From contig NC_069372.1 of the NCBI RefSeq assembly GCF_021730395.1, forward strand, positions 64,220,221 through 64,284,220: a stretch of 64,000 nt of DNA, written 5' to 3'. This document shows, piece by piece, positions 1-64,000 of this stretch. The notes beneath the pieces were generated by a model, which was not told where the DNA came from, did not search any database, and saw only the letters and a list, made by a program, of their open reading frames with translations. How positions within the stretch are numbered: the first letter of the stretch is position 1; the number at the start of each line of letters is the position of its first letter. Position numbers and translations under genes: made by a program. Source of the DNA: Mercenaria mercenaria. Taxonomy: Eukaryota.

Positions 1-609
1 AAGTGAGCTAAAAAGCAAGTGCACATGTACTGGTTAAGCCTATCAGTTCAGCTTTTCAACACATTATATGCTCGAGTATATTTACTGGAAAGATGCACAT
101 TAGTAACAGGCAAACACATGCGTGTTCCCTACATTTTGATACCTTGCATACTTTTCAAGATATAACAGGGGCTACATTTTGCGGACAGATGGAAGGCACA
201 CCAATTGTATCCCTGTTTTTTTTAACTGGTAGAGAACTAACAATCCCCTCTATACCTCATTATACTTGACATCTGGACAGAAATCTTAATGCAGATCAAT
301 CTGGGATGTTTTCTTAGAAAATTTGTTGAACAGATATTAATTCTTTCTTCATTATTTCAACCCATCTAGCACTGCACTCTACACAAGGAAAAGTTCTGAC
401 AAGCTTTAAGCATTACCACTTAAGGTATTAGGTCACTAATAGAGAACCTCCTTTTTGAAGAGTATTCAATTCCTACCATAAACCTACTTTTACTGCAATT
501 CTTAGGGGGCGTAGGTTCAAGCCCTACTGGGACCAAATTTTTTTCCCCTTATTTTCCTTTTTTTCTAGTAAGTTTTTACTTCTTTCAAGACTTATTATTG
601 ATTTCTTGT

Positions 610-1600
610 ACAACAAGAGCTGTCGGAGGACAGCAACGCTCGACTATTCAACAGCCTTGTCAACTGAATTAATACAAAAGTTGAAAAAGGGGCATAATTT
701 TGTAAAATGCAAAGTAGAGGTATTGAACCTCTGTATTGCATGTCATATCATGACAGTGAACAAGTGTGTGAAGTTTCGATCCTTTCCAATTTGTGGATAC
801 TGAGATACCAACTTACATACAAAAACTTAACCAAAAACTGCTAAGTCAAAAAAAGAGACATAATTTTGAAAAAAAAAAAGTAGAGTTATGGGACTTGCTT
901 AGTGCATGTCAGATCATGACAGTGAACAAGTATGTGAAGTTTCAATCCATTCCCATTATTAAGTACTGAGATACCAGCTTACATACAAAACCTTAACCAA
1001 AAATTTCTAAGTCGAAAAAGGGGCATAATTTTGTAAAAAAGTAAAATAGAGTTATGGAACCTGTGCAATGTAGGTCAGTTTATCACAGTGAATAAGTGTG
1101 TTAAGTTTCAATCCATTCCCATAAGTGGTTACTGAGATACCAGCTTATATACAAAACCTTAACTAAAAATTTCTAAGTCGAAAAAGGGGCATAATTTTGA
1201 AAAAAAAAAAGAGCAGAGTTATGGGACTTGCTTAGTGCATGTCAGATCATGACAGTGAACAAGTATGTGAAGTTTCAATCCATCCCCATTAGTAAGTACT
1301 GAGATACCAGCTTACATACAAAACCTTAACCAAAAATTTCTAAGACGAAAAAGGGGCATAATTTTGTAAAAAAGCAAATTAGAGTTATGGAACCTGTGCA
1401 GTGTAGGTCAGTTTATCACAGTGAATAAGTGTGTGAAGTTTCAATCCATTCCCACAAGTGGTTATTGAGATACCAGCTTACATACAAAACTTAACCAAAT
1501 CGGGACGCGGACGCCGATGCGGACGCCGACGCATGGGCGAGTCCAATAGCTCTACTATTCTACGAATAGTCGAGCTAAAAATGGAAAAAGACGAATCTAA
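610..1600. mobile_element. Composite non-autonomous element (copy 1): conserved left terminus (caagagctgtcggaggacagc...cgactattc) + 5 tandem ~160-bp units (ggggcataattttgtaaaa...tgagataccagcttacatacaaaa) + conserved right terminus (gacgccgacgc...gagtccaatagctc...tcgagctaaaaatg)
   Basis: Direct reading. The same terminal sequences recur at 7010/7375, 8460, 14270/15310 and, inverted, at 48690/47680. Internal units repeat with ~160-bp period from ~690 to ~1500. Confidence 0.7.
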
Positions 1601-2499
1601 TAAGCGATTTCTTGGTGTTCAAAGTGAATTTACTACTTAAACAGAAGGGCTAGAGTTACACATCTTTAAAAATATTGAGTTATACGCGGTGAATGTTCTC
1701 TATTTTGCTTTCACTCTTAAATTATATATTGTGGAAGAAATTTAGGTGGGTTTTACGTCTGCCCTAAAGTTATTTTTAAATGGAGTAAGCAAAATTCAAA
1801 ACAGAAACACAGCATTCGACCTTATTTTTTCAATGTTGAAGTATGAATTCTGTCTCATTAAATCCGTTTACTTGAGGCACTACTGAAAAAATGATACTGA
1901 CATTTTTATTTTGTGTTTTATAATTGTTTACCAATAGTTTGATGTTTCTTTTATTAAAATAAATGGTAAAATGAGTTCTCAGCAAACATTTTGGATAGTG
2001 GCTATCACATCGAAATTCGTCTCTACTTGAGCTTGAGGAGATACCATAAGTTATACAAAATTTATAAAAAACGGCACGGTAAAAGTTGTTTAAAAACTGC
2101 AAAATAGTGCAAAACACGGCTACCTTTCAGAATATACCAAGCAAAGGCCATTTTGTAAACATTACTATTAGTGATCTAATACCTTAATCAAAATCATCCA
2201 GCAAAAAACTTGGTTAAAACTCTACTATAAGATTTTCATTGGTTATGATTGTCAAAATTCATGGGCTGGCGTAGGAGGTGTTGAAACATGGGTAGTATAA
2301 TTATAAACGAATGAACAATGAGCTCACTTTGTTTAATAATCTACTTATAATAGTATTGAATACAATGTGCAGTAAATACATACAGAAATTGTTGAAAACA
2401 TACTTTCACGATGAATGTGATGTTTAATAAATATATGGACACAGTATCATCTGTCAAATATATATGAATCTTTTATGCATTTAATTCACGGAAACCATT

Positions 2500-2790
2500 A
2501 AACCTATCCAATGTGAACTAATGCAGACGCTATTTAACCTATCCAGTATGTTCTGAATATGCAGACACTATTTAACCTACCCAGTATACACTAAATATGC
2601 AGACACTATTTAACCTATCCAGTAGGTACTGAATATGCAGACACTATTTAACCTACCCAGTATACACTAAATATGCAGACACTATTTAACCTATCCAGTA
2701 TGTACTGAATATGCAGACACTATTTAACCTATCCAGTATGTACTAAATATGCAAACACTGTTTAATCTATCTAATATTTAAGAACATTAT
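2500..2790. repeat. Tandem minisatellite, ~40-bp unit (gcagacactatttaacctatccagtatgtactgaatat), ~7 units; degenerate copies continue to ~4300
   Basis: Near-identical consecutive units seen directly. No unique spacers. Confidence 0.85.
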
Positions 2791-4323
2791 CTAACCTATT
2801 AGATATGCACTCAACATATGAACACTGTTGAATCTATCCAACATACACACTATATTACCTATCCAGTATGTTCTTATTATGTGAAAACTAATTTACATAC
2901 CCAAACTGCACTGAATATATTTAGTTCAACGCTATTTAAGCTGTCAATGTACTGAATATATAATCAATCAGTCATGACTATACATGCTATATGAATGCTA
3001 TTTTACGAAACAGTATACATATCCACTGTACTGATTATGTGAGCGCTTTTAAATTTAACTTATCAAGTAAGAGTTGGATATATGAACACCATTTAACTTA
3101 TCCAATACCTAATAATTATATGAACACTTATCAAACCTATTCACAAATCCACAGTCTGTAATATGAACACCATGGTGCATTAACTTTCCAAAATATATTG
3201 AATGTACGTGCAAGCATCATTTAACTGTATAATATATACTGGATATCTGAATACTACTTACACTATCCAAAATGCACTAGAATCCCAAATGCACTAAAAA
3301 CAGGACAACTTCACATACCAATTTAGTATGAAGTATTTAAACACTATTTTACCAAACAGTATCCATTGTGCTCATGTGAAAACTGCTTTATGTAAAGTTC
3401 CGTAAGGCTTTAAATTCTATGTTAAAAATTGATGAAACAGCTTTCTAAATAATGTTTTGCATAATAATATGGTAAAAAACACTTCTTTTGCACATGACCT
3501 TGTACAGTTAGAACCTTAAAAGGTGGCAATCAAAAACAATGGATTCAATAATACTTTTCTACTAAGTTAACTCTTTCATTTTGACAAATATTTCCAAAAA
3601 TAATTGTCAAAAGTAGGATTTAAAAAGAAGTTATAATATTTTATGTTCACAGCATAAAAGATGGCGGCCACATTATACACAAAGTCATTGAGTCTTTAAT
3701 ATATCCATTACATGATGAAAATATGGACACCATTTTACACTGCACAAATACAATGAACACTAAATTTATTAATCCAATGTTTTGAATTTACAAACAACAT
3801 TTAATCTATTCAAAACATCATTTTACCTATCCAATATATACTTCTCATAAGAACACCTTTTCATCAAGTTTGCAAATTTTGATTCAAAAGAACACCATTT
3901 AATCTAGTCAAAATGAATTGAATATAAGAGTATGATTTAAACTGTCCAATATGTTTTGAATATACAAACATCATTTAACCTTAGAAATACATACTGAATA
4001 ATTATGAAAACTGTTAAACTGAATATATGGACATGTTTTAATTGAATTCACTCAATTTCTACTGAATATATGAAAAACATTTAACCAATCCAATATTTGT
4101 TGTTAAAAGTTGGAAACTTATTTAATCTTTCCAATATGTATTGATCATAACAGCATTTTTCAAACCTATTAAGTATCATTAGTATGTCATGAATATACAG
4201 GTTTCATTTAGCCTATCCAATAAGTACTAAATATAATGAATGTGAACATAACATAACATATCTTGTACTTTTTGAATATATAAACACTTTTCAACCCATA
4301 AAATATGTAAAGAATATAATTAT

Positions 4324-4557
4324 GAGCCACACCATAAGAAAACCAACATAGTGCATTTGCGACCAACATGGATCTAGACCAGCCTGCGCATCAGCGCAGT
4401 CTCATCAGGATCCATGCTGTTCGCTAACGGTTTCTCTAATTGCAATAGGCTTTGAAAGCAAACAGCATGGATCCAGACCAGCCTACGCATCCGCGCAGTC
4501 TGGTCAGGATCCATGCTGGTCACAAATGCATTACGTTGGTTTTCTCATAGTGTGGCT
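4324..4557. mobile_element. Palindromic (hairpin) MITE, copy 1: ~95-bp arms (gagccacaccataagaaaaccaacat...ggatccatgctg) around a ~40-bp loop
   Basis: Left and right arms are near-perfect reverse complements. A second copy lies at 53956..54190 with the loop in flipped orientation. Confidence 0.8.
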
Positions 4558-4668
4558 CAGTTATGATCAGTACCTATCTAATATATGCATTACAAATAGA
4601 TGAACACTACTTCAAATGACTAAAATGAACACTATGTGCAAATGAGTTGTGAAACCATAATAAATGGG

Positions 4669-4697
4669 GGGGGGGGGGGGGGGGGGGACCTATTAAC
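4669..4697. repeat. Homopolymer G(29)
   Basis: Seen directly. A spurious proline/glycine-run ORF 4607..4819 overlaps it. Confidence 0.95.
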
Positions 4698-7009
4698 TTT
4701 TGACCTGAGTGTGACCTTGACCTTGGAGCTAGGGGTATGAGTACTGCATAATTATGACAAGCCAGCTCACTATGGGGAACATTTGTGCCAAGTAATATTA
4801 AAATCCTTTTATAAATCACCTAGCTATGGGCTGGATATGAAATTGCAGACAGACACAAAGAGCAATCAAGGAGTGTCAAATATAGTAATGAATTTATGAA
4901 TACAATGTGTAGTGAACATAATTCAACTATTAAGTTTGGATAAAAGAAACAATTAGTGATGAATAATATGAACACAGTTTAAAGTAACACATAATGAATA
5001 CAATATAAAGTACACAATTTATCTGAAATCTAATAATCACAACCAATGTATAATGGATATATGAACAGAGTATACAAAAACCGATAGTGAATACAATGTG
5101 AAAACAAACTAACTAAAGTTTAATAATGAATACAATGGGTAATGAATATATAAACACATTCTGAAGAAATGGATACAAATTTTGAAAATCAATACAATCT
5201 AAACGAAATCTAATGATAACTATGAGCAATGAATATATCAACAAAGTCTGATTTATGACCTGATAATTACAATGTGAAATTAACACAATCTAAATGAAAC
5301 CTAATAATGATTACAATGAATAATGGAGACACAGTACAGGCTAACTGTTTAACATATATCATGTACACTAACATTTACACAGGATGTTCAGAAAGACAAG
5401 GTATCATCCACAGTTCAATGACCTACATCAATCTTCAGTCTTGAGGTATCCTCAGCTTGACCAAAAATATCATACAATTGAATACAGCAGACAATGTTCC
5501 TCAACTCTCAGCACATCCTGAAATATGGAAGGTTTGCATTGTAATAGTCTTAGAGAGCAATCAACGGCACAATAACAGCCCTACCTGGTATTTAAATAGT
5601 CACCTATATAGCACCTGTTAAAAGGAACAAGTTACTATCTACTTGCTGTTAAGTCATTTCATTTAAGTATCAATTTTCTGAGAAACTTTTAAGTTTGTTT
5701 AAGTGTAAGATATTACACATTACAATAAATTAAATTTTATTTTAAATAGTTGACCTGAACTTTCGAATTTATTTTATATGAGATTTTGAAACATTTTCTG
5801 ATGTCATATAGTATGTGTGTATTTGACAGCTACTTCACAGTCAGAATAGTTCTTTTTCAGTGACACTACATATTTATCAATGATCTAGAATTGTAATCAA
5901 GGAGAACTATATGAAATTTAAACAATAAATGTGGAAATTCGACAAGAAGCATTCAAACATTGCATCACACCATCAGTTAGTCAAGCCTACCTTAAGTTAA
6001 AACTGGAAACCACCATGATCAGTGATTTTGTTTCTGTTTTTAGTAATTGTTACCTTGACTTTGACCCTATGGAATCAAAATGACTACTTTTTTATTTCAT
6101 CAAAAAAGTAAAACCAGGATCAGGATTTGAACCATGGTCTGCCTGTTCAACATTACAAACTAAGGTACAATAGACAAACACTTTAGCCCACTGCACAGTT
6201 GTGGAATTTTCTAAGTATGCACATTAAGTTATGCTGACATTGAACTTGACCCCATAGCATCCCAACCTTGCTTTTTCTATAAGAGAACCTTTAGGCAAAG
6301 TTTAATTTCAATACATCAATCTAAGTTAAAGTTACTGAGCAAAAAACACTTTTCTATGTCTATTAATTAATAATAATGACCTTGCCTTTGATTCTTAAGA
6401 GTCATATGCAACCCTGATTTCTGTCTATATGCAAGCTACCTATATACCAAATTTTACTGCAATCTGTCACTCCTAACTCATATTATTGTGGGGAAACTAA
6501 ATTTTGATGCTGCATGCCCACATGGCTGCTTCTGCACGACATCACCCAATCTAATAACCCCCTGTGATTCCAGGGTAGGTCTTTTGGTTGGAATCTTAGG
6601 GAGAGGTAACCCCCATCATAAACCTAGAGAGCTGAAGATGTACCAGGCAAGTTGGCGCTCTCTAACAAACCATGGTACAATGCATTTACTACACCATGAC
6701 TACACAATCATCTAGATTTAGTTGTGATGGCGCTGGTTCTTTGAGATCCTTCCAGGCAGAATCAATGCTGGGCTCTGAGCCTCGACAGTCCACCTCAAAC
6801 TACTGGAGGTAACTCCCATCACCATAGAGCTAGGATACGAGGGAGGAAATCTACTGGCCACACCGGAACAGAAAAGAAGCCAATGCAACCTTTCAAGGTT
6901 ATCTAATAACCAGCTTTTTCAGCTTTGGTACAATGAACCATTTGAACAAAATTGAAAGAAGTCCATCCAAGTTTGGTGAAGATCCATCAACTGGTTCATG
7001 AGAAAACAA

Positions 7010-7375
7010 GAGCTGCCAGTTGACAGCGTGCTCGACTATTCTCAGTGCTTGATAGTATAATATAAGCTATGAGTAAAACTTTAACATTACAATTATGAAT
7101 AAGCATATTCTTAGTCGAAAAGGGGCCATAATTCAGTCAAAATGCTTGATAGAGTTGTCTGCTCCTGTTCACAGAATGGGGTCATGATGGTAAACAAGTA
7201 GGCAAAATATAAAAGCAATATCTCAATGGACTTTGAAAATATTTGGGGTGGTATGCAAACTTTAACATTTGTGTGAAGCTCACTCTAACACTAACGCTCA
7301 CGCTAACCTCGACGCCGGGGCGAGTAGGATAGCTCCCCTGTTCTTCAAATAGTCAAGCTAAAAATGATTTTGATG
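7010..7375. mobile_element. Composite element family, copy 2 (short: left terminus + one internal unit + right terminus ...cgacgccggggcgagtaggatagctcc...caagctaaaaatg)
   Basis: Termini match copy 1 (610/1590) and copy 3 (14270/15310). Confidence 0.65.
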
Positions 7376-8459
7376 TTTTCCTTAAATAAATGTTATTTAT
7401 GTAAAAACACAGCTGTGGTCCCAAATTTAGTTAAAAAGGTTGGCTTGAAATAACTTGGTAATAGAACAGAAGCCAATGCTATATGTTAAAGTTTTGTACT
7501 TCCTGAGGAAAAGTGTTTATTGTGTTTTCATAATTTATATACGACAAATTTTGTCTGAGCAACCGAGATTATACAAATTTGGTAGGAAACTGTTAACAAA
7601 AGCTTCAAAGCAATGCTCTTTTGTAAAGATGTTTTGAAGTTTCCAATGTATAATGTTTATGTTTTACTAAGAAACAATGACCCATTAGTTACCCCAATTT
7701 GACCCAGTTTAAACAATTTTCAGAGCTTTTCAAGCAAGAATTTTTCAGAAAATCTTGCTGTGAAGCGCCATCATGTGGATCATACGAAGTTATTTAAATG
7801 TTAGCTATATCTATCAGCCCCTAGATTTAGCCAAGCAGATCAGGTTCATGCAAGGACATTTGAATATCCATAAAGTTGTTCATAGGAATAAGCTGTTTAT
7901 TATAGCAAAATGTTAACAACAGACGAAACTAACATGATACTATCCATTACCTATATACATTGTACTGGTTCTAGTAAATTGTCTACAGATGTTTTTCAAT
8001 CTCAGCTACAACAGTTTCAGCTTCTGGGAACTTTAGCTTCCTTGGTGGGCCCTTCTTTAATCCAGTCCAAACTACAATATCTGAAATTGTTTTGGTCATT
8101 CTAAGAAAATATTGAAGCATAAATTTCATAACTCCTCTAACACAGTTTACAAAGGCAAAATATTTTCACTTCAATTTTGATGATGTGAATATCACCTTGG
8201 TCAGGTACACTGACTTTTCACTGATATTATCATACAGTATTTTATTAATTATATGTGTGTACCTAGTACACTAATGTGCCCCCAACCTTCCTGTCACTGT
8301 ATGGTCATAAGTTACTTGTCAACAATGCAAGAAAAAGTAAACTTCTGTATTACCTTGGGCTTGGGGTCTGAGTCATAAGGGGAATGCGGTGTGGAGTATG
8401 AATACTACAAAATATTATCAAGAAACACAAGATCAAAGCAACCGAGTGTAAAAAACAAG

Positions 8460-8600
8460 AGCTGTCACAGGAAACAGTGTGCTCAACTATTTAAATGCTG
8501 GATAGTGAAATAGGGCACACCTGAAGGATATATAGCTATCACTGGAGAGTGCAATGCCTGCTATCACTGGAGAGTGCAATGCCTCTAATGTGGATGACTG
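8460..8600. mobile_element. Partial copy of the composite-element left terminus (agagctgtcacaggaaacagtgtgctcaactattt...gatagtgaaatagggcac) followed by a 2x 30-bp tandem (ctatcactggagagtgcaatgcct)
   Basis: Sequence identity to 14270..14330. No matching right terminus was found nearby. Confidence 0.5.
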
Positions 8601-9689
8601 ACCGGACAATACTTTAAAGTATCAACTCAAATGTATTTGTAACAAGAGGGTCACTGACTCTAAAGTGCTCACCTGTGTACAAGGCTTCAAGTGTGTTTGT
8701 ATAAGTACAGAGTTAGGTTTCTTCTATGTTAGCCTATATTATATACATTACATGTCACACACAAGTTTTTGAACCTAGGACAATAATTTGAACAATTACA
8801 GTAAACATTACAAATCTGATATCACAGGCCAAATAAGCAAGGCTCTAGCTATTACTAATTCAGAGAAGAAGATTTTCAAAGTTTCTTATATAAAAGCCTA
8901 TAGTAAGTACATGTCAGACATAGGGTCATGGCCATTTGTTTTACCTTAGGGCAATAATTTTGACAAGTATGATAAGAGTCAAAACCTTATATCACAGGCC
9001 AAATATCAAAGCTCTAGAGAAAAGGATTTTAAAAGTCTGATAGCTGAAAACCTATTTTTAACCAAAAAGACCTATATGTTCAATGAACAGGAACCATTTG
9101 AACAACTCTGAAAGTGAGCTACCCAGAGATCATTTGTGAAGTTTCATCAAAATCCATTCAGTAGTTTTGGAGGATATGTTGTTTAAAGAAATTGTTGATG
9201 AAATGGGACCATGCCCTCTGGTGGCCATTGTTTTTGACTTATCAGAAAATATTTGTAGAAGGTCACACAAGGAGGAAGTTTTACTATATACACAAGAGCC
9301 ATGTTAGACATGGCTAATGCCCCCGCCGGGCATATTATAATTGAAGGCTAAAGTTCCTGGCAAGTTAGTGTCTGAAAGTATTAACTTTGGGGAAAGCTTT
9401 GAAGAACCGTTTAGTTGTGGTCCGCATCAGGGGTTTTAAAGATGTGGAAGAAAGAATAAGTCAATGGTGAAGTGGTTTACTGCTAAATTTTATTAATTTT
9501 CATGAACAGTATAGCTATGATGTTTTTCTATATGGCTACTGTAAAAAGAAGGAATGGAAAGCTTACAGGGAACAAGAGTGCCAGAATGTCACAATATACG
9601 TCCGTCACAGCAAATTTCTTTACTCTAGCAGCAATTTTGTGGTTGTTTAGTTATCATTGTAAGTCTTTTGTTTTTCTAAGTCCACAAAA

Positions 9690-11874
9690 TAGCTCCTTAC
9701 CAGGTAGAGATACCTTAAAATACACCTAAAATTGGAAAGTAACATCTATGTTGTACCACAGAAAAGTGGTCTTGTTTTTTCCCTACGGTCAATTATAAAA
9801 ATGTTACAATATAAGTTATTTATAGTAACAACTAAGGAAAGTTAATTTAAAAAAAAAAAAAAAATTGTAAATGCACACAAAAATCTTTACCAGGTAGAGA
9901 TTGGTCAAAATACACCTCAAAATTGGATGTAGCATGCATGTTGTACTACAAAAAAGTGGTCTCGATTTTTCCCTACGACTAGTAATGAAAAAGTTACAAT
10001 AAAAGCTATTTAAAGTAACAAAAAGGGAAGTAATTCTAAAGAAGGGAACTGCGCATGACACTTCGTCTCATGATGGTGTATAATTGTGCCAAGTTACATC
10101 AAAATCCCTCCATGCATGAAAAAGAAATGCTTCGGGCAAAGTCATTCTTGTATCTGACCTTTGGCCTCTGTGACCTTGACCTTAGACCTAGGGACCTGGA
10201 TCTTGCGCAAGACACTCCGTCTCGTGGTGGTGAACATTTGTGCCAAGTTATATCAAAATCCCTCTATGCATGATGAAGAAATGCTCCGGACAAGGTTTTC
10301 ATTCTTGTATCCTTTGACCTCTAAGTGTGACCTTGACCTTAGACCTAGGGACCCAGTTCTTGCGCATGACACTCCGCCTCGTAGTGGTGAACATTTATGC
10401 CAAGATATATCAAAATCCCTCTATGCATGAAGAAGATATGCTCCGGACAAAATTTTTTAAGAAAATATGATAAAGGGGAATAACTCAAAAAATAAGCAAA
10501 AAATAAGCAAGGTAGAGTTATTGTTCTTGCACACTGCACTTCCTCCCAATGTGTTCTATCAGTGTATGAAGTTTGAAGAAAATCCCTCCAGTACTTTTAG
10601 AGTCATGCTCCGGACAAAATTTTTTAAGAAAATAGGATAAAGGGGAATAACTCAAAAAATAGGCAAGGTAGAGTTATGTGTTCTATCAGTGTATGAAGTT
10701 TGAAGGAAATCCCTCCAGTACTTTTGGAGTTATGCTCCGGACAAAGATCGTTGCGCACGCACACACGCACGGACGGAGAGCATTTCTAAGATCCCCTTCG
10801 CCTTTGGCGGGGGGATAATAAAGGGAAAAGTGACCACTCCCCCTGGCAGCCATGTTTTTTGACGAATCAGAATAATTTGAACAATCTTGGTAGAAGGGCA
10901 CACAAGAACCATCTGTGTAAAATTATTTTAAAATCGGGCTAGCAGTTTCACACAAGAAGATTTTTGAAGTTTCCACTATATACATGTAGTGAAAAGTGAC
11001 TGCGCCCTCTGGCTGCCAAGTTTTTTGACAAATCAAAAATATTTGCACAATCTTGGTAGTGGGGCAAACAAGGACCATTTGCTTAAAATTATTTTAAAAT
11101 CGGACAAGCAGTTTCACACAAGACTTTTTTTTTAAATTTCCACTATATACATATAGAGAAAAGTGACTACGCCACCTGGCGGCCATGTTTTTTGACGAAT
11201 CAGAAAAATTTGAATAATCTTGGTAGAGGGTCACACAAGGACCATGTGCATAAAATTATCTTAAAAGCGGGCTAACAGTTTCACACAAGAAGATTTTTTA
11301 AATTTCCACCATATACATATAGGGAAAAGTGACCACACACTCTGGCGGCCATGTTTTTTGACGAATCAAAATAATTTGAACGATCTTGGCAGAGGGTCAC
11401 ACAAGGACCGTTTGCGTAAAATCATTTTAAAATTGGCCTAGCAGTTTCACACAAGAAGATTTTTTGATATTTCCACTATATACATATAGGGAAAAGTGAC
11501 CACGCCCCCTGGTGGCCATGTTTTTTGATGAATCAGTATAATTTGAAAACCTTGGTAGAGGGTGACCATTTGTGTGACATTATTTCAAAATCAGGCCATG
11601 GCTTTGGCTACCTATCTAACTTGGCCGAGGACTTACTGGCAAACACATTTTGTTCAAGTTAGGTGAAGATCGGATGAGAAATGTTCGACTTAAAGAGTGC
11701 GGACAAGTGTGTATGGAGCGATTTTCAGTAACTCGAGGGCCATAATTTCGAAATGCCTGTGCCGATTTTGCTCGTTATCGAACTTGGCCTTGGACTTATT
11801 GTCAAACACATTTTGTCCACGTTTGGTGAAGATCCGATGAGAAGTGTTTGACATAGAGCGTGGGCAAGATTTGT

Positions 11875-11910
<36 letters not shown>

Positions 11911-11960
11911 CAGCAGTAAATCAATATATCTCCCACACCACTATGTAGTGGGAGACATTA
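9690..11960. mobile_element. Composite repeat block A. Module 9690..10040 is a terminal region with a duplicated ~170-bp sub-unit and A(16). Module 10040..10440 is ~3.5 units of a ~115-bp satellite (gtgaccttgaccttagacctagggacc...). Module 10440..11560 is ~165-bp arrays (gtgaccacgccccctggcggccatgttttttgacgaatcag...). Module 11560..11960 has 2 units, then (CA)13, then a hairpin terminus tctcccacaccactatgtagtgggagacat.
   Basis: Periodicity read directly. Block A' at 34960..36390 is the reverse complement of modules 1 and 2. The hairpin terminus recurs at 57505..57550. Confidence 0.7.
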
Positions 11961-12562
11961 AATTCCAAATCAAAAGGGGACATAATTCATGAAACATTGG
12001 TCTCAGTTATGGACCGTGTGTCGAATGATGAAGAAAATGATACAAAATAACTATTTTAAGTTTGAATCAAATCCATTATCTAATAATTATAATATTATAG
12101 TGTAAATTTATTAAAGATCCAAACTAAAAGATTTATTAAAGATCCGAGCTAAAAAGTAAGTCTTTTTCTAAATCTATAAATGTTAAAGGCTTTTGTCATT
12201 TTACAATAATTTTGCTACCTGGTAAGCTTTTATTTGATTCAATCAAGTAAACATCATTTACTGTTGAACAATCATAATTATAAATTACCATCACACATCT
12301 TAAATAAAAGTATTTTTTTTCCTAAATTTAATGGGATATTTTCTCAAATCTCTGTAGAAAGTGACATTTGAAGAATGTCGAAAAAGGCCTAGCCTCAAAC
12401 TAAAACCATTAGCAAACAATACTGTTTCATTACAATTCAGCTGAAAGCCTTTACCAGGGGAAAATTCCATGTAACTCATTAAGTCACTGTTTACAGAGTA
12501 AATAATATTTACAATACAAAATTGATGTAATCTGTTCAACTGTTTAGTAAACATATAAAATA

Positions 12563-12722
12563 TTATTTATAAATACCATCTTTCCCATCCCTGGAAACGA
12601 CAAGTTCAAAGCTGCCACGTCTGGGAGCTGAAGGATTAAGTTCAACTTCGAACTCCCCATACTTCTGGCGCAAGTCCTCAACCAGGGCTAAGGCCTTGCG
12701 CTTGAACACTTGTCAGGATTTG
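12563..12722 (-). CDS. SELENOH: Selenoprotein H-like (SelH/Rdx family) coding exon with in-frame TGA (Sec) at 12715..12713. Translation: (C)KS-U-QVFKRKALALVEDLRQKYGEFEVELNPSAPRRGSFELVVSRDGKDGIYK*
   Basis: Minus-strand acceptor tttgtttctttgcag|c at 12723/12722. If the upstream exon ends in TG, the junction codon is Cys, giving C-K-S-U, a CxxU redox motif. U-to-NP spacing (25 aa) and the NPxxPRRGSFE[VL] motif match human SELENOH (CTSU...VKVNPTKPRRGSFEV). Stop TAA at 12565..12563, unless the weak donor after GKD is used. Confidence 0.6.
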
Positions 12723-13599
12723 CTGCAAAGAAACAAACACTAATTTAATGTTACTAAATAATAATTTTGGGTTAAAACTGTGCCCAAATTCAAATGAAAA
12801 ATAAGTGTTTTCCCAATTTCAGAGCTAAAATTCCCAATATCATAAAAAAAATACAGATTTAAAAGATGACATAGTCTCAGTCAAATATGTCAGATTGCAC
12901 AAGTTGAGGTATACTTGCCAAAACATTTCCGAAGGAGTATACCCTGGACCCCTCTAGAGACTTCTCTTGCCCCTACATCCAAAACCTTGACCCACATTTG
13001 GTAGGTGCCGACTATTGAACTCTGCCCAAAAGAGTTGATATATTATTGTGCTAATTAGGTGACAACATCATGCCGGACATGTCATTAAGTTGACAACTGG
13101 TTTGTTACAGGATGACAGTTGTCCCAAGCAGTTTGAATACAAAGGGATTTTGCAGGACAGATCTGAATCTGCACTAAAGCAGTACAACTGGGTAACTATC
13201 TGATTATTTTCAATGTCTTGCTCAGAAAAACATGCATATTATCACTTTCATTTACATAATTACATGTACAGTTTGGGCAGTCAGCAAGTTACTTGAGAAA
13301 ATTCTTCAAATTCAGTACAAATACCATGGCAGAATGATGAGTGGCTGTCATCACTAGCCTTGAACCATATCTACATGACCTACTGGCTATAATTTTTCCC
13401 TACTCATGCTCCTGAAAAAGTTAAGCTCGAAAACAGTTTTGAAAAGTGTATCAGGGCTTTTCCCCCATCAATAAATCTACCTCTAGAAGAAAGGAAGTAA
13501 TCCCAAAGCAAACAAGAGCTGGTAGAACCAGAAATGCCCCCTTGATGCATTCAGTAATTGCACAAGGAACAGAAATGATTTGGTCACTATACACAAAAG

Positions 13600-14220
13600 T
13601 TCTACTGTCCTGGATCAATGTGACCTTTGACCTTAAAATCTATAGGGGTCGTCTGCTGGTCATGATCAACCTCCCTATCAAGTTCGTGGTCATAGACCCA
13701 AGCATTCTCAAGTTATTGTCCGGAAACCATTTAACTGTTCCGAGTCACTGTGACCTTGACCTTTGGCCTACTGACCTCAAAAGCAATAGGGGTCATCTGC
13801 TGGTCATGACTAACCTCTCTATCAACATCCATCATCCTAGACCCAAGTGTTCTGGAGTTATCATCTGTAAACTGTTTAACTGTTCTGACCTCAAAATCAA
13901 CAGGGGTCATCTGCTGGTCATGACCAACCAACTTTCAACCTCCCTATCAAGTTTTGTGGTCATAATAGGCACAAGCGTTCTCAAGTGGGGTCATCTGCTG
14001 GTCATGATGAACCTCCCTATCAACTTTCATGATCCTAGGCCCAAGTGTTCTCAAGTTATCGTCTGGAAAAGGTTTAATTGTTCCGGGTCACTGTGACCTT
14101 GACCTTTGACCTACTGATCTCAACCTCAATAGGGGTTATCTGCTGGTCATGACCAACCTCCCTATTTACTTTCATGATCCTAGGCCCAAGCGTTCTTGAG
14201 TTATCATCCAGAAACGGATT
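13600..14220. repeat. Tandem array B, ~120-bp unit (caggggtcatctgctggtcatgaccaacctccctatcaa...gtgaccttgacctttggcctactgacctcaa)
   Basis: About 5 units seen directly. ORF 13446..14096 (216 aa) is a periodic translation of this array. An inverted partner lies at 33770..34200. Confidence 0.85.
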
Positions 14221-14269
14221 GGTCTACATACCAACAGACATCTTCAAAGGGGAGCATAAAAAGAGCTGT

Positions 14270-15310
14270 CACAGGAGACAGCGCGCTTGACTATTTCGAT
14301 GCTGGATAGTGAAACTGGGCACATTTGATGAAGCTGGAGCTGTCACTTGGGTGTTTAATGACTCCAACATGGATGAAATATTGGATAATAGCTTGAGTCT
14401 GTGTCAAAAGTATTAAGTAATAAGAGAGATAAGGATCAAGTGTATCAAAACATTAGATATTATTATGTATAATTCTTAGCAAAAAGGGGGCATAATTCAT
14501 GAAATACTGGTGCAACAGTGATGCACCTTGTGTAATGTTGAATCAAATCCATTTTGTAATAACTTAAGATATAGAGAAAATGCATCAAAATTAACCTTTA
14601 ACTCTTAAGTAAAAGGGGCATAATTCATGAAAATTTTGTGCCAGAGTTATGGACCTTGTGTCATATGATGTGGGTGATAAGGTGGAACAACTGTTTTAAG
14701 TTTGAATCAAATCCATTTAGTAATAACTGAGATAGAGTGAAAGTGCATCATAACTATAAGTAAAATAGAGGATAATTCATGATATAATAGTGCAAGAGTT
14801 ATGGCCCTTGTGTCATATGATGTGAGTGATGATGTTGAACAACTATTTAAGTTTGAATCAAATCCATTTAGTAATAACTGAGATAGAGTTAAAGTGCACC
14901 AAAACTTTAACCTGAAATTCTAAGTAAAAAGGGGGGAATAAATCATGAAATATTGGTGCCAGAGTTATGACCTTTGTGCCTGCCATATGATGTGGGTGAT
15001 GATGTTGAACAACTATTTTAAGTTTGAATCAAATCCATTTAGTAATAACTGAGATAAAGTGAAAGTGCACCAAAACTTTAACCTGAAATTCTAAGTAAAA
15101 AGGGGGGATAATTCATGAAATATTGGTGCCTTGTGTCATATGATGTGGGTGATGATGAGGAACAACTATTTTAAGTCTGAAGTAAATCCATCAAGTAATA
15201 ACAAAGATAAAGAGAAAGTGCATCAAAACTTTAACCAAAGTGCAGACGCAGAAGGACGTGGACGCCGACGCCAGGTCGAGTAGGATAGCTCTCCATACTT
15301 CGTAAAGTCG
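14270..15310. mobile_element. Composite element family, copy 3: left terminus + 5 tandem ~165-bp units (aaaaggggcataattcatgaaatattggtgccagagttatgg...tttgaatcaaatccatttagtaataactgagata) + right terminus (gacgcagaaggacgtggacgccgacgcc...tcgagctaaaaag)
   Basis: Termini are shared with 610..1600. The internal satellite is a different variant from copy 1. One isolated unit of this satellite also sits at 11960..12090. Confidence 0.75.
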
Positions 15311-15689
15311 AGCTAAAAAGTACGCTTTTCCCCCAATTCTGAATTTTAGATAAGGTTTTTGCTATTTTAAAATAGTTTTGCTAATTTGTATGTATATTTT
15401 GGTTATTAAAACAACTGAACAGTTATACTGTTGAACTATTACTGAAATGCAATCCATCAACATTTCACCAAAAAGAAAAAACTTTACTTAGAATTTGGTA
15501 ATTTGCAAATTTTCCCAATTAACCCTTACCCTGCTAAATTTCTATAATGAACTTGTTTATCTTCCAATTTGGGCAGTACCATTAACGGTTAAAAGGTTAA
15601 TGCAGCCTTCCACGACTTGCAGATAACCTAATGCAGCATTCCGCTTCTTGAAAATAACCTAACGTAGCATACCACTGTAACGTTATGTT

Positions 15690-16440
15690 ATTTTCAAGCG
15701 GGAGCTGCGTTGTATTTCAAGCGGGAATGCTGCGTTATGTTATTTCATCAGTGAAGCTGCGTTATGTTTCAGCCGGAATGCTGAGTTATTTTCATCATGG
15801 AAGCTGCGTATTATTTTCAAGCAGAGGAACGCTGCGTTATGTGTTCTTCTTGCATTGGAATGCTGTGTTATGTTATTTTCAAGCAGCGGAATGCTGTGTT
15901 ATGTTATTTTCAAGCAGAGGAATGCTGCGTAATGTGTTCTTCTTGCAGCGGAATGCTGCGTTAGGTTATTTGCAAGCAGTCGAATGCTGCTTTATTTGCT
16001 CCTCCTGCAGTGAAATGCTGCGTTAGGTGCTCTTCTTGCGGTGGAGTTTTAAGAAGTGGTATGCTGATTTTTGTGCTCTTCCTGCAGTGGAATGCTGCGT
16101 TATGTTATCTACAAGCAGCGGAATGCTGTGATATGTTATCTTCAAGCAGTGCAATGCTGCGTTATGTGTTATTATTGCTGCGTTAGGTTATTTGCATGCA
16201 GCGAAATGCTGCATTATATGTTTTCTTGCAATGGAAGGCTGCGTTAGGTTATCTGCAAGCAGTGGAATGCTGCGTTATGTTTTTTGTAAGCAGCGGAATG
16301 CTGCGTAATGTTGCTTTATGTGCTCTTCAAGCAGCGGAATGCTGCATTAAGTAATCTGCAAGCAGCAGATTGCTGCGTTATGTGCTCTGCAAGCAGCGGA
16401 ATGCTGCGTTATGTGCTCTGCAAGCAGCGGAATGCTGCAT
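15690..16440. repeat. Minisatellite, ~43-bp unit (gcagcggaatgctgcgttatgttattttcaa), ~17 units
   Basis: Direct periodicity. ORF 15685..16026 is a repeat translation. Confidence 0.9.
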
Positions 16441-16654
16441 GATGTTTTCTGAAGGCAATGTATTCCTGCTGAAATGGGTTTGAGACGATTGGGCTTTGGT
16501 GATCTGATCGATGGTCTTTCATAGAAGTGGGATATTAATGTACAAGGTAACCACGGTAATTAAGTATCGTTAGTAAGTATTTCTTTGTTTTCCATTTACT
16601 GCATCAATAATTTTGATACAGAAGACTGTTAGCATTTTCTCTCTTTGTTATCTC

Positions 16655-17570
16655 GATATGCTGCCATTAATATACCTTATTCCTACTTTTATTGTTTCTT
16701 TTTTGTCTTGTTGAAGGTAACTGAGATTAGAGAATAATTGATTTACTCACAGCTTTAGCGTGAGTAAATAAAATTATTCGCGTTTCGAAATTACTTTTCT
16801 TGGTAGTTTATCCCAGTACTAGTTTGGTCTGAAGTTTATGCTAGTATATTTGGGCACTCTTTGTCACGTGAATTTCGTGAAATATTTCGGCGTATATATG
16901 TGAACTGATATTGTTCTCACCACTCGAGGTTTATAATTGGCAGCAAACAGTCTGTACCCGCCCTCCCTCCCATGATGTATGTTGGTGCTTGTATTTTAGT
17001 TATAGCTTGCTTCAATGAAACAAACTGGCCTGAAAATCGCTTGTCTAGAATATTAAGTTTATTTTATTATAAAATAAATGTTGTTTTTGGTTTATGTTTA
17101 CTATTCTACACAGGTTATGTTAAGTTTTGAATACATATAATATGTGTTTGTTTTTTTTTCTAAGTAAATCACCCCGTTTGTTAGTTGTAAAGCTACAATT
17201 TTGGTTGTATCTGTTTGATTCTGGTGATGTTTTTTCTAATAAAATCTTAAACACCAGATAAAATTAGAGATTTTATTAATTATTCACGCCTGTGTTTTAC
17301 GCAAACTTGAAACATTTATCTTAACAACATGATTAAATTTACTTTTAGTCTTGTTTCAGTTCAAATTTACCCGGATACTAGATCGCTTGGAACCATACGA
17401 AGAACATTAAATCGATTGTTGAAATATGAATTTACTTCGCGAACAATTGTACACTTTTATGCTGCCAATTATATACCTTATTCCTACTTTTATTGTTTCT
17501 TTTTTGTCTTGTTGAAGGTAATTGAGATTAGAGAATAATTGGTTTACTCACAGCTTTAGCGTGAGTAAGT
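16655..17570. repeat. Pair of ~110-bp direct repeats (16655..16770 and 17465..17570: ataccttattcctacttttattgtttcttttttgtcttgttgaaggtaactgagattagagaataattgatttactcacagctttagcgtgagtaa) flanking ~700 bp
   Basis: Seen directly. No PBS/PPT was recognised, so a TRIM/LTR-like reading is unsupported. Confidence 0.6.
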
Positions 17571-18179
17571 GCATTCTGTGTGACTGAAACATCAGCATCA
17601 TATGCGTATTTACAGCAGATCAGAACTGAATGTTAAAGAAATTAAAAAATCATAATTTCTACTTGAGATTTTGCAACTGCAAAATTTTGCAAGTTTGGGC
17701 AAAAGTCACTAGCATGTTGCCAGAATGCGAGCTTAAATTCGAACCCTGAGTCCCTTATCCAGCAAGTTCTCAGATATAATATGCAAAATTGTATGAAATG
17801 TACTCAAGACTAAATTTTCCCATGGAAGCATTTTTTTTTACCTTTTGCCTGCTATATTTCTAAAATGGACTGGTCCTATTAAGTTTGGGCTATACTATTT
17901 ATTATTTGAAGGGGAGTTCATTTAAAATTTACAGACTGAGTAGCAAACAGTGCAGACCATGATCAGCCTGCACAGCTCTTGGTCTACACTGGTTGCAAAG
18001 GCAAAATCAACTGCCACCAGCAGGCTGAAGGTTAAAGAAAATTACCTCTCCCCGAAGACATTGTAACCCCCTCTTCCTCTTCCACACCACAGTTACCTCA
18101 AAATACCACCTCCCCATCTTAAAAACTATCCCATTCCCAACTGAATCCCCACACCCCTCCTTCCCCCCTGTTCCCTTTA

Positions 18180-18232
18180 TCTGTAAATTACCCCCCCCCC
18201 CCCCCCCCCCCCCCCCCGCCCCCCAAAAAAAA
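18180..18232. repeat. Homopolymer C(~38), interrupted once, followed by A(10)
   Basis: Seen directly. ORF 18007..18276 (poly-Gly) is spurious. Confidence 0.95.
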
Positions 18233-18679
18233 AAGCAGCTTGCAAAGCTGAAGTGGATTTTTTCTGAATAACCCATTTGAGGTTGCTTCTACACATTTCA
18301 TGTAGTCTGACGTTTTATCGAAATTATAAATTTCCCGGTAGAGCGTTCCGCAAAATATCTTGCGGAAGGTTTTACAAGTTCACGGTGGAAGTGACTGAAA
18401 AGCGATAACTAAATACCAACAACGGACAAAGAAACCTATTTTACACACCAACTGAACGTCTTACTGAAAATATTGAAGATTTGTCCGCACTCTCAAAGTG
18501 AAATTTACATCCATGCACTTTCGCAACACAACACGAAACTGTCAAATCTTCCTTATTATAAAGAATGATTTTTTAAAAAATAGTCTCACGGTCGATGGGT
18601 GTAACCAGCATTTATTGGTTTTAATTAAATTAAAAGTTATTTCAATAAATTATTAGTTCATATCAAAGCAGTTTGAAAG

Positions 18680-19228
18680 GCTAGTCCACGCGGTTGGTGT
18701 AAACACCCGGGGACACCTTTCTTTTTATAAAAATCTTTGAATTTGATTGTTTTCATTGCAGCTTTATCATATTAAGCAATAAAATGAGCATGAATATAGG
18801 TGTATCATAAGTAGCAAACTCATAACACGAGCCCCGGGACGCCCGATTTTTCTTTGCGATTACAGTGATAAACTGCATACACCGGGACACCTTAAGAAAG
18901 CTTGCAAATACTTATTTTGTTCTTTAGATGTATATATTTCTGAAATAGATAAAGCATAAATTTAAGAATATTATAAGTAGACTATATAATAAAGCATACC
19001 CCGGGATGCCTGTTTCGTCACTATTATGCAGTATGCGGTTCTCGGATGAATCAGGCGTCACGGGTTCATGTTATGAGTCTGCTACTTAGGATACACCTAT
19101 ATTCACGCTCAATTTATTGCAAAATATGGGAAAAAATGCAACAAAAACAGTTAAATTAAAGCTTTCTATGAAAATAAAGGTATCCCGGGGTGTCCCAGGG
19201 TGTTTACCCCGACCCTAGTCCATCAGCA
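18680..19228. repeat. Large imperfect palindrome (~550 bp) with two mirrored arm segments (ctagtccacgcggttggtgtaaacacccggggacacc // ggtatcccggggtgtcccagggtgtttaccccgaccctagtcc; and ...gtgtatcataagtagcaaactcataacacgagccccgggacgcc // cgtcacgggttcatgttatgagtctgctacttaggatacacc)
   Basis: Reverse-complement matching of arms, read by eye. Confidence 0.7.
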
Positions 19229-20559
19229 TGCCCACTCCTTTTTGAAGTAAAGGGTACATGTACCCCCTGCCTTTGCAGAATAGGGGTACACTTCAAAACT
19301 TGGGGGTACACTACACAGCAGATCTGAATTTTTTTCTATTCAACTACTGAAATTGGTGTATACATGTTTTTTCATGCTGAACTCTTGTGGGTGGGGTATA
19401 ACAGACGAGATAATTTTAGGAAATTTAAAATGTTTTTCCAAAGTAAAGATAAGAAATTCTGAAACAAATGCCCCTCCCTATATCAACAAATGCCCCTCCC
19501 TATATCATATCGTAGATACCCATGTATAATGCGCAATTTTTTTACCCCCGGGATTACCGCCGAATCGTGGGTGCGCATAATACACAGGTATAGACAATTT
19601 TCCAACTTCAAAACAAGTTTATTACCAATGTTCGCCATTTTGGTAAAAAGAAACTACTCCCCGTGCTTACTGTCACCACTAAAATCTAAGATTGCCGTAA
19701 CATACCGTAAAAGATCGAATGGTTTATTTTTCTTTCAAACAAAATTAATTTCATATAAATTTAAAAGTATTTTGATGAAAGAAATGTTAATAAATCACAA
19801 AAATTATGATACTATTAATTAAAGATCGAGAATTATCTTTAAACGAGGTGAAACTGTGAACAACATAACTGACACGAGGTGACACGTTAATTGCCGGTAA
19901 TTACTGGCTATTTGATCATGACAAAAAGACTATCACACCTTTTGTTATCAGTTTGAATTGAGAAGCTCATGTCATTTTGAAAGATCTATGCCATTCCGAA
20001 ATATTGAATCAGCTGCTATTTATTTATTCAAAATAGTTAATTAAAAAAGGTAAAACAAAAAATACAACATTTTACTGGTTTTATTTTCGAGAAAACAAAA
20101 ATCGATAGTACCGCGAGACCGATGCGCTCTCTGCCGCGGAGATAAAATTTATTACCAGTGTCAATGTAAACTCTACTTTCGTTTTCCATCCACCTCAAAA
20201 TTGACCAAAAATTTTTTTTCCCCCCAGGATTTTGGGCTTAAATCGGGGGATGCGCATTATACACGGGTGCGCATTATACATGGGTAACAACAGTACTAAA
20301 TATAAATACGTCTTCAGCAAGGTTCATGTATTTCCTGATTTCGTGGACGAAACTAGATTCGTCCGATATAACATACAGTCAACTGAGGACTTGTAAAAAT
20401 CGCCGATCAATAATAAATGCCCAAACTATTACAGATATGAAATGTGTATCAAAATTGCAGTTAAATATATCAAAGAAAATACTGTTAATTACCCTTTTGC
20501 TGAGTTCATAAAAGCTAAAAATGCGTTTCTGCATTTCGTATCAATACTTTTTTTGCACA

Positions 20560-20885
20560 CAACCCATGTGACGTCTGACGAAAACACTTACCAAACCCCT
20601 CTATGCAGCTGACAATTACGCCGAGAGTTTGGTGATGGAAACGAAATAATCAAGACCGGATCTGCGTTTTAGACCGTACTAAAGAATCGGCAAGTGCGAG
20701 ATAAAATAAACAGCAATTTAGCAGCATGTGACGTCTGACGAAAACACTTACCAAACCCCTCTATGCAGCTGACAATTACGCCGAGAGTTCGGTGATGGAA
20801 ACGAAATAATCACGACCGGATCTGCATTTTAGACCGTACCAAAGAATCGGCAAGTGCGCGATAAAATAAACAGCAATTTAGCAAT
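20560..20885. repeat. Two tandem copies of a ~165-bp unit (catgtgacgtctgacgaaaacacttaccaaacccctctatgcagctgacaattacgccgagagt...)
   Basis: Near-identical consecutive copies seen directly. Confidence 0.9.
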
Positions 20886-21769
20886 TGAATGTAGGACTAG
20901 GAGTTCCGAATCTCTGCGTGCATGTACCCCCAAGAAGTGCATTTGGTATTTTGTGCGTGATTCACGTACTGCAGTGCATGAATGGGCATGCTGGTCCATG
21001 TGTATTCGGCGGTACCCATGCGTTAAATAATGGCCGCAGATTTTTTACTAGTGCCTTAGGCTAAACCTATTTTTCGTCTAAGCATGTATAACTGAGTCTA
21101 AATATTTATTCGGTGTTGTATTGTTCATGATATTTCATTAAATTACGCTAGAAGAATCTGTGTAATGTGTCAGGGAAGTGATTGGAGGTGCAGTTTTAGT
21201 TACGGTAAACCAATATCACGTGTTTGAGGGTTTTCCTACATTACACTCCAATAAAATTAGGTCGAAATCTGTGCTATGCAAACGGCTGTCGTTCCATTAA
21301 ACTTGACACAGGGACATGTTGAACGTCCAAATATTAAAAGGCTCCCTGTGCAAGTTTAATGTTACTGAATAGTCATGGGCGTAACTGTTTTAAGTTATGT
21401 AACCTATTTCAGTTACTTTTTCATATTTATAACCTGTATTAGTTATAAAATATAGTTAACTCAGGTAAGTTATTCAAAAAAAGTCTTTTTGCTGTTCTCA
21501 CAAAGTGACCTTTAAAGTGACATTAGTAGCAAAGTGTGGTTAATCAAATTCTCTTTTAGTCTGATCATGACCTGATAAGCATAATGGGATGTTAAGAGAC
21601 TGGTTTTATAGCTTTAAAACTTTTGCCTAAACCTTTATCAGCCCTGCGTAAAAATAATTTACTGCATAGCTGGAAAGATAAAGGTTCAAGGATTCAGGAA
21701 ATAATTGCATTAGTCTCATTCAAAATAAGGATTTTGCACAGGAGGGCTTTGTAATATTTTATGATAGGC

Positions 21770-22585
21770 AGTGGCTAGGGTTACGGTACAGTAATCCTAG
21801 CCTCCGATTCTAGGATTAGGGAAGTTCCGTATTTCTAGACAACCCTATGGGGTTAGGCTAGGATTACGGAAGTGTAAGAGGCAAAGCAAATAAATGTTAG
21901 AACATGCATAAATGATGTTGTAAACTTACTTATTTCACTTAAAATAGTGGCTTTTCATGCCTGTCGTATAATTTCGTGTTATCGATCTGCCATTTTGGGT
22001 TAGTAATTTTAAGAAGAATGAGAACAGAAAAAATGGAGAAGAACGATTAAAAATGAAAGAAAACATGCAAAATCATGACTATGAAATAATAACGTAACAA
22101 AAACAAAATTACAACAATATTTAAAAAAAAACAGCACACGTTTATTTTTTTTTAATGGAAAGTGAAAAGAAAAATAAATGGGCCATGAACTGAGCACCTC
22201 CTCGTGATGTGGCCCCGATATAGTTGGACAATTATGTAAACATTGAAACATTACTATTTTCATTAAGAGGATTTCAACTTTTATCATTCATAATCATTCA
22301 TCAACAGCGCATAAATAATTATCCACCTATATTTTACTAACCCAAAATGGCGAATTGATAACACGAAATAATATGGCAGACATGAAAAATCGTTATTTCA
22401 AGTGAAACAAGTATGTGTACCACATCATTTATGCATGTCCTAATATGTATACTTGATTCCTCTTAAATACTTCCGTAATCCTAGCCTATTCTCATAGGGT
22501 TGTCTAGAAATACAGAACTTCCGTAATCCTAGAATCGGAGGCTAGGATTACGGTACGGTAACCGTAGCCACTGCCTTTATGATAA
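21770..22585. mobile_element. Foldback-type element: ~270-bp terminal inverted repeats (aggcagtggctagggttacggtacagtaatcctagcctccgattctaggattagggaagttccg...) flanking a ~270-bp A/T-rich core
   Basis: The left arm at 21776..22045 is the reverse complement of 22310..22576. Confidence 0.8.
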
Positions 22586-23879
22586 TGGAAACAAGTTATG
22601 GAAGTATAAGCAATAACTCAAATGGGTTATGAACTGCGATAACTTGAAACAGTTACACCCCTGACTGCTAACAAGGTAAAATTTAACTCTTTCACATAGA
22701 AATGTTAACAATGAGATACAATTACTATATAATATATATGTGGTACACTAAGTGTCAAAGTGGTACATAAAGTGTCTGGTACATAAAGTGACAGGCACAT
22801 AAGGTGTTGCACCCCTGCTGAACTAGGGTGAATTGTGTTTAAATGTGGGTGAATTGGGTTTAACGACTTATTTTTGTGTCCTAGAGCTAAAATTAAGAAA
22901 AATCCCATACTACTTTAACTACTCCTAGACTCATTAAACCCAATTCACCCATGTGCCGGACCCCTTTGCAGATACCGCGTCGCGAAATCTTGTGACATTT
23001 GAATATATTGCGCTATTCATTACCAGTGCTCAATTGTCATACGAAATTTCACAGCTGATACTGAAGTTTTAGGTCTTTTGCCAGGGGATGCCTCACTTTT
23101 AACTACATGGGCCTCATCAGTGGCCGATTTTGGTCTTTTCTTTCCAGTTTTTCCTGGCATCGTTCAATTTGGCGGGTTCTGAAGTATGAGTTATGTCCCC
23201 TATCCTTCTTGACTCCATTTGTATCGAAGTGGCCCAGGTTAAAGGTTACTAATTTAAATCATTCTTTGTTTCATTAAAGGCAACTTTGCGTAGCTCTATT
23301 TTAACAAAAATCAAACGAAAGTGAAACTAACAAGTATCGACTGAAAACAAGCACGAACGCGAAAATGACTCAAATGCGAATGAAAATGAAACGGTTGTAC
23401 ATCAGAAGCAGGACATATACGGTTCTGATACAGATGAAAAATCCAACACTGAATGAAGATGCATAAAGGGCAAAAACAAGCATTTGAAACAAAATATTAG
23501 CTAAACAATTACTTATTTCGTGAAATTGGGGCCTGATTACGCACACAATTCGGAAAGCAACGCATAGAAAGCTTTGTTTTAAAATTTAGTACAATTTAGA
23601 ACCAATTAATATCAAAACCAAAACTTTATTCACATTGTATTATAATTCTATATTTTAAAGAGACACATGAATTCATAGTAGTGAGGTCATATCTCAAATA
23701 AATGATGAAAATAACGGATAAAAATTAGGTTGACAAAAGCAATATTTTTCTTGAAATAGGGAGAGGTCGAAGGTACTTCAAAGGTTTAATGTGTGGTATT
23801 GTTATCCTATATCAATGATCTGTTAATCAGTGATGTCTATGTTATACTGCTTATCAATCGTTATCGATTATAACTAGCA

Positions 23880-24860
23880 GGCTACCTTAGCAACAGACCA
23901 CAGCAAGTGCTGGTAGATGGAAAATCATCCAAGCCTGCCCCCGTGACCTCTGGCGTTCCCCAGGGCACAGTTCTCGGCCCTTTGCTGTTTCTTGTCTACA
24001 TCAATGACATGCCCGGCAAGGTCAGCTCACCGTGCAGACTGTTTGCTGATGACTCACTACTTTACCGAGTGATAAAGGCAGAAACAGATTCCACAGCCCT
24101 TCAGGATGACCTTGACCGCTTGCAGGAATGGGAGAAAACCTGGCTGATGGAGTTCAACCCAGACAAATGCGAGGTGGTGCGATTTTCAAGTAAACGAAGA
24201 ACATACAGGCATCATGCTTCATCCATGGTAAAGAATTACGGACCATCAAAAAGGCAAGGTACCTTGGCGCCACACTTTCTGATAACCTCTCAAGGAACAA
24301 TCATATTTACACAATCTGCTGCAAGGCAAACAACACCATTGCCTTCCTCAGCCGAAACATGTCTTCCTGCCCCAAGACCATCAAGGAGGCTAGCTACAAA
24401 ACATACGTAAGACCACAAGTGGAATACGCACCCACCATCTGGGACCCATACACCCAAGCCAATGAGACTAAAGTTGAAGCAGTTCAACGACGAGCCACCA
24501 GATATATATCTGGAGATTATTATCAAAGGAGCAGCGTTACTGCCATGCTTGACACACTCGGCTGGGAACCACTACAGATCAGGAGAAAGCAGGCCAAGGC
24601 TGTCGTGTTGTCCAAGAGACCCTTACCTGAAACCTCAAGGATCTTCCACGAGGGGCCACTCAATGCAATTTGTTGTTCCTTTCTGCCACATGAACGCCAT
24701 GAAAGAGTCCTTCTTCCCGTCCGCCATCGCACTGTGGAACAGACTCCCTGACAGTCTGGTCTCGGCACCCACCTTGGAAGCATTCAAGGCCGGGATCTCT
24801 AAAACAACACTCTAAGCCGACTGAAAATAGTTTTCTCCTGTTTTTAACCTTGGGTACCCT
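23880..24860 (+). mobile_element. 5'-truncated, frameshifted non-LTR retrotransposon (LINE) fragment: RT domain (SGVPQGTVLGPLLFLVYINDMP...LFADDSLLY...) plus C-terminal region, spread across three overlapping frames
   Basis: ORFs 23907..24410, 24359..24751 and 24462..24815 together align to the intact-looking RT at 30055..31551. FADD motif present. A (GAA)n stretch follows at ~24940. Confidence 0.85.
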
Positions 24861-25079
24861 CACCACCTTGTAAATAGTTAGGCATTAAGGATGCGAGTAT
24901 GTTGCGCAAGCAGCGATGCATCGTCAATGGAAGAAGAAGAAGGCGCGTTGTCAGGGATAGCTGTTAAAAATAATAAGAATACAGAGATTATGTGCATCTC
25001 AAAGATAAAGTAAAAGAACTAGTTTACAAGTCAGGTTAAAAAGTAAAAGCAGGAAAATCTAATTAGAACTGATAGAAGG

Positions 25080-25700
25080 GTGGTAGCTGCCCAGCAAATA
25101 CTTCTAAGCTGGGACTAGCTTGCAAAGCCACAGGGAGACTGTTCCACAGACGTATGCTTCTGGGAAAGAAGGAGTTTGTGTCTTTGAATATGGTATCAAA
25201 TAGTTCAAGTTTCTAGTATGTCTAAGGTGACTGTGGTCAACAAAAACAAGGTGTTGTTGGATCTTGTACAACGTTACATAATAACTGCGCTGATCTTACG
25301 GCGTTGTTCTAGGGTTTGCCAGTTTAGTTCATTTAACATTTTGGAGACACTACTGGTGTAATTGTAGTCATCATAGACATATCTTGCTGCAGATCTTTGA
25401 ACTTGCTCTAGTTTATGGGTTAGGTATTTTTGCCATGGATGCCATATGGTGGAACAGTACTCTAACTGGGGTCTAACATAGGTTTTATATGCAACCTCTT
25501 TGACTCTTTTATTTGAGGTTTTGACATTTCGTTTGAGGAATCTTAGGGATTGTTTTGCTTTGGATATTTCGTTGTTGATATGATTGGTCCATGATAGGTC
25601 TTTACTAATGATTACGCCTAAATATTTGGCAGAATCAGCCGATTTTAACTCGATGTCATGCAGCTTATAAGGGAAGATTACGGGGTTTCATTTGCGACTG
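25080..25700 (-). mobile_element. Non-LTR retrotransposon 3' fragment, same family as the 30055 copy. Minus-strand translation: YKLHDIELKSADSAKYLGVIISKDLSWTNHINNEISKAKQSLRFLKRNVKTSNKRVKEVAYKTYVRPQLEYCSTIWHPWQKYLTHKLEQVQRSAARYVYDDYNYTSSVSKMLNELNWQTLEQRRKISAVIM*
   Basis: Hand translation of the reverse complement of 25260..25690. It is near-colinear with residues 300..440 of ORF 30055..31551. Confidence 0.8.
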
Positions 25701-27529
25701 GTAAATGGGTAAGCGGGTGTTAATAATCTTACAGGTTAAGCAGTACGAAGTTTTCCGTACATCGGTGATTGCAAAAAAAAATAATAATTAATATGTCTTT
25801 CTCTAAAGGTTGCAACTATTGAATAACATTGTTATTTGTCAAAATGTCAACTAAAATTATCAAATACACGAACCATAACTGTTTTTAATTAATTTGCTAT
25901 CTACAACATGTCTGACATCTGCAAATCAAAGATATGCGCGAAATGTTATAAAATGTCGCATAATATTGATTGGAGTGTTCTAGATGTTTTGACTAAATAT
26001 CATTATACATGACATTGATATTTGTCAAAATTTGATGATATTGAATAAACCCAGTATAACCTCAAAACTTTACAACATGTCATTGATATGAGAATAAATA
26101 TAATGACACACGTCGGTCATTTCATAATTAACAACAAATGCCATCGTATGTGACGCTTACATCATTAATCTTAACTTCAGCGTCTCATTTATTTTGAGAT
26201 ATGATCGCAGGTACTTTGAGTTTTTGTCTCTTAAAAAATGTGGAATTATAATTCAATATGAATAAAGTTTTGTTTTTAATATTGGTTCTAAATTGTATTT
26301 ACGTTTAAACCAAAGCTTTATTATTCTATGAGTTGGTAATCAAATACACGAAACTCAATGTCACTAGATTTCTGACATTGATATTTCGTTTACCGCTGAC
26401 TATAAACTATTACGGTACCTCACCAGACTGGGTCTTCTTAAAACTTTATCACCAGTTTAAACATAACAATTTAGCAAGTTAAATAATGCTTGGGAAGGGG
26501 ACTCCTTAGGAATGGAATTCAAATTGAAATAGAAACTTACAAACGTCCAACTAATTGGTATCCAAGTATTCGCCCTACATGTTTGAATGTTTCCTAAGGG
26601 TTGAGTTCTGTCGTTAAGACATTGATATAATATAATTAATCAGAGCATTTAATAATATTTGATACTAATAGAACTATTAAACGGTTTAAAATCCCGCTGT
26701 GCGAATATTTTGAGGTACTTTGTTTCAAACTGTGCGCATGTGTGTCTGGTTTATTTTTTTACTATTCCTAATAAATAATGATATAAACACGATGTAATCA
26801 GTATCTTCAGGATCGCTTCAACGTTTCTATATTTCCACGCAAATAAAACAGCTTAAAGGTCCTCATTTTCGTAGTTCTTGTTCGCTAAAAGAATGCGTTT
26901 AAAAGCAAGCGTAGCCTGGCTCCCTGGCTGCATGGTTATTTTTTATATAAATACTGGAAACATTTTATAAGAAAATTTTAAGCTTCTAAAATAGAACAAT
27001 TTTATCTGATGGCTGAACCAGACCTATGTTTGGAGCCAGGGGCAATAAAAATGTCAATGTAGAAACAACCTGCTGGAGTTACTTCCCTCTTAATGAAGAA
27101 AACTGATATAAGTAAATAAGAATAAACAGAGGGACGGGAGCCAATCTAAAGCAGTCGGTTAAAATAAGCCAAATATTTATATCAACTTATGCCACCAGCT
27201 AAAATAATGACAGTAAATTATTGAATCTTACCTTGATCAAAAGAAGAAATATTCAACAGATCAAACCCCTGCAATGCGCATACGAATGTAAAATTGGATT
27301 TAAACAGTATTACGTGCGCAAATATCACCATTTACTACCGTTTTTCACAAGTTATCAGATCTATATCTTTAAAAATCGGTGGTTCCACACATGGTGTTCA
27401 AAGGGTTGTATCAATCACATGTTAAGTGGCGATAATTAGATGTCTGCATAGATTCATCTAAAAAGGATTCTGAAGGAAAAGCAGCATGCGAATGCATGAG
27501 GTCATATGCTTAATTATTATCAATTCTCT

Positions 27530-27870
27530 CGGGGATCCGGACAAAACCCCTTGCGGACAAAATCCCCTTTACTCATTTTTGCATAGGCAGACCAAAGAAG
27601 TATACGAAATACATAGCTTTTTGGGCGGACAAAACTCCCTTCGCTGAACTTTACAAGTTTTTGCCCTTTTGAAACTAGGCTGAAGGGGATTTGGTCCTCC
27701 TTGTAAATAAAGCAAAGGAGCTTTTGTCCTCCCTGTAAAAAAAAGTGAAGGGGGTTTTGTCCTCCTTTTAAAATTCAGCAAAGGGGATTTTGTCCTCCTT
27801 GTAAAAAGGATGAAGGGGGTTTTGTCTGCCCATGCAAAAATGTGCGAAGGGGGTTTTGTCCTACACTTAT
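27530..27870. repeat. Short inverted array of ~55-bp units built on gggggttttgtcctcc; the first ~120 bp are in the opposite orientation to the remaining units
   Basis: Seen directly. ORF 27569..27781 is spurious. Confidence 0.7.
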
Positions 27871-28619
27871 TACCTCGAGCTCGCTTTATCTATGTCGGTA
27901 AATAGCTATACATACAATCTGGATATCATTTTTAGCTGATTTTGCAGTTTGTATGTTTGACTGAAAATATTTTTCTTGCATCAAACATGACCCCCACTTT
28001 TCTTTTGATTTTTATTCAGCACTAGATAGATTTATTCGTGAATATATAAATTATGTCATGAATACAAATATTACAAAATATCACATTATAAAACCAACAT
28101 TATTACAAAACGTACATTCAGTTATATCACAGAAACAGCTATGTCTTATATCTCAGAATGATATGAAAGAAAAAATGAACTAGCTCTTTTATATAATAAA
28201 AAAAATTAAATTTTGTGACATATATATCACAGGATAACCCATAAAGTATTTCTACTTATTTCCAATGGGTTCCTTGTGAAAAATTATCAAGGTACAAACT
28301 ATTGGCTGTTTTAAATACAACATTGTTCTAAGAAAGACAACTCTTACTAGCATAAAGTAAAATCTAAATCAAGAGTTACATGTATTTGTCTATCAAAGAA
28401 ATTCCTGATTATTACAAGTATCACAGTTATATTCAATCATGACATACATATCACAGAATAAATCATGAAATATTGCACACATATTGAGAAAATAATATCA
28501 TACAACTAATAAAAGATAAAATCTGATTTTTCAGCACTTTTCATACATTCAATGAGTTCCATTTTGACTGCATTTTTAAAAGTATGCTTGTTTTTTTTAT
28601 GTTATTTGGAAGGCTATTT

Positions 28620-29085
28620 CAGTCATTTATAGCTTGAAAAAAAAAGTAATCGATGTAGAACTGTCAACCTGAGGTACATGAAAGCTGTTAATACTATGTC
28701 TACAATTATAAGAATGTTTCTTAGAGACAAGAGAGATATTGTGCATATATGCTGGACAACTATTATAAAAAATTTTATGAACATGATTGAGCCTTAGTTG
28801 TTTGACTCTGTTTTCAATATTAAGCCATCCAATATTACAAAAATCTGACACTTTCAAAGATCTCTTATAATCATAACCACAGATAAACCTGATAATTTTG
28901 TTTTGAGTCACTTGTAATCTATTTTTCAAATGTTTTGAAATACCACTGTACCAAGATGACACTCCCTGACAGTATTCTTCAAGAAAATGTAAGTTACATA
29001 CATTTAAAATGGGTCCTGATATGTGTTGCAGCCATTCGAAATATGTCAATTTTATATAGAATTCAATCTGACTAAAGTACATCTC
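28620..29085 (-). mobile_element. Non-LTR retrotransposon C-terminal fragment. ORF 28627..29082 shows ...KNRLQVTQNKIIRFI...NIGWLNIENRVKQLRLNHVHKIF...HSINSFHVPQV, which parallels the post-RT region of the 30055 copy.
   Basis: Motif-level similarity only (FIKRN / LNW.TLEQRR / ANSFFPRT counterparts). Probably a related but different LINE family. Confidence 0.55.
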
Positions 29086-29242
29086 CTATTACGCTACGCA
29101 TAGGATCTGACAACGACCTATTGATGGCCTCGTTCTGACAACCCTTCCGCTAGCCAATCAAAAGTTAACTTACAACATTCTGCAAGCTTTAAAATGCCTT
29201 GGTATTTGATATTAACAATTTCTATGTAGAACAATGTCAGAT

Positions 29243-29315
29243 AGCCGTTTAGCTCAGTGGGTAGCGCACTTGCTTTGTAAGCGAGAGGTCCCGGGTTCGA
29301 GCCCTGGATTAAATG
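29243..29315 (+). tRNA. tRNA-Thr(TGT)-like sequence, probably a pseudogene or SINE/MITE-borne. D-arm, anticodon arm (loop TTTGTAA) and T-arm (GGTTCGAGCC) are recognisable, but the acceptor stem (AGCCGTT / ATTAAAT) does not pair.
   Basis: Manual cloverleaf parse. It sits at the centre of an inverted repeat (29050..29080 ttatatagaattcaatctgactaaagtac vs 29470..29500). Confidence 0.4.
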
Positions 29316-29821
29316 CAAATTTTTCTTACTCTTTAACATTCGAACAAGTTGTCTGATTGGTTCAAATAGAAATAGATTTGCGAAAATAAAAATAGCAATC
29401 TTGGAAATCCAAAATATACAGAAGACGAATGTGAATGGGTCGTTCTCAGATCTTCGTTTAGAAGATCAAGTACTTTAGTCAGATTGATATAGAATTAAAA
29501 AGACCGATATTTAGTGTGTTGTAACCTATACTAAAAATAATCTTATGTGTAATATCTAAAAATAGAAAAGCAAGCTTTGTTCCAGCAATATTACCATCGT
29601 ATATAAATAGATTTTCCCAATGTCAAGCTAAAAGACTGAAGCTCATACGGTGGAATTATCATAAAAGGTATTTCTTTACATTATTAAGTTTTAAGATAAT
29701 GTTGAAGACTCTCTCAACTGAGTAAGTAAGCAAATGGTTAATGTAGAATTTTTGAATAGTTGAAGGGTATCTACTTTCTGTTTCAAGCATATGGGTCCGG
29801 CACGTGCTGAGATTGAGAAAA

Positions 29822-29890
29822 TGCTTTAAAGATCCACCCATATATAAACATAAAATATAGATTCTATTTTATGTTTATATATGGGTGGAT
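29822..29890. repeat. Perfect 69-bp palindrome (ccacccatatataaacataaaatatagattctattttatgtttatatatgggtgg) immediately 5' of the truncated LINE
   Basis: Seen directly. Confidence 0.9.
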
Positions 29891-29899
29891 TTTTTTAGA

Positions 29900-31715
29900 T
29901 TTTTGATTTTGATGTTGACAACGCATATTTTTTTTTTCAGTCTCAGCAGTGCCGGACTCTACTGTATAGGATTGAATCTGTTTTTTCCCGTCCACAACCA
30001 CTCAGCCTTAAGCAACTATCGAAAAGTGCAGCCTCCACTCCTACCCACCCGCCTATGTCTCCAATAAGTATAAGTGTCGAAGGTGTAGACAAACTACTTC
30101 TAGGTTTAAACCCGCATAAGGCATCAGGGCCAGATGAAATCTCACCCAGGTTACTTAAAGAACTACATAATGAAATTGCCCCTCTTCTAACAGTCATCTT
30201 CCAGCGGTCACTTGAAACTGGCATTATTCCGAACGACTGGAAACATGCGGTCATAGCACCAGTTTTCAAAAAAGGTCAGAAATCTAAACCCAGTAATTAT
30301 AGGCCCATCTCCCTGACTTGTATAGCATCCAAATTATTAGAGCATATACTAGTCTCCAACATAATGTCATACTTCGACAAGAACAACGTCCTTAGCCCAC
30401 AACAACATGGTTTCAGGTCAAAACATAGTTGTGAGACCCAACTCATAGGTTTTACCCAAGAAATAGCAGATAATCTTGAAAAAGGTCAACAAACTGATGT
30501 AATTATTATGGATTTTAGTAAAGCCTTCGACAAAGTAGATCATCATAAACTGATTCACAAACTCAAATACCTAGGTATTAATAATAAGGTCACCGCATGG
30601 GTTAAGTCATTTCTCAGTAACAGATCTCAGAAAGTCCTTGTTGAGGGTAAAGTCTCTGAAAGGTTACCTGTCCTATCAGGGGTCCCCCAAGGCTCAGTCC
30701 TTGGCCCCTGCCTATTTCTCGCCTACATAAATGACTTGCCCAATAGTATCAAAAGTCGAGCCCGTCTCTTTGCTGATGACACCATTGTCTACCTTACCAT
30801 CAAATCTAAATCCTCTGCAGAAAGCTTACAGCAAGACCTCTACTGTTTAGAAAAATGGGAAAAAGAATGGTCAATGGAATTTAATCCCGATAAATGTGAA
30901 GTTCTTAGAATATATCGTAAAAGAAATCCTGTTATATATCCTTACACCCTACATAATGTCCAACTTCAGTCCACTGACCATGCAAAATATCTTGGTGTTA
31001 CCCTAAATAATAACTTGACCTGGTCAAATCACATAAATAACATAACATCCAAGGCCAGTAATACCCTTCGCTTCATCAAAAGGAATGTAAAGACTACCAA
31101 CAGACAGGTTAAAGAAATGGCCTACAAAACCTATGTCCGCCCCCAGGTCGAGTACTGTTCCACGGTCTGGCACCCCTGGCAAAAATATCTAACTCATAAA
31201 GTAGAAAGGGTACAAAGATCTGCAGCCCGCTATGTTTTTAATGACTACCAGTATACCAGTAGCGTCTCAGATATGTTATCTGAACTAAATTGGAAGACCC
31301 TAGAACAAAGAAGAAATCATTCCTCCCTGGTTATTTTCTATAAGATAAGAAATGAATTAGTGGCTGTGGACCATCATCATCTCACACAGACACGAAATTT
31401 AAATTACTTAATTCCCCAGTCCAAAACGTCGTACCATGCAAATTCCTTTTTCCCCAGGACTATCAGACTATGGAACAGTTTACCAACATATATCCAGTCC
31501 AGTCCCAATTTGCAGACATTTGTCAGCGGGCTGGACTCGCAGTCTCTCTAAATACTATAATCCGCTGATTTTAAACTGTATACTTTGGGTCTTTTATCTT
31601 TTTAATTTTGCACATAACATTTTTACTAAAACACTGTTTCCTGACAGCGCCTGCCAGTCATAATCGCTAGACGATTGTTCGGCAGTAGATAGTTGAAGTT
31701 GAAGTTGAAGTTGAA
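29900..31715 (+). mobile_element. 5'-truncated non-LTR retrotransposon (CR1/L2-like by domain layout: RT + C-terminal extension, no endonuclease) with a (GTTGAA)4 3' tail at 31690..31715
   Basis: A long ORF with RT motifs. A microsatellite 3' terminus is typical of CR1/L2-type LINEs. The clade assignment is an inference. Confidence 0.75.
30055..31551 (+). CDS. Reverse transcriptase ORF (498 aa) of the LINE copy. Motifs NYRPISL, FDKVDH, SGVPQGSVLGP, LFADD, plus a C-terminal YKTYVRPQVEYCSTVW...FFPRTIRLWNSLP domain
   Basis: ORF track plus motif reading. There is no upstream endonuclease domain, so this is an incomplete element. Confidence 0.85.
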   Translation: MSPISISVEGVDKLLLGLNPHKASGPDEISPRLLKELHNEIAPLLTVIFQRSLETGIIPNDWKHAVIAPVFKKGQKSKPSNYRPISLTCIASKLLEHILVSNIMSYFDKNNVLSPQQHGFRSKHSCETQLIGFTQEIADNLEKGQQTDVIIMDFSKAFDKVDHHKLIHKLKYLGINNKVTAWVKSFLSNRSQKVLVEGKVSERLPVLSGVPQGSVLGPCLFLAYINDLPNSIKSRARLFADDTIVYLTIKSKSSAESLQQDLYCLEKWEKEWSMEFNPDKCEVLRIYRKRNPVIYPYTLHNVQLQSTDHAKYLGVTLNNNLTWSNHINNITSKASNTLRFIKRNVKTTNRQVKEMAYKTYVRPQVEYCSTVWHPWQKYLTHKVERVQRSAARYVFNDYQYTSSVSDMLSELNWKTLEQRRNHSSLVIFYKIRNELVAVDHHHLTQTRNLNYLIPQSKTSYHANSFFPRTIRLWNSLPTYIQSSPNLQTFVSGLDSQSL

Positions 31716-31872
31716 CAGCTGGCAACACTAGTCTATAAAAAAAGACCTCTACATATAGGTGAAGGGGGTGTTTTTGGATCCTCTCTATACATAGAGGAAG
31801 TCTTTCTTTATGTTGGCTAGCTTATGGATAGAATTTCAGGTTCCTGAATCCTATGAATTTTATATTCATTAT

Positions 31873-31978
31873 CTGAATAGGTACACAGGGGTTCGGCTCA
31901 TGCCTAGGTCCAGGCCCTACCCCTATAAAAAAACACATTAGGGTAGGGCCTGGACATAGGCATGAGCCAAACCCCTAT
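31873..31978. repeat. Near-perfect ~105-bp palindrome (cacaggggttcggctcatgcctaggtccaggccctacccctataaaaaaacacattagggtagggcctggacataggcatgagccaaacccctatg)
   Basis: Seen directly. It lies ~160 bp 3' of the LINE tail. Confidence 0.9.
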
Positions 31979-32339
31979 GAATAAGTATGGAGACTGAATT
32001 AAAAGATAGATCTAGTCTATATTGAATTTATTATAATTTAGGGGGAATTTTGTTTAAAGAAAGACTTCTGGAGTCTTAAGTGATAGAAATTCAGACTCCT
32101 GTGCTTATATTAACAGATTATCTGTTTTATTTATGACGTTAACTATAGATCTTATACTGATCCAGGATATCAATTATCATTATAGTATAAGTGTCTCATT
32201 GTTCATAAAAACACCATCACCATGATATTTTATAGAGGAGAGCAAATTTTTCACCCTTGCCTGGCTTTTATATTAAGCCTTTAAGGGATTTTACATTTTT
32301 TTCCATTAATGTATGACTCACTGGATTCAGCCAAGATTA

Positions 32340-32860
32340 TTCACACATCCTTGGCTCAGTCGCCAACTTGAGCATCATTGGCCCGGGCCAGGCACCGGGG
32401 GCTCACTCAGGCATCAGTAGCCTTGGCACTTGGGGGTATCTGTGGCTCAGGCACCCTGGCTCACTGAAGCATTGGTGACTCATGCACCCGGGCTCACTCA
32501 GTCATTGGTGGCTCAATCACCCAGGCTCTCTTGGGCATAGGTGACTCTCACTCTGGCATTGGCATCTGGGGTCACTTGGGCGTCAGTGGCCAAGGCACCT
32601 AGGGTTCACTCAGCAAATACGGCCCAGACACCCAGGTTTACTCAGGCATCAGTGGCCTAGGCACCCAGGCTCACTCGGGCATCGTTAGCTCAGGCACCTG
32701 GGCTAACTCTGGAATCTGTGGCCCAGGCACCAGGACTGACTCGGACATTGATCAGGCATCCAGACTCACTCAGACATTGGTGGCTCAGACAGCCTGGCTC
32801 ACTCAAGCAATGGTAATTTGGGTACCTGGGCTCACTGAGGCATGGATAGCTCAACCACGA
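32340..32860. repeat. Minisatellite, ~42-bp unit (ggctcactcaggcatcagtggcctaggcacccag), ~12 units
   Basis: Direct periodicity. ORF 32690..32872 is spurious. Confidence 0.9.
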
Positions 32861-33769
32861 TAAAGCAAACAAATTCTAAAACTTGCTTATATCAATTTAA
32901 TCGTGAGAATATTTGCTCAGTATCAATAATATGTGATTGACTGTATGAAATCATATTATTGAGTAAATCTCTTCTAAAACCTTTAATAGCTTTAAATCTA
33001 TGATTTAGCAAAACCTGTCATAAATATATAATAAATTATACGCATGTGAAAGAGTCACTGATTAATTAAAGGTAAAATATTTTTAATGGCTGTGTATTGG
33101 TTTGTATAAATATGACATTTTGATGTATACCTAGAATATTAATGTACATTTAATATCATGTACACAGTTATTAACAACAGCTGCAGTCAGCTGCTATTTT
33201 ACAATATACATGTAGTATGGCAACTATACATATACTTTGTAAACAGTTTTAATTATTATTGATTTATCAGTGGGAGTATTTTGCTTAAATGTTGATATTG
33301 ATTAATATAGTGTGACATTCCTGTTAATCGATATTGACACAGCAACTGTATCTTTGTTGTAAATCAATGAGATATTTCAGTACATTTTACAATACCAGTA
33401 TTTTTAATACTGGGACGGGGAGTTATTTCACAATATATGTGAAATAATTTCCTAAAATTTATTTCACTTCCTTTTCAAGGAAAATCAGTAGCAGGCAAGA
33501 TTACTCAGAGTTTTCCCCAAATTTAATGTCCTTTATACTTTAAAGTTTTAATTATGTAAAGCCTTTTATGCCAAATTTTAAACAGAATTCACAATAAAGG
33601 ATACAAGACTGGATTTAAACTGGCGACATTAAGAAATCCTTCATAGTGTACGTATCGTAGAATAATAGACATGAATAGTAGTAAAAATTTTCGAAAAGTA
33701 CTTTTGGACAAAACAGGACATTAAAAGAAGGAGACTTAATATACCAACACAAAAAGAAGTTTTGGGGGT

Positions 33770-34200
33770 ATATAGGAGTGAACTTGTTGGTTGGTCCGTC
33801 TGTCTGTCAGTCCGTTGGTTTTCATGGTTTCCGGACAATAACTCCTGAAAGGCTCGACAGGTTTAAATAATTTTTGGTACACATATGTAACATTACAAAA
33901 CACAAGTCAAGTTTGACTTTGAGGTCAGTAGGTCAAAGGTCAAGGTCACAGTTACCCGGAACAGTTAAATGGTTTCTAGATGATAACTTGAGAACACTTG
34001 GGCTAAGGATCATATATTTTTGTACACAGGTGTAACATTATAAAATACAGGTCATGTTCGACTTTGAGGTCAGTAGGTCAAAGGTTAAGGTCACTGTGAC
34101 CTGGAACAATAAAACTTTTTCCGGACAATAACTTGAGAACGCTTGAGCCTAGCATCACGAAACTTAATAGGGAGGTTGATCATGACCAGCAGATGACACC
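33770..34200. repeat. Array B', the inverted-orientation copy of array B (aggtcaaggtcacagttacccggaacag...tagggaggttgatcatgaccagcagatgacacc), preceded by tccgtctgtctgtcagtccgttgg
   Basis: Reverse-complement match to 13600..14220. Confidence 0.8.
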
Positions 34201-34959
34201 TATGAGGTTCAACTTTGACATTGGCTTACTTCTGTGACAAGGCCATATTGTGGGGGCTATAATTCATCACTCCTCAGTCCTGTGACAGATCTAGTTTCTG
34301 TAAAACAAGACTGGCCTTGGGTACCTCCAAACAGTTCTACAGTCTTCAGTTTAAAGGGTTCGCTATCGTGTTTTACATTCACTACAGTACATATCAATAT
34401 ATTTTGGTCCATACCAGAACATTTTTCAGGTTTAAGTCAACAGAACTTGTTTTCACTTTAGCTGGAATATAGTCTCCATTTTCTGCAAGTTTGTTCAGGG
34501 TGAACTTATCATATATTTAATGGTTCGTCAGGGATCCATCATCCTGCGTTAACATTTTTACTTAAACATCTTCTCTGAAACTAGTGGTCAGAATGATACT
34601 GAGCTTAGTCTATAGAAACGTGGCATATAACTCTCCCAGCTTTGTTTAAAATGGTTCTGATTGACAGGACTTTGTTCAAATGTTCTGGTTTCGTCTCTTT
34701 TTGAGGCTTCAAAAGCTAAATATAGAAAAAGATCTTTTAAACAACTTCCTCTCATGGACCTCTTGATGGGTTTTCAACAAACTTAGTCTGTAGCATCCTT
34801 TTATGGGCCTCTCTCAATTATTTTTCAAATGGTTCCTCTTGAACCATTTTAGGGGGCCACCAAAGTTAAAACAAATAAATTAAACAACTTCTCAAGAACC
34901 TGTGACTTGATGGATCTTTTCCAGGCTTGGTCTTTAGCATCCTTGTATGGATTTGTATT

Positions 34960-36171
34960 ACCGGCTGCCAGAGCAAAAAATATTTATACATTGTATTGTG
35001 CCTTTTTATACGCCCGTTTGAAAAATGGGTCGTATTATGGGAACGCCCCTGGCGGGCGGATGGGCGGGCGGGCGGGCGGGCGGGCGGCGTCCACAGACCT
35101 TGTCCGGAGCATATCTTCTACATGCATGGAGGGATTTTGAAGAAACTTGGCACAGTTGTTCACCATCATGAGACGGAGTGTCATGCGCAAGAACCAGGTC
35201 CCTAGGTCTAAGGTCAAGGTCACACTTAGAGGTCAAAGGTCAAATTCAAGAATGGCTTTGTCCGGAGCATATCTTCTTCATGCATGGAGGGATTTTGATG
35301 AAAGTTGGCACAATTGTTCATCATCATGAGACGGAGTGTCATGCGCAAAAGCCAGGTCCCTAGGTCTAAGGTCAAGGTCACACTTAGAGGTCAAAGGAAA
35401 CAAGAATGAAAAATTCAAGAAAGACTTTGTCCGGAGCATATCTTCTTCATGCATGGAATGATTTTGATGTAGCTTGGCACAGTTGTTTACCATAATGAGA
35501 GGGAGTGTCATGCGCAAGAACCATGTCCCTAGGTCTAAGGTCAAGGTCACACTTAGAGGTCAAAGGATACAAGAATGAAAACTTTGTCCGGAGCATATCT
35601 TCTTCATGCATGAAAGGACATTGATGTAGCTTGGCAAAATTGTTCACCATCATGAGACGGAGTGTCTTGCGCAAGAACCAGGTCCCTAGGGGTAAGGTCA
35701 AGGTCACACTTAGAGGTCAAGGATACAAGAATGAAAACTTTGTCCGGAGCATTTCTTCTTCATGCATTGAGGGATTTTGATACAACTTGGCACAAATGTT
35801 CACAAGCATGAGACGGAGTGTCATGCGCAAGAACCAGGTCCCTCGGTCTAAGGTCAAGGTCACACTTAAAGGTCAAAGGTCAGATACAAGAATGACTTTG
35901 TCCGGAGCATTTCTTCTTCATGCATGGAGGGATTTTGATGTAACTTGGCACAATTGCACACCATCATGAGATGGAGTGTCATGCACTAGTCCCTTCTTTT
36001 GAATTACTTCCCTTTGCTGTTACTATAAATAGCTTATATTGTAACTTTTTCATTACAAGTTGTAGGGAAAAATCGAGACCACTTTTCTGTAGTACAACAT
36101 GCATGTTACGTCCAATTCTGAATTGTATTTTGAGCTATCTCTACCTGGTAAGGATTTTTGTATGGACTTGT

Positions 36172-36204
<33 letters not shown>

Positions 36205-36390
36205 CTCTCTCTCTTTAAAGATTAACTTCCCTTAGTTGTGTCTATAAATAACTTACATTGTAACTTTTTTATAATTGACCCTACTGAAAAACCAAGACCA
36301 CTTTTCTGTGGTACAACATTGATGTTACTTTCAAATTTTGGGTGTATTTTAAGGTATCTCTACCTGGTAAGGATTTTTTTTGTGGACTTA
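34960..36390. mobile_element. Composite repeat block A' (inverted relative to block A): (GGGC)n at 35050..35090, ~7 units of the ~120-bp satellite (ccggagcatatcttcttcatgcatggagggattttgatg...ggtcaaggtcacacttagaggtcaaagg) at 35090..35960, terminal module at 35960..36380 with T(38)(CT)n
   Basis: Unit sequences are the reverse complement of 10040..10440, and the terminal module is the reverse complement of 9690..10040. ORFs 9816..10061(-) and 35971..36225(+) give similar peptides for this reason. Confidence 0.8.
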
Positions 36391-37777
36391 GAAAAATAAA
36401 AGAATTTCAATAATTTCTAAAAAAAAACATTGTTAACAACTAGAAAATTAAAATTCCATTTGCAAATACAGGTGCTAGTGTAAAGAAATTTGCTGTGACG
36501 GGCGTATATTGTGACATTCTGGCACTCTTGTTCATGATAAACAGTTCAAACAATTGTTTTTGAAATAACACAGATGTTCACTGTTGTTTTTGTTATAAAG
36601 AAGTTGATGTAAAAACATAAATAGAACACAGTGATCTTGAACTTTTTGGAAATGTTAAATTGTGAAATGGTGGGAAAATTCTGTCATTGAACTTCATCTT
36701 AGATAGGAAGAAAAGTAGAAAATCTTTCTTAGTCCTGCTATATTTCATTGCTGTTCTTGATATATTCTTTTGTTTATAATTTACTAACTGTGAAAAGTTG
36801 AAAACATCTGTGACAAAACACACTTGGGACAAGAAAGTGATTGTTTCAAAAAAATTCATACAGTAGTACTTTAAGTATCAACAAGTCATGATATTGTACA
36901 AAGTATTTCAATGTTGTTATTATTTCTTGTCCTTTAGAATCATTGTGTTCATTCAATGCACTTTCATTTATAATAGAGTTCTGCTTGAGCAGGTGCTTGG
37001 TCTACGGGGCACATGAACAGACTGACGGTCAAACTGATTTTTTTTTTTTTGGCTTGCTTCCTGTGCTTCCAAAGGTTCTTTGTATCGATTTATTTGATAT
37101 CAGCATGGCTCAGAAATAAAAACAAATAAATTTACTAGATCCTAGTAATTACCAAACTTTTTCTTATTTGAGATAATGATAATTGATCCGGTTTCAGTTA
37201 CATATTCTCTAACAATGGAAAAGGTTTAATTTGCAGTTCACCTATTGTGCAATATGTTGTGCCTACATGATCGTTATTATAGTAAACAGAAATATTATAT
37301 TTTGATCAATTGCCAAGAAAACAAGAACGAAATGACTTGTTACCAGATATAGAATTTTTCAAAAATGACGCAAGATATTATCTGCCAGCTTTATTTTGTA
37401 AAAGGCAATTACTTTCTGTTTACAAGGTGTAATGTTATTTATTTTTGTGTGGACTGCACTCTTAGAAAATATTTTGAAAAAATAATGGATTTAAAGTTAT
37501 GCCTTAACTTTACTACAGTTTTTTTGCTGATGTTTTTTGCTTAAATAAAATAATGATTAATTATAAATGCTTTAATTACTAATTTTATTAAAAATATTGA
37601 GACTTATTCATGGCTTCTCTAGGCGGGATCTGATTTAATTAAGGCTTGAATAAGCAACATCTTGGTTTAAATTAATGGCTAACACCTCTATATCTTTTAG
37701 TTTCTAGTATTTAGATATTGATTAGTTAATATTTCTACTTTCAGTTTCTCTAGACAAGAAGTAATTTGCCGGCAACA

Positions 37778-38033
37778 ATGAAAGTTCAGTTAGAGGTATT
37801 ACTTTCTCAGCTCGGGAACCCAGGGCGTTACCAGGTCTTCATATTTCTGCTCCTGTGCCTGAACTACTTTCCATTAGTGTTTAACCATGTCATCATGGCC
37901 TTTTTCGGATCCAGACCAAAACATCAGTGTTACTCAAGTGCTTATTTGCCTGGTACCGTGCAGGATAGTGTAACAGACTTCAGCATGATACAGATGAATT
38001 ACACTTCACTCGGAAACAATGCTACAGTTACTG
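37778..38033 (+). CDS. SLC22-family organic cation/anion transporter, exon 1 (MKVQLEVLLSQLGNPGRYQVFIFLLLCLNYFPLVFNHVIMAFFGSRPKHQCYSS...TVTG)
   Basis: N-terminal GxxGRYQ motif and TM1 typical of SLC22. Donor ctg|gtaagt. The track ORF 37766 starts at TTG; ATG is at 37778. Confidence 0.8.
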
Positions 38034-38454
38034 GTAAGTGGTTAAAGGTCACTAACTTAAATCCTAGTGTGACATTTCAGAGACAGTTAATCACTTATCC
38101 TACAGCAGTTTATCACTTGCACTAGTTTATGACTACCTACACCAGCAGTTCTGCTGATTGATGAAAACTGAGAAAGAAAACATGGGACTGAATTCTTACT
38201 GAACTTAGTAAGTCAGCGCTGATCTGCATAAAATTCTAATATGCATATCTTACTTTTTCAGCTCTTCAAACCCCTAAATATAAAGTAAATGAATTAAGTG
38301 TAAACTTGTTTTATTTTCTGCTTAAAATTATTATTGCAGTAAAAATGTCATTAAAGTGCCTATCCTTCATAATTAGGACTTTTCATTCATACTTCCCCTA
38401 ACAACAGGCCTCAGAAAAATTATGGTAAGAACTGATTGCTTGATTTTTTTCAGG

Positions 38455-38585
38455 TCAGTTTGAGAGCTGCAGTGCAAGGTACTATGATGCAGGGAACCAG
38501 AGTATGTCCATAGTTTGTCCAGACAGTGAAGAAAGCTTCTTGATATATCAGAAAAGTGAAAGAGAGTCCACAATAGTAACTGAGG
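38455..38585 (+). CDS. SLC22 transporter exon 2 (large extracellular loop: GQFESCSARYYDAGNQSMSIVCPDSEESFLIYQKSERESTIVTE)
   Basis: Acceptor tttttttcag|gt, donor gag|gtaaac. The phase is consistent with exon 1 and exon 3. Confidence 0.75.
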
Positions 38586-38659
38586 TAAACATTTTGTTTG
38601 TTTGATACCAGTTACCACAAGTTTCCCATATGATTAATATCCCTTGAAACACTCAGATT

Positions 38660-38890
38660 TTGTTGTTTTTGTTGTTGTTAGGTTTAATGTCACACCAACA
38701 CAATTATAGCTCTTAATTAATGGTGAAGGAAGACCACAGGTGCTCTTACAGGCATTCTTTGTATCATGGACAGCACCTAGGCACCTGGGTAGAAGTACCT
38801 ACCCTCTGTAAACCTGTTGGATGGCCACCTCATATGAAAGAATTCTACACCACAAGTTTGGTTGCGAACCCAGACCTGTAAAAAGCAAGA
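38660..38890 (-). mobile_element. tRNA-derived SINE copy in intron 2 of the transporter gene (minus orientation; (AAC)n-like tail at 38660..38680, GGTTCGCAACC box near 38870)
   Basis: Shares the body with the copies at 43071..43230 and 56850..57100 (...gaagacc.caggtgc...ataattgtgt..gtgtgac.ttaaacc). Confidence 0.55.
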
Positions 38891-39678
38891 GATTCAATTT
38901 TAGCAATCTTAAATAAAATACTTAGCCAAAGGGGCACTGAAACCCCAAGATGAATGTCTGGTTTTGTAGGTGCATGATATTTAAGGTTCTTCACAACACA
39001 TGATGGCTCAGTTTAAGTCCAAATGGCTGATAGTAATTAAGTTTGATGAGTTAGGATAAAACTCACAACCACAGGTTTTATAGTCCCATGTGATAGAACT
39101 AGGCCTCTTGTCTACTCTGCTTAGGTTCATATCCTGACATTTGTATAAGTATTTTATATTTCTGTATGTTTTTTCCACAAGTTGTAAGACAAGACACACT
39201 TTAACATAATTTACCCCTTATTTCATTTACAAAATTATTAATGAATGTTAAAATATTACCGTGATTTTAAGAACATATTTCCCATAAGTCAGCATTATTT
39301 GAAATGTGGTATAGCACAAGGCGAAAAAACATTGTGTCTGCTAATTTAACACTGAAAGGAATATTTTATCCAGATATCAATTTTGAAGAAAGTTTTGACT
39401 CTTCAAAAACATCTTGATTGAATTTTTATAAGCAGTTTAACCAATGTTTTCTACACATATTAAGGTATTTGATGCTCCAGTAAAATCAAGTGCTAAAGAC
39501 CATGTGTGAACAGAAACCAACTGACTGTAAAGAACACTAACCTAAACATCACTCTTTAACACTTCCAAGCTTGGTATTTGTATATAAAGACAACAGAGAA
39601 AACAGTATGAAAATGAAATAATCTGAAATATAATACAGTTATTAGTAGTGTCACTAGAATTGTATATTTTCTTTACAG

Positions 39679-39909
39679 TGGGACTTGGTTTGTAGTCAGG
39701 CATACCTTTCATCTCTTGCAACAACCATATACTTCTGTGGTGTGATGGTGGGTGGGGTAGTGTTTGGACATCTAGCTGACAAGTTTGGTAGGAAGCCAGT
39801 TATGTTGATATCTCTGTTCATGCCGATCGTTGTGGGAATTGCTACATCATTTGCACCATGGTATTCAGTTTTTGTGACCTTGAGATTTATTCAAGGGGTT
39901 CTTATGCAG
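39679..39909 (+). CDS. SLC22 transporter exon 3 (WDLVCSQAYLSSLATTIYFCGVMVGGVVFGHLADKFGRKPVMLISLFMPIVVGIATSFAPWYSVFVTLRFIQGVLMQ)
   Basis: WDLVC signature followed by the GxxADxxGRK/R motif. Splice sites ctttacag| and cag|gtaagt. Confidence 0.9.
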
Positions 39910-40200
39910 GTAAGTTGCATTTTAAAGCTATAATAATAATAAAGATTATGTTTTAATATTTTTGAGCCCATTTCAGATCTTTGATTTGCTCAGTTTACAA
40001 GTTCATGTACTTGTTTGATAGTATATATACATATTTCATAAGTTTATGATTGTATTTTCACGACATTTCATTATTTATTTACAATTGTATATAACTTTAT
40101 AATATTTCATTCATGTTTTTACCTTTTCATGTATATTCGATGAAACTTGTATGTGTAATGAACATTTTCATACAACATTGGCATATATCTATGTACACAG

Positions 40201-40397
40201 GGTTTACAGACCTCTACATACACACTGGCAATGGAATTGTTCTTGCCGCAGCATCGCAGTTATGCTGGTGCAATTCTTGAGTGTTTCTGGGGACTTACTG
40301 TGATGACAGTTCCCTTATTGGCATACTTGATTCCAAACTGGCGCCATCTACAGCTAGTCGTCTCACTTCCAAGTTTACTGGCTGTGTTTTATATCTG
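40201..40397 (+). CDS. SLC22 transporter exon 4 (GLQTSTYTLAMELFLPQHRSYAGAILECFWGLTVMTVPLLAYLIPNWRHLQLVVSLPSLLAVFYI)
   Basis: Contiguous with the exon 3 homology. Acceptor gtacacag|gg. The donor ctg|gtttgt is weaker than the others. Confidence 0.8.
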
Positions 40398-41078
40398 GTT
40401 TGTATATATTTCTAAAGAAATAAATGTGGCTTTCTGGTTTTTATAGGGATGTTTCTTTTCCTATATCTTCACGTTTCTCCTTCTTCTCCAGTATTATAGG
40501 GATGAATTTAAAATATTGCAAGAAAGAAAAAGAAATGACTGAACAGTTGAAGTTCTTACAATTAAACCTGTCTTAAGCAGCCAGTTTAGGGAGGGAGCAA
40601 AGGCGGCCTTTTACAACAGGTTGTGGCTTAATACAGCTGAATTGTTCTGAAAGTATAGAAATGGGAAATTGCAAATGAGGCTCCTTAAGATCAGTGGCTG
40701 CTTAAAAAGACCATTTACACAGGTTTTAGGGTATGTTGCAAGTGCAGGCTGTCTGGAGCAAGAGCAACTTGTGGTATATGTAAACAAAATTGTAACAGAT
40801 GAGTGTAGATGTTTACTGTATGCAATCTGAGCCACTCATTTAGTTGGTTGTTTGTTGAATACCCAGCAGTGGTCAAAATCATATTTACTAACAAACAGAT
40901 GGACTCGGCACAAAGTCCACACAAAAAATTAGTCCCCCGAGAATATGAATGATTTCACAGTATTTCAATTGAAAGAGCTTGGAGTTTATGAGAACTTTGA
41001 CTAATAAAGAAAACATTCTGCTGTGCTGAGTGCATATAGATGGTCATGAAAATTTGAAACTTTCCTTTTTTTTAACAG

Positions 41079-41309
41079 TTTTATGCCAGAGTCCTTGCGG
41101 TGGTTGATTCTGAAGAACAGAGTAGAGAAGGCTGAGGCCCAGATCAGTAAAATAACAGCCTGGAACAAGCAAGCGTTCCCTCATCATGCCTGGGAGGATG
41201 TTAAATTACAACTGGGAACCATGGCACAGGACACAAAGCAGTATTCAATGCTTGACCTGCTGAAAACACCAAATTTGAGAAAGAGAAGCCTGGTGCTGTT
41301 CTATCTATG
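41079..41309 (+). CDS. SLC22 transporter exon 5 (C)FMPESLRWLILKNRVEKAEAQISKITAWNKQAFPHHAWEDVKLQLGTMAQDTKQYSMLDLLKTPNLRKRSLVLFYL
   Basis: PESxRWL signature (PESPRWL in vertebrate SLC22). Splice sites tttaacag| and atg|gtaagt. Confidence 0.85.
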
Positions 41310-41498
41310 GTAAGTTAACTTTGAAATATGTTAGTGAAAAAGTATATTTGTAAGATTCATATGTTAGGGTTTTAGTTCACGTTGACTGTTTTGTAATCTC
41401 AATTCTTTTTCATCAAAGGTTCAACATAGGCCTAACATGCACTTTTCATTTTACATTTTATACTTTATTCTATTCCTTTTGTTCATTTGCCTACACAG

Positions 41499-41633
41499 GT
41501 TTGCTATTTCTATTGGTTACTATGGTTTGACATGGCGACTGACCAGTCTCCCTGGAAACAAGTATTTGAACTTCTTCATTGCTGGATGTGTGGAGTTTGT
41601 GGCTTATACTTTAGTCATCTATATAACCAAAAG
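41499..41633 (+). CDS. SLC22 transporter exon 6 (W)FAISIGYYGLTWRLTSLPGNKYLNFFIAGCVEFVAYTLVIYITK
   Basis: YYGL...GNxYLNF motif. Splice sites ctacacag| and aaag|gtaaaa. Confidence 0.85.
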
Positions 41634-41689
41634 GTAAAATACCCATGCAGTCAGTTATGTAGTTAAACTAAGATGAATTTATTTAATTT

Positions 41690-41900
41690 TAAACCGGAAT
41701 CGCCTTTCCTGTCATCCGTCCCGAAAGGCCGTCGCCTCGGGAACCCCGGTCGGATGGCTCCTGGAGGGGAACTGGTTACCCACTGCTCGGACTGTCTCGG
41801 GCTGGGAAGACCCGCAATCGCGCCGTGCAACCGCCACCCGTGTGGGTCGATGATGCCACGGCCTAGGTCGGCGGGTCCCGTTTTGATCAGGAAACATGTG
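41690..41900. other. 210-bp GC-rich island (~65% GC) inside the AT-rich intron 6 of the transporter gene, with multiple short hairpins (cgggaaccccg, cgggctgggaagacccg, acccgtgtgggt). Nature unknown.
   Basis: Sharp compositional discontinuity seen directly. ORFs 41673..41918(+) and 41712..41897(-) both cross it, but no protein homology was recognised. Confidence 0.4.
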
Positions 41901-42219
41901 CTGTTAAATTTGGGCTGAAAAGTAATCCTTGCATTTACACAAAGTCATAAGTACTTAATAGCATTCACACATGATTTCTTATTTTGAATTTAAGATTTTG
42001 TCATTGTGGCCACTGTTCTAAACAATTGAAAAATGCTATACATTTTTCTTGCGTTTGAATATTTCAGTATTTTCAGATTGTATATTAATTAACAGATTTT
42101 AAACAACACCCAAGTTTCATGAATTGAATTCTTGTAGCATAAAAGAGACGATCAGTTATGCCAGTTAAACATTAGAGAAATGAAAAAATGTTTAAAAGTT
42201 TTTATATGAAATATTTCAG

Positions 42220-42420
42220 GTTTGGGCGTAAGAAGCCCCTGCTGACCTATTTTATGCTTGCCTCCCTGTTCATGATCGGGGCAGGTGTTGTGCCCCTTGC
42301 ACTGAAGAACGTCAGCGTGTATGTAACAAGCGGGCTGGCTATTGCCGGAAAATTTGCCATGGGTGGTCTCTTCAGTGTGATCTTCCTGTACACATCAGAG
42401 CTCTACCCTACCATTGTAAG
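42220..42420 (+). CDS. SLC22 transporter exon 7 (R)FGRKKPLLTYFMLASLFMIGAGVVPLALKNVSVYVTSGLAIAGKFAMGGLFSVIFLYTSELYPTIV
   Basis: ELYPT signature. Splice sites atatttcag| and aag|gtgagt. Confidence 0.9.
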
Positions 42421-42659
42421 GTGAGTCTTGCTAATATCTCTACCCTCCAGTTTAACATTTTTACCTTGACCAAGAAACCTGTAGAAATATATATTTTTGT
42501 AAATGGAAAATTATGTTTTATCACAGTGCAGTATTGGGAAATTCCTAACATGACAGCACTCATCAATATGTTGTATTTTTCTGCTATTTTAAAGTTAACT
42601 AGGTGAATGCATGTTTGTTGATACAGAAATGTATGAGATGATATTTTTCCTGTTTTCAG

Positions 42660-42732
42660 AAATATTGGCATGGGAAGTTGTGCTTTCTGGACAAGAGTTG
42701 GAGGAGTTATAGCACCTCAGATTATTGTTCTG
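42660..42732 (+). CDS. SLC22 transporter exon 8 (R)NIGMGSCAFWTRVGGVIAPQIIVL
   Basis: RNxGxG...GGIIxP motif. Splice sites ctgttttcag| and ctg|gtaaga. Confidence 0.85.
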
Positions 42733-43070
42733 GTAAGATACATGCTTGGGTGAAGGTTTAAGCACCTTCTTCTTGGTCCATTAATATACTCTAACACAAT
42801 CTACTAATTGACCTAGATGTAAGACTGCAAATTCTTATCCATGTACAGATAATGTCTTAAGATACTACATTTCTTTGTTAAATAATAATTAGCTGGCTTT
42901 TATGGCTTTGGTTGTATTACCTGCAAATAGGGGACATTTTCAATCTTTCAGATTTAAATTATGTCTTTTCACTTCTATTGGCATTCTTTATCAGTGATTA
43001 TATAATCAATTTACTTTGCATTAGACATCCATTTGGTATAAAACTTTTTAGGAGAGAAATTGTTCTGTTG

Positions 43071-43230
43071 GGTTTAGCGTCACACTGACACAATTATACG
43101 TCATCTGGTGACTTTCCATGGTGGAGGAAGACCCCAGGTGCCCCTCCATGCATTATTGCATCACAAGCGGGCACCTTGGTGCCCTGAGTGAGGCTCGAAC
43201 CCACATTGGTGAGGGGCAAGTGATTTGGAG
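43071..43230 (-). mobile_element. SINE copy, same family, in intron 8 of the transporter gene (GGGTTCGAGCCTCAC B-box-like on the minus strand)
   Basis: Alignment by eye to 56850..57100 (+). Confidence 0.55.
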
Positions 43231-43589
43231 GAGAGAGAAAAACTTAGGGATACTAAAGAGCTTGAATGCATTTTGTCAGAATCACATATATATTTAAATA
43301 AATGATGCTTTCATCTCTTCTCTATTTACATAATTTTGTGATTTTTAGCTCACCATCATCAGATGGTGGGCTATTCAAATCACTCTGCGTCCGTGGTCCG
43401 ACGTCCTTCCGTCCGTCCCTCATTCCGTCTGTCCGTCCTTCCGTTAACAATTTCTCGTTATCGCATCTCCTCAGAAACTACTAGGGGGATTTTTACCAAA
43501 CTTTGTCAGAATGATGTATTGGTACCCTAGTTGTGTCCCTCTGAAAATCACACTGGTGCAACAATTTTTTAGTAAGTTATGGCCCTTTG

Positions 43590-44120
43590 TTTATTTCTAT
43601 AATTTACATAGATTTATATAGGGAAAAACTTTGAAAATCTTCTTGCCCAAAACCACAGAGCCTAGGGCTTTGATATTTGGTATGAAGCATCATCTAGTGG
43701 TCCTCTACCAAGATGATTCAAATTATTTCCCTGGGGTCTAATATGGCCCCGCCCCGGGGGTCACATGGTTTATATAGACTTATATAGGGAAAAACTTTGA
43801 AAAACCTCTTGTCCAAAACCACAGGGCCTAAGGCTTTGATATTTTGTATGTGACATCATCTAGTGGTATTCTACTAAGATTATTCAAATTATCCCCCTAG
43901 GGTCAAATATGGCCCTGCCCCGGGGGTCACATGGTTTACATAGACTTATATAGGGAAAACTTTGAAAATCTTCTTGTCCAAACCACAAAGCCTAGGGCTT
44001 TGATATTTGTAATGTAGCATCATCTAGTGGTTTTCTACCAAGTTTGTTAAAATTATCCCCCTAGGGTCAAATATGGCCCCGCCCTGGTGGTCACATGGTT
44101 CATATAGACTTATATAGGGA
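43590..44120. repeat. Intronic tandem array, ~175-bp unit (catagacttatatagggaaaaactttgaaaatcttcttg...ccaaaaccacagagcctagggctttgatatttg...ggccccgccccgggggtcacatggtt), ~3 units
   Basis: Direct periodicity. Preceded by a tccgtccgtcc-rich leader at 43370..43450. Confidence 0.85.
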
Positions 44121-44149
44121 AAAGTTTTTAAAAACTTCTTGTCAATAAC

Positions 44150-45410
44150 CTACAACATTCAGATTTGGACCACATGTATGGTTTTGAGTGGCAAGATGAA
44201 CCTTGACATGAGTTGACCTTGATTTTGACCTAGTGACCTACTTTCACATTTCTGTAGCTACAGCCTTCAAATTTGGACCACATGCATAGTTTTGTGCACT
44301 GAAATAAACTTTGACCTTGACATTGACCTAGTGACCTACTTTCACATTTTTGAAGGTACAGGCTTCAAATTTTGACCACATGCATAATTTCTTGTTCCAA
44401 AATGAAATTTGACCTTGATTTTGACCCAGTGACCTACTTTCACATTTCTCAAGCTGCAGCCTTCAAATTTGGACCACATGCATGGTTTATGTACCGAAAC
44501 AAACTTTCACCTTTGAAAACTGAAACTGAAACTGGTTTATTTGCTTAAACGCCTATTTCTACATTTAAAACATATTCAATGGCGTTTTACAATACAAGTT
44601 GAAATAAAATATTAAATATAAAATATTTTAAATAAGATTAATTAAAACGAATCAAAATAGCAATTATTAATTTAAAGTCAATGATAATACTATATTTTAA
44701 AATATTACTAACATACAATTACACCTTTACATTGACCTGGTGACCTACTTTATCATTTTTGAAGGTACAGGCTTCGAATTTGGACCATATGCATAGTTTT
44801 GTATTCCGAAATAAAATTTGACCTTCATTTTGACCTAGTGACCTACTTTCACATTTCTCAAGCTATAGCCTTCAAATTTGGACCACTTGCATAGTTTTGT
44901 GTACCGAAATGAACTTTGACCTTAAGATTGACCTAATGACCTACTTTCACATATCTGTAGCTACAGGCTTCAAATTTAGACCACATGAATAGGATTGTGT
45001 ACCGAAACAAACTTTGACATTGACCTAGTGACCTACTTTCACATTTTTGAAGGTACAGGCTTCAAATTTGGACCACATGCGTAGATTGGTGTTCTGAAGT
45101 GAAATTTGACCTTGATTTTGACCTAATGACCTACTTTCACATTTCTCAAGCTACAGCCTTCCGATTTGGACCACTTGCATAGTTTTGTGTACCGAAATAA
45201 ACTTTGATCTTAAGATTGACCTAGTGACCTACTTTCCAATTTCTCAAACTACAGTCTTCAAACTTGATGCACATGCATAGTTTTGTGTACAAACCACTTT
45301 GTCCTTGAAATTGATCTAGTGACCTACTTTCACATTTGTCAAGCTACAGCTTTCGAATTTAGACCACATGCACAGTGTTGTGTACGGAAATGAAATTTGA
45401 CCTTGAGCTA
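44150..45410. repeat. Intronic tandem array, ~115-bp unit (gaccacatgcatagttttgtgtaccgaaataaactttgaccttgacattgacctagtgacctactttcacatttctcaagctacagccttcaaatttg), ~10 units, with one ~150-bp AT-rich interruption at 44560..44720
   Basis: Direct periodicity. Confidence 0.9.
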
Positions 45411-45498
45411 ATCAGTAAGTCTTGAAATTTGGAACACACAAAAATGGCACATTGGTGGGCGCCAAGATCACTCTGTGATCTCTTGTTTGTTTTTGCAG

Positions 45499-45720
45499 GA
45501 TCACTTCAGCAACAAGTCTATGCCTCTCATCCTGTTTGGACTGGTTACTCTAATTGGTGGATTCCTCACAATCTTGCTCCCAGAGACGCTTGGTCGCAAG
45601 CTTCCAGACAACATTGATGATGTAGAGCAGTCTGGTTCCCATGACAACATAGTGAATGGAGAGGAGATGAAATCTCTGAATTCCAATCCAGATCATGATG
45701 CCAAACAAGAAAATGTGTAA
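45499..45720 (+). CDS. SLC22 transporter last exon (DHFSNKSMPLILFGLVTLIGGFLTILLPETLGRKLPDNIDDVEQSGSHDNIVNGEEMKSLNSNPDHDAKQENV*)
   Basis: LPET.G..LP..I.D.E C-terminal signature. Acceptor tttttgcag|ga, stop TAA at 45718..45720. The total CDS is 558 aa. Confidence 0.85.
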   Translation, partial: DHFSNKSMPLILFGLVTLIGGFLTILLPETLGRKLPDNIDDVEQSGSHDNIVNGEEMKSLNSNPDHDAKQENV

Positions 45721-47679
45721 ACTTAAAAAAATGACATTGAATAATTAAATTCAGTCTTAGACAGATTTCATTTAAAGTATCCATTGATTATTTCTATAAG
45801 CAGTATGTTTTATGTGAAAAGATATTTAGCATAGGTCTGGTACAAATTTTATGCCTACTCACAGGAAATTATGTACTTGTATAATCCAGGAGATAAGTGT
45901 TATGCTGCTTGTAGAAATACTCAGTGAAGATGAAGTTTGTTTCTCATATCAAAAGCTGTACAGATGATGTATAGTGCATGTTAACATCCTAGCTGAATGT
46001 TACATAGTTTGCATACCACTAGCAAAAATTTGAAATCCAGGAACTCATGAAATAGCCATTATGACCAAAGTCTCACAATTTTATGTCCAAGACCTGTCTT
46101 GCAAATCAGAATTTGCTGTAAAAAGAGAAACTAAAACATGATGTTCTTAAATGTGTAGATTTTGAATTGTCTTTTACATTTATGTTACATTCAGTTTCTT
46201 ACATAACACTTAAACTAGTACAAAGTGATATATACAAAAATGTACTAGGCATCATCTGAACAGCAAAGTATCGTATGCGCTGTTTTGGGGACATTGTTTC
46301 AGCATGACATATTTAATGCATGAAATATTTCATGATGGAACATTGTCTTTTAAAAAACAAAAGAAACACAAAATTAAAAGAAATTCTTAAAAACAAAAAA
46401 TCTTCAAAATGAAGATAAGAACAGTTAGGTGTTGGTAGAAGTTACATTTTGTTGCCATGTTGCAGATGGCATTACTGACTGGGTTTTGCAGTATTCAACA
46501 TGACTTCACAATGTATCATTAGGCTATATAGTGTGGCATAGAGGCAGCAAGAGTTATTCCTTTATTTGCATATAATCATGATTTAAGCCACAAACTAAGG
46601 AACTTTGTTAAAAATTTAAGATACAATCAATGTTAAATTACTCTAGGTAGTATAGATGGAGGTACAGTAAATTCTCCTTTTCAATTAAAGAACTACTCAT
46701 TTGCTGATTTTTAGTAGAAATAGAATTTTAAATTTGATGTTTTTATATAAGAATTATTTAAAGCATTTTTTCTGGCTTATCGTGTCAGTTTTTGAATGTA
46801 AAAAAGGAAAGAATATAAATTATTTTTAATTCCAATTGTAAGCAAAACTTGTTGAGAAAAAATGAATTTTAAAGCAAATTACTACAAAAACGATAGGTCT
46901 ATAACTTCATATGGGAGTTGCTGAACACTAGGACTAGGGCAGCTGTAGGAGAAATTCTGCGGCCATGTAAAAGTTAAGAAAAATATGTCAAGTTTGTCAT
47001 TTACAAGAACTGCTTCTTTTAAACTGAATAGTACTGTGAAAATCTTTTTTCAGTATATTTTATCTTTAAAGACAATTTAAATTTGTTTTTAACATCATCA
47101 TATTAGTGCTGGTATAGGTATGTGTTAGACATACATAGAAATTTAGAACTTTTTTTAAGTTCAGAACTTGTTTACTTTCTTATTCTGTTTGAAAAATTAT
47201 TACAAAATAAAAGTCATAGTTTTAGTTGGAAAGAAGCTTAATTCTTTCATGTCTAACTTTTGTTAATGACAAACTTGATGTAAACAGTGCCAACATCTGA
47301 TTGTATAAAGAAACCAAAACAGTGTAGATACATAATGTAAATAGTTCCTCCTGTTAATTTTATTTTCTTCTGTAGTATTTGTAGTACTTTCTTAATGATA
47401 TTGTATGTTTTAAAGTGTATACTATTTCTTTAATTGACCTCTGTGAGCTGTACAGTGTTTGAATCTCTTTTTATAGGGAATATGTTTGTATAAGATTGTA
47501 AATACTACTTTTTGTACTAAAAGATCAAAACCAACACAATATTAACAATAATTCTGATTATACTATAGTTGATTTCTTTTATGAATAATATTTTGGAATT
47601 TTAAACAAAATAAAAATTTAAAATTGATTTTCCTTTATGACTGGTATTAAATGTTAGTTTTATTAGCTCATCTGATTTT

Positions 47680-48690
47680 TTGAAAAAAAATGATGAGTTA
47701 TTGTCATCACTTGAGCGGTTGTCGGCGTCGGCGTCTGCGTCGGCGTTGCCTGGTTAAGTTTTATGTTTAGGTCAGCTTTTCTCCTAAACTATCAAAGCTA
47801 TTGCTTTGAAACTTGGAATACTTGTTCACCATCATAAGCTGACCCTGTATAGCAAGAAACATAACTCCATCTTGCTTTTTGCAAGATTTATGGCCCCTTT
47901 TGTACTTAGAAAATATCAGATTTCTTGGTTAAGTTTTATGTTTAGGTCAACTTTTCTCCTAAACTATCAAAGCTATTGCTTTGAAACTTGGAATACTTGT
48001 TCACCATCATAAGCTGACCCTGTACATCAAGAAACATAACTCCATCTTGCTTTTTGCAAGATTTATTGCCCCTTTTGGACTTAGAAAATCAGTTTTCTTG
48101 GTTAAGTTTTATGTTTAGGTCAGCTTTAATCCTAAACTATCAAAGCTATTGCTTTAAAACTTGCAACACTTGTTCACCATCATAAGTTGACCCTGTACAG
48201 CAAGAAACATAACTCCGTCCTGCTTTTTGCAAGATTTATGGCCCCTTTTGGACTTAGAAAATATCAGATTTCTTGGTTAAGTTTTATGTTTAGGTCAACT
48301 TTTTCTCTTAAACTATCAAAGCTATTGCTTTGAAACTTGCAACACTTGTTCCCCATCATAAGCTGACCCTGTACAGCAAGCAACATAACTCCATCCTGCT
48401 TTTTGCAATAATTATTGCCCCTTTTGGACTTAGAAAATCATTTTCTTGGTTGAGTATTATGTTTAAGTCAACTTTTCTCATAAACTATCAAAGCTATTGC
48501 TTTAAAACTTGCAACAGTTTTTCACCATCATAAGTGGACACTGTACATCAAGAAACATAACTCTATCCTGCTTTTTGCAAGAATGATGGCCCTTTTTAGA
48601 CTTAGAAAATCATGGGTAGGACAATATTTCTATTACACTAAAAAAAATCAGATGAGCGTCAGCACCCGCAAGGCGGTGCTCTTGTTGATT
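47680..48690. mobile_element. Composite element family, copy 4 (inverted orientation): the right terminus is the reverse complement at 47690..47750 (gagcggttgtcggcgtcggcgtctgcgtcggcgttgcc), then 5 tandem ~160-bp units (cttggttaagttttatgtttaggtcagcttttctcctaaactatcaaagctattgctttgaaacttg...), then the reverse complement of the left terminus at 48640..48690. Short inverted ends agctcatctgatttttt / aaaaaatcagatgagc.
   Basis: Terminus comparison with 610..1600. The internal satellite is unrelated to copies 1 and 3. ORFs 47806..48012 and 48330..48533 are repeat translations. Confidence 0.65.
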
Positions 48691-48839
48691 TTTGCACGAT
48701 AATTGAAACTACCTTTACATTTCATTACTAAATAATGTATCTGTTACAAGTGTTTAGTATACACAAAAGTCATATAGGACTTACAATTTTACAATACATT
48801 TTACATGAAAACATAGACAATGAATATATATATCGAAAT

Positions 48840-49060
48840 ATTTTAATATGTGAAAGTGAAGATCATGAATATATACAACCTTTTGGAGATATTTTTACAT
48901 GAAAGTGAAGATCATGAATTTATACAACTTTTTACAAATATTTTTACATGACAGCGAAAATCATGATTAAAAAGTTTTCCAAGATATTTTTATGTGAGAG
49001 TGAAGAACATGAATTTATATACCGGTAAGAATTTTCAGAATAGTTTCTCATAAAAATGAA
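48840..49060. repeat. 4 x ~55-bp tandem (gaaagtgaagatcatgaatatatacaac...atatttttacat)
   Basis: Seen directly. Confidence 0.8.
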
Positions 49061-50899
49061 GACCAGTATAAACATATAATACCTTATTGTATATATAGGT
49101 CTGTCTTTTGCTTTATTTTATAAGTTGTTGTATTATTATACATTTACGCATGCAAGAGGTAATGACTTCTACATTTGATAACTCGTCGTTAAAGCTGGCC
49201 TAACTCTTACTACTACTAGGTATGATTATTTTCTGCTGTTTTACTTTGTAAAACTTTAACATACTGAGTGTTGAAGCATTTGTCATGCAAACAATGTCTT
49301 CTTCATTTTGTCTGAAGTAAATATGTACATGTACTTCTGTGAAAAATTACTTATAAATATTAAGCATATTATATAAATGCATAATACATAGCAATTACCT
49401 CAGATCTTGCTGGGGATGCAAATTTTGAAGGTATGTGATAAAGCATTCCAGAATTTAGAGCCCTATTTGAAAAACGGGAACATTACTCCTGCATTGAAGA
49501 TATTTCAGTTACATTGTGATAAGTTGTAACACCATGACAAAATTATCTATGTCATACATTTAGCTCAGACTCAGCTATTTGAAATATAACTAGAGCTACT
49601 CTACTAACAACTGCATTTACTGACGTAATTTATTGGACTAAAACTTCACTTTTCCCTACTTAGAAAATTTGGTGAATGTTTTGCATGCAACAGTGGAGCT
49701 GTATCACAGTTACAGTATATTTGGATTACACATATTTTATTTAAATTTAGCGAAATGGTTTACAGAATACATATACAATCAACAAAATTCTCAAAAACGC
49801 TTAGGATAGGATCGAAAGCCTAAGGCTTATATAGATCTTTTCCTGTAAGTTACAGTATATTTGATTAAATCATCTTACTCATCAAACATCCTTACATACC
49901 CAAGTTAGAAAATTAATTCAAATTATTGCCCTTGTTTGACTTCAGAATTCAGTTGCCATAAAAAAATTTAAATTCGTAATATATTGTAACACAGTTATGT
50001 AAGTCTTATCAAGTTGTGGTCCTTGTTTGACATAGAAGCTGTAGGATGGTCAAGCGTTGTGTCTTATGAACAGCATTTGTGGCAGCTAGTAGGGCTTATG
50101 AGATTTCAATATGTTAACACATACATTTATAAAACTGCATCATTTTACTACAGTATGCAGTAAATTTTTAACAAATGAGAGGATGGTCATAGTTTGAAAC
50201 TTAAGAAAAAATATGATGAATGGTCACCTTGGCACAAAACTGCTGTATCTGCTCCTTAATTTATATACAGTTACATTGTTATTATAGTTCCACACTGAGA
50301 CAGTGAGCGCGACTGCTACTCGCGTTTTAAATATTAACACTGAATTTGACTGAACCCACACTTTATAATTTTCCTCAGCCTTAACAGTAAACTGAGATAA
50401 TGTAAGTTTATAACCACAGGTTCTGGACGTAAAATTAATTTTCAGTGCTAGATGGCAGTCATCGAAGGTCAGATTAATAATTGACTTATAAGCCCATGGG
50501 TTTGGTGTTTCTTGTTTGAATTTGAATTAATTTGATGTTGATATTGTAAATCACATGTCACTGTAATAAAAAAGATACTTTACTTACTTACCGTATTAGT
50601 TTAATGACAGATATTGGTATTTTGCTGTCAGGATGAAAAGTAATTGTTCTTTGCAGATAAAGCCACACATACTGATAGCCACACATAGTAATAAAAACGT
50701 TTTGCCTAAATGTCATGTTGTTACTATTTTGCAGCCTGACTGGAAAAAAAGACGTTGTTGTTGTTGTTGTTGTATGGAATGTTGAAAAATATGAAACCCA
50801 CAATGTTGTTTTATTTGGTTGTTTTTGTATTAGCAAGACATTTTTACAACAAAATATTTTATGTGCACTTGATGTCTTTAGGGACCCATGTGGCTCTGG

Positions 50900-51075
50900 G
50901 ACGATCTATGGTTTTGCTGTAATTCTGTGATTCCAGCAGGTATGCAGATTTTGATTCCATACCTCATGTTTTTATTTCGATGTAAATGAGATGTGAAACC
51001 AAAACTTGTAGTCCTGTTTGGCGCCATATAACCTATACTGTGTTGGTGCGCCGTAAAACCCAAATAAATAAATAA
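50900..51075 (+). mobile_element. SINE 3' fragment (family 2: ...ggtgcgccgtaaaacccaaat + (AAAT)n tail)
   Basis: Tail motif shared with 53520..53570 (tcgccgtaaaacccaact + (CTCA)n). Confidence 0.45.
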
Positions 51076-51689
51076 ATGATTTCTTTAGGAGTATTTTGTC
51101 TCCAGAATTGCAAGGGATTTATATACATGTATTATATTTTATTTAGCATAATATTATAACATTACTTACAGACTACGTTTTTATCTAAATATAGCTAACA
51201 TTTCTGTGTTATTTGACAATTTAAGTGAAAGGATTCTGATGTTAAACTGTATTTTCCATCTTGTGTGTGAAGTAAAATAGTAAAAAGTAGTTTTAGTTTC
51301 AAGTTTCTTTAGTTTCTAGTGGGTCATATATGAAACAGACAAAGGATAGAGCAGAGCTGGCTGAAAAAAAACTACATAAGAAATTTAAAATTACCAGACT
51401 GAGTTAAGAAGTAATTGGAATTTAATGATATCGGTGCAAACATCCAGACATCCGGCTCCCACACTGTCAGCTGCTGTTTCCTTGAGATACATATGGTTTC
51501 AGGGACCATAGTACCAGTCCTTCATTCAGTAGTCCGCACTTTTGTGTCTGGTGCATTGCTCTGCCTTTCATTAAGGGATGATATGTAAGTAGTTGATGTG
51601 TTATGGCAAAACCCTCAGCCTTAGCTTAAAGGTCAAGGTCATGCTTGGAGGTCAAAGGTCGACAAGTTCATCTGTATCTGTATGTTTTA

Positions 51690-52380
51690 CAGTGTAGGGC
51701 CTGTTACAGCTTCGCACACTGGAGGGAGGCGCTTAATCGTGAAGGAGGGCAGACTTGAAGCCCTCTGTTGTCTCTGCGCGGACCACCTTATCGTCCAGAT
51801 GGTTCCATTCAATTATAGTTTTCACAAAAAAAAAGAGTTTTTCAACTGCTCAGATTTACAATGCTTAACACTAAACCCTCTGGTATTGTTAATTACTTGG
51901 TTTTCAACAATGTTTGACACATGGAAGTCACTATATGATTTTGCTCTGATTTGTCTTTTACGAGTTACAGTTTGTAGGTAATCCGAAGGGTGTATAGCTG
52001 GCACCAGACCCCCGGCCACTTTGTAGAGAAATACAAGTCGACTGGTTCTTCTACGATCCTGGAGTGGAGTTAGTTTGAGAGATTCCAACATGTTTGTGAC
52101 CGATCCTTTTTCTCTAGACCTGTAGTCGCCGGTAATAAATCTCGCTGCCTGACGTTGGATACGTTCTAACTTATTAATATCGCCTTCTAAGTAAGGGTCC
52201 CAAATGATAGCACTATATTCGAGAGTTGATCGTATTAAAGCTAAGTAGGCACTTTTTCTGCATTCTGATGGACTGTGGCAAATGTTTCTACGGAGTAGAG
52301 CTAAGGTCGAATTTGCCTTTTTTGTAATTTTATTAATGTGTTTAGTCCATGTTTATTTTTCTGTCTGCTCCATAACTCAA
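51690..52380 (-). mobile_element. Non-LTR retrotransposon 3' fragment (minus strand; ...AIIWDPYLEGDINKLERIQRQARFITGDYRSREKGSVTNMLESLKLTPLQDRRRTSRLVFLYKVAGGLVPAI...)
   Basis: ORF 51822..52091 plus hand translation upstream. Colinear with the C-terminal domain of the 30055 copy. Flanked by aggtcaaggtcac-type repeats at 51620..51660 and 52440..52500. Confidence 0.7.
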
Positions 52381-53399
52381 CCGTTCATCAGGGGGTTTTA
52401 ATAAATGTTCCCAATAATGAGACGATATGCTTTGCGAAGGTCCCAGTCCCCAGGTCAAAGGTCAAGGTCACACATGGAGGTCAAAAGTTGACATGTTTTA
52501 ACAGGATCTGTTTTATATCTGGTCCAGAACTCTGCCAGTCATCAAAGGATAGCACAAAAGTTATCCATAATTAGGCAACATGTATGTAAAAGCCAGTCCC
52601 AGTCTAATCACATGTGGAAGTCAAAGATCAAAAGGTTTTTCCCCTGTCCGCATCATTGCGCAACCATCTATCCAAGGAATTTAATATTACCTTGCAGATT
52701 TTTTTCCATAACTAAACACCTTGTCATATACAACACACAGTCCATGAGGTCAAAGGTCACGGTCACACTTGTGAGGTCAAATCTTTTAAGTTCCTTAGTC
52801 TTGTCTTGTCATTAACTTTGTTATTTGATATACAAATAATTAGGCACAAACATTCACCATAACAAGACAATATGTCTTGTGGAACACCAAGACCACTAGC
52901 TCAAAGATCAATGTCGCCCATGGAGGTCCTGTTAACTGTGTCCCGTTTTGACATGTTACCTCATTAAGTTATGTTGCTGTTGAGATAATGTGTCCCCTTC
53001 GGGTAGGGGATACTGTACTGAAAGGCAACGTTTCTTATATACTTGTTTTCACGGGGACCACACAACTAAACAAGGCACTTCAAAATAATGTTGAAAATAC
53101 AGACACTTCCCACAAATAGATTAAAAGTAGGTTCAGCTCCTTATCTTTATAGATCCAACAAAAGCAGGAATATGACAAAGAAGGAGGCTTTCTGTCATAT
53201 ATGTTCAAGGCTAGAGTATCTTCATGCGGTGAGATCAATGGTGTAATAGTAAATAATATATATTCTAATCCCATGAAGGATGGCAAATTGTAACTTTACC
53301 TCTAATCACTTCTATGAGAAAATACTAGTTATTCTGACACACCGTTTGAACAAGTCAACTTTTGTATTTCTTCATTTATTGATTATAACACTAATGTTT

Positions 53400-53580
53400 T
53401 GTGCCAGAACTTTAATAAATGAATAAGGTGTCGGCCGGTCAATCCAGGGGTCATGGGTTCGAGCCTCACTGAGGTCACGACAATGACTTCTAATATGACA
53501 TCTCGGCGATATATGACCATTTGTGTCGATTCGCCGTAAAACCCAACTCACTCACTCACTCTAATATGACACCAGTACTG
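53400..53580 (+). mobile_element. tRNA-derived SINE (family 2): GGGTTCGAGCCTCACTG B-box-like, tail tcgccgtaaaacccaact(cactcactcactc)
   Basis: Seen directly. Related tail at 51040..51075. Confidence 0.5.
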
Positions 53581-53955
53581 GTTTTTCCAGGAAGCGGACT
53601 CGAGAGTGGTTCCAATAAGCTTGAAGCTTTCATCACAATCGAGCTAAAACAAAACAAATTCGTATACACTAAATTTATGCGCAATAAAACTCGGCAAAAC
53701 AAATAATTTCTATCGGTATACGTATACAAAAATAAAATGTAGTGAAAATTACCATTTTATATAACATTGCATGACAAAAAGACAATATGTTTTAATTGCC
53801 CCTCCTTGTATAACTGATGTTGTTCTTTAATAATCATAATGTCATTCTCTTTTAATTAATTGTGTATTGTGTGGATGTTATGTATACGTGTGACTTTGAT
53901 ATATGATATTTTTGTTTAAGGATGAAGAGCGTAAGCTAACGTCTAAAAAAGATTT

Positions 53956-54190
53956 GAGCCGTGCCATGAGAAAACCAACATAATGGGTGTGCGACCAGCA
54001 AGGATCCAGACCAGCCTGCGCATCCGCGCAGTCTGGTCAGGATCCATGCTGTTCGCTTTTAAAGCCTATTGGAATTGGAGAAACTGTTAGCGAACAGCAT
54101 GGATCCTGACCAGACTGCGCGGATGCGCAGGCTGGTCTGGATCCATGCTGGTCGCACACCCACTATGTTGGTTTTCCCATGGCACGGCTC
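53956..54190. mobile_element. Palindromic hairpin MITE, copy 2. Arms are near-identical to copy 1 (4324..4557). The central loop is the reverse complement of the copy-1 loop.
   Basis: Arms ggatccagaccagcctgcgcatccgcgcagtctggtcaggatccatgctg present in both copies. Loop gcttttaaagcctattggaattggagaaactgttagc is the reverse complement of gctaacggtttctctaattgcaataggctttgaaagc. Confidence 0.85.
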
Positions 54191-54587
54191 ATTTGTTCTC
54201 ATCAGTGTTTGTTGTTCTGTATAATTAAGCGGTGTATAAGTAAGTGCTTGCCTTTGGCCTGAACTAAAGAGAGTAGTAACACACACAACATGATCATAGG
54301 CAGTATTTCGGTCTTTTTTTCACACCAGTAAAATGATTTACCTTCACCATTTACGCTGAAGTGTCTTGCACTGCAAAGTATGATACAAAATAGTATCCCA
54401 ATTTTCCTGAAAGATCTTCAGTGGCCGTCTCCTAACTTTAAAGTTTGTTATCTCACATGCTTTGTGATAAAATGGGAAAAGAAAAGAAAATGTTTGGGTA
54501 ATCAATTTAATCTTTATTTAAGTCATCTTTTAATGTAAACATTTATTACAGCTTTTAATTACAATGTTATTGTAGCCACACAGAGTT

Positions 54588-54809
54588 CTAGGGTTTAAGT
54601 TTCCACACACGAATATAATCAACCTGCATCGCAGCGTCTTCTCCATTATTTTTGTCCGCTTGCCACGTTGGATACCACTGACCACGTGCATTCCAGAAAT
54701 CACGTGCTGTGAATTCTGACTTATCGTTCCATGGTTTTCCTGTAGGACTGACAAATTTATCGGGGAAAAATCCCGTTCCTCCAATAGCAACGTTCATTAT
54801 CAGGAAAAA
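54588..54809 (-). CDS. GH16 beta-1,3-glucanase / LGBP-like gene, exon 12 (last): FFLIMNVAIGGTGFFPDKFVSPTGKPWNDKSEFTARDFWNARGQWYPTWQADKNNGEDAAMQVDYIRVWKLKP*
   Basis: C-terminal motifs of invertebrate GH16 glucanases (NVAVGG.GFFPD, KPW, DFW, W.PTW, QVDY[IV]RV). Minus-strand acceptor ctttttcag|ttt. Confidence 0.85.
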   Translation of the reverse strand, partial: FFLIMNVAIGGTGFFPDKFVSPTGKPWNDKSEFTARDFWNARGQWYPTWQADKNNGEDAAMQVDYIRVWKLKP

Positions 54810-55439
54810 CTGAAAAAGAAAATATTTTCACATCGGAATTTCAAAAGAATTGCCACTGGTGTTTTAACTTATCTTAATATATCGCTTACTCGACACTTTT
54901 CTTTAAACTATAATGATACGAGTTTGATTAAAAAAGTTGCTATCGATTTACATTTTAATTCTGCCCCATTTGAAATATTGAGACTGAAACACGCAGTGAA
55001 AGCGCATAAATATAAAAAAGTTTTGCTACACAGAACATCATAATCTATCTAACTGGTCTAATAAGCGCCCGATCCTAGACTTGACAAAATTATTCGAAGG
55101 GTTGAAAACCATGACACCAGCATTAAAACCTGTCACAAAACTCACATATCTGGTCGAGTGTTTTTCAGAACACTCGAAGCTGACCAGTTGCAATCTAAAG
55201 CTCTATTTCATATGCAGTGCAAAGTAAAGTTTATGTCGGAATCCAACAGAATTTTACAAGAACTTTGACAGTCGCTGGCTTGAGCCTGATGGGTGTAGAT
55301 GTAGTATGAGTCATACAGTAAACATAAAGTCGTGTTAACAAGAAGATCACGTTAACGCACTTGTTTCATATATTTGCACGACATAAGGCATATTTCAACC
55401 CTATAATGCATAACTAAAACAAGTTTATTTTTAAAAAAA

Positions 55440-55550
55440 CGCATATATAAAACAAGTTTGATAATCGCATAACTAAAACAAGTTTGATAAACGCATAACT
55501 AAAACAAGTTTGATAGGCTTAAATAAAACAAGTTTGATAGGCTTAAATAG
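55440..55550. repeat. 4 x 23-bp tandem (gcataactaaaacaagtttgata) in intron 11 of the GH16 gene
   Basis: Seen directly. Confidence 0.85.
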
Positions 55551-55701
55551 AAAAGCGTTAACACATGTTTGTTTCCTGTTACAGCGTCGGGATTCGTTGG
55601 TGCCCTTGCCCAAACGGACTCAGACACCAACCAGACTCTGGGGATTTTACAGGATATTACAACACGAGAAAATGTGCGTTATCCGTGCAATATAGCCCAA
55701 C

Positions 55702-55834
55702 CTCTTTATCAAAAGGCGCCATTTTAGTACCAGCAGCCCAGGGATTTTCAACACCATCCTTGTCCAGCTCGCCGTACTCCCACATGTTTGTCTGTGGTGT
55801 TACATTCAGGACCTCCGTATCGTCGATTGAAATA
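55702..55834 (-). CDS. GH16 gene exon 11: (S)ISIDDTEVLNVTPQTNMWEYGELDKDGVENPWAAGTKMAPFDKE
   Basis: I.F.VD...V.P...NPW....MAPFD.EF pattern. Acceptor ggtttacag|t, donor gag|gttggg (moderate). Confidence 0.75.
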
Positions 55835-56274
55835 CTGTAAACCACAAACAGATATAATTCATGATTATAATAAGTGTATGCATATTATACGTGCACATTT
55901 GATTGTAACATTTTCAAATTGCAAAATCTATTCTTGAAGGATGGCAAATTGTAACTTTACCTCTAATCTTGGTATCAAACTTTGATAAAAATCTAAGAAG
56001 TGGATCATCACGCCAGAAGACTAAGTTTTCGTTCACATTTCTTTAAAATTTAGCACTCTTAAAATTCTTCTTTTTTCCTGTTGAAGAATTGAATAAATTC
56101 ATGTGCATTTGGTGTTTGCTGAAATATATGGCGGAAATTTGAATTTTTTTTTTGCGACGTTCAAAAACGTTTTAAACAGATTTTTTTTTGTCAAGTAATT
56201 GACATTTATAAAGAATGAACGTTTTTGACCTGGCTATGAGCAGAAGTTTAAAAACTTTGCGAAGCGCACTATAC

Positions 56275-56346
56275 CTGATATGATCTTCGTCCCAGATGAG
56301 AACGTATTTATGGAATGAATCTCCGTACGTGCCAGAGGACGCCAAC
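56275..56346 (-). CDS. GH16 gene exon 10: (K)LASSGTYGDSFHKYVLIWDEDHI
   Basis: FH.Y.L.W..D.I motif. Acceptor cacacacag|g, donor tcag|gtatag. Phases match the neighbouring exons. Confidence 0.75.
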
Positions 56347-56849
56347 CTGTGTGTGATACACAACAGAAAAAACTTCTTAAACAGAAAAATTGACTATTTG
56401 TACATGTTCCCAGGTTTGAAAAGATCATTGATTCATTTCATTGTTGTAAGGTGACGCCGTTACAATTCAGTTCATATAGAGACTTTCCAGCTTTCACGGA
56501 GAACGAAGGCCACAGTAATCTATCTTGGCAGTACGGCACTTGAATTTAACAAACTTCCACAAGAAAGCGTTATACACTTTAGACTGTGTCCGTGTTCAAA
56601 GCAGTGAGTATGTTCGATGCATGAGCTTACATTACACACTTGGTCAAAGACGTCTTCATTTTGATTCATGATATGACATCTTGAATATCTTTCTGATTCA
56701 ATAACTTGACTAATTCATTCAGATAGAATTCATAGTCGAGTAGTTGTTCGAGAAAGTTGAAAGAAAACAAGAGAATGTGTTGTTACAAAATGATTTCTTT
56801 ATCAGTCAAAGTAATTGGGGGAGTGGGGGTACGGAGGGGGTGGGGGTGG

Positions 56850-57100
56850 GGAGGGCTCAATGACCGGGCGTTAAGGTCGCTGGCTAAAAATAATTGCCCA
56901 TCACCATGCAATGTCGGTTCGAGCCTCGTTTGGGGTGAGTTCTTCATGTGAAGACGGTGAAGGTCGGTGTTTCTACCCAGGTGTCAACCAGTGATAAAAT
57001 AATGCACAGAGGGGCACCTGCGTCTTCCTCTGCCGTCAAAAGCTGGAAAGTCGCCATATGACCTATAATTGTGTCGGTGTACCATTAAACCATTCAAAGT
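56850..57100 (+). mobile_element. tRNA-derived SINE (family 1, + orientation; GGTTCGAGCCTCG box; body shared with 43071 and 38660 copies) in intron 9 of the GH16 gene
   Basis: Alignment by eye. Confidence 0.55.
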
Positions 57101-57339
57101 AATTAGGATTAGTTCGGAGTCAACGATAATGGTAAAGTGCACAAATACAAAATAAACTAGAGCTGCTTTTGAGGAAAGCGCCTGTCTCCCACAACTGCAG
57201 TAAGTCTGCCTTTATATACTGTTTACTCACAGAAAATATACCTTTGGTAAGTTTTGGAGTAAATGGCGTTAAATAGTTTTGAAGTAAGTTTTGGAATAAG
57301 CGGCCTATCGGTAAGTTCTTGAGTAGCGGCCTATCGGTA

Positions 57340-57550
57340 ATTCAAGGGCCATAATTCTGAAGTGCCTTAGCTGATTTGGCTAGTTATCGAACTTGACCGA
57401 GGACTTATTGGCAAACACATTTTGTTAAAGATTGGTGAAGATCGGATGAGAACTATTGACTAAGAGCGCGGACAAGATTTGTGACAGACGGACATGCAGA
57501 CAAGAGTAAATCAATATGTCTCCCACACCACTGTTTGGTGGGAGACATAA
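57340..57550. mobile_element. Repeat module ending in (CA)-poor variant + hairpin terminus atgtctcccacaccactgtttggtgggagacat. Same module as 11690..11960.
   Basis: ggccataattctgaagtgccttagctgatttggctagttatcgaacttgaccgaggacttattggcaaacacattttgtt...gatcggatgagaa shared with 11560..11960. Confidence 0.7.
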
Positions 57551-57624
57551 TGATAACAGTATTATCATAATAATATGGGAAGGGGGTTGTTTAAGGCATG
57601 AACAACCAAAACGCAAAACTATAC

Positions 57625-57742
57625 TTTTCTCCGTGCGCCTTCGGCCATTTGTTGTGCCAGAAATCTGATCCAAAGTGCAGAGTACTGCCAGCATTGTCTA
57701 TGCCTTGTGAATGTCCCTTGTCGTCTTGGTACTGACGGTTGC
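57625..57742 (-). CDS. GH16 gene exon 9: (G)NRQYQDDKGHSQGIDNAGSTLHFGSDFWHNKWPKAHGEK
   Basis: RGN...STLH[WF]G motif. Acceptor ttaccag|gc, donor aaaa|gtatag. Confidence 0.75.
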
Positions 57743-57864
57743 CTGGTAACGAAATAATGCATATTTGCGTTAAACTGAAAATGATCGCCAAGCGCGTTAC
57801 TTGTAAAATTCAATCTTAAAGGGTTTTAAAAATGTTTAAAGTCATAAATAACTTATCAACTCAC

Positions 57865-57942
57865 CTCTGGCCTCAACGATGTCAATTTCTCCGGAAGCTG
57901 GCCATCTTCCATAAGCGTTTCTTAAGGGCAACATCCAGATAG
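57865..57942 (-). CDS. GH16 gene exon 8 (catalytic): AIWMLPLRNAYGRWPASGEIDIVEAR(G)
   Basis: GH16 active-site motif E-I-D-I-[VM]-E with both glutamates present. Acceptor tttcccag|ct, donor agag|gtgagt. Confidence 0.9.
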
Positions 57943-58755
57943 CTGGGAAAGACAAGGAATATAATGCAGGACCTATATGACTATGTATTTATTTTTAATT
58001 TAACAAAACAACGTAAAGGCTTTTTGAGCATACTAAAACATACAATACTTAACCTTCATTTACGCAAAACTGTCACTTTTATGATTTCAAAAAATCAATT
58101 CAGAAAACATGATGATGTTACAGTCATATTTTGCTGTAAACAAGCGTGTAGTTTATAGTTGCTGGGATAGCAAAATAGTACGAAGTTTTCAGGCATAACT
58201 TTAGAAGTTTTAGTTTGACAAGGTCCAAACCGAACTACTTTTATTTTGTTTGTGTTAAGGTTCGTGTCCATGCAGCGTCGAAATTGCAACTACGAATAAA
58301 GTAATATTCAAAATACTTTTAAAACCATATTTTTTGTCATTCTCAGGCTCTCTTACTGCCTCTTCACGAGTACTAATAATGATCAAAATGAAAGATGAAG
58401 GTACATTTGTAGTAGGGTGGAGTATAAGTGTGCACTTATACTTCATTGCTATTTCAGTCTGCTACGTTTGGCGTCCAACGTTAATAACTCACTAGTATAT
58501 ATGAATGAATACTTTAGAACTCCTGCAATTTCAGGTCGAATTCTAAACTTGAGGGGGTTATGCAGTAGGATGCACTTATACTTCCTTGCTTTTGAGCTAG
58601 CTTTTATAGCGACGTAGTAGAGTGTCCGCCTTAGGTGTGAAAGGGCTCGGCATGGCTGAAGTATTTTCAGTCAGTTACACAACGACAGTGATATGTTGTT
58701 TGCTTGTAATTTACAGATTAAAACTTAGTGAATTACAAACTATTTGGTTTACTAC

Positions 58756-58938
58756 CTGGCCAGATCCAGTCTCCTGTGGGCATTTTAGCGCGAACTTCCA
58801 CTTTGCCGTATTTGAAGTTAAAGCCACGTGAACTGCGGAGTCGGGCCGACTGAATAGGGTTGATAATATGATCTGGTGTCCCGTCTCGCTTGCAGCCCCA
58901 GAAATTATTTCCTGTGCACACATCACCTGGTTGTGATC
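58756..58938 (-). CDS. GH16 gene exon 7: (G)SQPGDVCTGNNFWGCKRDGTPDHIINPIQSARLRSSRGFNFKYGKVEVRAKMPTGDWIWP
   Basis: CT....[FY]GC.R.G....I.NP..SARL ... YG..E.RAK.P.GDW.WPA pattern. Acceptor tttcctttcag|ga, donor ccag|gtagta. Confidence 0.85.
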
Positions 58939-59196
58939 CTGAAAGGAAACGATTTTTCAAAACATATTATTTTAGCAAAATACCTGTCGACTGCATGATA
59001 AAAATGCTCGATTTTTAAAACTACTCAGTTTTTTCATTGGATTGCAAATAGAAATGCTGATCATGCGGCATCATTTAGAACTTGTTTTCGTCAAGACTCT
59101 CTACTTTAGTAAAGTTGCTGATATTACCAGTACACATAAATTCGAGGAAATGAAGACATGTCAAAAGGTTCTTGTAACAAATCAAATGTAACATAC

Positions 59197-59263
59197 CCCA
59201 TATATCTAAAGATCCTTTTGTCAAGCTATCCGGCCCGTCATTGATTGTCTCGATAGTAAATGT
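59197..59263 (-). CDS. GH16 gene exon 6: TFTIETINDGPDSLTKGSLDIW(G)
   Basis: Inferred because exon 5 ends in phase 0 and exon 7 needs one upstream base. Acceptor ttattcag|aca, donor tggg|gtatgt. The LDLW-type motif precedes the CT..FYGC segment in GH16 glucanases. Confidence 0.65.
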
Positions 59264-59478
59264 CTGAATAATAAATCATCGAAAACATATAAAACTGAAA
59301 ACAGCTTGAAAGCGTACAAGCCTACAAAGTTCTATGTTTTATCAAAACAATACACATGTAGTTTTCTGTTTGGACCAATACCGTTTTATACCGTTTAATT
59401 ATAATCGTTTAAATTATGTTATTAAGTTCGAAGTCTCGAGAATGCCAAATAATGGTTTATGAGCGTGAAACATCTTAC

Positions 59479-59553
59479 CGGTTTTATAAATAATTTCCCA
59501 TCTCGTACATAACTGTTGGTGCGATTGTTGGTATAATACTGAAATTCCCAGTT
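59479..59553 (-). CDS. GH16 gene exon 5: NWEFQYYTNNRTNSYVRDGKLFIKP
   Basis: GN.E.Q.YT...N..V.DG.L.I.P motif. Acceptor tctttcag|aac, donor ccg|gtaaga. Confidence 0.85.
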
Positions 59554-59977
59554 CTGAAAGACATAAAAATAACGCAGTCTTCTAAATGCAAAAGATATCT
59601 GAAGTATAAATTGTAGACCCATATAAGTTCTACGATTTTATATAATAGTTACTGTTTGTAGTCCAGTTTTTTATTATTTCAAGAGATCGGAGAAAAAATA
59701 ATGTATTTTCTCAATAATAAAAATAGAAAATGGTTTTTATATGTCAGTGTATGACTAGCATTTCTTTCAAAATTTAGGAATGATTTTTCACTACTTTTAA
59801 AGAATGGACTCACTAAAACTCGTATGATTTATTATTATAACAGCCATCCGTATCCAGATTTATTTCCAGCTTCAGTACCTTATGTTGCCATCAATTATTA
59901 GGAATTGTATTCACTTTGTATCTATAGAAAAATCTTTCATGTTTCTTTTCTGCAACAAATTTAAAGCAAAGTCTTAC

Positions 59978-60408
59978 CCCGCCGCCGCTTGCAGTTATCT
60001 CGTGTTCCCAAACATCCAAATTCAAAAAGTCAAAATTGTCCTCGAAAATCATACACGGGAAAGTCGTGCATGTTAATTCTGATCCAGGTGGTCGTATTGA
60101 TTTTCCAGTACAACCGCAAGATCCTCCTGATGAAGTCGCTGTTTGGCTTGACGTTCCTGATAGGACATTATTTTGGGTGTTTTGTGTGCCGGAAGTGCCT
60201 GACTGCGTACCGGAAGTTGCTGTTCCAGAGCCAGAAATCGCAGATCCTGACGTTGGCTGCGAACCTGAAGTCCCGGACGATGTCTGATTTAAACTGTTAT
60301 AGTACGCCTGCATGTTACTTAAAACAGGATTTGCGGTCTTTGCCGGTGCCTGTGTTTGAGCATGCGTGGTAGGTCTTGTAGTAGTAGTTGTTGTGGTTGT
60401 TGTTGGAT
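59978..60408 (-). CDS. GH16 gene exon 4: Thr/Ser/Gly-rich low-complexity linker (PTTTTTTTTTRPTTHAQTQAPAKTANPVLSNMQAYYNSLNQTSSGTSGSQPTSGSAISGSGTATSGTQSGTSGTQNTQNNVLSGTSSQTATSSGGSCGCTGKSIRPPGSELTCTTFPCMIFEDNFDFLNLDVWEHEITASGGG)
   Basis: Part of ORF 59891..60439. Acceptor ttacttgtctttgaag|at chosen by phase. Donor ggg|gtaaga. The exon ends with the FEDNFD...W.HE.T.GGG start of the GH16 domain. Confidence 0.8.
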
Positions 60409-61070
60409 CTTCAAAGACAAGTAATAACATTCTTGGCACAATTTGATAGTTACTTCCCTTTAATGATAGTTACCTCCCCGGTCAAAACTGACCGCTTTTT
60501 TCATTCAGAACGGTAAATGCTAAGAAATCCGGTAGAAATCTACCAAAAACTGTCATATATAACAAAGATACGAAAAAACCTAATTTGTCTGTAGGAATTT
60601 GCATCACGCAAAAGTTTTCAAGTGTCTGGTCCGGGTCTCAAAACAGAACCAGGTCCAGCTAGTTGTTGCATTTTGAAATTCCATTAGGTAAAAAGTCATC
60701 ATTTTATTTGGTTTTACAAAGAACATATAAAAGAAAATAGAGACTATGCTTAATAGTTATACGAGATTATTATGTATCTATTTAGATTCTGAAACGCATT
60801 CAATATGTGCCGTGTTGAAACAGAACAAACAAGATAAACGAAAACTTATATTTTGCACTAATACATGACTTAATTAAGCAGCCACATGCCTTAAGCAGCC
60901 TCGGTATGTTACTCATTGATTGTCTGTTTTGTTTTTATAAGTTGTGTTTTCTTCAAAATGGAAACTACATTACTGTGTGAATTATAAGTAGTATGAAAAT
61001 GTATTTCTATTATAAACGAACGTCGATTGCAAGATGGCCACTTTTCGCGTGGAAATTTACATGAACTTAC

Positions 61071-61196
61071 TGGAAGCGGTCCAAGACTGGTCTTTCACTA
61101 GGTGACCCTGTCCATTTTGTATGTAGTTAAACCAGTAGTTTACAGTGTCCCCGGGTTTCACAACAACATTTGGGTTCTCATGCACCCATTCGTTAC
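61071..61196 (-). CDS. GH16 gene exon 3: (G)NEWVHENPNVVVKPGDTVNYWFNYIQNGQGHLVKDQSWTAS
   Basis: Resembles the N-terminal beta-1,3-glucan-recognition domain (betaGRP-N / CBM39-like: GD.I.YW.Y...G.G). Acceptor ttacag|gt, donor tcca|gtaagt. Confidence 0.65.
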
Positions 61197-62425
61197 CTGT
61201 AAAATCAGTAAGATATAATTATCACAACTACAACCAAAAAAACAATAAAAGCTTTGAAAAACAAACATATATGTCAAGGATAATCTCACACATGCAGTTG
61301 GCTTTCGTTGGTTAAAGTATGATTTAGCTATTGGTCGAAATCCCTTCCCTGACCTTTGACTTACTGGGTCCCAAAACTATAGGATCATCTTTTGATTACA
61401 TTCAATATTGTCTTCATCGAAATTTGATATTTTAAGATTCTTTTAAAGACCATCGTGCCTTGGAATTTTTGAGCTGTTGACGCCAAAAACTAGTTATCAT
61501 CTACTGAATACGATATTCCGTAAAGATCATTGGTATGCGAGACAGTGTGTAAATACGAAGTGAAAATGCTATGATACGATGCAATGTCATGATAATACAA
61601 TGTAAGAAACCATTTCTAGCATTGAAGTCACAAAGTACACAAAAAAGTACATCCACCAAACTTCTTACTGGTGACCTATGACTTTTATTGCATATCTTTG
61701 TTTCTTAGATGATTGTCCTTCAATATCCAAAGTTTGAAGAAATTCTGTTTTTGGGAAAAATTCCGCCTATCTCATTTACTGAGACTCTAGCGTACGCCTT
61801 TGAATAGGACTTTCTGAAAAATAAAACAATATCTCTAATCTCTGACGAGATAAGCCACAGTAAGGGGGCACAGAAGGAGGGAACGAGATTTTCTACTGGG
61901 CCTTAATTTGAATGGGAAATGTTTGATCTCAACAGACTTTGTGAGTCTAGTGCGATATATAACATCGCACTTAGTAACATCTAAAACAACAGTAAAAAAG
62001 AACAAATAACTTCCACAAGTACACAGACATGTTCCGGCCTTTGAAATAAACACCCAGTTTTATTTTAAAAAACAACAACAACAACAACAACAAAAATTTT
62101 TTTGATTGCATCCAGGAACCGACCTGAATTTGTAAACACTGGGTCTACGATTGATTAGTAATGGCTGGGAATAGCTATATAACTGAATGTAATTGCACTA
62201 TCACAATCTACAGGGTTAAGGGGTGAATCAAGGAGGACCATAACGGAATTTCTAGGCTGAAATTTGCAAACTTTCATGCCGCGGACATAAAATGTTGTGC
62301 CGCCCCTGAAGACACGACAAATCGGCAGGTTCCCAGGCGAAGAGGAAAACACTACATGTTAGAATTCAGCAACCATACATTGCAAGACTCATATTTATTG
62401 AAATATGATAAAGCTCATGAATTAC

Positions 62426-62527
62426 CAGTTTTTGTGTTGACATCAACCGCGAATTGACCAGCGGCCACTCCAGGTAACGGTGAATTAATGCTGTAGTGAA
62501 AGGAAACCAGGGATAAACCGTTGACAT
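62426..62527 (-). CDS. GH16 gene exon 2: (D)VNGLSLVSFHYSINSPLPGVAAGQFAVDVNTKT
   Basis: G[IL].LFAFHG.[IL]N......AG.[FW]..D[IV] pattern of betaGRP N-domains. Acceptor cgtttcag|at, donor actg|gtaatt. Confidence 0.65.
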
Positions 62528-62968
62528 CTGAAACGAAAGACACAAAATGTCAACTGTACTAAGCATTTTCTTTTTTAGATTTTTATTTGTCCTACACTGT
62601 GCAAAGCTAACACAGAACTTGAATTTGTCTTTTTATATTTCCATATTTCATTTAATTCACTAACGGTTATACATGTAGATTCGATTGGATACGGCCATCA
62701 GAAAAGCATGACATCTTGTAATTCGGCTCCCCATAAAGCTAAAACTCACAGTTGTATGGGATTGTCATTAACCACGAAGCAGATTCGAGTATAAAAAGCA
62801 CCCAATGTAGTCATACTTGACACCTTTTATATGTAGGGCCTATTTAAAATATTTCATAGCGGTTCCATAAGTGATGCCGCTTTATAGGAAGAAAGCAGGA
62901 AGTCCATTTAATCGAATTTTCGTCATAATTTGGTTAGTAAAGTATTTTGCTTCAAGCAGTTGCTTTAC

Positions 62969-63122
62969 CTGGAATGGCGAATCTGATTCCTTGCGGTTTC
63001 AGCATGCTGACTTTGGCATGTGGTGATGACGATGAACTGCCAAATTGCAAGCCCACGAAGCCAACTGAGGGTTTCACCATTAAGCAAACTACAACGAGCA
63101 CTAGCGCACCGAGTGAAGCCAT
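62969..63122 (-). CDS. GH16 gene exon 1: MASLGALVLVVVCLMVKPSVGFVGLQFGSSSSSPHAKVSMLKPQGIRFAIP (signal peptide + start of N-domain)
   Basis: A hydrophobic N-terminus follows the ATG at 63122..63120. The track ORF begins further upstream at 63224, but the signal-peptide logic favours this ATG. Donor ccag|gtaaag. Confidence 0.65.
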
Positions 63123-63349
63123 TGCTAGACTGCTACGCTTGAAAACACTTAAATAAAGATATACATTAGAACATTTCAAATCACTTGTCCTTCCTCTCTG
63201 TTGCACTTGGGGACTCCTAAACAAATATCTTCATGTATATATGGCTAGATACCCTAATGTCAAAATCTGGTCGTTTTAAATCCATGCAGCTGGGACGTTT
63301 TCAATATATGTTAGTTTAAACATATTTATTTTAGGTCGATTGTGAAGCA

Positions 63350-63560
63350 ATTTAAGTTCTATAACCTCGGCACCTCATTCCTGGTGGAATTTATCGCCAC
63401 GAGTGTATGAGAGAAGAGAAGCCAGTTTCCCCTTTAATGCTAAGTGCCAAGCAAGTGAACTATTGGTATACCACCTTTCACACCCGACCAGGGATCGAAC
63501 ACACGACCTCCCGAATTTGAAGCGGACGCTCTATTACTAGGCTATCGAGGCGGTTCAATC
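63350..63560 (-). mobile_element. tRNA-derived SINE on the minus strand (head gcctcgatagcctagtaatagagcg...ttcaaat...ggtcgtgtgttcgatccctgg; A-box-like TAGCCTAGTAAT, B-box GTTCGATCC; anticodon-loop remnant CAA)
   Basis: Manual parse of the reverse complement. The stems are degenerate, so this is not a functional tRNA. Confidence 0.5.
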
Positions 63561-64000
63561 CCTGTTAACTTCTGTACATGCGTCGGACAATATCCCCACA
63601 TGGGACAGAGGGATATGATAAATGACGGCGGAACTGAGACACCTAATTTTTAGTTAGTGTTGTATGGTTGTCGTTATATGTAGCATGAATAAGGTGACAC
63701 AGAGGTAAATGTTTTTCTCCTTAGAACTAAAAACAGTTAACTGATTACTTAATAGTAAGTTTAATTAATGCGAGCGCACTTCTATGTTTCATAGTTTTAC
63801 GGCGTTTTTTTTTCTTACGTTTTTCGAAGAATATATATTGTAATAAAAATCACAAAATATTCGAATAAAACTTCTATAGATTTAACCTGAATCTGTCGGC
63901 AAATTATTTTTTAACATTTTGATTTACGAAACATACATCAGCTTGAATTATACCCTCAGCATGTCTGTGGATACCCTCAGCGTGTCTGTGGATACCCTCA

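Follow-up and report, generated by a model that had tools for sequence, protein, structure and literature searches.

[quoted passage not shown] The Cg_HINE elements include a "group 1," in which flanks and repeats diverge together, and a "group 2," which provides a published precedent for unrelated arrays (Vojvoda Zeljko et al. 2020, PMC7492417). In pearl and DTC84, the A before the element and the A's at its end were once read as an "AA" duplication (PMC3879986).

In the window, by which we mean the whole 64,000-nucleotide stretch of Mercenaria mercenaria DNA that was analyzed, we describe copies that very probably belong to one HINE family, non-autonomous and noncoding partners of a Helentron (Helitron superfamily), whose arrays have diverged together with their flanks and were not captured. 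The class, which includes bivalve pearl, DTC84, MgE, and Cg_HINE, is of an already described kind, and the family is a new one from another bivalve. We refer to the elements named in a previous, sequence-only reading of this DNA as E1 to E5, to an added fragment as F6, and to the E1-type elements as family A.

Elements and paired end motifs in the window

In element orientation, the layout comprises TTTTTA, the 11-nt subTIR GCTCGACTATT, a short loop, a pairing IR, a (GGCGTC)n microsatellite, one to five monomers of about 165 to 175 bp, a spacer, the 3' subTIR AATAGTCGAGC, a 6-bp palindrome, and CTCTTGT(T)-3'. E1 (positions 612 to 1581; minus strand, which is the conventional HINE 5'-to-3' direction for this copy) is a complete family A element of 970 bp with sharp edges and a perfect subTIR pair (0 of 11 mismatches). 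Its 3' terminus (612 to 619), AACAAGAG on the plus strand and CTCTTGTT-3' in the element, is followed by the palindrome GCTGTC(GGAG)GACAGC (619 to 634; 6-bp perfect stem, -5.7 kcal/mol, z = -2.25), the 3' subTIR GCTCGACTATT (638 to 648; the exact complement of 1565 to 1575), a central array of 5.0 x 166-bp A-type monomers (678 to 1499), a microsatellite-like (GACGCN)5 (1502 to 1532), a 5' hairpin (1547 to 1575) in which the IR TAGCTCTACTATT (1547 to 1559) pairs with the 5' subTIR AATAGTCGAGC (1565 to 1575), and the 5' terminus TAAAAA (1576 to 1581), so that the element begins with TTTTTA. The terminal run consists of exactly five A's in 11 of 11 copies.

The remaining family members, all on the minus strand except for E5, are preserved to different degrees. 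E2 (7005 to 7364) is complete but decayed, with a single monomer (about 7106 to 7270), a degenerate microsatellite (about 7279 to 7316), subTIRs at 7030 to 7040 (3') and 7348 to 7358 (5') that differ by one mismatch, and degradation of both hairpins. E3 (8454 to 8559) is truncated to its 3' part, consisting of the terminus, a weak palindrome, the subTIR GCTCAACTATT (8481 to 8491), and the spacer, and is 76% identical across 106 nt to E4 at 14258 to 14363. E4 (14258 to 15319) is complete and has the variant terminus AAAAAGAG, a palindrome (14265 to 14282), a 3' subTIR (14285 to 14295), an array of five units of 128 to 173 bp (14471 to 15238; just 2.9 x 153 according to TRF), a microsatellite (15240 to 15271), a 5' subTIR (15303 to 15313) that differs from its partner at 3 of 11 positions, and TAAAAA (15314 to 15319). 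E5 (47658 to 48686) is inverted, the plus strand being its HINE 5'-to-3' direction, and is a complete representative of a divergent subfamily: the 5' end TTTTATTAGCTC is followed by a subTIR/IR hairpin (47666 to 47698), a microsatellite (47716 to 47750), a 4.9 x 175-bp array (47751 to 48610), a 3' subTIR (48647 to 48657), a palindrome (48661 to 48680), and a terminus that extends to 48686, and its subTIR pair, GCTCATCTGAT/ATCAGATGAGC, contains no mismatches. The sequence-only reading had located five sharp-edged elements at essentially these coordinates, with E3 represented by one end and E5 inverted, and we concur; its array sizes were roughly correct for E1, E2, and E4, but the E5 unit is 175 bp and not ~160 bp. 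Absent from that reading were F6 (11955 to 12155), which consists of one monomer 77% identical to the E4 consensus and the 5' terminus GAGCTAAAAA (12146 to 12155), the end of another element at 1 to 14 (minus strand; 5' terminus GAGCTAAAAA at 5 to 14, clipped by the window start), and at least five further element families of like design.

Pairing between end motifs is a consistent property of these copies. The mismatches within the 11-nt subTIR pair number 0, 1, 3, 0, 0, 1, 0, and 0 in eight complete copies of 103 to 2,049 bp. The 5' subTIR/IR hairpin of E1 folds at -9.7 kcal/mol (z = -4.68), with 0 of 200 shuffles folding as well, and that of E5 folds at -7.6 kcal/mol (z = -2.6) with compensatory sequence; it is degraded in E2 and E4. 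The 3' palindrome, with a 6-bp stem located 7 nt from the end, is present in E1, E4, and E5 and degraded in E2 and E3, and a (GACGCC)n microsatellite is found in E1, E4, and E5. Of 17 ACAAGAG sites, 4 are followed by a hairpin with a stem of 6 bp or more, compared with 4.3% of random windows (P = 0.005). In E5, the subTIR, IR, and palindrome all differ in sequence from those of the other copies and have changed in step; L006, an independent copy of the E5 end type, also carries compensatory changes. The window contains no near-identical copies that would point to recent activity, and hairpins are degraded in E2, E3, and E4.

Fixed boundaries and central arrays

The terminal motifs occur in the window well above expectation: AACAAGAGCTGYC at nine sites with up to 2 mismatches (2.4 expected), AATAGTCGAGCTAAAAA at four sites with up to 3 mismatches (0.32 expected), GACGCCGACGC at seven sites with up to 1 mismatch (0.05 expected), and GAGCTAAAAA at five sites (0.21 expected). 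The shared termini quoted in the sequence-only reading are thus far above chance, but E5 has only AACAAGAGC, GCTC, and GAGCTAA in common with the other copies, and past the terminal bases its flanks are essentially unalignable with theirs. The terminal heptamer of E1 closes 14 copies, and the base ahead of ACAAGAG is A in 12 of the 14; beyond the termini, two alignments revealed no relatedness between the sequences surrounding the copies. Ten independent copies on marine metagenome contigs, four of them complete and with L006 and L009 among the ten, retain an identical 3' end beside unrelated flanks, and the termini are therefore distinct from the satellite monomers, as that reading had supposed.

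Within the arrays, the E1 monomers alternate as dimers (89% matches at period 333 versus 82% at period 166). A box of ~75 nt spans the monomer junction (...AACTTAACCAAA-TTCTAAGTC-AAAAGGGGCATAA...AGAGTTA) and is retained even in mosaic monomers in which the other half has been replaced. The A-type monomer was considered as a BIV160/Cg170 repeat and rejected, the comparison of the E1 monomer with a C. gigas CL1 array giving a z of 1.0; a 166-bp array at 43603 to 44150 is of the BIV160/Cg170 type (z = 12) and contains three matches, at 2 mismatches, to each of the BIV160 primers.

Three other accounts of these copies can be weighed against this evidence. There is hardly any likelihood that the units are immobile and that their "termini" simply mark where satellite arrays stop, the arrays having been scattered through segmental duplication or fragmentation: tandem arrays are dense in the window, and E2, E3, and F6 are decayed or truncated, but at least 14 independent copies share the same end nucleotide while adjoining unrelated DNA, the monomer does not include the termini, a 103-bp copy (L009) possesses both ends and no monomer, and L006 is an insertion nested at an oligo-A tract in the monomer of another element. 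It is also highly improbable that they are classical MITEs, that is, deletion derivatives that a DDE transposase moves by cut and paste, duplicating an AA target site, as pearl was first described. The copies are short and noncoding, they contain inverted repeats, and an A usually lies ahead of the element with A's at its end, the arrangement interpreted as a duplication in pearl and DTC84 (PMC3879986); however, the inverted repeats lie inside the ends and asymmetrically (the 5' one at 6 nt and the 3' one at about 26 nt from its terminus), the extreme termini TTTTTAGCTC and CTCTTGTT are not inverted copies of one another, a 3' palindrome accompanies a 5' hairpin, and no duplication beyond the ambiguous A's was seen in any of eight complete copies; together, such features make up the published Helentron/HINE signature (PMC4067079). 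Target preference is read from flanking bases and from the one nested insertion, judged against a sister monomer, no true empty site having been found.

The sequence-only reading went further and proposed that a single set of flanks acts as a cassette for unrelated satellite arrays, designated types 1 to 3, which it captures or exchanges time and again, and that such exchange is directly visible among the five copies; we regard this as improbable. Wider modularity is real: other HINE elements in the window share ACAAGAG plus palindrome ... GAGCTAAAAA yet carry arrays unrelated to those of family A, the external copies L002 and L010 match L006 at 90% in their 3' end while their monomers share just the ~75-nt junction box, similar monomers lie between very different flanks in E5, and Cg_HINE group 2 offers a precedent (PMC7492417). 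However, truly unrelated arrays within the window are confined to the other HINE families, and homology extends over the full monomer among E1, E2, E4, and E5, with consensus identities of 63 to 77% (pairwise, ten pairs including F6) that exceed those of shuffled sequences by z = 9 to 25 in eight comparisons, the other two, both with the partial F6, being weaker (z = 5.9 and 3.4); array-to-array blastn E values reach 1e-53 to 1e-73. In these four elements, the arrays lie in one orientation, and the point within the monomer at which the microsatellite begins is identical (...AACTTAACCAAA|microsatellite). Independent capture would not yield shared homology, orientation, and junction position, and because the arrays are diverged versions of one repeat, cargo exchange is largely refuted for the five named copies. 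The three "satellite types" are co-diverged subfamilies of one repeat and not exchanged cargo, and similarity of the flanks is correlated with that of the monomers in a set of 10 elements (Mantel r = 0.39, P = 0.015). The E5 monomers are 76% identical to those of E1, as near as those of E4, despite flanks that cannot be aligned, and recombination between modules may therefore have occurred in the E5 subfamily.

Proposed mobilization and related families

Membership in a HINE family accords with the features that we found, namely, a subTIR pair, an IR complementary to its 5' member, a 3' palindrome, a microsatellite, and tandem repeats in fixed orientation. These agree with the published definitions (PMC4067079, PMC7492417, PMC3879986) and include the end structures left unverified in the sequence-only reading, and the earlier view that these are non-autonomous elements of the pearl, Helentron-derived kind, with fixed termini and satellite-like arrays, is upheld by them. 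A Pfam search of open reading frames of at least 70 amino acids across 1 to 52 kb identified only RVT_1 and MFS/Sugar_tr domains; because the window yielded no autonomous Helentron, we infer Rep/helicase-driven transposition solely from structure. A Helentron Rep/helicase (and endonuclease), encoded at another place in the genome, would mobilize the elements in trans; this protein would recognize the conserved terminal nucleotides and hairpins and direct rolling-circle-type copying into oligo-T sites. The monomer would already have been present in the ancestral element, with flanks and monomers then diverging jointly into the subfamilies E1, E2, E3/E4/F6, and E5, and unequal exchange or slippage would have altered the number of units inside elements, a view suggested by the dimeric nature of the E1 array.

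At least six families in the window (A, E5 type, B, C, D, and F) and one in the bivalve Mactra antiquata (L011), which has the same design and terminal signature, share the 3' terminus CTCTTGT(T). In A, the E5 type, F, and the Mactra element, for which the 5' end was read as well, that end is also shared, as TTTTTAGCTC or a close variant, and across these families the sequences of the subTIR, IR, and palindrome differ yet covary. Family F carries both 98-bp and BIV160-type 166-bp arrays. We raise as a speculation, with a rather low probability of being correct, that one Helentron lineage may mobilize many otherwise unrelated HINE families, in which case the transposase would read a short terminal code and DNA shape instead of sequence. 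As part of the same speculation, the junction box could have a function, such as in nicking or termination, and could phase array turnover and the microsatellite junction.

Such elements rank among the main vehicles that disperse satellite-like repeats in bivalve genomes, and their correct annotation therefore matters for repeat masking and for studies of satellite DNA. The window shows no new mechanism; it contributes a clean family with well-defined limits from a further bivalve, documents compensatory evolution of paired end motifs, and reveals a terminal signature common to several families and a second species.

Comparison with known systems

Canonical Helitrons share with family A a 3' hairpin and, as far as its complete copies indicate, the lack of a target-site duplication, and membership of the same superfamily is probable, but they have 5'-TC and 3'-CTRR ends and insert between A and T; family A has neither property and, unlike them, possesses subterminal inverted repeats. 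With termini of TTTTTAGCTC... and ...CTCTTGT(T), a canonical Helitron was ruled out. DINE-1 and HINE-Mo (Thomas et al. 2014, PMC4067079) are the source of the defining structure with which family A was compared, but these arthropod elements have no sequence similarity to family A, and the conserved core block of DINE-1 was not seen in the elements described here.

Similar in layout are pearl (CvA/CvE/CvG; Gaffney et al. 2003), DTC84 of Donax trunculus (PMC3879986), and MgE of Mytilus, which, like family A, consist of a left flank, up to about five or six ~160-bp core repeats, a microsatellite, and a right flank, with an 11-nt inverted motif that is subterminal in the left flank and near terminal in the right, A's at both ends, a fixed junction between the last repeat and the microsatellite, and repeat variants that are ordered or dimeric. 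The DTC84 landmark TTGTCCGGACAA resembles motifs of family B (10050 to 10451 and 35096 to 35984) and not of family A. Cg_HINE belongs to another bivalve host, Crassostrea gigas, whereas the RT relatives here point to heterodont clams, and differs in that the family A monomer is not Cg170/BIV160 and in that its microsatellite is mostly tetranucleotide, whereas that of family A is hexamer-like (GACGCC). The likeness in layout is otherwise extensive: both have a 5' subTIR with an IR and microsatellite, one to five ~165-bp units in fixed orientation, a 3' subTIR with a palindrome, and T-rich ends, and a target-site duplication is lacking in Cg_HINE and apparently also in family A. Above all in group 1, the subfamily flank motifs and monomers of Cg_HINE change together, as they do in family A, and multi-array and unrelated-array relatives coexist within one genome, as in this window.

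Family-A elements and their boundaries

Family A is a genuine element family belonging to a well-described kind. Reading of the sequence confirmed five elements essentially where the sequence-only reading had placed them: E1 (612-1581) and E4 (14258-15319) are complete, E2 (7005-7364) is complete but decayed, E3 (8454-8559) is represented by a single end only, and E5 (47658-48686) is inverted. This tally of five stood, but it overlooked a fragment, F6, at 11955-12155, composed of one monomer and a GAGCTAAAAA end, and an element end at positions 1-14. In alignments of the ends, similarity between copies breaks off sharply at two points, AACAAGAG and, at the opposite end, GAGCTAAAAA; in element orientation the family termini are TTTTTAGCTC...CTCTTGT(T), and the common end motifs are far commoner than in shuffled sequence. 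The termini formerly quoted for all five copies are absent from E5, which has in common only AACAAGAGC, GCTC, and GAGCTAA, the remaining end sequence being different. Chimeric 60+60-nt flanks of E1, E2, E4, and E5 disclosed no empty paralogue in the window. A segmental duplication was considered for the F6/E4 right flank and rejected, as blastn similarity was confined to the element.

Paired end motifs within and beyond the window

Read in the Helentron convention, which reverse-complements the orientation adopted previously, E1 opens with TTTTTA, the 11-nt subterminal inverted repeat (subTIR) GCTCGACTATT, a 5-nt loop, and an internal repeat (IR) that pairs with the subTIR; these are followed by a (GGCGTC)n microsatellite, five 166-bp units, and a spacer, and the element closes with AATAGTCGAGC, the palindrome GCTGTC(CTCC)GACAGC, and TCTTGTT. 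Single-stranded DNA folding supports both predicted hairpins, 5' and 3': the 5' structure has an energy of -9.7 kcal/mol in E1 (z = -4.7) and -7.6 kcal/mol in E5 (z = -2.6), and the 3' palindrome was found in E1, E4, and E5. Hairpins are partly decayed in E2, E3, and E4. Rfam and ARAGORN gave no matches inside the elements.

Copies outside the window were obtained by scanning metagenome contigs with the 3'-end pattern, which returned 10 loci. (A)ACAAGAG is preceded by unrelated sequence in all 10, so that the boundaries are fixed and the termini lie outside the satellite monomers, contrary to the outcome named as refuting the sequence-only reading, and four of the 10 are complete to AGTC[GA]AGCTAAAAA. 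An A immediately precedes ACAAGAG in 12 of 14 copies, and exactly five A residues follow GAGCT in every one of 11. Locus L009, at 103 bp, has both ends and lacks monomers entirely. L006 is nested in the oligo-A tract of a monomer of another element with the E5 end type; a sister monomer reads ...CTTAAAAAAGGGG at the insertion point. On the reverse complement of the L006 contig, the host element of this nested insertion spans ~2800-4170 and has an E5-type end (CAGATGAGCTAATAAAA), and the element adjoining it ends AGCTCATCTGTCTG-AAA-CAGACGAGCTAAAAA; these are additional subTIR/IR variants with pairing kept.

Comparison of eight complete copies (four each from inside and outside the window) gave 0, 1, 3, 0, 0, 1, 0, and 0 mismatches per 11 positions between paired subTIRs; flanking duplications were found in none of the eight. 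The subTIRs of E5 are GCTCATCTGAT and ATCAGATGAGC, with the IR altered to match and a different palindrome, and those of L006 are doubly changed (GCTTGACTATT and AATAGTCAAGC); pairing is therefore kept while the sequence varies, and this tidy compensatory change in the end motifs is noteworthy. So is a terminal signature common to several families and two bivalves: a 20-kb genome piece of Mactra antiquata contains an element of the same design, which starts with ACAAGAG, the palindrome GGGCCAT/ATGGCCC, and GCTCACCTGAG, continues with eight unrelated units of ~148 bp and a microsatellite, and finishes with the IR and CTCAGGTGAGC-TAAAAA.

Array homology and modularity

The sequence-only reading had assigned the arrays of family A to three satellite types, the third called unrelated, and held that cargo exchange between copies was witnessed directly. 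Neither proposition is supported: the arrays of the named copies are homologous and form one family, with consensus monomer identity of 63 to 77% in a single alignment frame. When the elements were compared one by one with the window by permissive blastn, the E1, E4, and E5 arrays and the single E2 unit were linked at 60 to 68% identity (E to 1e-73), and all monomers share the blocks TTCTAAGTCnAAAAGGGGCATAAT, AGAGTTATG, ATGATGGTGAACAAGT, AAGTTTnAA, and AAAACTTAACC. Consensus monomers score 9 to 25 SD above shuffles in eight of 10 pairs, the two weakest (z = 5.9 and 3.4) both involving the partial fragment F6, and a rotation-aware test gave z = 15 to 23 for the E1, E4, and E5 arrays. In E1, E2, E4, and E5, the array gives way to the microsatellite at an identical position within the final monomer (...AAC(T)TTAAC(C)AAA|); independent captures would not give such a junction. 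Flank and monomer similarity are correlated across 10 elements (Mantel r = 0.39, p = 0.015). Most simply, an ancestral element would already have borne the A-type repeat, the ~165-175-bp array unit, and flanks and repeats would then have diverged jointly. The E1 array is dimeric, with 89% matches at period 333 versus 82% at period 166, which points to alteration of unit number via duplication of unit pairs.

Other elements in the window have the ACAAGAG end and a palindrome, yet carry different arrays. Such ends start at 9292, 13512, and 45486 (minus strand), with weaker instances at 8642 and 9572/36531 (minus strand). Two kinds of array are present in family F (43342-45487, minus strand), which is of non-autonomous Helentron (HINE) design: ACAAGAG comes first, followed by the palindrome AGATCAC(AGA)GTGATCT, and the far end carries a 5' hairpin that folds strongly (-10.7 kcal/mol, z = -7.6) and, at 43342-43351, GAGCTAAAAA. 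Its 98-bp arrays (44213-44513 and 44723-45404) are separated by an AT-rich insert, its 166-bp array (43603-44150) matches published BIV160 primers and resembles Cg170/CL1 of C. gigas (z = 12), and a (GGAC/GGAA)n microsatellite lies at 43402-43444. Neither the 98-bp nor the 166-bp array is related to the A-type monomer, and a BIV160-like identity for that monomer was ruled out with the BIV160 primers and the C. gigas CL1 array (z = 1.0). At 10818-11563, a 166-bp array of 4.5 units is kin to the BIV160-type array at 43603-44150 (z = 13).

Copies of family B lie at 9572-10820 (plus strand) and 35020-36538 (minus strand). Both contain a 190-bp repeat and a ~157-bp repeat with TCCGGACAAA, which recalls the DTC84 landmark, and they share ACAAGAGTGCCAGAATGTCAC at one end; their other ends are unlike. 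In the plus copy there are, in addition, ~1.7 units related to the A-type monomer (10452-10745, z up to 9.9), together with a CA/CGG microsatellite; in the minus copy the microsatellite is (GGGC)n, and the hairpin ATACGCCCG...TGGGTCGTAT is present. Family B may be chimeric, or an element with multiple arrays. Candidate 3' ends on the plus strand lie at 9292 (ACAAGAG, then an 8-bp perfect palindrome), 8642 (weak palindrome, then GCTCACCTGTG, similar to the Mactra subTIR), and 13512 (5-bp palindrome, then a decayed ~150-bp array at 13560-14250 that reads as a spurious 216-aa ORF and adjoins E4). Another end type combines a (CA)n or CGG microsatellite with a subsequent hairpin, TCTCCCACACCACT...GTGGGAGA; it occurs at 57440-57545 and at 11850-11960, where it directly adjoins F6, and segments akin to it (ttggtgaagatcc) flank E2. 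The region from 8.4 to 12.2 kb is a pile-up of elements of HINE design.

Module shuffling and partial monomer replacement, previously proposed for oysters and clams, probably occur in the wider superfamily. The 3' ends of external loci L002 and L010 are ~90% like that of L006, but the monomers have in common only a ~75-nt box spanning the unit junction; in E5, the flanks are very different and the monomers similar. E1 to E5 themselves are no example of module shuffling.

Genomic setting and known relatives

The window is AT-rich eukaryotic DNA (GC, ~36%) crowded with short tandem arrays of ~100- to 190-bp units. Arrays with no link to any element comprise a 31-bp minisatellite of ~20 units (15598-16450), a 38/76-bp repeat (2521-2771), and a 160-bp duplication of 96% identity without kinship to other arrays (20565-20883). 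Protein signals are limited to reverse transcriptase (RT) fragments, major-facilitator transporter exons, and a GH16-like exon with a single match (82%). Host gene pieces at 37766-43300 and 59891-60439 (minus strand) comprise MFS/SLC22-like transporter exons, interspersed with repeats, and the GH16/beta-glucan-binding-like exon; the repeat-dense region is therefore taken to be intronic or intergenic euchromatin. RVT_1 fragments of non-LTR retrotransposons lie at 23907-24815, 30055-31551, 28627-29082 (minus strand), and 51.8-52.4 kb. The best named relatives of a 498-aa RT ORF are from Mactra antiquata (68%) and from RT genes mis-binned in clam-symbiont genomes (~69%); these matches place the source of the window among the bivalves, and no exact match to the RT product was returned. 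A 71% relative lies on an ENA contig in which no elements of HINE design were found. Thousands of relatives of this ORF occur across marine assemblies, including RT genes assigned to Thiodiazotropha and Sedimenticola MAGs that are probably host clam DNA binned with the symbiont. A tRNA-like Rfam match at 29249-29308 (plus strand; 34.3 bits, no ARAGORN call) probably marks the start of a SINE derived from a tRNA.

An autonomous partner was looked for among the ORFs of the window and none emerged: no ORF exceeds 500 aa, and those of 70 aa or longer at positions 1-52 kb contain no Helitron, PIF1, or endonuclease domains, the last 12 kb having been checked through the ORF list only. Rolling-circle mobilisation of family A is accordingly proposed from structure and may be how these elements move. 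Element-derived strings matched only unrelated primers in the full text of papers. The ends of family A are not those of canonical Helitrons, and the family does not fit a MITE with terminal inverted repeats and target-site duplications. The earlier suggestion of Helentron-derived or pearl-type elements was right at the family level: the features of family A agree with HINEs and DINE-1 as defined in PMC4067079, and the layout matches that of pearl and DTC84 (PMC3879986). They also match the published layout of Cg_HINE (PMC7492417), and Cg_HINE group 1 presents the same situation as family A, with flanks and repeats diverging jointly (PMC7492417).

Follow-up and report, generated by a model that had tools for sequence, protein, structure and literature searches.

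The window, that is, the whole 64-kb stretch of DNA that we analyzed, very probably contains on its minus strand the SELENOH (selenoprotein H; SelH) ortholog of a bivalve-like mollusc, a gene that extends from ~23.2 to 5.4 kb and is divided into four exons. The selenocysteine (Sec) is encoded by the second exon, which is the one flagged in the preliminary description of this DNA as a SelH exon with an in-frame TGA as the Sec codon of a CxxU motif. That proposal has held: the full gene can be rebuilt around the exon, the TGA is kept in every ortholog compared, and a SECIS element is found downstream. The same description pointed out that the exon escapes stop-codon-based ORF calling, and it does, the in-frame TGA being read as a stop.

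Exons and introns of the gene

All features described here are on the minus strand, and a slash marks the boundary between an exon and an intron. The orthologs used for comparison are the intronless transcripts L001 (the closest relative), L002, L003, and L006; the genomic loci from Mactra (L004) and Dreissena (L005); and a metagenomic bivalve-like contig (L007).

The coding part of exon 1 (23160–23024, with the ATG at 23160–23158) was located by tblastn with the ortholog P0001 as the query (E=2e-11); it encodes MPGKTGKKRPKSATDEAHVVKSEASPGKRPKTSVSAVKFRMTIEH followed by TG, the first two bases of a Cys codon. The exon ends CAC TG/gtaatg (TG at 23025–23024, donor GT at 23023–23022), so the prediction that an upstream exon ending in TG would supply the Cys of C-K-S-U is borne out. 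Its location is another matter: the preliminary description placed the Lys/Arg-rich N-terminal exon within 12730–13500, where we find only repeat-derived open frames, and the actual exon is 10.3 kb upstream. The 5'UTR reaches upstream to at least ~23176 (in a blastn comparison, the 5' end of L001 matches 23176–23132). Intron 1 (23023–12723; 10.3 kb, phase 2) splits the Cys codon and is packed with satellite arrays and repeats; the orthologous intron is much shorter, ~0.85 kb in the metagenomic contig and ~4.8 kb in Dreissena.

Exon 2 (12722–12577) is preceded by the acceptor tttgtttctttgcag/ (ag/C at 12723/12722), and direct reading confirms that the minus strand continues c/AAA TCC TGA CAA GTG TTC, as had been noted. 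A conventional translation gives KS-stop-QVFKRKALALVEDLRQKYGEFEVELNPSAPRRGSFELVVSRDGKD, that is, KS-U-QVFKRKALALVEDLRQKYGEFEVELNPSAPRRGSFELVVSRDGKD with the TGA as Sec; with the codons that are split at its two ends, the exon encodes (C)KS-U-QVFKRKALALVEDLRQKYGEFEVELNPSAPRRGSFELVVSRDGK(D). The donor is GAT G/gtattt at 12577/12576 (GT at 12576–12575), and the junction with exon 3 is in phase 1 (G + AT = Asp); the related transcripts read GKDD at this point. Because of this phase-1 junction and the colinearity with the relatives' intronless transcripts, the lower end of the exon has to be moved from 12563, where it had first been placed, to 12577; the last 14 bases of the original interval (…GIYK-stop) are intron read-through.

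Intron 2 (12576–8081; 4.5 kb, phase 1) leads to exon 3 (8080–7951), which encodes (D)IVVWTGLKKGPPRKLKFPEAETVVAEIEKHL and contains the stop codon (TAG, 7985–7983), 32 nt of 3'UTR, and the predicted donor TATAG/gtaatgg (GT at 7950–7949). An intron in the 3'UTR (7950–5518; 2.4 kb) separates the stop codon from the exon with the SECIS element; this last exon, exon 4 (5517 to at least ~5380), is entirely 3'UTR, follows the acceptor tttcag/GATGTGCTGAG (AG at 5519–5518), and is similar to the relatives as far as ~5380.

When the three coding segments are joined (137+146+98 nt), the result is an open reading frame of 126 codons (378 nt) plus the TAG stop, in which the TGA is the sole internal stop. 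Introns 1 and 2 are large and repeat-rich; all of the splice sites are canonical GT-AG, the exons are intact, and there is no frameshift. The spliced model is colinear with the intronless transcripts L001 and L006 across all three junctions, including the one at the 12722 acceptor, and the splice phases are kept in the three other genomic loci (L004, L005, and L007), both at the split Cys codon and at the phase-1 intron that follows GK(D).

The window as a whole has a G+C content of ~36%, abounds in satellites and fragments of reverse transcriptase, and contains genes with GT-AG introns of several kb. Because of these sequence features, and because the nearest relatives of the gene are found in bivalves (Mactra, Dreissena, and oysters), the window is nuclear DNA of a bivalve-like mollusc.

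Family membership and the in-frame TGA

A tblastn search of the window with human SELENOH (with U written as C) identifies exon 2 (E=4e-7) and a second exon, exon 3 of the model, at 8084–7986 (E=6e-11), which reads SDIVVWTGLKKGPPRKLKFPEAETVVAEIEKHL; the next match has E=0.03. Mammalian SelH entries from UniRef align to the flagged exon in the same way. A database search with the joined 81-residue peptide retrieved 36 homologs (best E=8e-42), and every one to which a family name is attached is annotated as selenoprotein H or SelH-like; these include proteins from Dreissena, Littorina, Haliotis, Saccostrea, Crassostrea virginica, Magallana gigas (K1QN44), and several vertebrates, mammals among them. 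The closest homolog, P0001, is 93% identical to the query along its 81 residues and 81% identical when the full proteins are compared; its source is an assembled transcript that lacks introns, and its sequence includes …RMKIEHCKSWQVFKRK…, in which the W is the TGA taken as Trp by the gene caller of the protein collection. An identical protein is absent from that collection of 5.8 billion proteins.

The domain assignment agrees with the homologs: residues 40–123 match the Pfam family Rdx (PF10262) with 36.9 bits (cutoff 22.6; E=4e-9). Two sequence blocks of SelH, PRRGSFE and WTGLKKGPPRKLKFP, are invariant or nearly so in 17 aligned homologs that include mammalian SelH; the second can be written as the pattern W[ST]G[LIV]KKGPPRKLKFP, and in the first the F and E are invariant across the family, with conservation of 90% or more for the P, R, G, and S. 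The preliminary description had based its assignment on the PRRGSFE core and on a spacing of 25 residues between U and NP, as in SELENOH; both are present, with 25 residues separating the TGA codon from NP.

Human SELENOH has a thioredoxin-like fold, a CXXU motif, and a basic N-terminal region that serves as a nuclear localization signal or resembles an AT-hook (PMC10646972). The N-terminus of the window protein is also basic, with Lys or Arg at 11 of the first 40 residues (GKKRPK, GKRPK); the canonical RGRP core of the AT-hook is absent from it. The AlphaFold model of the ortholog P0001 (81% identical) shows the order β1, CKSU loop, α1, β2, β3, β4, α2, with β1 at residues 39–44, CKSU at 46–49 between β1 and α1, and α1 at 50–67; the first ~37 residues are disordered and basic, and the core is modeled with moderate confidence (pLDDT 67–80). 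The best matches of this model in the PDB, as identified by Foldseek, are the SelW-related Rdx proteins 2fa8, 2obk, 2oka, 2ojl, 2p0g, and 3dex (TM-scores of 0.62–0.73 relative to the target); mouse SelW (2npb) and then thioredoxins are also matched. We can describe the product with high confidence as a protein of 126 residues in which an N-terminus that is disordered and rich in Lys and Arg is followed by a thioredoxin-like domain of the Rdx type with the redox motif Cys46-Lys-Ser-Sec49. A nuclear or nucleolar redox function may be proposed.

The Sec codon of this motif is codon 49 (TGA, 12715–12713, in exon 2); assembled over the junction of exons 1 and 2, the sequence TG/C AAA TCC TGA encodes C-K-S-U. 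The TGA is invariant in all seven of the orthologous loci and transcripts (L001–L007), that is, none of them has a sense codon at this position; only P0024, a more distant homolog, has Cys in place of Sec (CKSC). The occurrence of Sec and Cys at one position among homologs is the usual pairing. The sequence that follows the TGA is conserved as protein: exon 2 differs from L001 at 18 nucleotides, 17 of which are third codon positions (17 synonymous codon changes and one non-synonymous), and from L007 by nine synonymous and two non-synonymous codon changes. As judged from these substitutions, the frame 3' of the TGA is under purifying selection. Because synonymous changes dominate past the TGA and the splice phases are kept, the conservation is not what would be predicted if translation ended at codon 49.

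The SECIS element and the split 3'UTR

Sec insertion would call for a SECIS element in the 3'UTR, where the preliminary description suggested a search for one; such an element is present in exon 4 at 5487–5408, where it is identified by a covariance model, by folding, and by a descriptor scan. With the descriptor (ATGA, N9-14, AA, GA, and a paired helix II), the top match in the 3 kb past the stop codon is 5473–5428, which clearly resembles the top matches in L001 and L002; L003 carries a comparable element according to both the descriptor scan and its fold. When the descriptor is applied strictly, the 5487–5408 site is the only match on both strands of the 64-kb window (128 kb). In the spliced model the element is ~310 nt 3' of the UGA and 76 nt past the stop.

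The core of the element is formed by AUGA (5473–5470) and the 3' GA (5429–5428), both of which are invariant in all six aligned elements. Helix II consists of 10 bp (5468–5459 with 5440–5431), the unpaired AA is located at 5458–5457, 11 nt after the AUGA (N11), and helix I pairs UCAAU (5481–5477) with AUUGA (5418–5414); because an apical mini-stem is also present (GAGG at 5453–5450 with CCUC at 5446–5443), we assign the element to form 2. Unconstrained minimum-free-energy folds of the elements from the window, L001, and L003 share one SECIS shape, that is, helix I, an internal loop with the AUGA and GA, a helix II of 9–11 bp, unpaired A-rich residues, and the apical mini-stem. The fold energy of the window element is unexceptional when compared with shuffled sequences (z=−0.98), so the support for the element comes from its motif and from the comparison with relatives.

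For that comparison, we built a covariance model (R1) from the elements of L001, L002, and Mactra only, with the window excluded. This model identifies 5487–5408 with 57 bits (E≈3e-11), and the next match in the window has 17.8 bits; it also identifies the elements in L006 (46.8 bits) and Dreissena (36.9 bits) and misses the more divergent one in L003. Across the six aligned elements, 94% of the paired cells can form a base pair vs 29–45% when the 3' partners are slid out of register. Compensatory change is found in five SECIS base pairs; helix II is 94% paired across the orthologs, and two of its pairs are altered on both sides. The L006 element has UA where the others have AA.

The Rfam library does not recognize the element: no SECIS family was matched at E<=10 in a 20-kb scan (window positions 1–20000) or in a 141-base scan around the element (5380–5520), and none was matched in 6400–8100 or in the relatives' transcripts L001–L003. 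Only families of snoRNAs and miRNAs were matched in these scans, weakly and at the level of chance. The library fails on the relatives' transcripts too, and for this reason the Rfam result looks like low sensitivity of the models rather than absence of the element.

With this evidence the reading that competes best with a functional selenoprotein gene can be assessed, namely, that the window contains a decaying or non-functional SelH copy in which Sec decoding has been lost, so that the TGA is a true stop and the product is a 48-residue peptide or a degraded transcript. The failure of Rfam to match a SECIS family and the large, repeat-filled introns 1 and 2 would be compatible with such a copy; however, the exons are intact with canonical splice sites and no frameshift, the codon changes past the TGA are 17:1 (L001) and 9:2 (L007) in favor of synonymous ones, the core and pairings of the SECIS element are conserved with compensatory changes, and the presence of introns means that the gene is not a retro-copy. 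We regard a decayed copy as very unlikely and the functional SELENOH ortholog as the reading that the conserved frame and the conserved SECIS element favor.

The 3'UTR is split by an intron in the ortholog as we model it. The stop codon and the SECIS element are 2.5 kb apart in the unspliced window sequence and 56–80 nt apart in the relatives' transcripts; in blastn comparisons, L001 and L002 pass directly from a match at 8072–7976 to one at 5521–5380. In the window, the donor is 32 nt past the stop, and the start of exon 4 (5517) precedes the AUGA by 44 nt; in Mactra, the donor (ACAG/gtaatt) is ~35 nt past the stop, and the acceptor precedes the AUGA by the same 44 nt; the acceptor context is shared by Dreissena (cag/GTTGTGCTGA), and the L006 transcript reads TATAG/GA at the junction of exons 3 and 4. 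In these three bivalve genomes the SECIS element is alone in the last exon, and only a short gap (window, 32 nt; Mactra, ~35 nt; Dreissena, roughly 19 nt) separates the stop codon from the intron. The exact position of the donor in this species (7951/7950) is a prediction, because L001 seems to splice ~20 nt earlier.

The jump of the relatives' transcripts from the stop region to the 5521–5380 block also bears on the idea that the 3'UTR is unspliced and that the SECIS element is located elsewhere, at 12440–12380 or in a hairpin at ~7775–7710; even less probable than a decayed copy, this idea conflicts both with the jump and with the properties of the two candidates. The first, offered as a weak possibility in the preliminary description, falls within intron 2, in no part of which the descriptor or the covariance model finds a match. 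The second has some resemblance to a SECIS element when inspected by eye (an AUGA, a long imperfect stem, an AAAAA loop, and a 3' UGA at 7773–7715), but 25 nt separate its AA from the AUGA (N14 at best), its core is asymmetric, and neither a counterpart among the relatives' transcripts nor a model match was found for it; we rejected it for its spacing, its core, the lack of a homolog, and its location inside the 3'UTR intron. As for a chance TGA in intronic SelH-like sequence, to which the shortness of the exon might lend itself, this is effectively refuted by three colinear exons that rebuild a complete 126-codon SelH in the correct phases, by homologs with E-values down to 8e-42, and by the conserved SECIS element.

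A split 3'UTR is not a new layout. In vertebrate SelH the 3'UTR is divided by an intron and the SECIS element is located wholly in the last exon (Mariotti et al.; PMC3316567), and split 3'UTRs have been reported for vertebrate SelH, SelT, SelV, and SelW (PMC3316567). One can speculate that the short gap between the stop and the intron, together with a last exon that contains only the SECIS element, is an ancient regulatory device that was selected and did not arise by accident; an exon-junction complex deposited just 5' of the SECIS element could, for instance, tune Sec decoding or selenium-dependent mRNA decay, or, alternatively, intron retention or alternative polyadenylation could generate transcripts without the SECIS element and so act as an off-switch. 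We consider this reading of the layout unlikely.

Predicted decoding and comparison with known systems

The layout of the functional gene allows a prediction of how its mRNA would be decoded. By the standard eukaryotic mechanism, the form-2 SECIS element in the last exon would recruit SBP2, eEFSec, and Sec-tRNA[Ser]Sec, UGA-49 would be decoded as selenocysteine, and translation would continue to the TAG at 7985–7983; the product would be a small oxidoreductase of the thioredoxin-like type with a basic tail at its N-terminus. SBP2 binding and UGA recoding by the 5487–5408 element are proposed from what is established about Sec decoding in eukaryotes. The positions of the two stops relative to the exon junctions also suggest how the mRNA might be surveyed, if the 50–55 nt rule for nonsense-mediated decay applies: the true stop is 32 nt before the last exon junction and would not be expected to trigger decay, whereas termination at the UGA, which is 136 nt before the junction of exons 2 and 3, would make the transcript a target. 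Because decay would follow from one stop and not from the other, the levels of the mRNA are predicted to be sensitive to selenium, as in vertebrate SelH.

The gene is genuine but unremarkable, the ortholog of a selenoprotein that is well known and widely conserved, and the databases already hold SelH or SelH-like entries from bivalves; the main value of the analysis is in annotation. SelH-type genes are often mis-annotated by standard gene finders. Three features hide this gene from ordinary ORF and gene callers: a Sec codon that they take for a stop, a Cys codon whose bases are separated by a 10-kb intron, and a SECIS element that an intron in the 3'UTR separates from the stop codon. With the correct model the selenoproteome of the species gains one member, and the lineage-specific SECIS model detects the element in other bivalve loci (that of L003 excepted).

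The bivalve 'selenoprotein H-like' entries that we compared (P0003 from Dreissena polymorpha, P0002 from Mactra antiquata, K1QN44 (P0011) from Magallana gigas, P0028 from Crassostrea virginica, and P0010 from Saccostrea echinata) are orthologs of the window protein, with 48–72% identity over the mature domain. The public models of the closest named relatives are visibly wrong: unlike the model presented here, those from Mactra (P0002) and Dreissena (P0003) splice around the codons for CxxU, and P0010 as well as the gastropod entries P0006 (Littorina) and P0007 (Haliotis) are partial and start directly past the Sec codon. At the level of the genome, the Mactra and Dreissena loci share with the window gene the exon phases, the TGA, and a homologous SECIS exon. 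In the literature that we searched, we found nothing specific on SelH in an oyster or bivalve selenoproteome, and SelH is absent from the list for the gastropod Lottia in an early survey of invertebrates (Jiang et al., 2012; PMC3473315).

The element at 5487–5408 resembles form-2 (type II) eukaryotic SECIS elements in its AUGA…GA kink-turn core, 10-bp helix II, AA located 11 nt past the AUGA, extra apical mini-stem, and helix I under the internal loop; it differs from the catalogued elements in that it has no match in the Rfam library.

When compared with SelH from mammals, the window protein has C-K-S-U instead of C-T-S-U and an N-terminal GKKRP instead of the AT-hook-like RGRKRK stretch, and its gene has much larger introns (10.3, 4.5, and 2.4 kb) than those of vertebrates. 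In other respects it is like vertebrate SELENOH (SelH, formerly C11orf31; Rdx family), that is, a protein of ~120–126 residues with a basic N-terminus, the CxxU motif in the same column of the alignment, the same 25-residue spacing between U and NP, and both PRRGSFE and WTG[LI]KKGPPRKLKFP (39–41% identity to the two ruminant SelH entries that were aligned), encoded by a gene with a TGA for Sec and a 3'UTR that is split by an intron and carries the SECIS element in its last exon. SelH, its Sec codon, and the architecture of its split 3'UTR are thus conserved between mollusc and vertebrate, as expected.

Mollusc selenoprotein H models and gene neighbourhoods

The region around the selenocysteine codon is mis-built in five public mollusc selenoprotein H (SelH) protein models, and it is so in two ways. 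In the models from Mactra (P0002) and Dreissena (P0003), exon 1 is joined to the middle of exon 2, so the CxxU motif is skipped; the TGA codon and the exon carrying the selenocysteine insertion (SECIS) element are both present in the genomic loci of these two animals (L004 and L005, respectively). The models from Littorina (P0006), Haliotis (P0007), and Saccostrea echinata (P0010) are labelled 'partial', and their first residue is the one directly after U. In Mactra, the SelH gene is flanked by PfkB and CAF1 genes; in Dreissena, its neighbors are RING/B-box (TRIM-like) and PALP genes. Because the neighbors differ, local synteny is not obviously conserved between the two genomes compared.

Retroelements, repeats, and an additional open frame

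Two open frames on the plus strand encode reverse transcriptases (Pfam RVT_1) and derive from copies of non-LTR retrotransposons: 23907-24751 (E = 1e-12) and 30055-31551 (E = 9e-40). Only ~750 bp separate the beginning of the first from the start codon of SelH, which lies downstream of it with respect to SelH transcription and is read from the other strand. Satellite or minisatellite arrays occupy positions 678-1499, 10050-10451, 10818-11563, 14770-15236, and 15811-16450 of the window. Repeats with a 166/333-nt period are found both within SelH intron 1 and in an array past the 3' end of the gene, the two agreeing in unit length; other arrays in the window have units of 157 nt and 153 nt, and there is a 31-nt minisatellite of ~20 copies. 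The open frames within the satellite arrays (e.g., …KTWPPGGVVTFPYMYIVEI…) are repeat artefacts of six-frame translation. Intron 2 of the SelH gene contains an (AC)16 microsatellite (11876-11907).

On the minus strand, a 182-codon open frame (59891-60439) has one Thr/Ser/Gly-rich half of low complexity, after which it reads …CTTFPCMIFEDNFDFLNLDVWEHEITASGGG…. On visual inspection, the latter is a candidate for the start of a beta-1,3-glucanase or glucan-binding (GH16-type) domain, which it resembles; a Pfam search of the frame returned nothing at E ≤ 0.001.

The SECIS element and the sequence 3' of it

Past the SECIS, the putative 3'UTR of the SelH gene (~5330-4900, minus strand) contains, by eye, several imperfect copies of a repeat with a unit like …cattgtaWtcattattagRtttcRtttagattgtRtt…; the sole array identified in this region by Tandem Repeats Finder is a short, 26-nt one at 4968-5016. 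An ATTAAA is located at ~5124-5119 (minus strand).

The Rfam 15 library gave no match to a SECIS family in window positions 5380-5520 (141 bases, E ≤ 10) or 1-20000, nor did it for the homologous SECIS elements of the related transcripts L001-L003. The Rfam 15 matches over the window SECIS are to C/D-box snoRNA families only, and all are weak. We suspect that these matches arise because C/D-box snoRNAs, too, have a kink-turn-like UGAUGA…CUGA motif.

The SelH SECIS of another related transcript, L006 (positions 468-547), contains …GGUCGUACUGG…, and its UA, which could be a genuine non-AA variant or else an assembly error, stands in place of the unpaired AA of the other SelH SECIS elements (CAAG in the window, AAAA in L001).

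Follow-up and report, generated by a model that had tools for sequence, protein, structure and literature searches.

A probable displaced fragment of the ITS1 spacer within a mollusc gene for an SLC22-like transporter, in one of its introns

In the human genome, dispersed and degraded fragments of ribosomal DNA (rDNA), including pieces of its spacers, have been described as 'rDNA-like signal' or rDNA orphons (Robicheau et al. 2017, PMC5381670). A second group of displaced sequences is that of the class 2 templated sequence insertions, which are attributed to the 'patch' repair of double-strand breaks (DSBs) (Onozawa & Aplan 2016, PMC5110952). In yeast, furthermore, fragments of rDNA, of mitochondrial DNA and of Ty elements have been found to be captured at induced breaks by NHEJ (PMC11372161). 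In this paper, we describe a short GC-rich island in an intron of a mollusc, probably a bivalve, within a stretch of 64 kb that was analysed as a whole and is called the window below. The island is a fresh instance of the already known dispersed and decaying rDNA fragments. We put at roughly 0.8 the probability that it is a non-functional, displaced piece of the ITS1 spacer, which would have come from the host's own rDNA and have been captured during break repair, the mechanism being the weakest link of this reading.

Like the human rDNA fragments, the island is a piece of the 45S unit that includes spacer, lies far from rRNA genes, and appears to have escaped concerted evolution and to be decaying to the background. 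Unlike them, it is short, internal to ITS1, single within the 64 kb and located in a mollusc intron, whereas the human fragments are mostly larger, often lie near centromeres and often include IGS. With the class 2 insertions it shares a short copy from a distant locus and the lack of a target-site duplication (TSD), of poly(A) and of transposon sequence; on the other hand, that class was defined on human polymorphisms with known empty alleles, whereas the island is known from the filled allele alone. The captures in yeast and the NUMTs are similar in that abundant or unstable DNA serves as break filler, that the inserts measure tens to hundreds of bp and that rDNA is an observed donor, but the yeast events are experimental somatic repair, whereas the island would reflect an event that took place in an animal germline in the course of evolution, and we liken it to NHEJ products only because the hallmarks of retroposition are absent. 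LINE retrocopies and the class 1 insertions, finally, have in common with the island a donor that is an abundant transcript and a possible TTTT/A site next to an A-rich 3' end, but the poly(A) tail and the TSD that define them are missing here.

The host intron and the homology of the island to ITS1

The island lies in an intron of a gene for an SLC22-like transporter. The relevant features are the following, with positions counted in the window and a slash marking each boundary.

41499..41633, plus strand: exon upstream of the host intron, in the gene for the SLC22-like (MFS/Sugar_tr) transporter; tblastn match to protein P0001 with 91% identity over 41500-41634
41634..42219, plus strand: host intron, GT..AG, 586 bp; splice sites read AAAAG/gtaaaa ... 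tttcag/GTTTGG
41684..41697, no strand: left junction (3' end when the insert is read in ITS1 sense), TAATTTT/AAACCGG, compared with the reverse complement of contig L002
41688..41893, minus strand as the ITS1 sense strand: probable rDNA ITS1-derived insert, 206 bp, on the basis of phmmer and blastn homology
41888..41899, no strand: right junction (5' end when the insert is read in ITS1 sense); homology ends after ...GATCAGGAA
42220..42420, plus strand: downstream exon of the SLC22-like gene; tblastn matches over 42218-42421 to P0001 (75%) and P0002 (54%)

The exons on either side of the island continue one gene in the correct order, and the island is inserted antisense to this gene. The homologues of the host gene carry the Pfam families PF00083/PF07690 (precomputed), and among those with a name the closest, at 51% identity, is a protein from the scallop Mizuhopecten yessoensis (P0002), 'Solute carrier family 22 member 5'. 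The sole close homologue, a transcript contig (L001, Logan SRR23477413) with 78% nucleotide identity to the host gene, is spliced and intron-less. The intron flanks of the island are unique within the window, and without the insert the intron would be ~380 bp long.

The initial annotation had singled out this place as an isolated block of ~65% G+C in an AT-rich intron, and this description is borne out. The block is sharply bounded, and by homology it spans 41688-41893, i.e. 206 bp with a GC content of 0.636, while its intron flanks have GC contents of 0.25 and 0.275 and the intron around it is ~73% A+T. When the whole window was scanned in 200-bp windows with 20-bp steps, the GC maximum, 0.65, was found in the one starting at 41701; as the mean of the 64 kb is 0.36 with a standard deviation of 0.068, the island peak stands at about +4.3 standard deviations. 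The observed/expected ratio of CpG is 1.03-1.06 in the island versus 0.55 across the window, which indicates that the host genome is CpG-depleted and the island is not. A GC- and CpG-rich islet that stands alone in an AT-rich and CpG-depleted intron of an invertebrate may be no more than stray rDNA spacer.

The identity of the island came from a translated search. When its stop-free minus-strand frame was compared by phmmer with 1.84 billion representative proteins, there was one match, P0003, with 80% identity and an E value of 2.7e-20, and the same match was found again when the search was repeated. P0003 is a 78-aa ORF at 2367-2603 of a metagenome contig of 3758 bp (L002; JGI 3300018036, Ga0181600_10029281), on which Rfam places the 18S rRNA at 419-2243, the 5.8S rRNA at 2919-3072 and the start of the 28S rRNA at 3438. 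Since P0003 falls between the 18S and the 5.8S, it is a spurious ORF inside ITS1 (2244-2918). At the nucleotide level, blastn aligns window positions 41893-41688 with positions 2406-2599 of this contig, i.e. with nucleotides 163-356 of the 675 of ITS1, with an E value of ~1e-65. The alignment has 206 columns with 18 mismatches and one 12-nt indel, and the identity is 85.4% overall and 90.7% without the indel. On the strength of this homology, it is nearly certain that the island derives from ITS1. The island is an rDNA-derived pseudogene fragment outside the rDNA array and without adjoining rRNA genes: a scan of all 64 kb with Rfam at the gathering scores detected no rRNA gene, and when all the fetched rDNA units were compared with the window by BLAST, they matched only 41688-41893.

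Without the spurious ORFs that gene callers place on rDNA, the island would not have been identified. To our knowledge, neither Rfam nor the protein-centred resources contain ITS sequences. Translating non-coding DNA and searching it against ORF libraries is thus a usable route to ITS fragments. Protein databases hold a number of 'hypothetical proteins' that are spurious ORFs of 18S, ITS1 and 28S and amount to annotation noise; examples are P0003 itself, P0004/P0005 (18S, including the UniRef entry K1QT15_MAGGI) and KAH3829318.1 of Dreissena polymorpha.

The ORFs in the island had also been noticed before, as lying on both strands and bearing no recognisable protein motif, and we found the same. 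They are 55-81 aa long, and a Pfam search of all six frames of the island returned nothing significant, the sole family listed having an E value of 0.21 and a score of 11.7 bits against a cut-off of 22.6. These ORFs are an expected by-product of a GC content of 64%. Furthermore, the GC content is flat across the codon positions in every frame (0.63-0.69), which argues against an origin of the island as a piece of high-GC coding sequence. A recent insertion of horizontal or organelle origin, which the initial annotation had listed among its candidates, found no support either. A blastn search of the island against plasmids gave nothing, and that against phages gave only two chance matches of 26-29 nt (E 0.7); a protein word-index search with the 68-aa translation of the plus strand gave nothing; and peptide-seeded scans with the plus-strand frame yielded no confirmed relative among viral genomes, bacterial and archaeal genomes and JGI metagenome contigs. 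The only relatives found are metazoan rDNA contigs. Six loci that were returned by an exact 20-mer scan of metagenome contigs (L003-L008) were discarded, as they are chance matches of 20-25 nt and contain no rRNA.

Junctions and the route of insertion

At the left junction, TTTAAACCGG is common to ITS1 and the boundary is uncertain by ~4 nt; up to ~6 nt of A/T-rich sequence there could be microhomology. At the right junction the bases past the end of homology are ACATGT in the window versus CGGAAC in ITS1, and there is no A- or T-run. No TSD was found at the junctions: the flanks, TTTAATT on the left and ACATGTGC on the right, have no direct repeat in common, and the sole likeness between them is imperfect, AT-rich and 11 nt away. 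There is no poly(A) tail either, as the insert ends with ...CCGGTTTAAA, which is itself ITS1 sequence. The island thus has the lack of a TSD, the lack of poly(A) and the donor from a distant locus that characterize class 2 templated insertions and NHEJ filler, and it has neither the TSD nor the 3' poly(A) of the class 1 insertions and LINE retrocopies.

We propose that ~206 bp from the middle of ITS1 may have been captured as filler during the end-joining repair of a chromosomal double-strand break, in a manner comparable to NUMTs and 'class 2' templated insertions. The donor would be the host's own rDNA array, although the nearest ITS1, which is 91% identical, comes from an environmental contig. 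End-joining capture is suggested by the lack of a poly(A) tail, of a TSD and of flanking mobile-element sequence. Having left the homogenising array for a gene body that is CpG-depleted and presumably methylated, the insert would have decayed by CpG-to-TpG/CpA and AT-ward substitutions (see below).

The insert may also have been made from RNA, which we consider possible but rather unlikely. A fragment of pre-rRNA or of excised ITS1 would in this case have been reverse-transcribed by a LINE-type reverse transcriptase (RT), in a way resembling the class 1 insertions, whose criteria have been set out (PMC5110952): priming would have occurred at a TTTT/A nick on an internal UUUAAA tract and been followed by 5' truncation, so that the insert would be a retroposed pol I transcript. 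ITS1 does belong to an extremely abundant nuclear transcript, and the RT ORFs of the window (30055-31551 and 23907-24410) indicate that the genome carries retroelements. Furthermore, the left junction, ...AATTTT/AAACCGG, also reads as a TTTT/A site that abuts the A-rich 3' end of the insert, as LINE-type target-primed reverse transcription (TPRT) would give. However, at ~73% A+T an intron will often contain a TTTT/A motif by chance; poly(A) tail and TSD are both missing, and a fragment internal to ITS1 has no polyadenylation signal. We have therefore ranked capture at the DNA level by NHEJ ahead of TPRT. It is also conceivable that pol I spacer RNA serves as a substrate for RT-mediated break repair in the bivalve germline. 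These observations also bear on an earlier suggestion that the block had been retroposed as a piece of some GC-rich RNA, for instance an rRNA expansion segment or an snRNA. It was right in that the source is an rDNA unit, but the piece belongs to the ITS1 spacer and to neither of the RNAs named, and it shows no poly(A) tail or TSD that would speak for retroposition.

Reference rDNA contigs, donor lineage and substitution pattern

The contig that gave the match, L002, turned out to be chimeric, the rDNA of two animals being joined inside the conserved 18S. Its nucleotides 1-1769, i.e. the 5' ETS and most of the 18S, have two differences from the oyster-like rDNA contigs L009-L018, the 18S ORF of which clusters with Magallana gigas K1QT15. 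From ~1770 on, there are 94 differences from these contigs in ~490 nt, and the 5.8S and 28S are 88% and 79% identical, respectively. The breakpoint lies ~470 nt upstream of ITS1, and the oyster-like 5' part was rejected as a guide to the donor of ITS1, being on the other side of it.

The ITS1 part of the contig is reproduced in independent assemblies. In L020 (ENA ERZ27313042), the same 3' end of the 18S is followed by an ITS1 whose first 360 nt are identical, and which consequently matches the island in the same way; L020 itself appears to be mosaic too. Two further contigs, of a related taxon, are L019 (ENA ERZ925704, project PRJEB15404) and L042 (ENA ERZ1644695), the former from a hypersaline-lagoon biofilm microcosm (PMC12872022). 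The 3' end of their 18S (474 nt in L019; 205 nt covered in L042) is identical to that of L002 and L020, and so is the 5.8S, while the 5' end of the 28S is 97.8% identical. Their ITS1 has diverged but is co-linear, and 81 nt in its core show 80-83% identity to the island. With the surroundings of ITS1 recurring in L020, L019 and L042, the assignment of the island to ITS1 stands in spite of the chimeric nature of L002.

ITS1 is a fast-evolving sequence. The next relatives, which include GCA_029935875.1, GCA_029940505.1 and GCA_013565695.1, are still 97-98% identical in the 3' region of the 18S, and their ITS1 can no longer be aligned with the island. An identity of 91% in ITS1 therefore implies a close relative, and the comparison points to a donor closely related to the organism that contributed the ITS1-bearing part of L002. 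In addition, the 28S ORF of the next relatives clusters with an ORF of Dreissena polymorpha, which weakly supports a bivalve affinity of the donor lineage, as would fit the bivalve-like host gene. The island is also a caution that nuclear pseudogene fragments of ITS can be picked up in ITS-based barcoding and metabarcoding.

The differences between the island and L002 are directional. At 7 of the 18 mismatches a CpG of ITS1 stands against TpG or CpA in the island, and the reverse does not occur (0; binomial p = 0.016); likewise, 12 differences are AT-ward in the island versus 2 that are GC-ward (p = 0.013). When L019 and L042 were used as outgroups in the reliably aligned core, six changes fell on the branch of the island and 2-3 on that of L002, and all four polarisable CpG losses fell on the former, a branch that also holds the species divergence between the host and L002. 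Such a loss of CpG and AT-ward bias fits decay after the fragment had left a homogenised, GC-maintained array, although part of it may represent the difference between the ITS1 of the host and that of L002. The island would provide a clean and datable case of rDNA-to-euchromatin transfer in a mollusc, and in combination with the ITS1 of the host and data on methylation it could serve to calibrate the decay of CpG within gene bodies.

Could the island instead belong to a dispersed repeat family (a SINE, a MITE or a satellite monomer) that also occurs in, or is derived from, ITS1? The window is indeed very rich in repeats and tandem arrays; however, we consider this very unlikely. The island occurs once in the 64 kb, even when searched with a word size of 7, and it lacks a tRNA, 5S or 7SL head as well as terminal inverted repeats, a TSD and a tail. 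Moreover, four rDNA contigs carry the homologous sequence as an integral and co-linear portion of ITS1 that diverges in step with the remainder of the spacer, and nothing but rDNA ORFs matched it among the 1.84 billion proteins, a library that includes spurious ORFs from eukaryote assemblies.

It seems just as improbable that the island is an artefact of sequencing or assembly, i.e. that a chimeric read or a mis-join has placed rDNA, from the host or from a contaminating animal, in the intron. rDNA is of very high copy number and a frequent partner in chimeric reads, and the metagenome rDNA contigs that we fetched are demonstrably chimeric. Nevertheless, the insert is short and lies cleanly within one intron, with the exon order correct on both sides. 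Its directional CpG-decay and AT-ward differences, which would suit an old resident, argue against a fresh assembly chimera, an argument weakened by the fact that the reference is another species.

An origin from the rDNA of another bivalve is hardly more than conceivable. It would have required introgression through a hybrid or the horizontal transfer of nuclear DNA, for example from transmissible cancer cells or from ingested or parasitic tissue. That the best match is an environmental rDNA contig with just 91% identity might be taken to favour it; however, we found no positive evidence for it, no source of such sequence in the nucleus comes close in abundance to the host's own rDNA, and the relatives of the island are metazoan and, to judge from the clustering of the 28S ORF with Dreissena polymorpha, bivalve-like, which fits a bivalve host.

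Folding of the island and other features of the window

The initial annotation had called the block hairpin-dense and had considered that it might be a structured ncRNA hosted by the intron. The three hairpins it had quoted do exist, at 41738, 41798 and 41836, but their density is no greater than the composition predicts. The MFE of the 206-nt RNA is no better than that of dinucleotide shuffles on the plus strand (z = -1.00, with 32 of 200 shuffles as good), and there is no excess stability on the minus strand (z = -0.52). The island contains 6 perfect 4-bp stems versus 7.7 +/- 3.4 expected, and no 5-bp stem versus 2.0 expected. The complete ITS1 of L002 (675 nt, 2244-2918), on the other hand, is strongly structured, with an MFE of -316.8 kcal/mol and z = -4.25. 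The possibility that the island corresponds to a discrete helix domain of ITS1 was rejected, as the ends of the fragment cut through helices in the MFE structure of the full spacer.

A covariance-model search against Rfam yielded no credible family for the island even at E <= 10. In the region 41400-42200 there were only three sub-threshold matches, none of which is centred on the island, and the best of them reached 19.7 bits against a gathering score of 100 bits (E 0.57) and lies mostly outside it. ARAGORN detected no tRNA-like head in the island down to -ps80; at -ps70 and with the mitochondrial model it made only unconvincing calls, one of them, at -ps70, with an 'intron' of 129 nt.

Nothing suggests a function of the island: its high GC and CpG contents, like its short hairpins and stop-free frames, came with the spacer, and none of them is a sign of function at this locus. 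That it has been exapted from the spacer as a functional intron-hosted ncRNA or a regulatory CpG islet is the least probable reading. The island does formally pass simple CpG-island thresholds (206 bp, GC 0.64, o/e 1.06) and the complete ITS1 of L002 is strongly structured, but the fragment folds like its shuffles on either strand, its boundaries cut predicted helices, Rfam offers no credible match and the CpG sites appear to be lost rather than kept. With its homology to a transcribed spacer and its antisense orientation to the host transcript, it can be removed from the candidates for a 'novel intronic ncRNA'.

Apart from the island, the window contains a number of repeats and retroelement copies. 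The RT ORF at 30055-31551 (plus strand) is 498 aa long and has a full reverse-transcriptase domain (RVT_1, E 9e-40), and the one at 23907-24410 (plus strand) is partial (E 1e-12); both are retroelement copies upstream of the SLC22-like gene. Two arms of 394 nt, at 25304-25697 and 30915-31308, are 71% complementary. The only match of the gathering scan of the whole window with Rfam is a weak tRNA match at 29249-29308 (plus strand), with 34.3 bits against a gathering score of 29, which ARAGORN did not call; located just upstream of an RT ORF, it may represent either the head of a tRNA-derived SINE or a tRNA that has degraded.

The second GC-richest region, 32300-32860 (GC 0.56-0.61), is a minisatellite with a period of 33 bp (repeat family D11) and has no relation to the ITS1 insert. 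Many tandem arrays, of periods ~98 and 150-176 bp, are found at 703-1499, 10015-11616, 13628-15239, 35097-35984, 43650-45407 and 47746-48651, and they resemble the MITE- or Helitron-like elements with satellites that are common among bivalves. Of the SLC22-like exons, those at ~42640-42740 and ~45487-45705 are separated by a long intron that consists mostly of tandem repeats of 164-166 bp and 98 bp (43650-45407). Finally, the arrays at 9.6-10.5 kb and 35.1-36.4 kb are mutual inverted copies (83-93% complementary), and the segments 4322-4559 and 53955-54192 are likewise inverted copies of one another.

Follow-up and report, generated by a model that had tools for sequence, protein, structure and literature searches.

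The minus-strand gene at positions 63122..54588 of the window, a 64,000-nucleotide stretch of the Mercenaria mercenaria genome, is predicted from its sequence to encode a secreted modular protein combining CBM39 and GH16 domains, most likely an endo-beta-1,3-glucanase targeted by its CBM39, a reading to which we give a probability of about 0.78. The product would consist of five parts: a signal peptide, the CBM39, a disordered linker, a short Cys motif and the GH16 catalytic domain. Acting as a retaining enzyme, it would be directed to glucan by the CBM39 and would cut the chain in the GH16 cleft by double displacement, with E398 as the nucleophile, D400 assisting and E403 as the acid/base.

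Re-assembly of the gene from the sequence gave the same 12 exons as the initial annotation, with all introns bounded by GT..AG and consistent phases across the model. The coding sequence of 1761 nt yields 586 amino acids and a TAG stop, slightly longer than the ~583 amino acids first estimated. XP_045173207.2 of Mercenaria mercenaria is the product of this locus, which RefSeq already annotates with exactly the same splice model. The assembled protein matches that record at 586/586 residues with 0 gaps, which validates all splice junctions at the protein level, among them those of the small exon 6 (59197..59263) and the acceptor of exon 4 at 60408, the two features singled out earlier for checking. 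No difference from the record was found; its RefSeq name is automatic and silent on the intact catalytic site. The features of the locus are as follows.

Exon 1, 62969..63122, minus strand: 154 nt, with the start codon ATG at 63122, a hydrophobic, signal-peptide-like N-terminal stretch (aa 1-21) and the first part of the CBM39
Exon 2, 62426..62527, minus strand: 102 nt, phase 1, CBM39 strands and D80
Exon 3, 61071..61196, minus strand: 126 nt, phase 1, C-terminal half of the CBM39 (GDTVNYW...WTAS)
Exon 4, 59978..60408, minus strand: 431 nt, Thr/Ser/Gly linker, Cys motif and first GH16 strands (MIFEDNFD...ASGGG)
Exon 5, 59479..59553, minus strand: 75 nt, phase 0, GH16 (NWEFQYYTNNRTNSYVRDGKLFIKP)
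Exon 6, 59197..59263, minus strand: 67 nt, phase 0 (TFTIETINDGPDSLTKGSLDIWG)
Exon 7, 58756..58938, minus strand: 183 nt, phase 1, GH16, last residues ...GDWIWP
Exon 8, 57865..57942, minus strand: 78 nt, phase 1, AIWMLP...GEIDIVEARG with the catalytic codons
Exon 9, 57625..57742, minus strand: 118 nt, phase 1, GH16
Second interspersed repeat of intron 9, 57334-57548: unrelated to the putative SINE
Putative SINE (interspersed repeat) in intron 9, 56854..57091, plus strand: antisense to the gene, with tRNA-type A-box-like and B-box motifs
Exon 10, 56275..56346, minus strand: 72 nt, phase 2, GH16
Exon 11, 55702..55834, minus strand: 133 nt, phase 2, GH16
Tandem array in intron 11, 55438..55539, unstranded: 4 units of 24-26 bp
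Exon 12, 54588..54809, minus strand: 222 nt, phase 0, GH16 C-terminus, TAG stop at 54590-54588
Candidate polyadenylation signal AATAAA, 54542..54547, minus strand: 41 nt past the stop, a motif match only

The exon structure is shared with the orthologue of the scallop Ylistrum balloti, in which all 11 introns occupy matching positions and phases and one additional intron splits the equivalent of exon 4 within the linker. The scallop counterpart of exon 3 is equal in size and phase, and its last exon is likewise 222 nt; exon 6 is colinear with the Tapes cDNA protein in the alignment, and its scallop equivalent measures 61 nt. A pseudogene or a mis-assembled model with a fortuitous open reading frame was also considered, prompted only by the hand-built nature of the model and its 67-nt exon, and is effectively refuted: the introns are clean and the 1761-nt frame is open, the product matches the RefSeq model at 100% identity, the intron positions and phases recur in the scallop, and the GH16 domain is 94% identical to a Tapes cDNA product. 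The donor of exon 1 reads GTAAAG, and further AATAAA/ATTAAA motifs start at 54559, 54534, 54518 and 54511.

Both repeats reported earlier from the introns were re-examined. The element in intron 9, described as a SINE, is an interspersed repeat with an A-box-like GGCTCAATGA at 56854 and a B-box GGTTCGAGCC at 56916 on the plus strand, but neither ARAGORN nor Rfam detected a tRNA at this repeat, and a SINE is plausible. Partial copies of it lie in the same window at 43071-43180 and 38681-38715, which together with 11603-11958 are the copies listed for the interspersed repeats of intron 9. The supposed 23-bp minisatellite of intron 11 consists of 4 copies with a 24-26 bp period (TRF: period 26, matches 86%, score 144).

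Secretion through a signal peptide is predicted heuristically from a hydrophobic core at aa 4-16 (Kyte-Doolittle up to 3.5), the sole feature behind it. The domain annotated as betaGRP-N/CBM39-like is recovered by Pfam as CBM39 (PF15886) at aa 34-137, with E=6.2e-25 and a score of 87.5 bits (cut-off 25), and the match spans profile positions 3-106 of 107. By phmmer against the PDB the same region finds GNBP3/betaGRP structures at 3e-16 to 3e-14 (3ie4, 3e-16; 3aqy, 3e-15), and its AlphaFold model folds into a beta-sandwich of seven strands with pLDDT 84-94. D80, invariant across 32 full-length orthologues in the alignment, aligns with the Asp of '...wsrDit...' in 3aqx, which corresponds to Asp49 of Bombyx betaGRP if a 2-residue numbering offset in the crystallised construct is assumed. 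Asp49 is a glucan contact in the Bombyx protein (PMC7915573), and the clam protein keeps the glucan-contacting Asp.

The linker had been given as 143 Thr/Ser/Gly-rich residues in a single exon. The exon and the composition (T26, S20, G14 in 109 residues) stand, but exon 4 encodes 144 residues (aa 128-271), and the low-complexity linker takes up only about 105 of them, ~aa 128-236. It is disordered in the AlphaFold model, where pLDDT is <50 over aa 131-238 and <35 for the linker, and, on heuristic grounds, probably O-glycosylated. The final ~35 residues of the exon hold a conserved Cys motif (C225, C227, C241 and C246 in the exon as a whole) and the first GH16 strands, so the GH16 domain begins in exon 4 and not in exon 5; its C-terminus is encoded by exon 12.

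Pfam places Glyco_hydro_16 (PF00722) at aa 349-486 (E=4e-13; score 49.6 bits, cut-off 22), and phmmer against the PDB retrieves beta-1,3(4)-glucanases and laminarinases at 2e-19 to 1e-15. The core is modeled with pLDDT 85-98, and its best Foldseek matches are the laminarinases 4bow, 3iln and 3azx (E 3e-18 to 2.4e-16, target TM 0.68-0.74). The hallmark motifs and both catalytic Glu noted at the outset are present, as WIWPAIWMLP at aa 376-385 and GEIDIVEARGN at aa 397-407. E398-I-D400-I-V-E403 aligns with the SGEIDIxE of solved active laminarinases and follows the E-x-D-x-x-E definition of nucleophile Glu, assisting Asp and acid/base Glu (PMC7551256). The three codons lie in exon 8 (E398, 57889-57887; D400, 57883-57881; E403, 57874-57872). 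E398, D400, E403, W376, W378, W382 and W393 are invariant across 32 full-length orthologues, as are P379, A380 and P394, completing the WPA...W...WP cleft pattern described for the laminarinase subfamily (PMC6827312). Domain, fold, catalytic triplet and cleft aromatics all place the protein in GH16, probably in the metazoan laminarinase-type subfamily GH16_4, its close homologues being without exception beta-1,3-glucanases or glucan-binding proteins of metazoans. In GH16_4 a catalytic residue is lost in only ~9% of members, and 13 metazoan enzymes have measured endo-beta-1,3-glucanase activity (PMC6827312). The prediction of a catalytically competent enzyme made in the initial annotation is a reasonable one, and we infer hydrolytic activity for the clam protein.

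The pairing of a CBM39 with intact glutamates, which had been implied to be unusual, is normal outside arthropods, and the gene itself was already in RefSeq. CBM39 is present in 60 of the 120 best-ranked homologues, and E-x-D-x-x-E is kept in 59 of those 60, the exception being a truncated gene model. The combination is the rule among the sampled molluscs, echinoderms, hemichordates, brachiopods, annelids and tunicates. Outside arthropods, keeping the catalytic site is both ancestral and common, and most non-arthropod invertebrates share the CBM39-GH16 design. Among echinoderm CBM39-GH16 proteins, the Strongylocentrotus purpuratus 'beta 1,3-glucanase isoform X1' carries a CBM39, a linker and a GH16 domain with intact GEIDLVE at 47-51% identity overall (GH16 55%), but comes from another phylum, has a shorter linker and lacks the bivalve Cys motif. 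The sea-urchin egg enzyme is reportedly an active beta-1,3-glucanase (Bachman & McClay 1996); if so, an active enzyme of this architecture has long been known.

The closest relatives are venerid cDNAs in public databases, the Tapes literatus betaGRP (AEE89455.1 / F6LP53; 81% overall identity) and the Meretrix meretrix LGBP (AGT42010.1; 85%), the latter from Liu et al. 2014 (Genet Mol Res), as cited in PMC5549309. Both have the same CBM39-linker-GH16 architecture, GH16 domains 94% and 91% identical to the clam's, and WPAIWMLP and GEIDIVE motifs without any change; the linkers show small indels and sequence differences (61-73% identity), and both proteins have been described or named as recognition proteins. 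Conservation is highest in GH16 (94% to Tapes, 84% to Dreissena), compared with 77% and 51% for the CBM39 and 61% and 35% for the linker. The digestive GH16 endo-1,3-beta-glucanases of molluscs (Mizuhopecten yessoensis AAW34372.1, Chlamys farreri Lcf AMN92714.1 and the Tapes literata enzyme) share the EXDXXE machinery and the cleft Trp/Asp (PMC7551256), and the same retaining endo-hydrolase/transglycosylase chemistry would be expected of the clam protein. At a constant offset of 248, the catalytic E150 and E155 of Lcf correspond to E398 and E403, and its substrate-binding W130, W134, W145 and D152 to W378, W382, W393 and D400 (PMC7551256). Unlike these characterised laminarinases, which are ~37 kDa single-domain proteins without a CBM39 (PMC7551256), the clam precursor adds a CBM39 and a ~105-aa linker, and so does not have the LIV/Lcf-type layout of a single GH16 domain without an N-terminal CBM39.

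Is the protein an enzyme or a receptor? It could be an LGBP/betaGBP-type pattern-recognition receptor that is non-catalytic or only incidentally catalytic, its glutamates not serving bulk hydrolysis, in which CBM39 and a GH16-like cleft bind beta-1,3-glucan and LPS and set off agglutination or responses of the prophenoloxidase type in the haemolymph. LGBP or betaGRP is the annotation carried by the closest named orthologues, the LGBPs of Chlamys farreri and Pinctada fucata are inducible by bacteria or LPS, with CfLGBP binding and agglutinating (PMC5877582), and the glucan-contact Asp is conserved. We nevertheless consider this unlikely: GH16, including all catalytic and cleft residues, is more conserved than CBM39, which is hard to account for without selection for catalysis. 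Insect betaGRP/GNBP3 proteins (Bombyx, Plodia and Drosophila; 3aqx, 3aqy, 3ie4) share the two-domain layout and possess a homologous CBM39 (E 3e-16 to 3e-14) with the Asp conserved, but lack the long Ser/Thr linker of the clam protein. As the initial annotation stated, in agreement with the literature, these purely recognition receptors have lost the catalytic glutamates (PMC3981738, PMC6403176), and they have no glucanase activity (PMC3981738, PMC6403176, PMC7915573). The clam protein keeps both glutamates and the Asp and is therefore not classed with the insect-type non-catalytic receptors, though it may be a glucan sensor. Against the enzyme reading, the named orthologues entered the literature as LGBP/betaGRP, proteins of binding or recognition rather than enzymes (PMC5877582), and the characterised mollusc laminarinases have no CBM39 (PMC7551256). 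Activity requires intact catalytic residues, but these alone do not guarantee it. Some GH16-like invertebrate proteins, among them earthworm CCF and crayfish LGBP, reportedly have no glucanase activity.

Proteolysis in the linker or Cys-motif region could instead remove CBM39 and linker, leaving a ~38-39 kDa GH16 enzyme that would correspond to the laminarinases of ~37 kDa isolated from the crystalline style and hepatopancreas of bivalves. Being long and disordered, the linker should be open to proteases. The Spisula sachalinensis glucanase cDNA, reportedly encoding a 444-aa precursor of a 316-aa mature enzyme, was counted in favor of such processing. The GH16 part (aa ~247-586, 340 aa) fits the size of purified mollusc enzymes (Lcf, ~37 kDa; PMC7551256), and PMC7551256 cites an endo-1,3-beta-glucanase publication on Tapes literata, from which the closest homologue comes. 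The CBM39 is conserved, with D80 invariant and 77% identity to Tapes, and this speaks for a function in the mature product, and many molluscs have separate GH16-only genes as a possible source of the 37 kDa enzymes; we therefore regard processing to such an enzyme as improbable too. Somewhat less doubtful, though still tentative, is the broader proposal of a dual-purpose protein, either a catalytically active glucan sensor or a pro-enzyme of the classical 37 kDa crystalline-style laminarinase. In the sensor version, CBM39 would recognise microbial or algal beta-1,3-glucan and GH16 would release soluble oligomers or clear the ligand; in the pro-enzyme version, CBM39 and the mucin-like linker would be cleaved off. 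For the favored endo-beta-1,3-glucanase, digestion of dietary beta-glucan is the preferred physiological role, with immune glucan recognition or clearance possibly added to it; between digestion and immunity, sequence alone cannot decide. GH16 endo-beta-1,3-glucanase transcripts are abundant in the oyster digestive gland (PMC5840672).

Public databases already contain the gene with its splice model, family and architecture. At the level of the whole family and not of this locus, the bivalve CBM39-GH16 'LGBP/betaGRP' proteins may be active enzymes, immune receptors, or both, and they may be precursors of the purified ~37 kDa laminarinases. The pro-enzyme version, if true, would join the bivalve 'LGBP/betaGRP' and 'digestive laminarinase' literatures in one gene.

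The minus-strand interval 54400-63400 was read and the exons proposed in the initial annotation were re-joined by script, which yields the following gene model.

Exons of the clam gene from the scripted re-assembly (window coordinates)
63122-62969, minus strand, exon 1
62527-62426, minus strand, exon 2
61196-61071, minus strand, exon 3
60408-59978, minus strand, exon 4
59553-59479, minus strand, exon 5
59263-59197, minus strand, exon 6 (67 nt)
58938-58756, minus strand, exon 7
57942-57865, minus strand, exon 8
57742-57625, minus strand, exon 9
56346-56275, minus strand, exon 10
55834-55702, minus strand, exon 11
54809-54588, minus strand, exon 12

All introns are of the GT..AG type with pyrimidine-rich acceptors, and the open coding sequence of 1,761 nt specifies 586 amino acids followed by TAG, with an AATAAA 41 nt 3' of the stop. 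The product is identical to the RefSeq protein XP_045173207.2 over 586/586 residues with no gaps (BLASTP), and the proposed splice junctions coincide exactly with those of RefSeq, including the two that had been put forward with doubt, namely the small exon 6 of 67 nt and the acceptor used at 60408 for exon 4. A tblastn search of the product against the whole 64-kb window matches solely the 12 exons, meaning that there is no tandem paralogue elsewhere in it. Protein searches recovered 1,388 homologues; among the best listed are a Tapes literatus "beta-glucan recognition protein" (81% identity, 99% query coverage) and a Dreissena polymorpha protein (69% identity). The database copy of the clam protein is grouped in a cluster represented by a Meretrix sequence, and the best listed matches are 81 to 85% identical. 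A literature search for studies of glucan and GH16 in Mercenaria found nothing relevant.

Two domains separated by a linker make up the protein. Pfam places CBM39 (PF15886) at residues 34 to 137 (E = 6.2e-25) and Glyco_hydro_16 (PF00722) at residues 349 to 486 (E = 4e-13), while NCBIfam yields just one match, weak and partial, in which a bacterial EglC model stays far short of the cutoff. Against PDB sequences, the N-terminal part resembles the crystallized CBM39 domains of Drosophila GNBP3 and lepidopteran betaGRPs (3e-16 to 3e-14), and the C-terminal part resembles GH16 beta-1,3(4)-glucanases/laminarinases (7wwc, 2e-19; 3iln, 6e-18; 3azx, 1e-15). An AlphaFold model based on an alignment of 32 full-length orthologues, headed by the identical database copy, has a confident beta-sandwich at residues 34 to 127 (pLDDT 84 to 94), a disordered segment at 131 to 238 (pLDDT 25 to 35), and a confident GH16 core from about residue 360 onward (pLDDT 85 to 98). 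Its closest PDB folds are all GH16 laminarinases (4bow, E = 3e-18), and 3iln, 3azx, and 4dfs match it at target TM-scores of 0.68 to 0.74. At the N terminus, a hydrophobic core (residues 4 to 16, with Kyte-Doolittle values reaching 3.5) and then PSVG/F are consistent with a candidate signal peptide, as judged heuristically from hydropathy. The linker, at residues 128 to 236, is rich in Thr, Ser, and Gly (26, 20, and 14 of 109 residues). It had been described as 143 amino acids long; a linker is indeed present, but its true length is about 105 residues, because exon 4 continues into a conserved Cys motif (SCGC...C241...C246) and the opening strands of GH16, so that the other ~35 residues are structured. 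NxS/T sequons occur at residues 168, 281, and 479.

The catalytic site is intact, as the initial annotation had claimed. GEIDIVE (residues 397 to 403) lines up position by position with the SGEIDIxE found in active enzymes of solved structure; in the E-x-D-x-x-E motif of GH16 laminarinases, the first Glu is the nucleophile and the last the acid/base (PMC7551256). Both Glu residues, E398 and E403, are invariant in the alignment of 32 orthologues, together with D400, W376, W378, W382, and W393. Numbering in Lcf, the characterized Chlamys farreri laminarinase, is lower by a constant 248: E398 and E403 match its catalytic E150 and E155, and W378, W382, W393, and D400 match its substrate-binding W130, W134, W145, and D152 (residues from PMC7551256). 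In the CBM39 domain, D80, also invariant in this alignment, aligns with Asp49 of Bombyx betaGRP, which has been highlighted as a glucan contact (PMC7915573). GH16 is the most conserved region of the protein, with identities to Tapes and Dreissena of 94% and 84%, versus 77% and 51% for CBM39 and 61% and 35% for the linker, and it retains 55 to 66% identity to scallop, oyster, and sea urchin orthologues. Selection for catalysis would produce such a peak of conservation in GH16.

We commit to a predicted mechanism in which the clam protein would be a secreted endo-beta-1,3-glucanase, directed to its substrate by CBM39 and hydrolyzing it with retention of configuration. A digestive role would suit a filter feeder's diet, and it agrees with how plentiful GH16 transcripts are in oyster digestive gland (PMC5840672) and with the ~37-kDa laminarinases purified from bivalve digestive organs, Tapes literata among them (reported secondhand through PMC7551256). 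An immune role would agree with the Chlamys and Pinctada LGBP literature (PMC5877582). An attractive alternative to the full-length secreted enzyme is a pro-enzyme from which CBM39 and the linker would be cleaved off to leave an enzyme of ~38 kDa.

A scallop supports the gene model independently. The Ylistrum balloti orthologue, mapped exactly to its own genomic locus (L001), has exons of 112, 99, 126, 312+128, 75, 61, 183, 78, 127, 72, 139, and 222 nt in the same phases as the clam gene, indicating that the positions of 11/11 clam introns are conserved. The scallop linker exon, at L001 13651-14543, is divided into pieces of 312 and 128 nt by one extra phase-1 intron, which was either gained in the line leading to the scallop or lost among venerids. 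Intron 9 of the clam gene (57624-56347) holds two interspersed repeats with further copies in the window.

Intron 9 repeats and their matches in the window
57334-57548, repeat, matches 11603-11958
56975-57091, part of a putative SINE, matches 43071-43180

The former, unrelated to the putative SINE, matches two adjacent partial copies ~46 kb away at 76 to 87% identity. On the plus strand, the latter is preceded by GGCTCAATGA (56854), which resembles an A-box, and by the B-box GGTTCGAGCC (56916). This arrangement fits a degenerate tRNA-derived SINE at 56854-57091, antisense to the gene, as proposed for this intron, but neither ARAGORN over the whole window nor Rfam (E ≤ 1) finds a tRNA there. 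The minisatellite described in intron 11 exists at 55438-55539 (TRF period 26, 4.0 copies), with units by eye of 24, 24, 26, and 26 bp rather than the 23 bp reported. Intron 2 carries an (AAC)7.7 microsatellite at 62071-62093, and an exact 34-bp match between 55935-55968 (intron 10) and 53274-53307, downstream of the gene, is probably a repeat fragment.

Other elements lie outside the gene. About 400 bp downstream of its stop lies a near-perfect inverted repeat at 53955-54191 (103-nt arms, 97% complementarity, 31-nt loop) with a nested 31-nt palindrome at 54090-54155, probably representing a foldback element or MITE; the only Rfam matches (E ≤ 1) are two far-subthreshold miRNA models at 54080-54162, outside the gene, with mir-1253 at this repeat reaching 29.9 bits where the gathering score is 103. 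A 498-amino-acid plus-strand open reading frame (ORF) at 30055-31551 has a full reverse transcriptase domain (RVT_1, E = 9e-40), and 23907-24815 (plus) has a shorter fragment (E = 1e-12) followed by overlapping ORFs; both represent copies of non-LTR retrotransposons, located upstream in the window. A 21-bp tandem repeat of at least 2.4 copies at 63950-64000, upstream of the gene, continues past the window end. Two plus-strand ORFs have no Pfam match: that at 13446-14096 (216 amino acids), with internal "NRGHLLVMTNL"-like repeats, is probably a tandemly repeated DNA element and not a gene, and that at 37766-38125 (119 amino acids), starting with TTG and lacking ATG, with a hydrophobic segment after ~20 residues, looks by eye like a candidate first exon of a membrane transporter.

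How common is an intact catalytic site next to CBM39? Among the best 120 of the 1,388 homologues, 60 have a CBM39-like N-domain, and 59 of these 60 keep E-x-D-x-x-E (counting the conservative variants EFDIME and EIDICE), the exception being one truncated gene model. The CBM39-bearing proteins come from bivalves, gastropods, a brachiopod, annelids, a nemertean, echinoderms, hemichordates, and tunicates. GH16_4, the metazoan/fungal subfamily, includes 13 biochemically characterized metazoan endo-beta-1,3-glucanases, and loss of a catalytic residue affects only ~9% of its members (PMC6827312). Loss of the glutamates in insect betaGRP/GNBPs, which the initial annotation had correctly stated, is documented (PMC3981738, PMC6403176) and is a derived condition. 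Judging from these sequences, the pairing of CBM39 with an intact catalytic motif in one protein is not unusual. The annotation was accurate, and the gene it describes is an ordinary one, already in RefSeq, of a family and architecture that are well documented.
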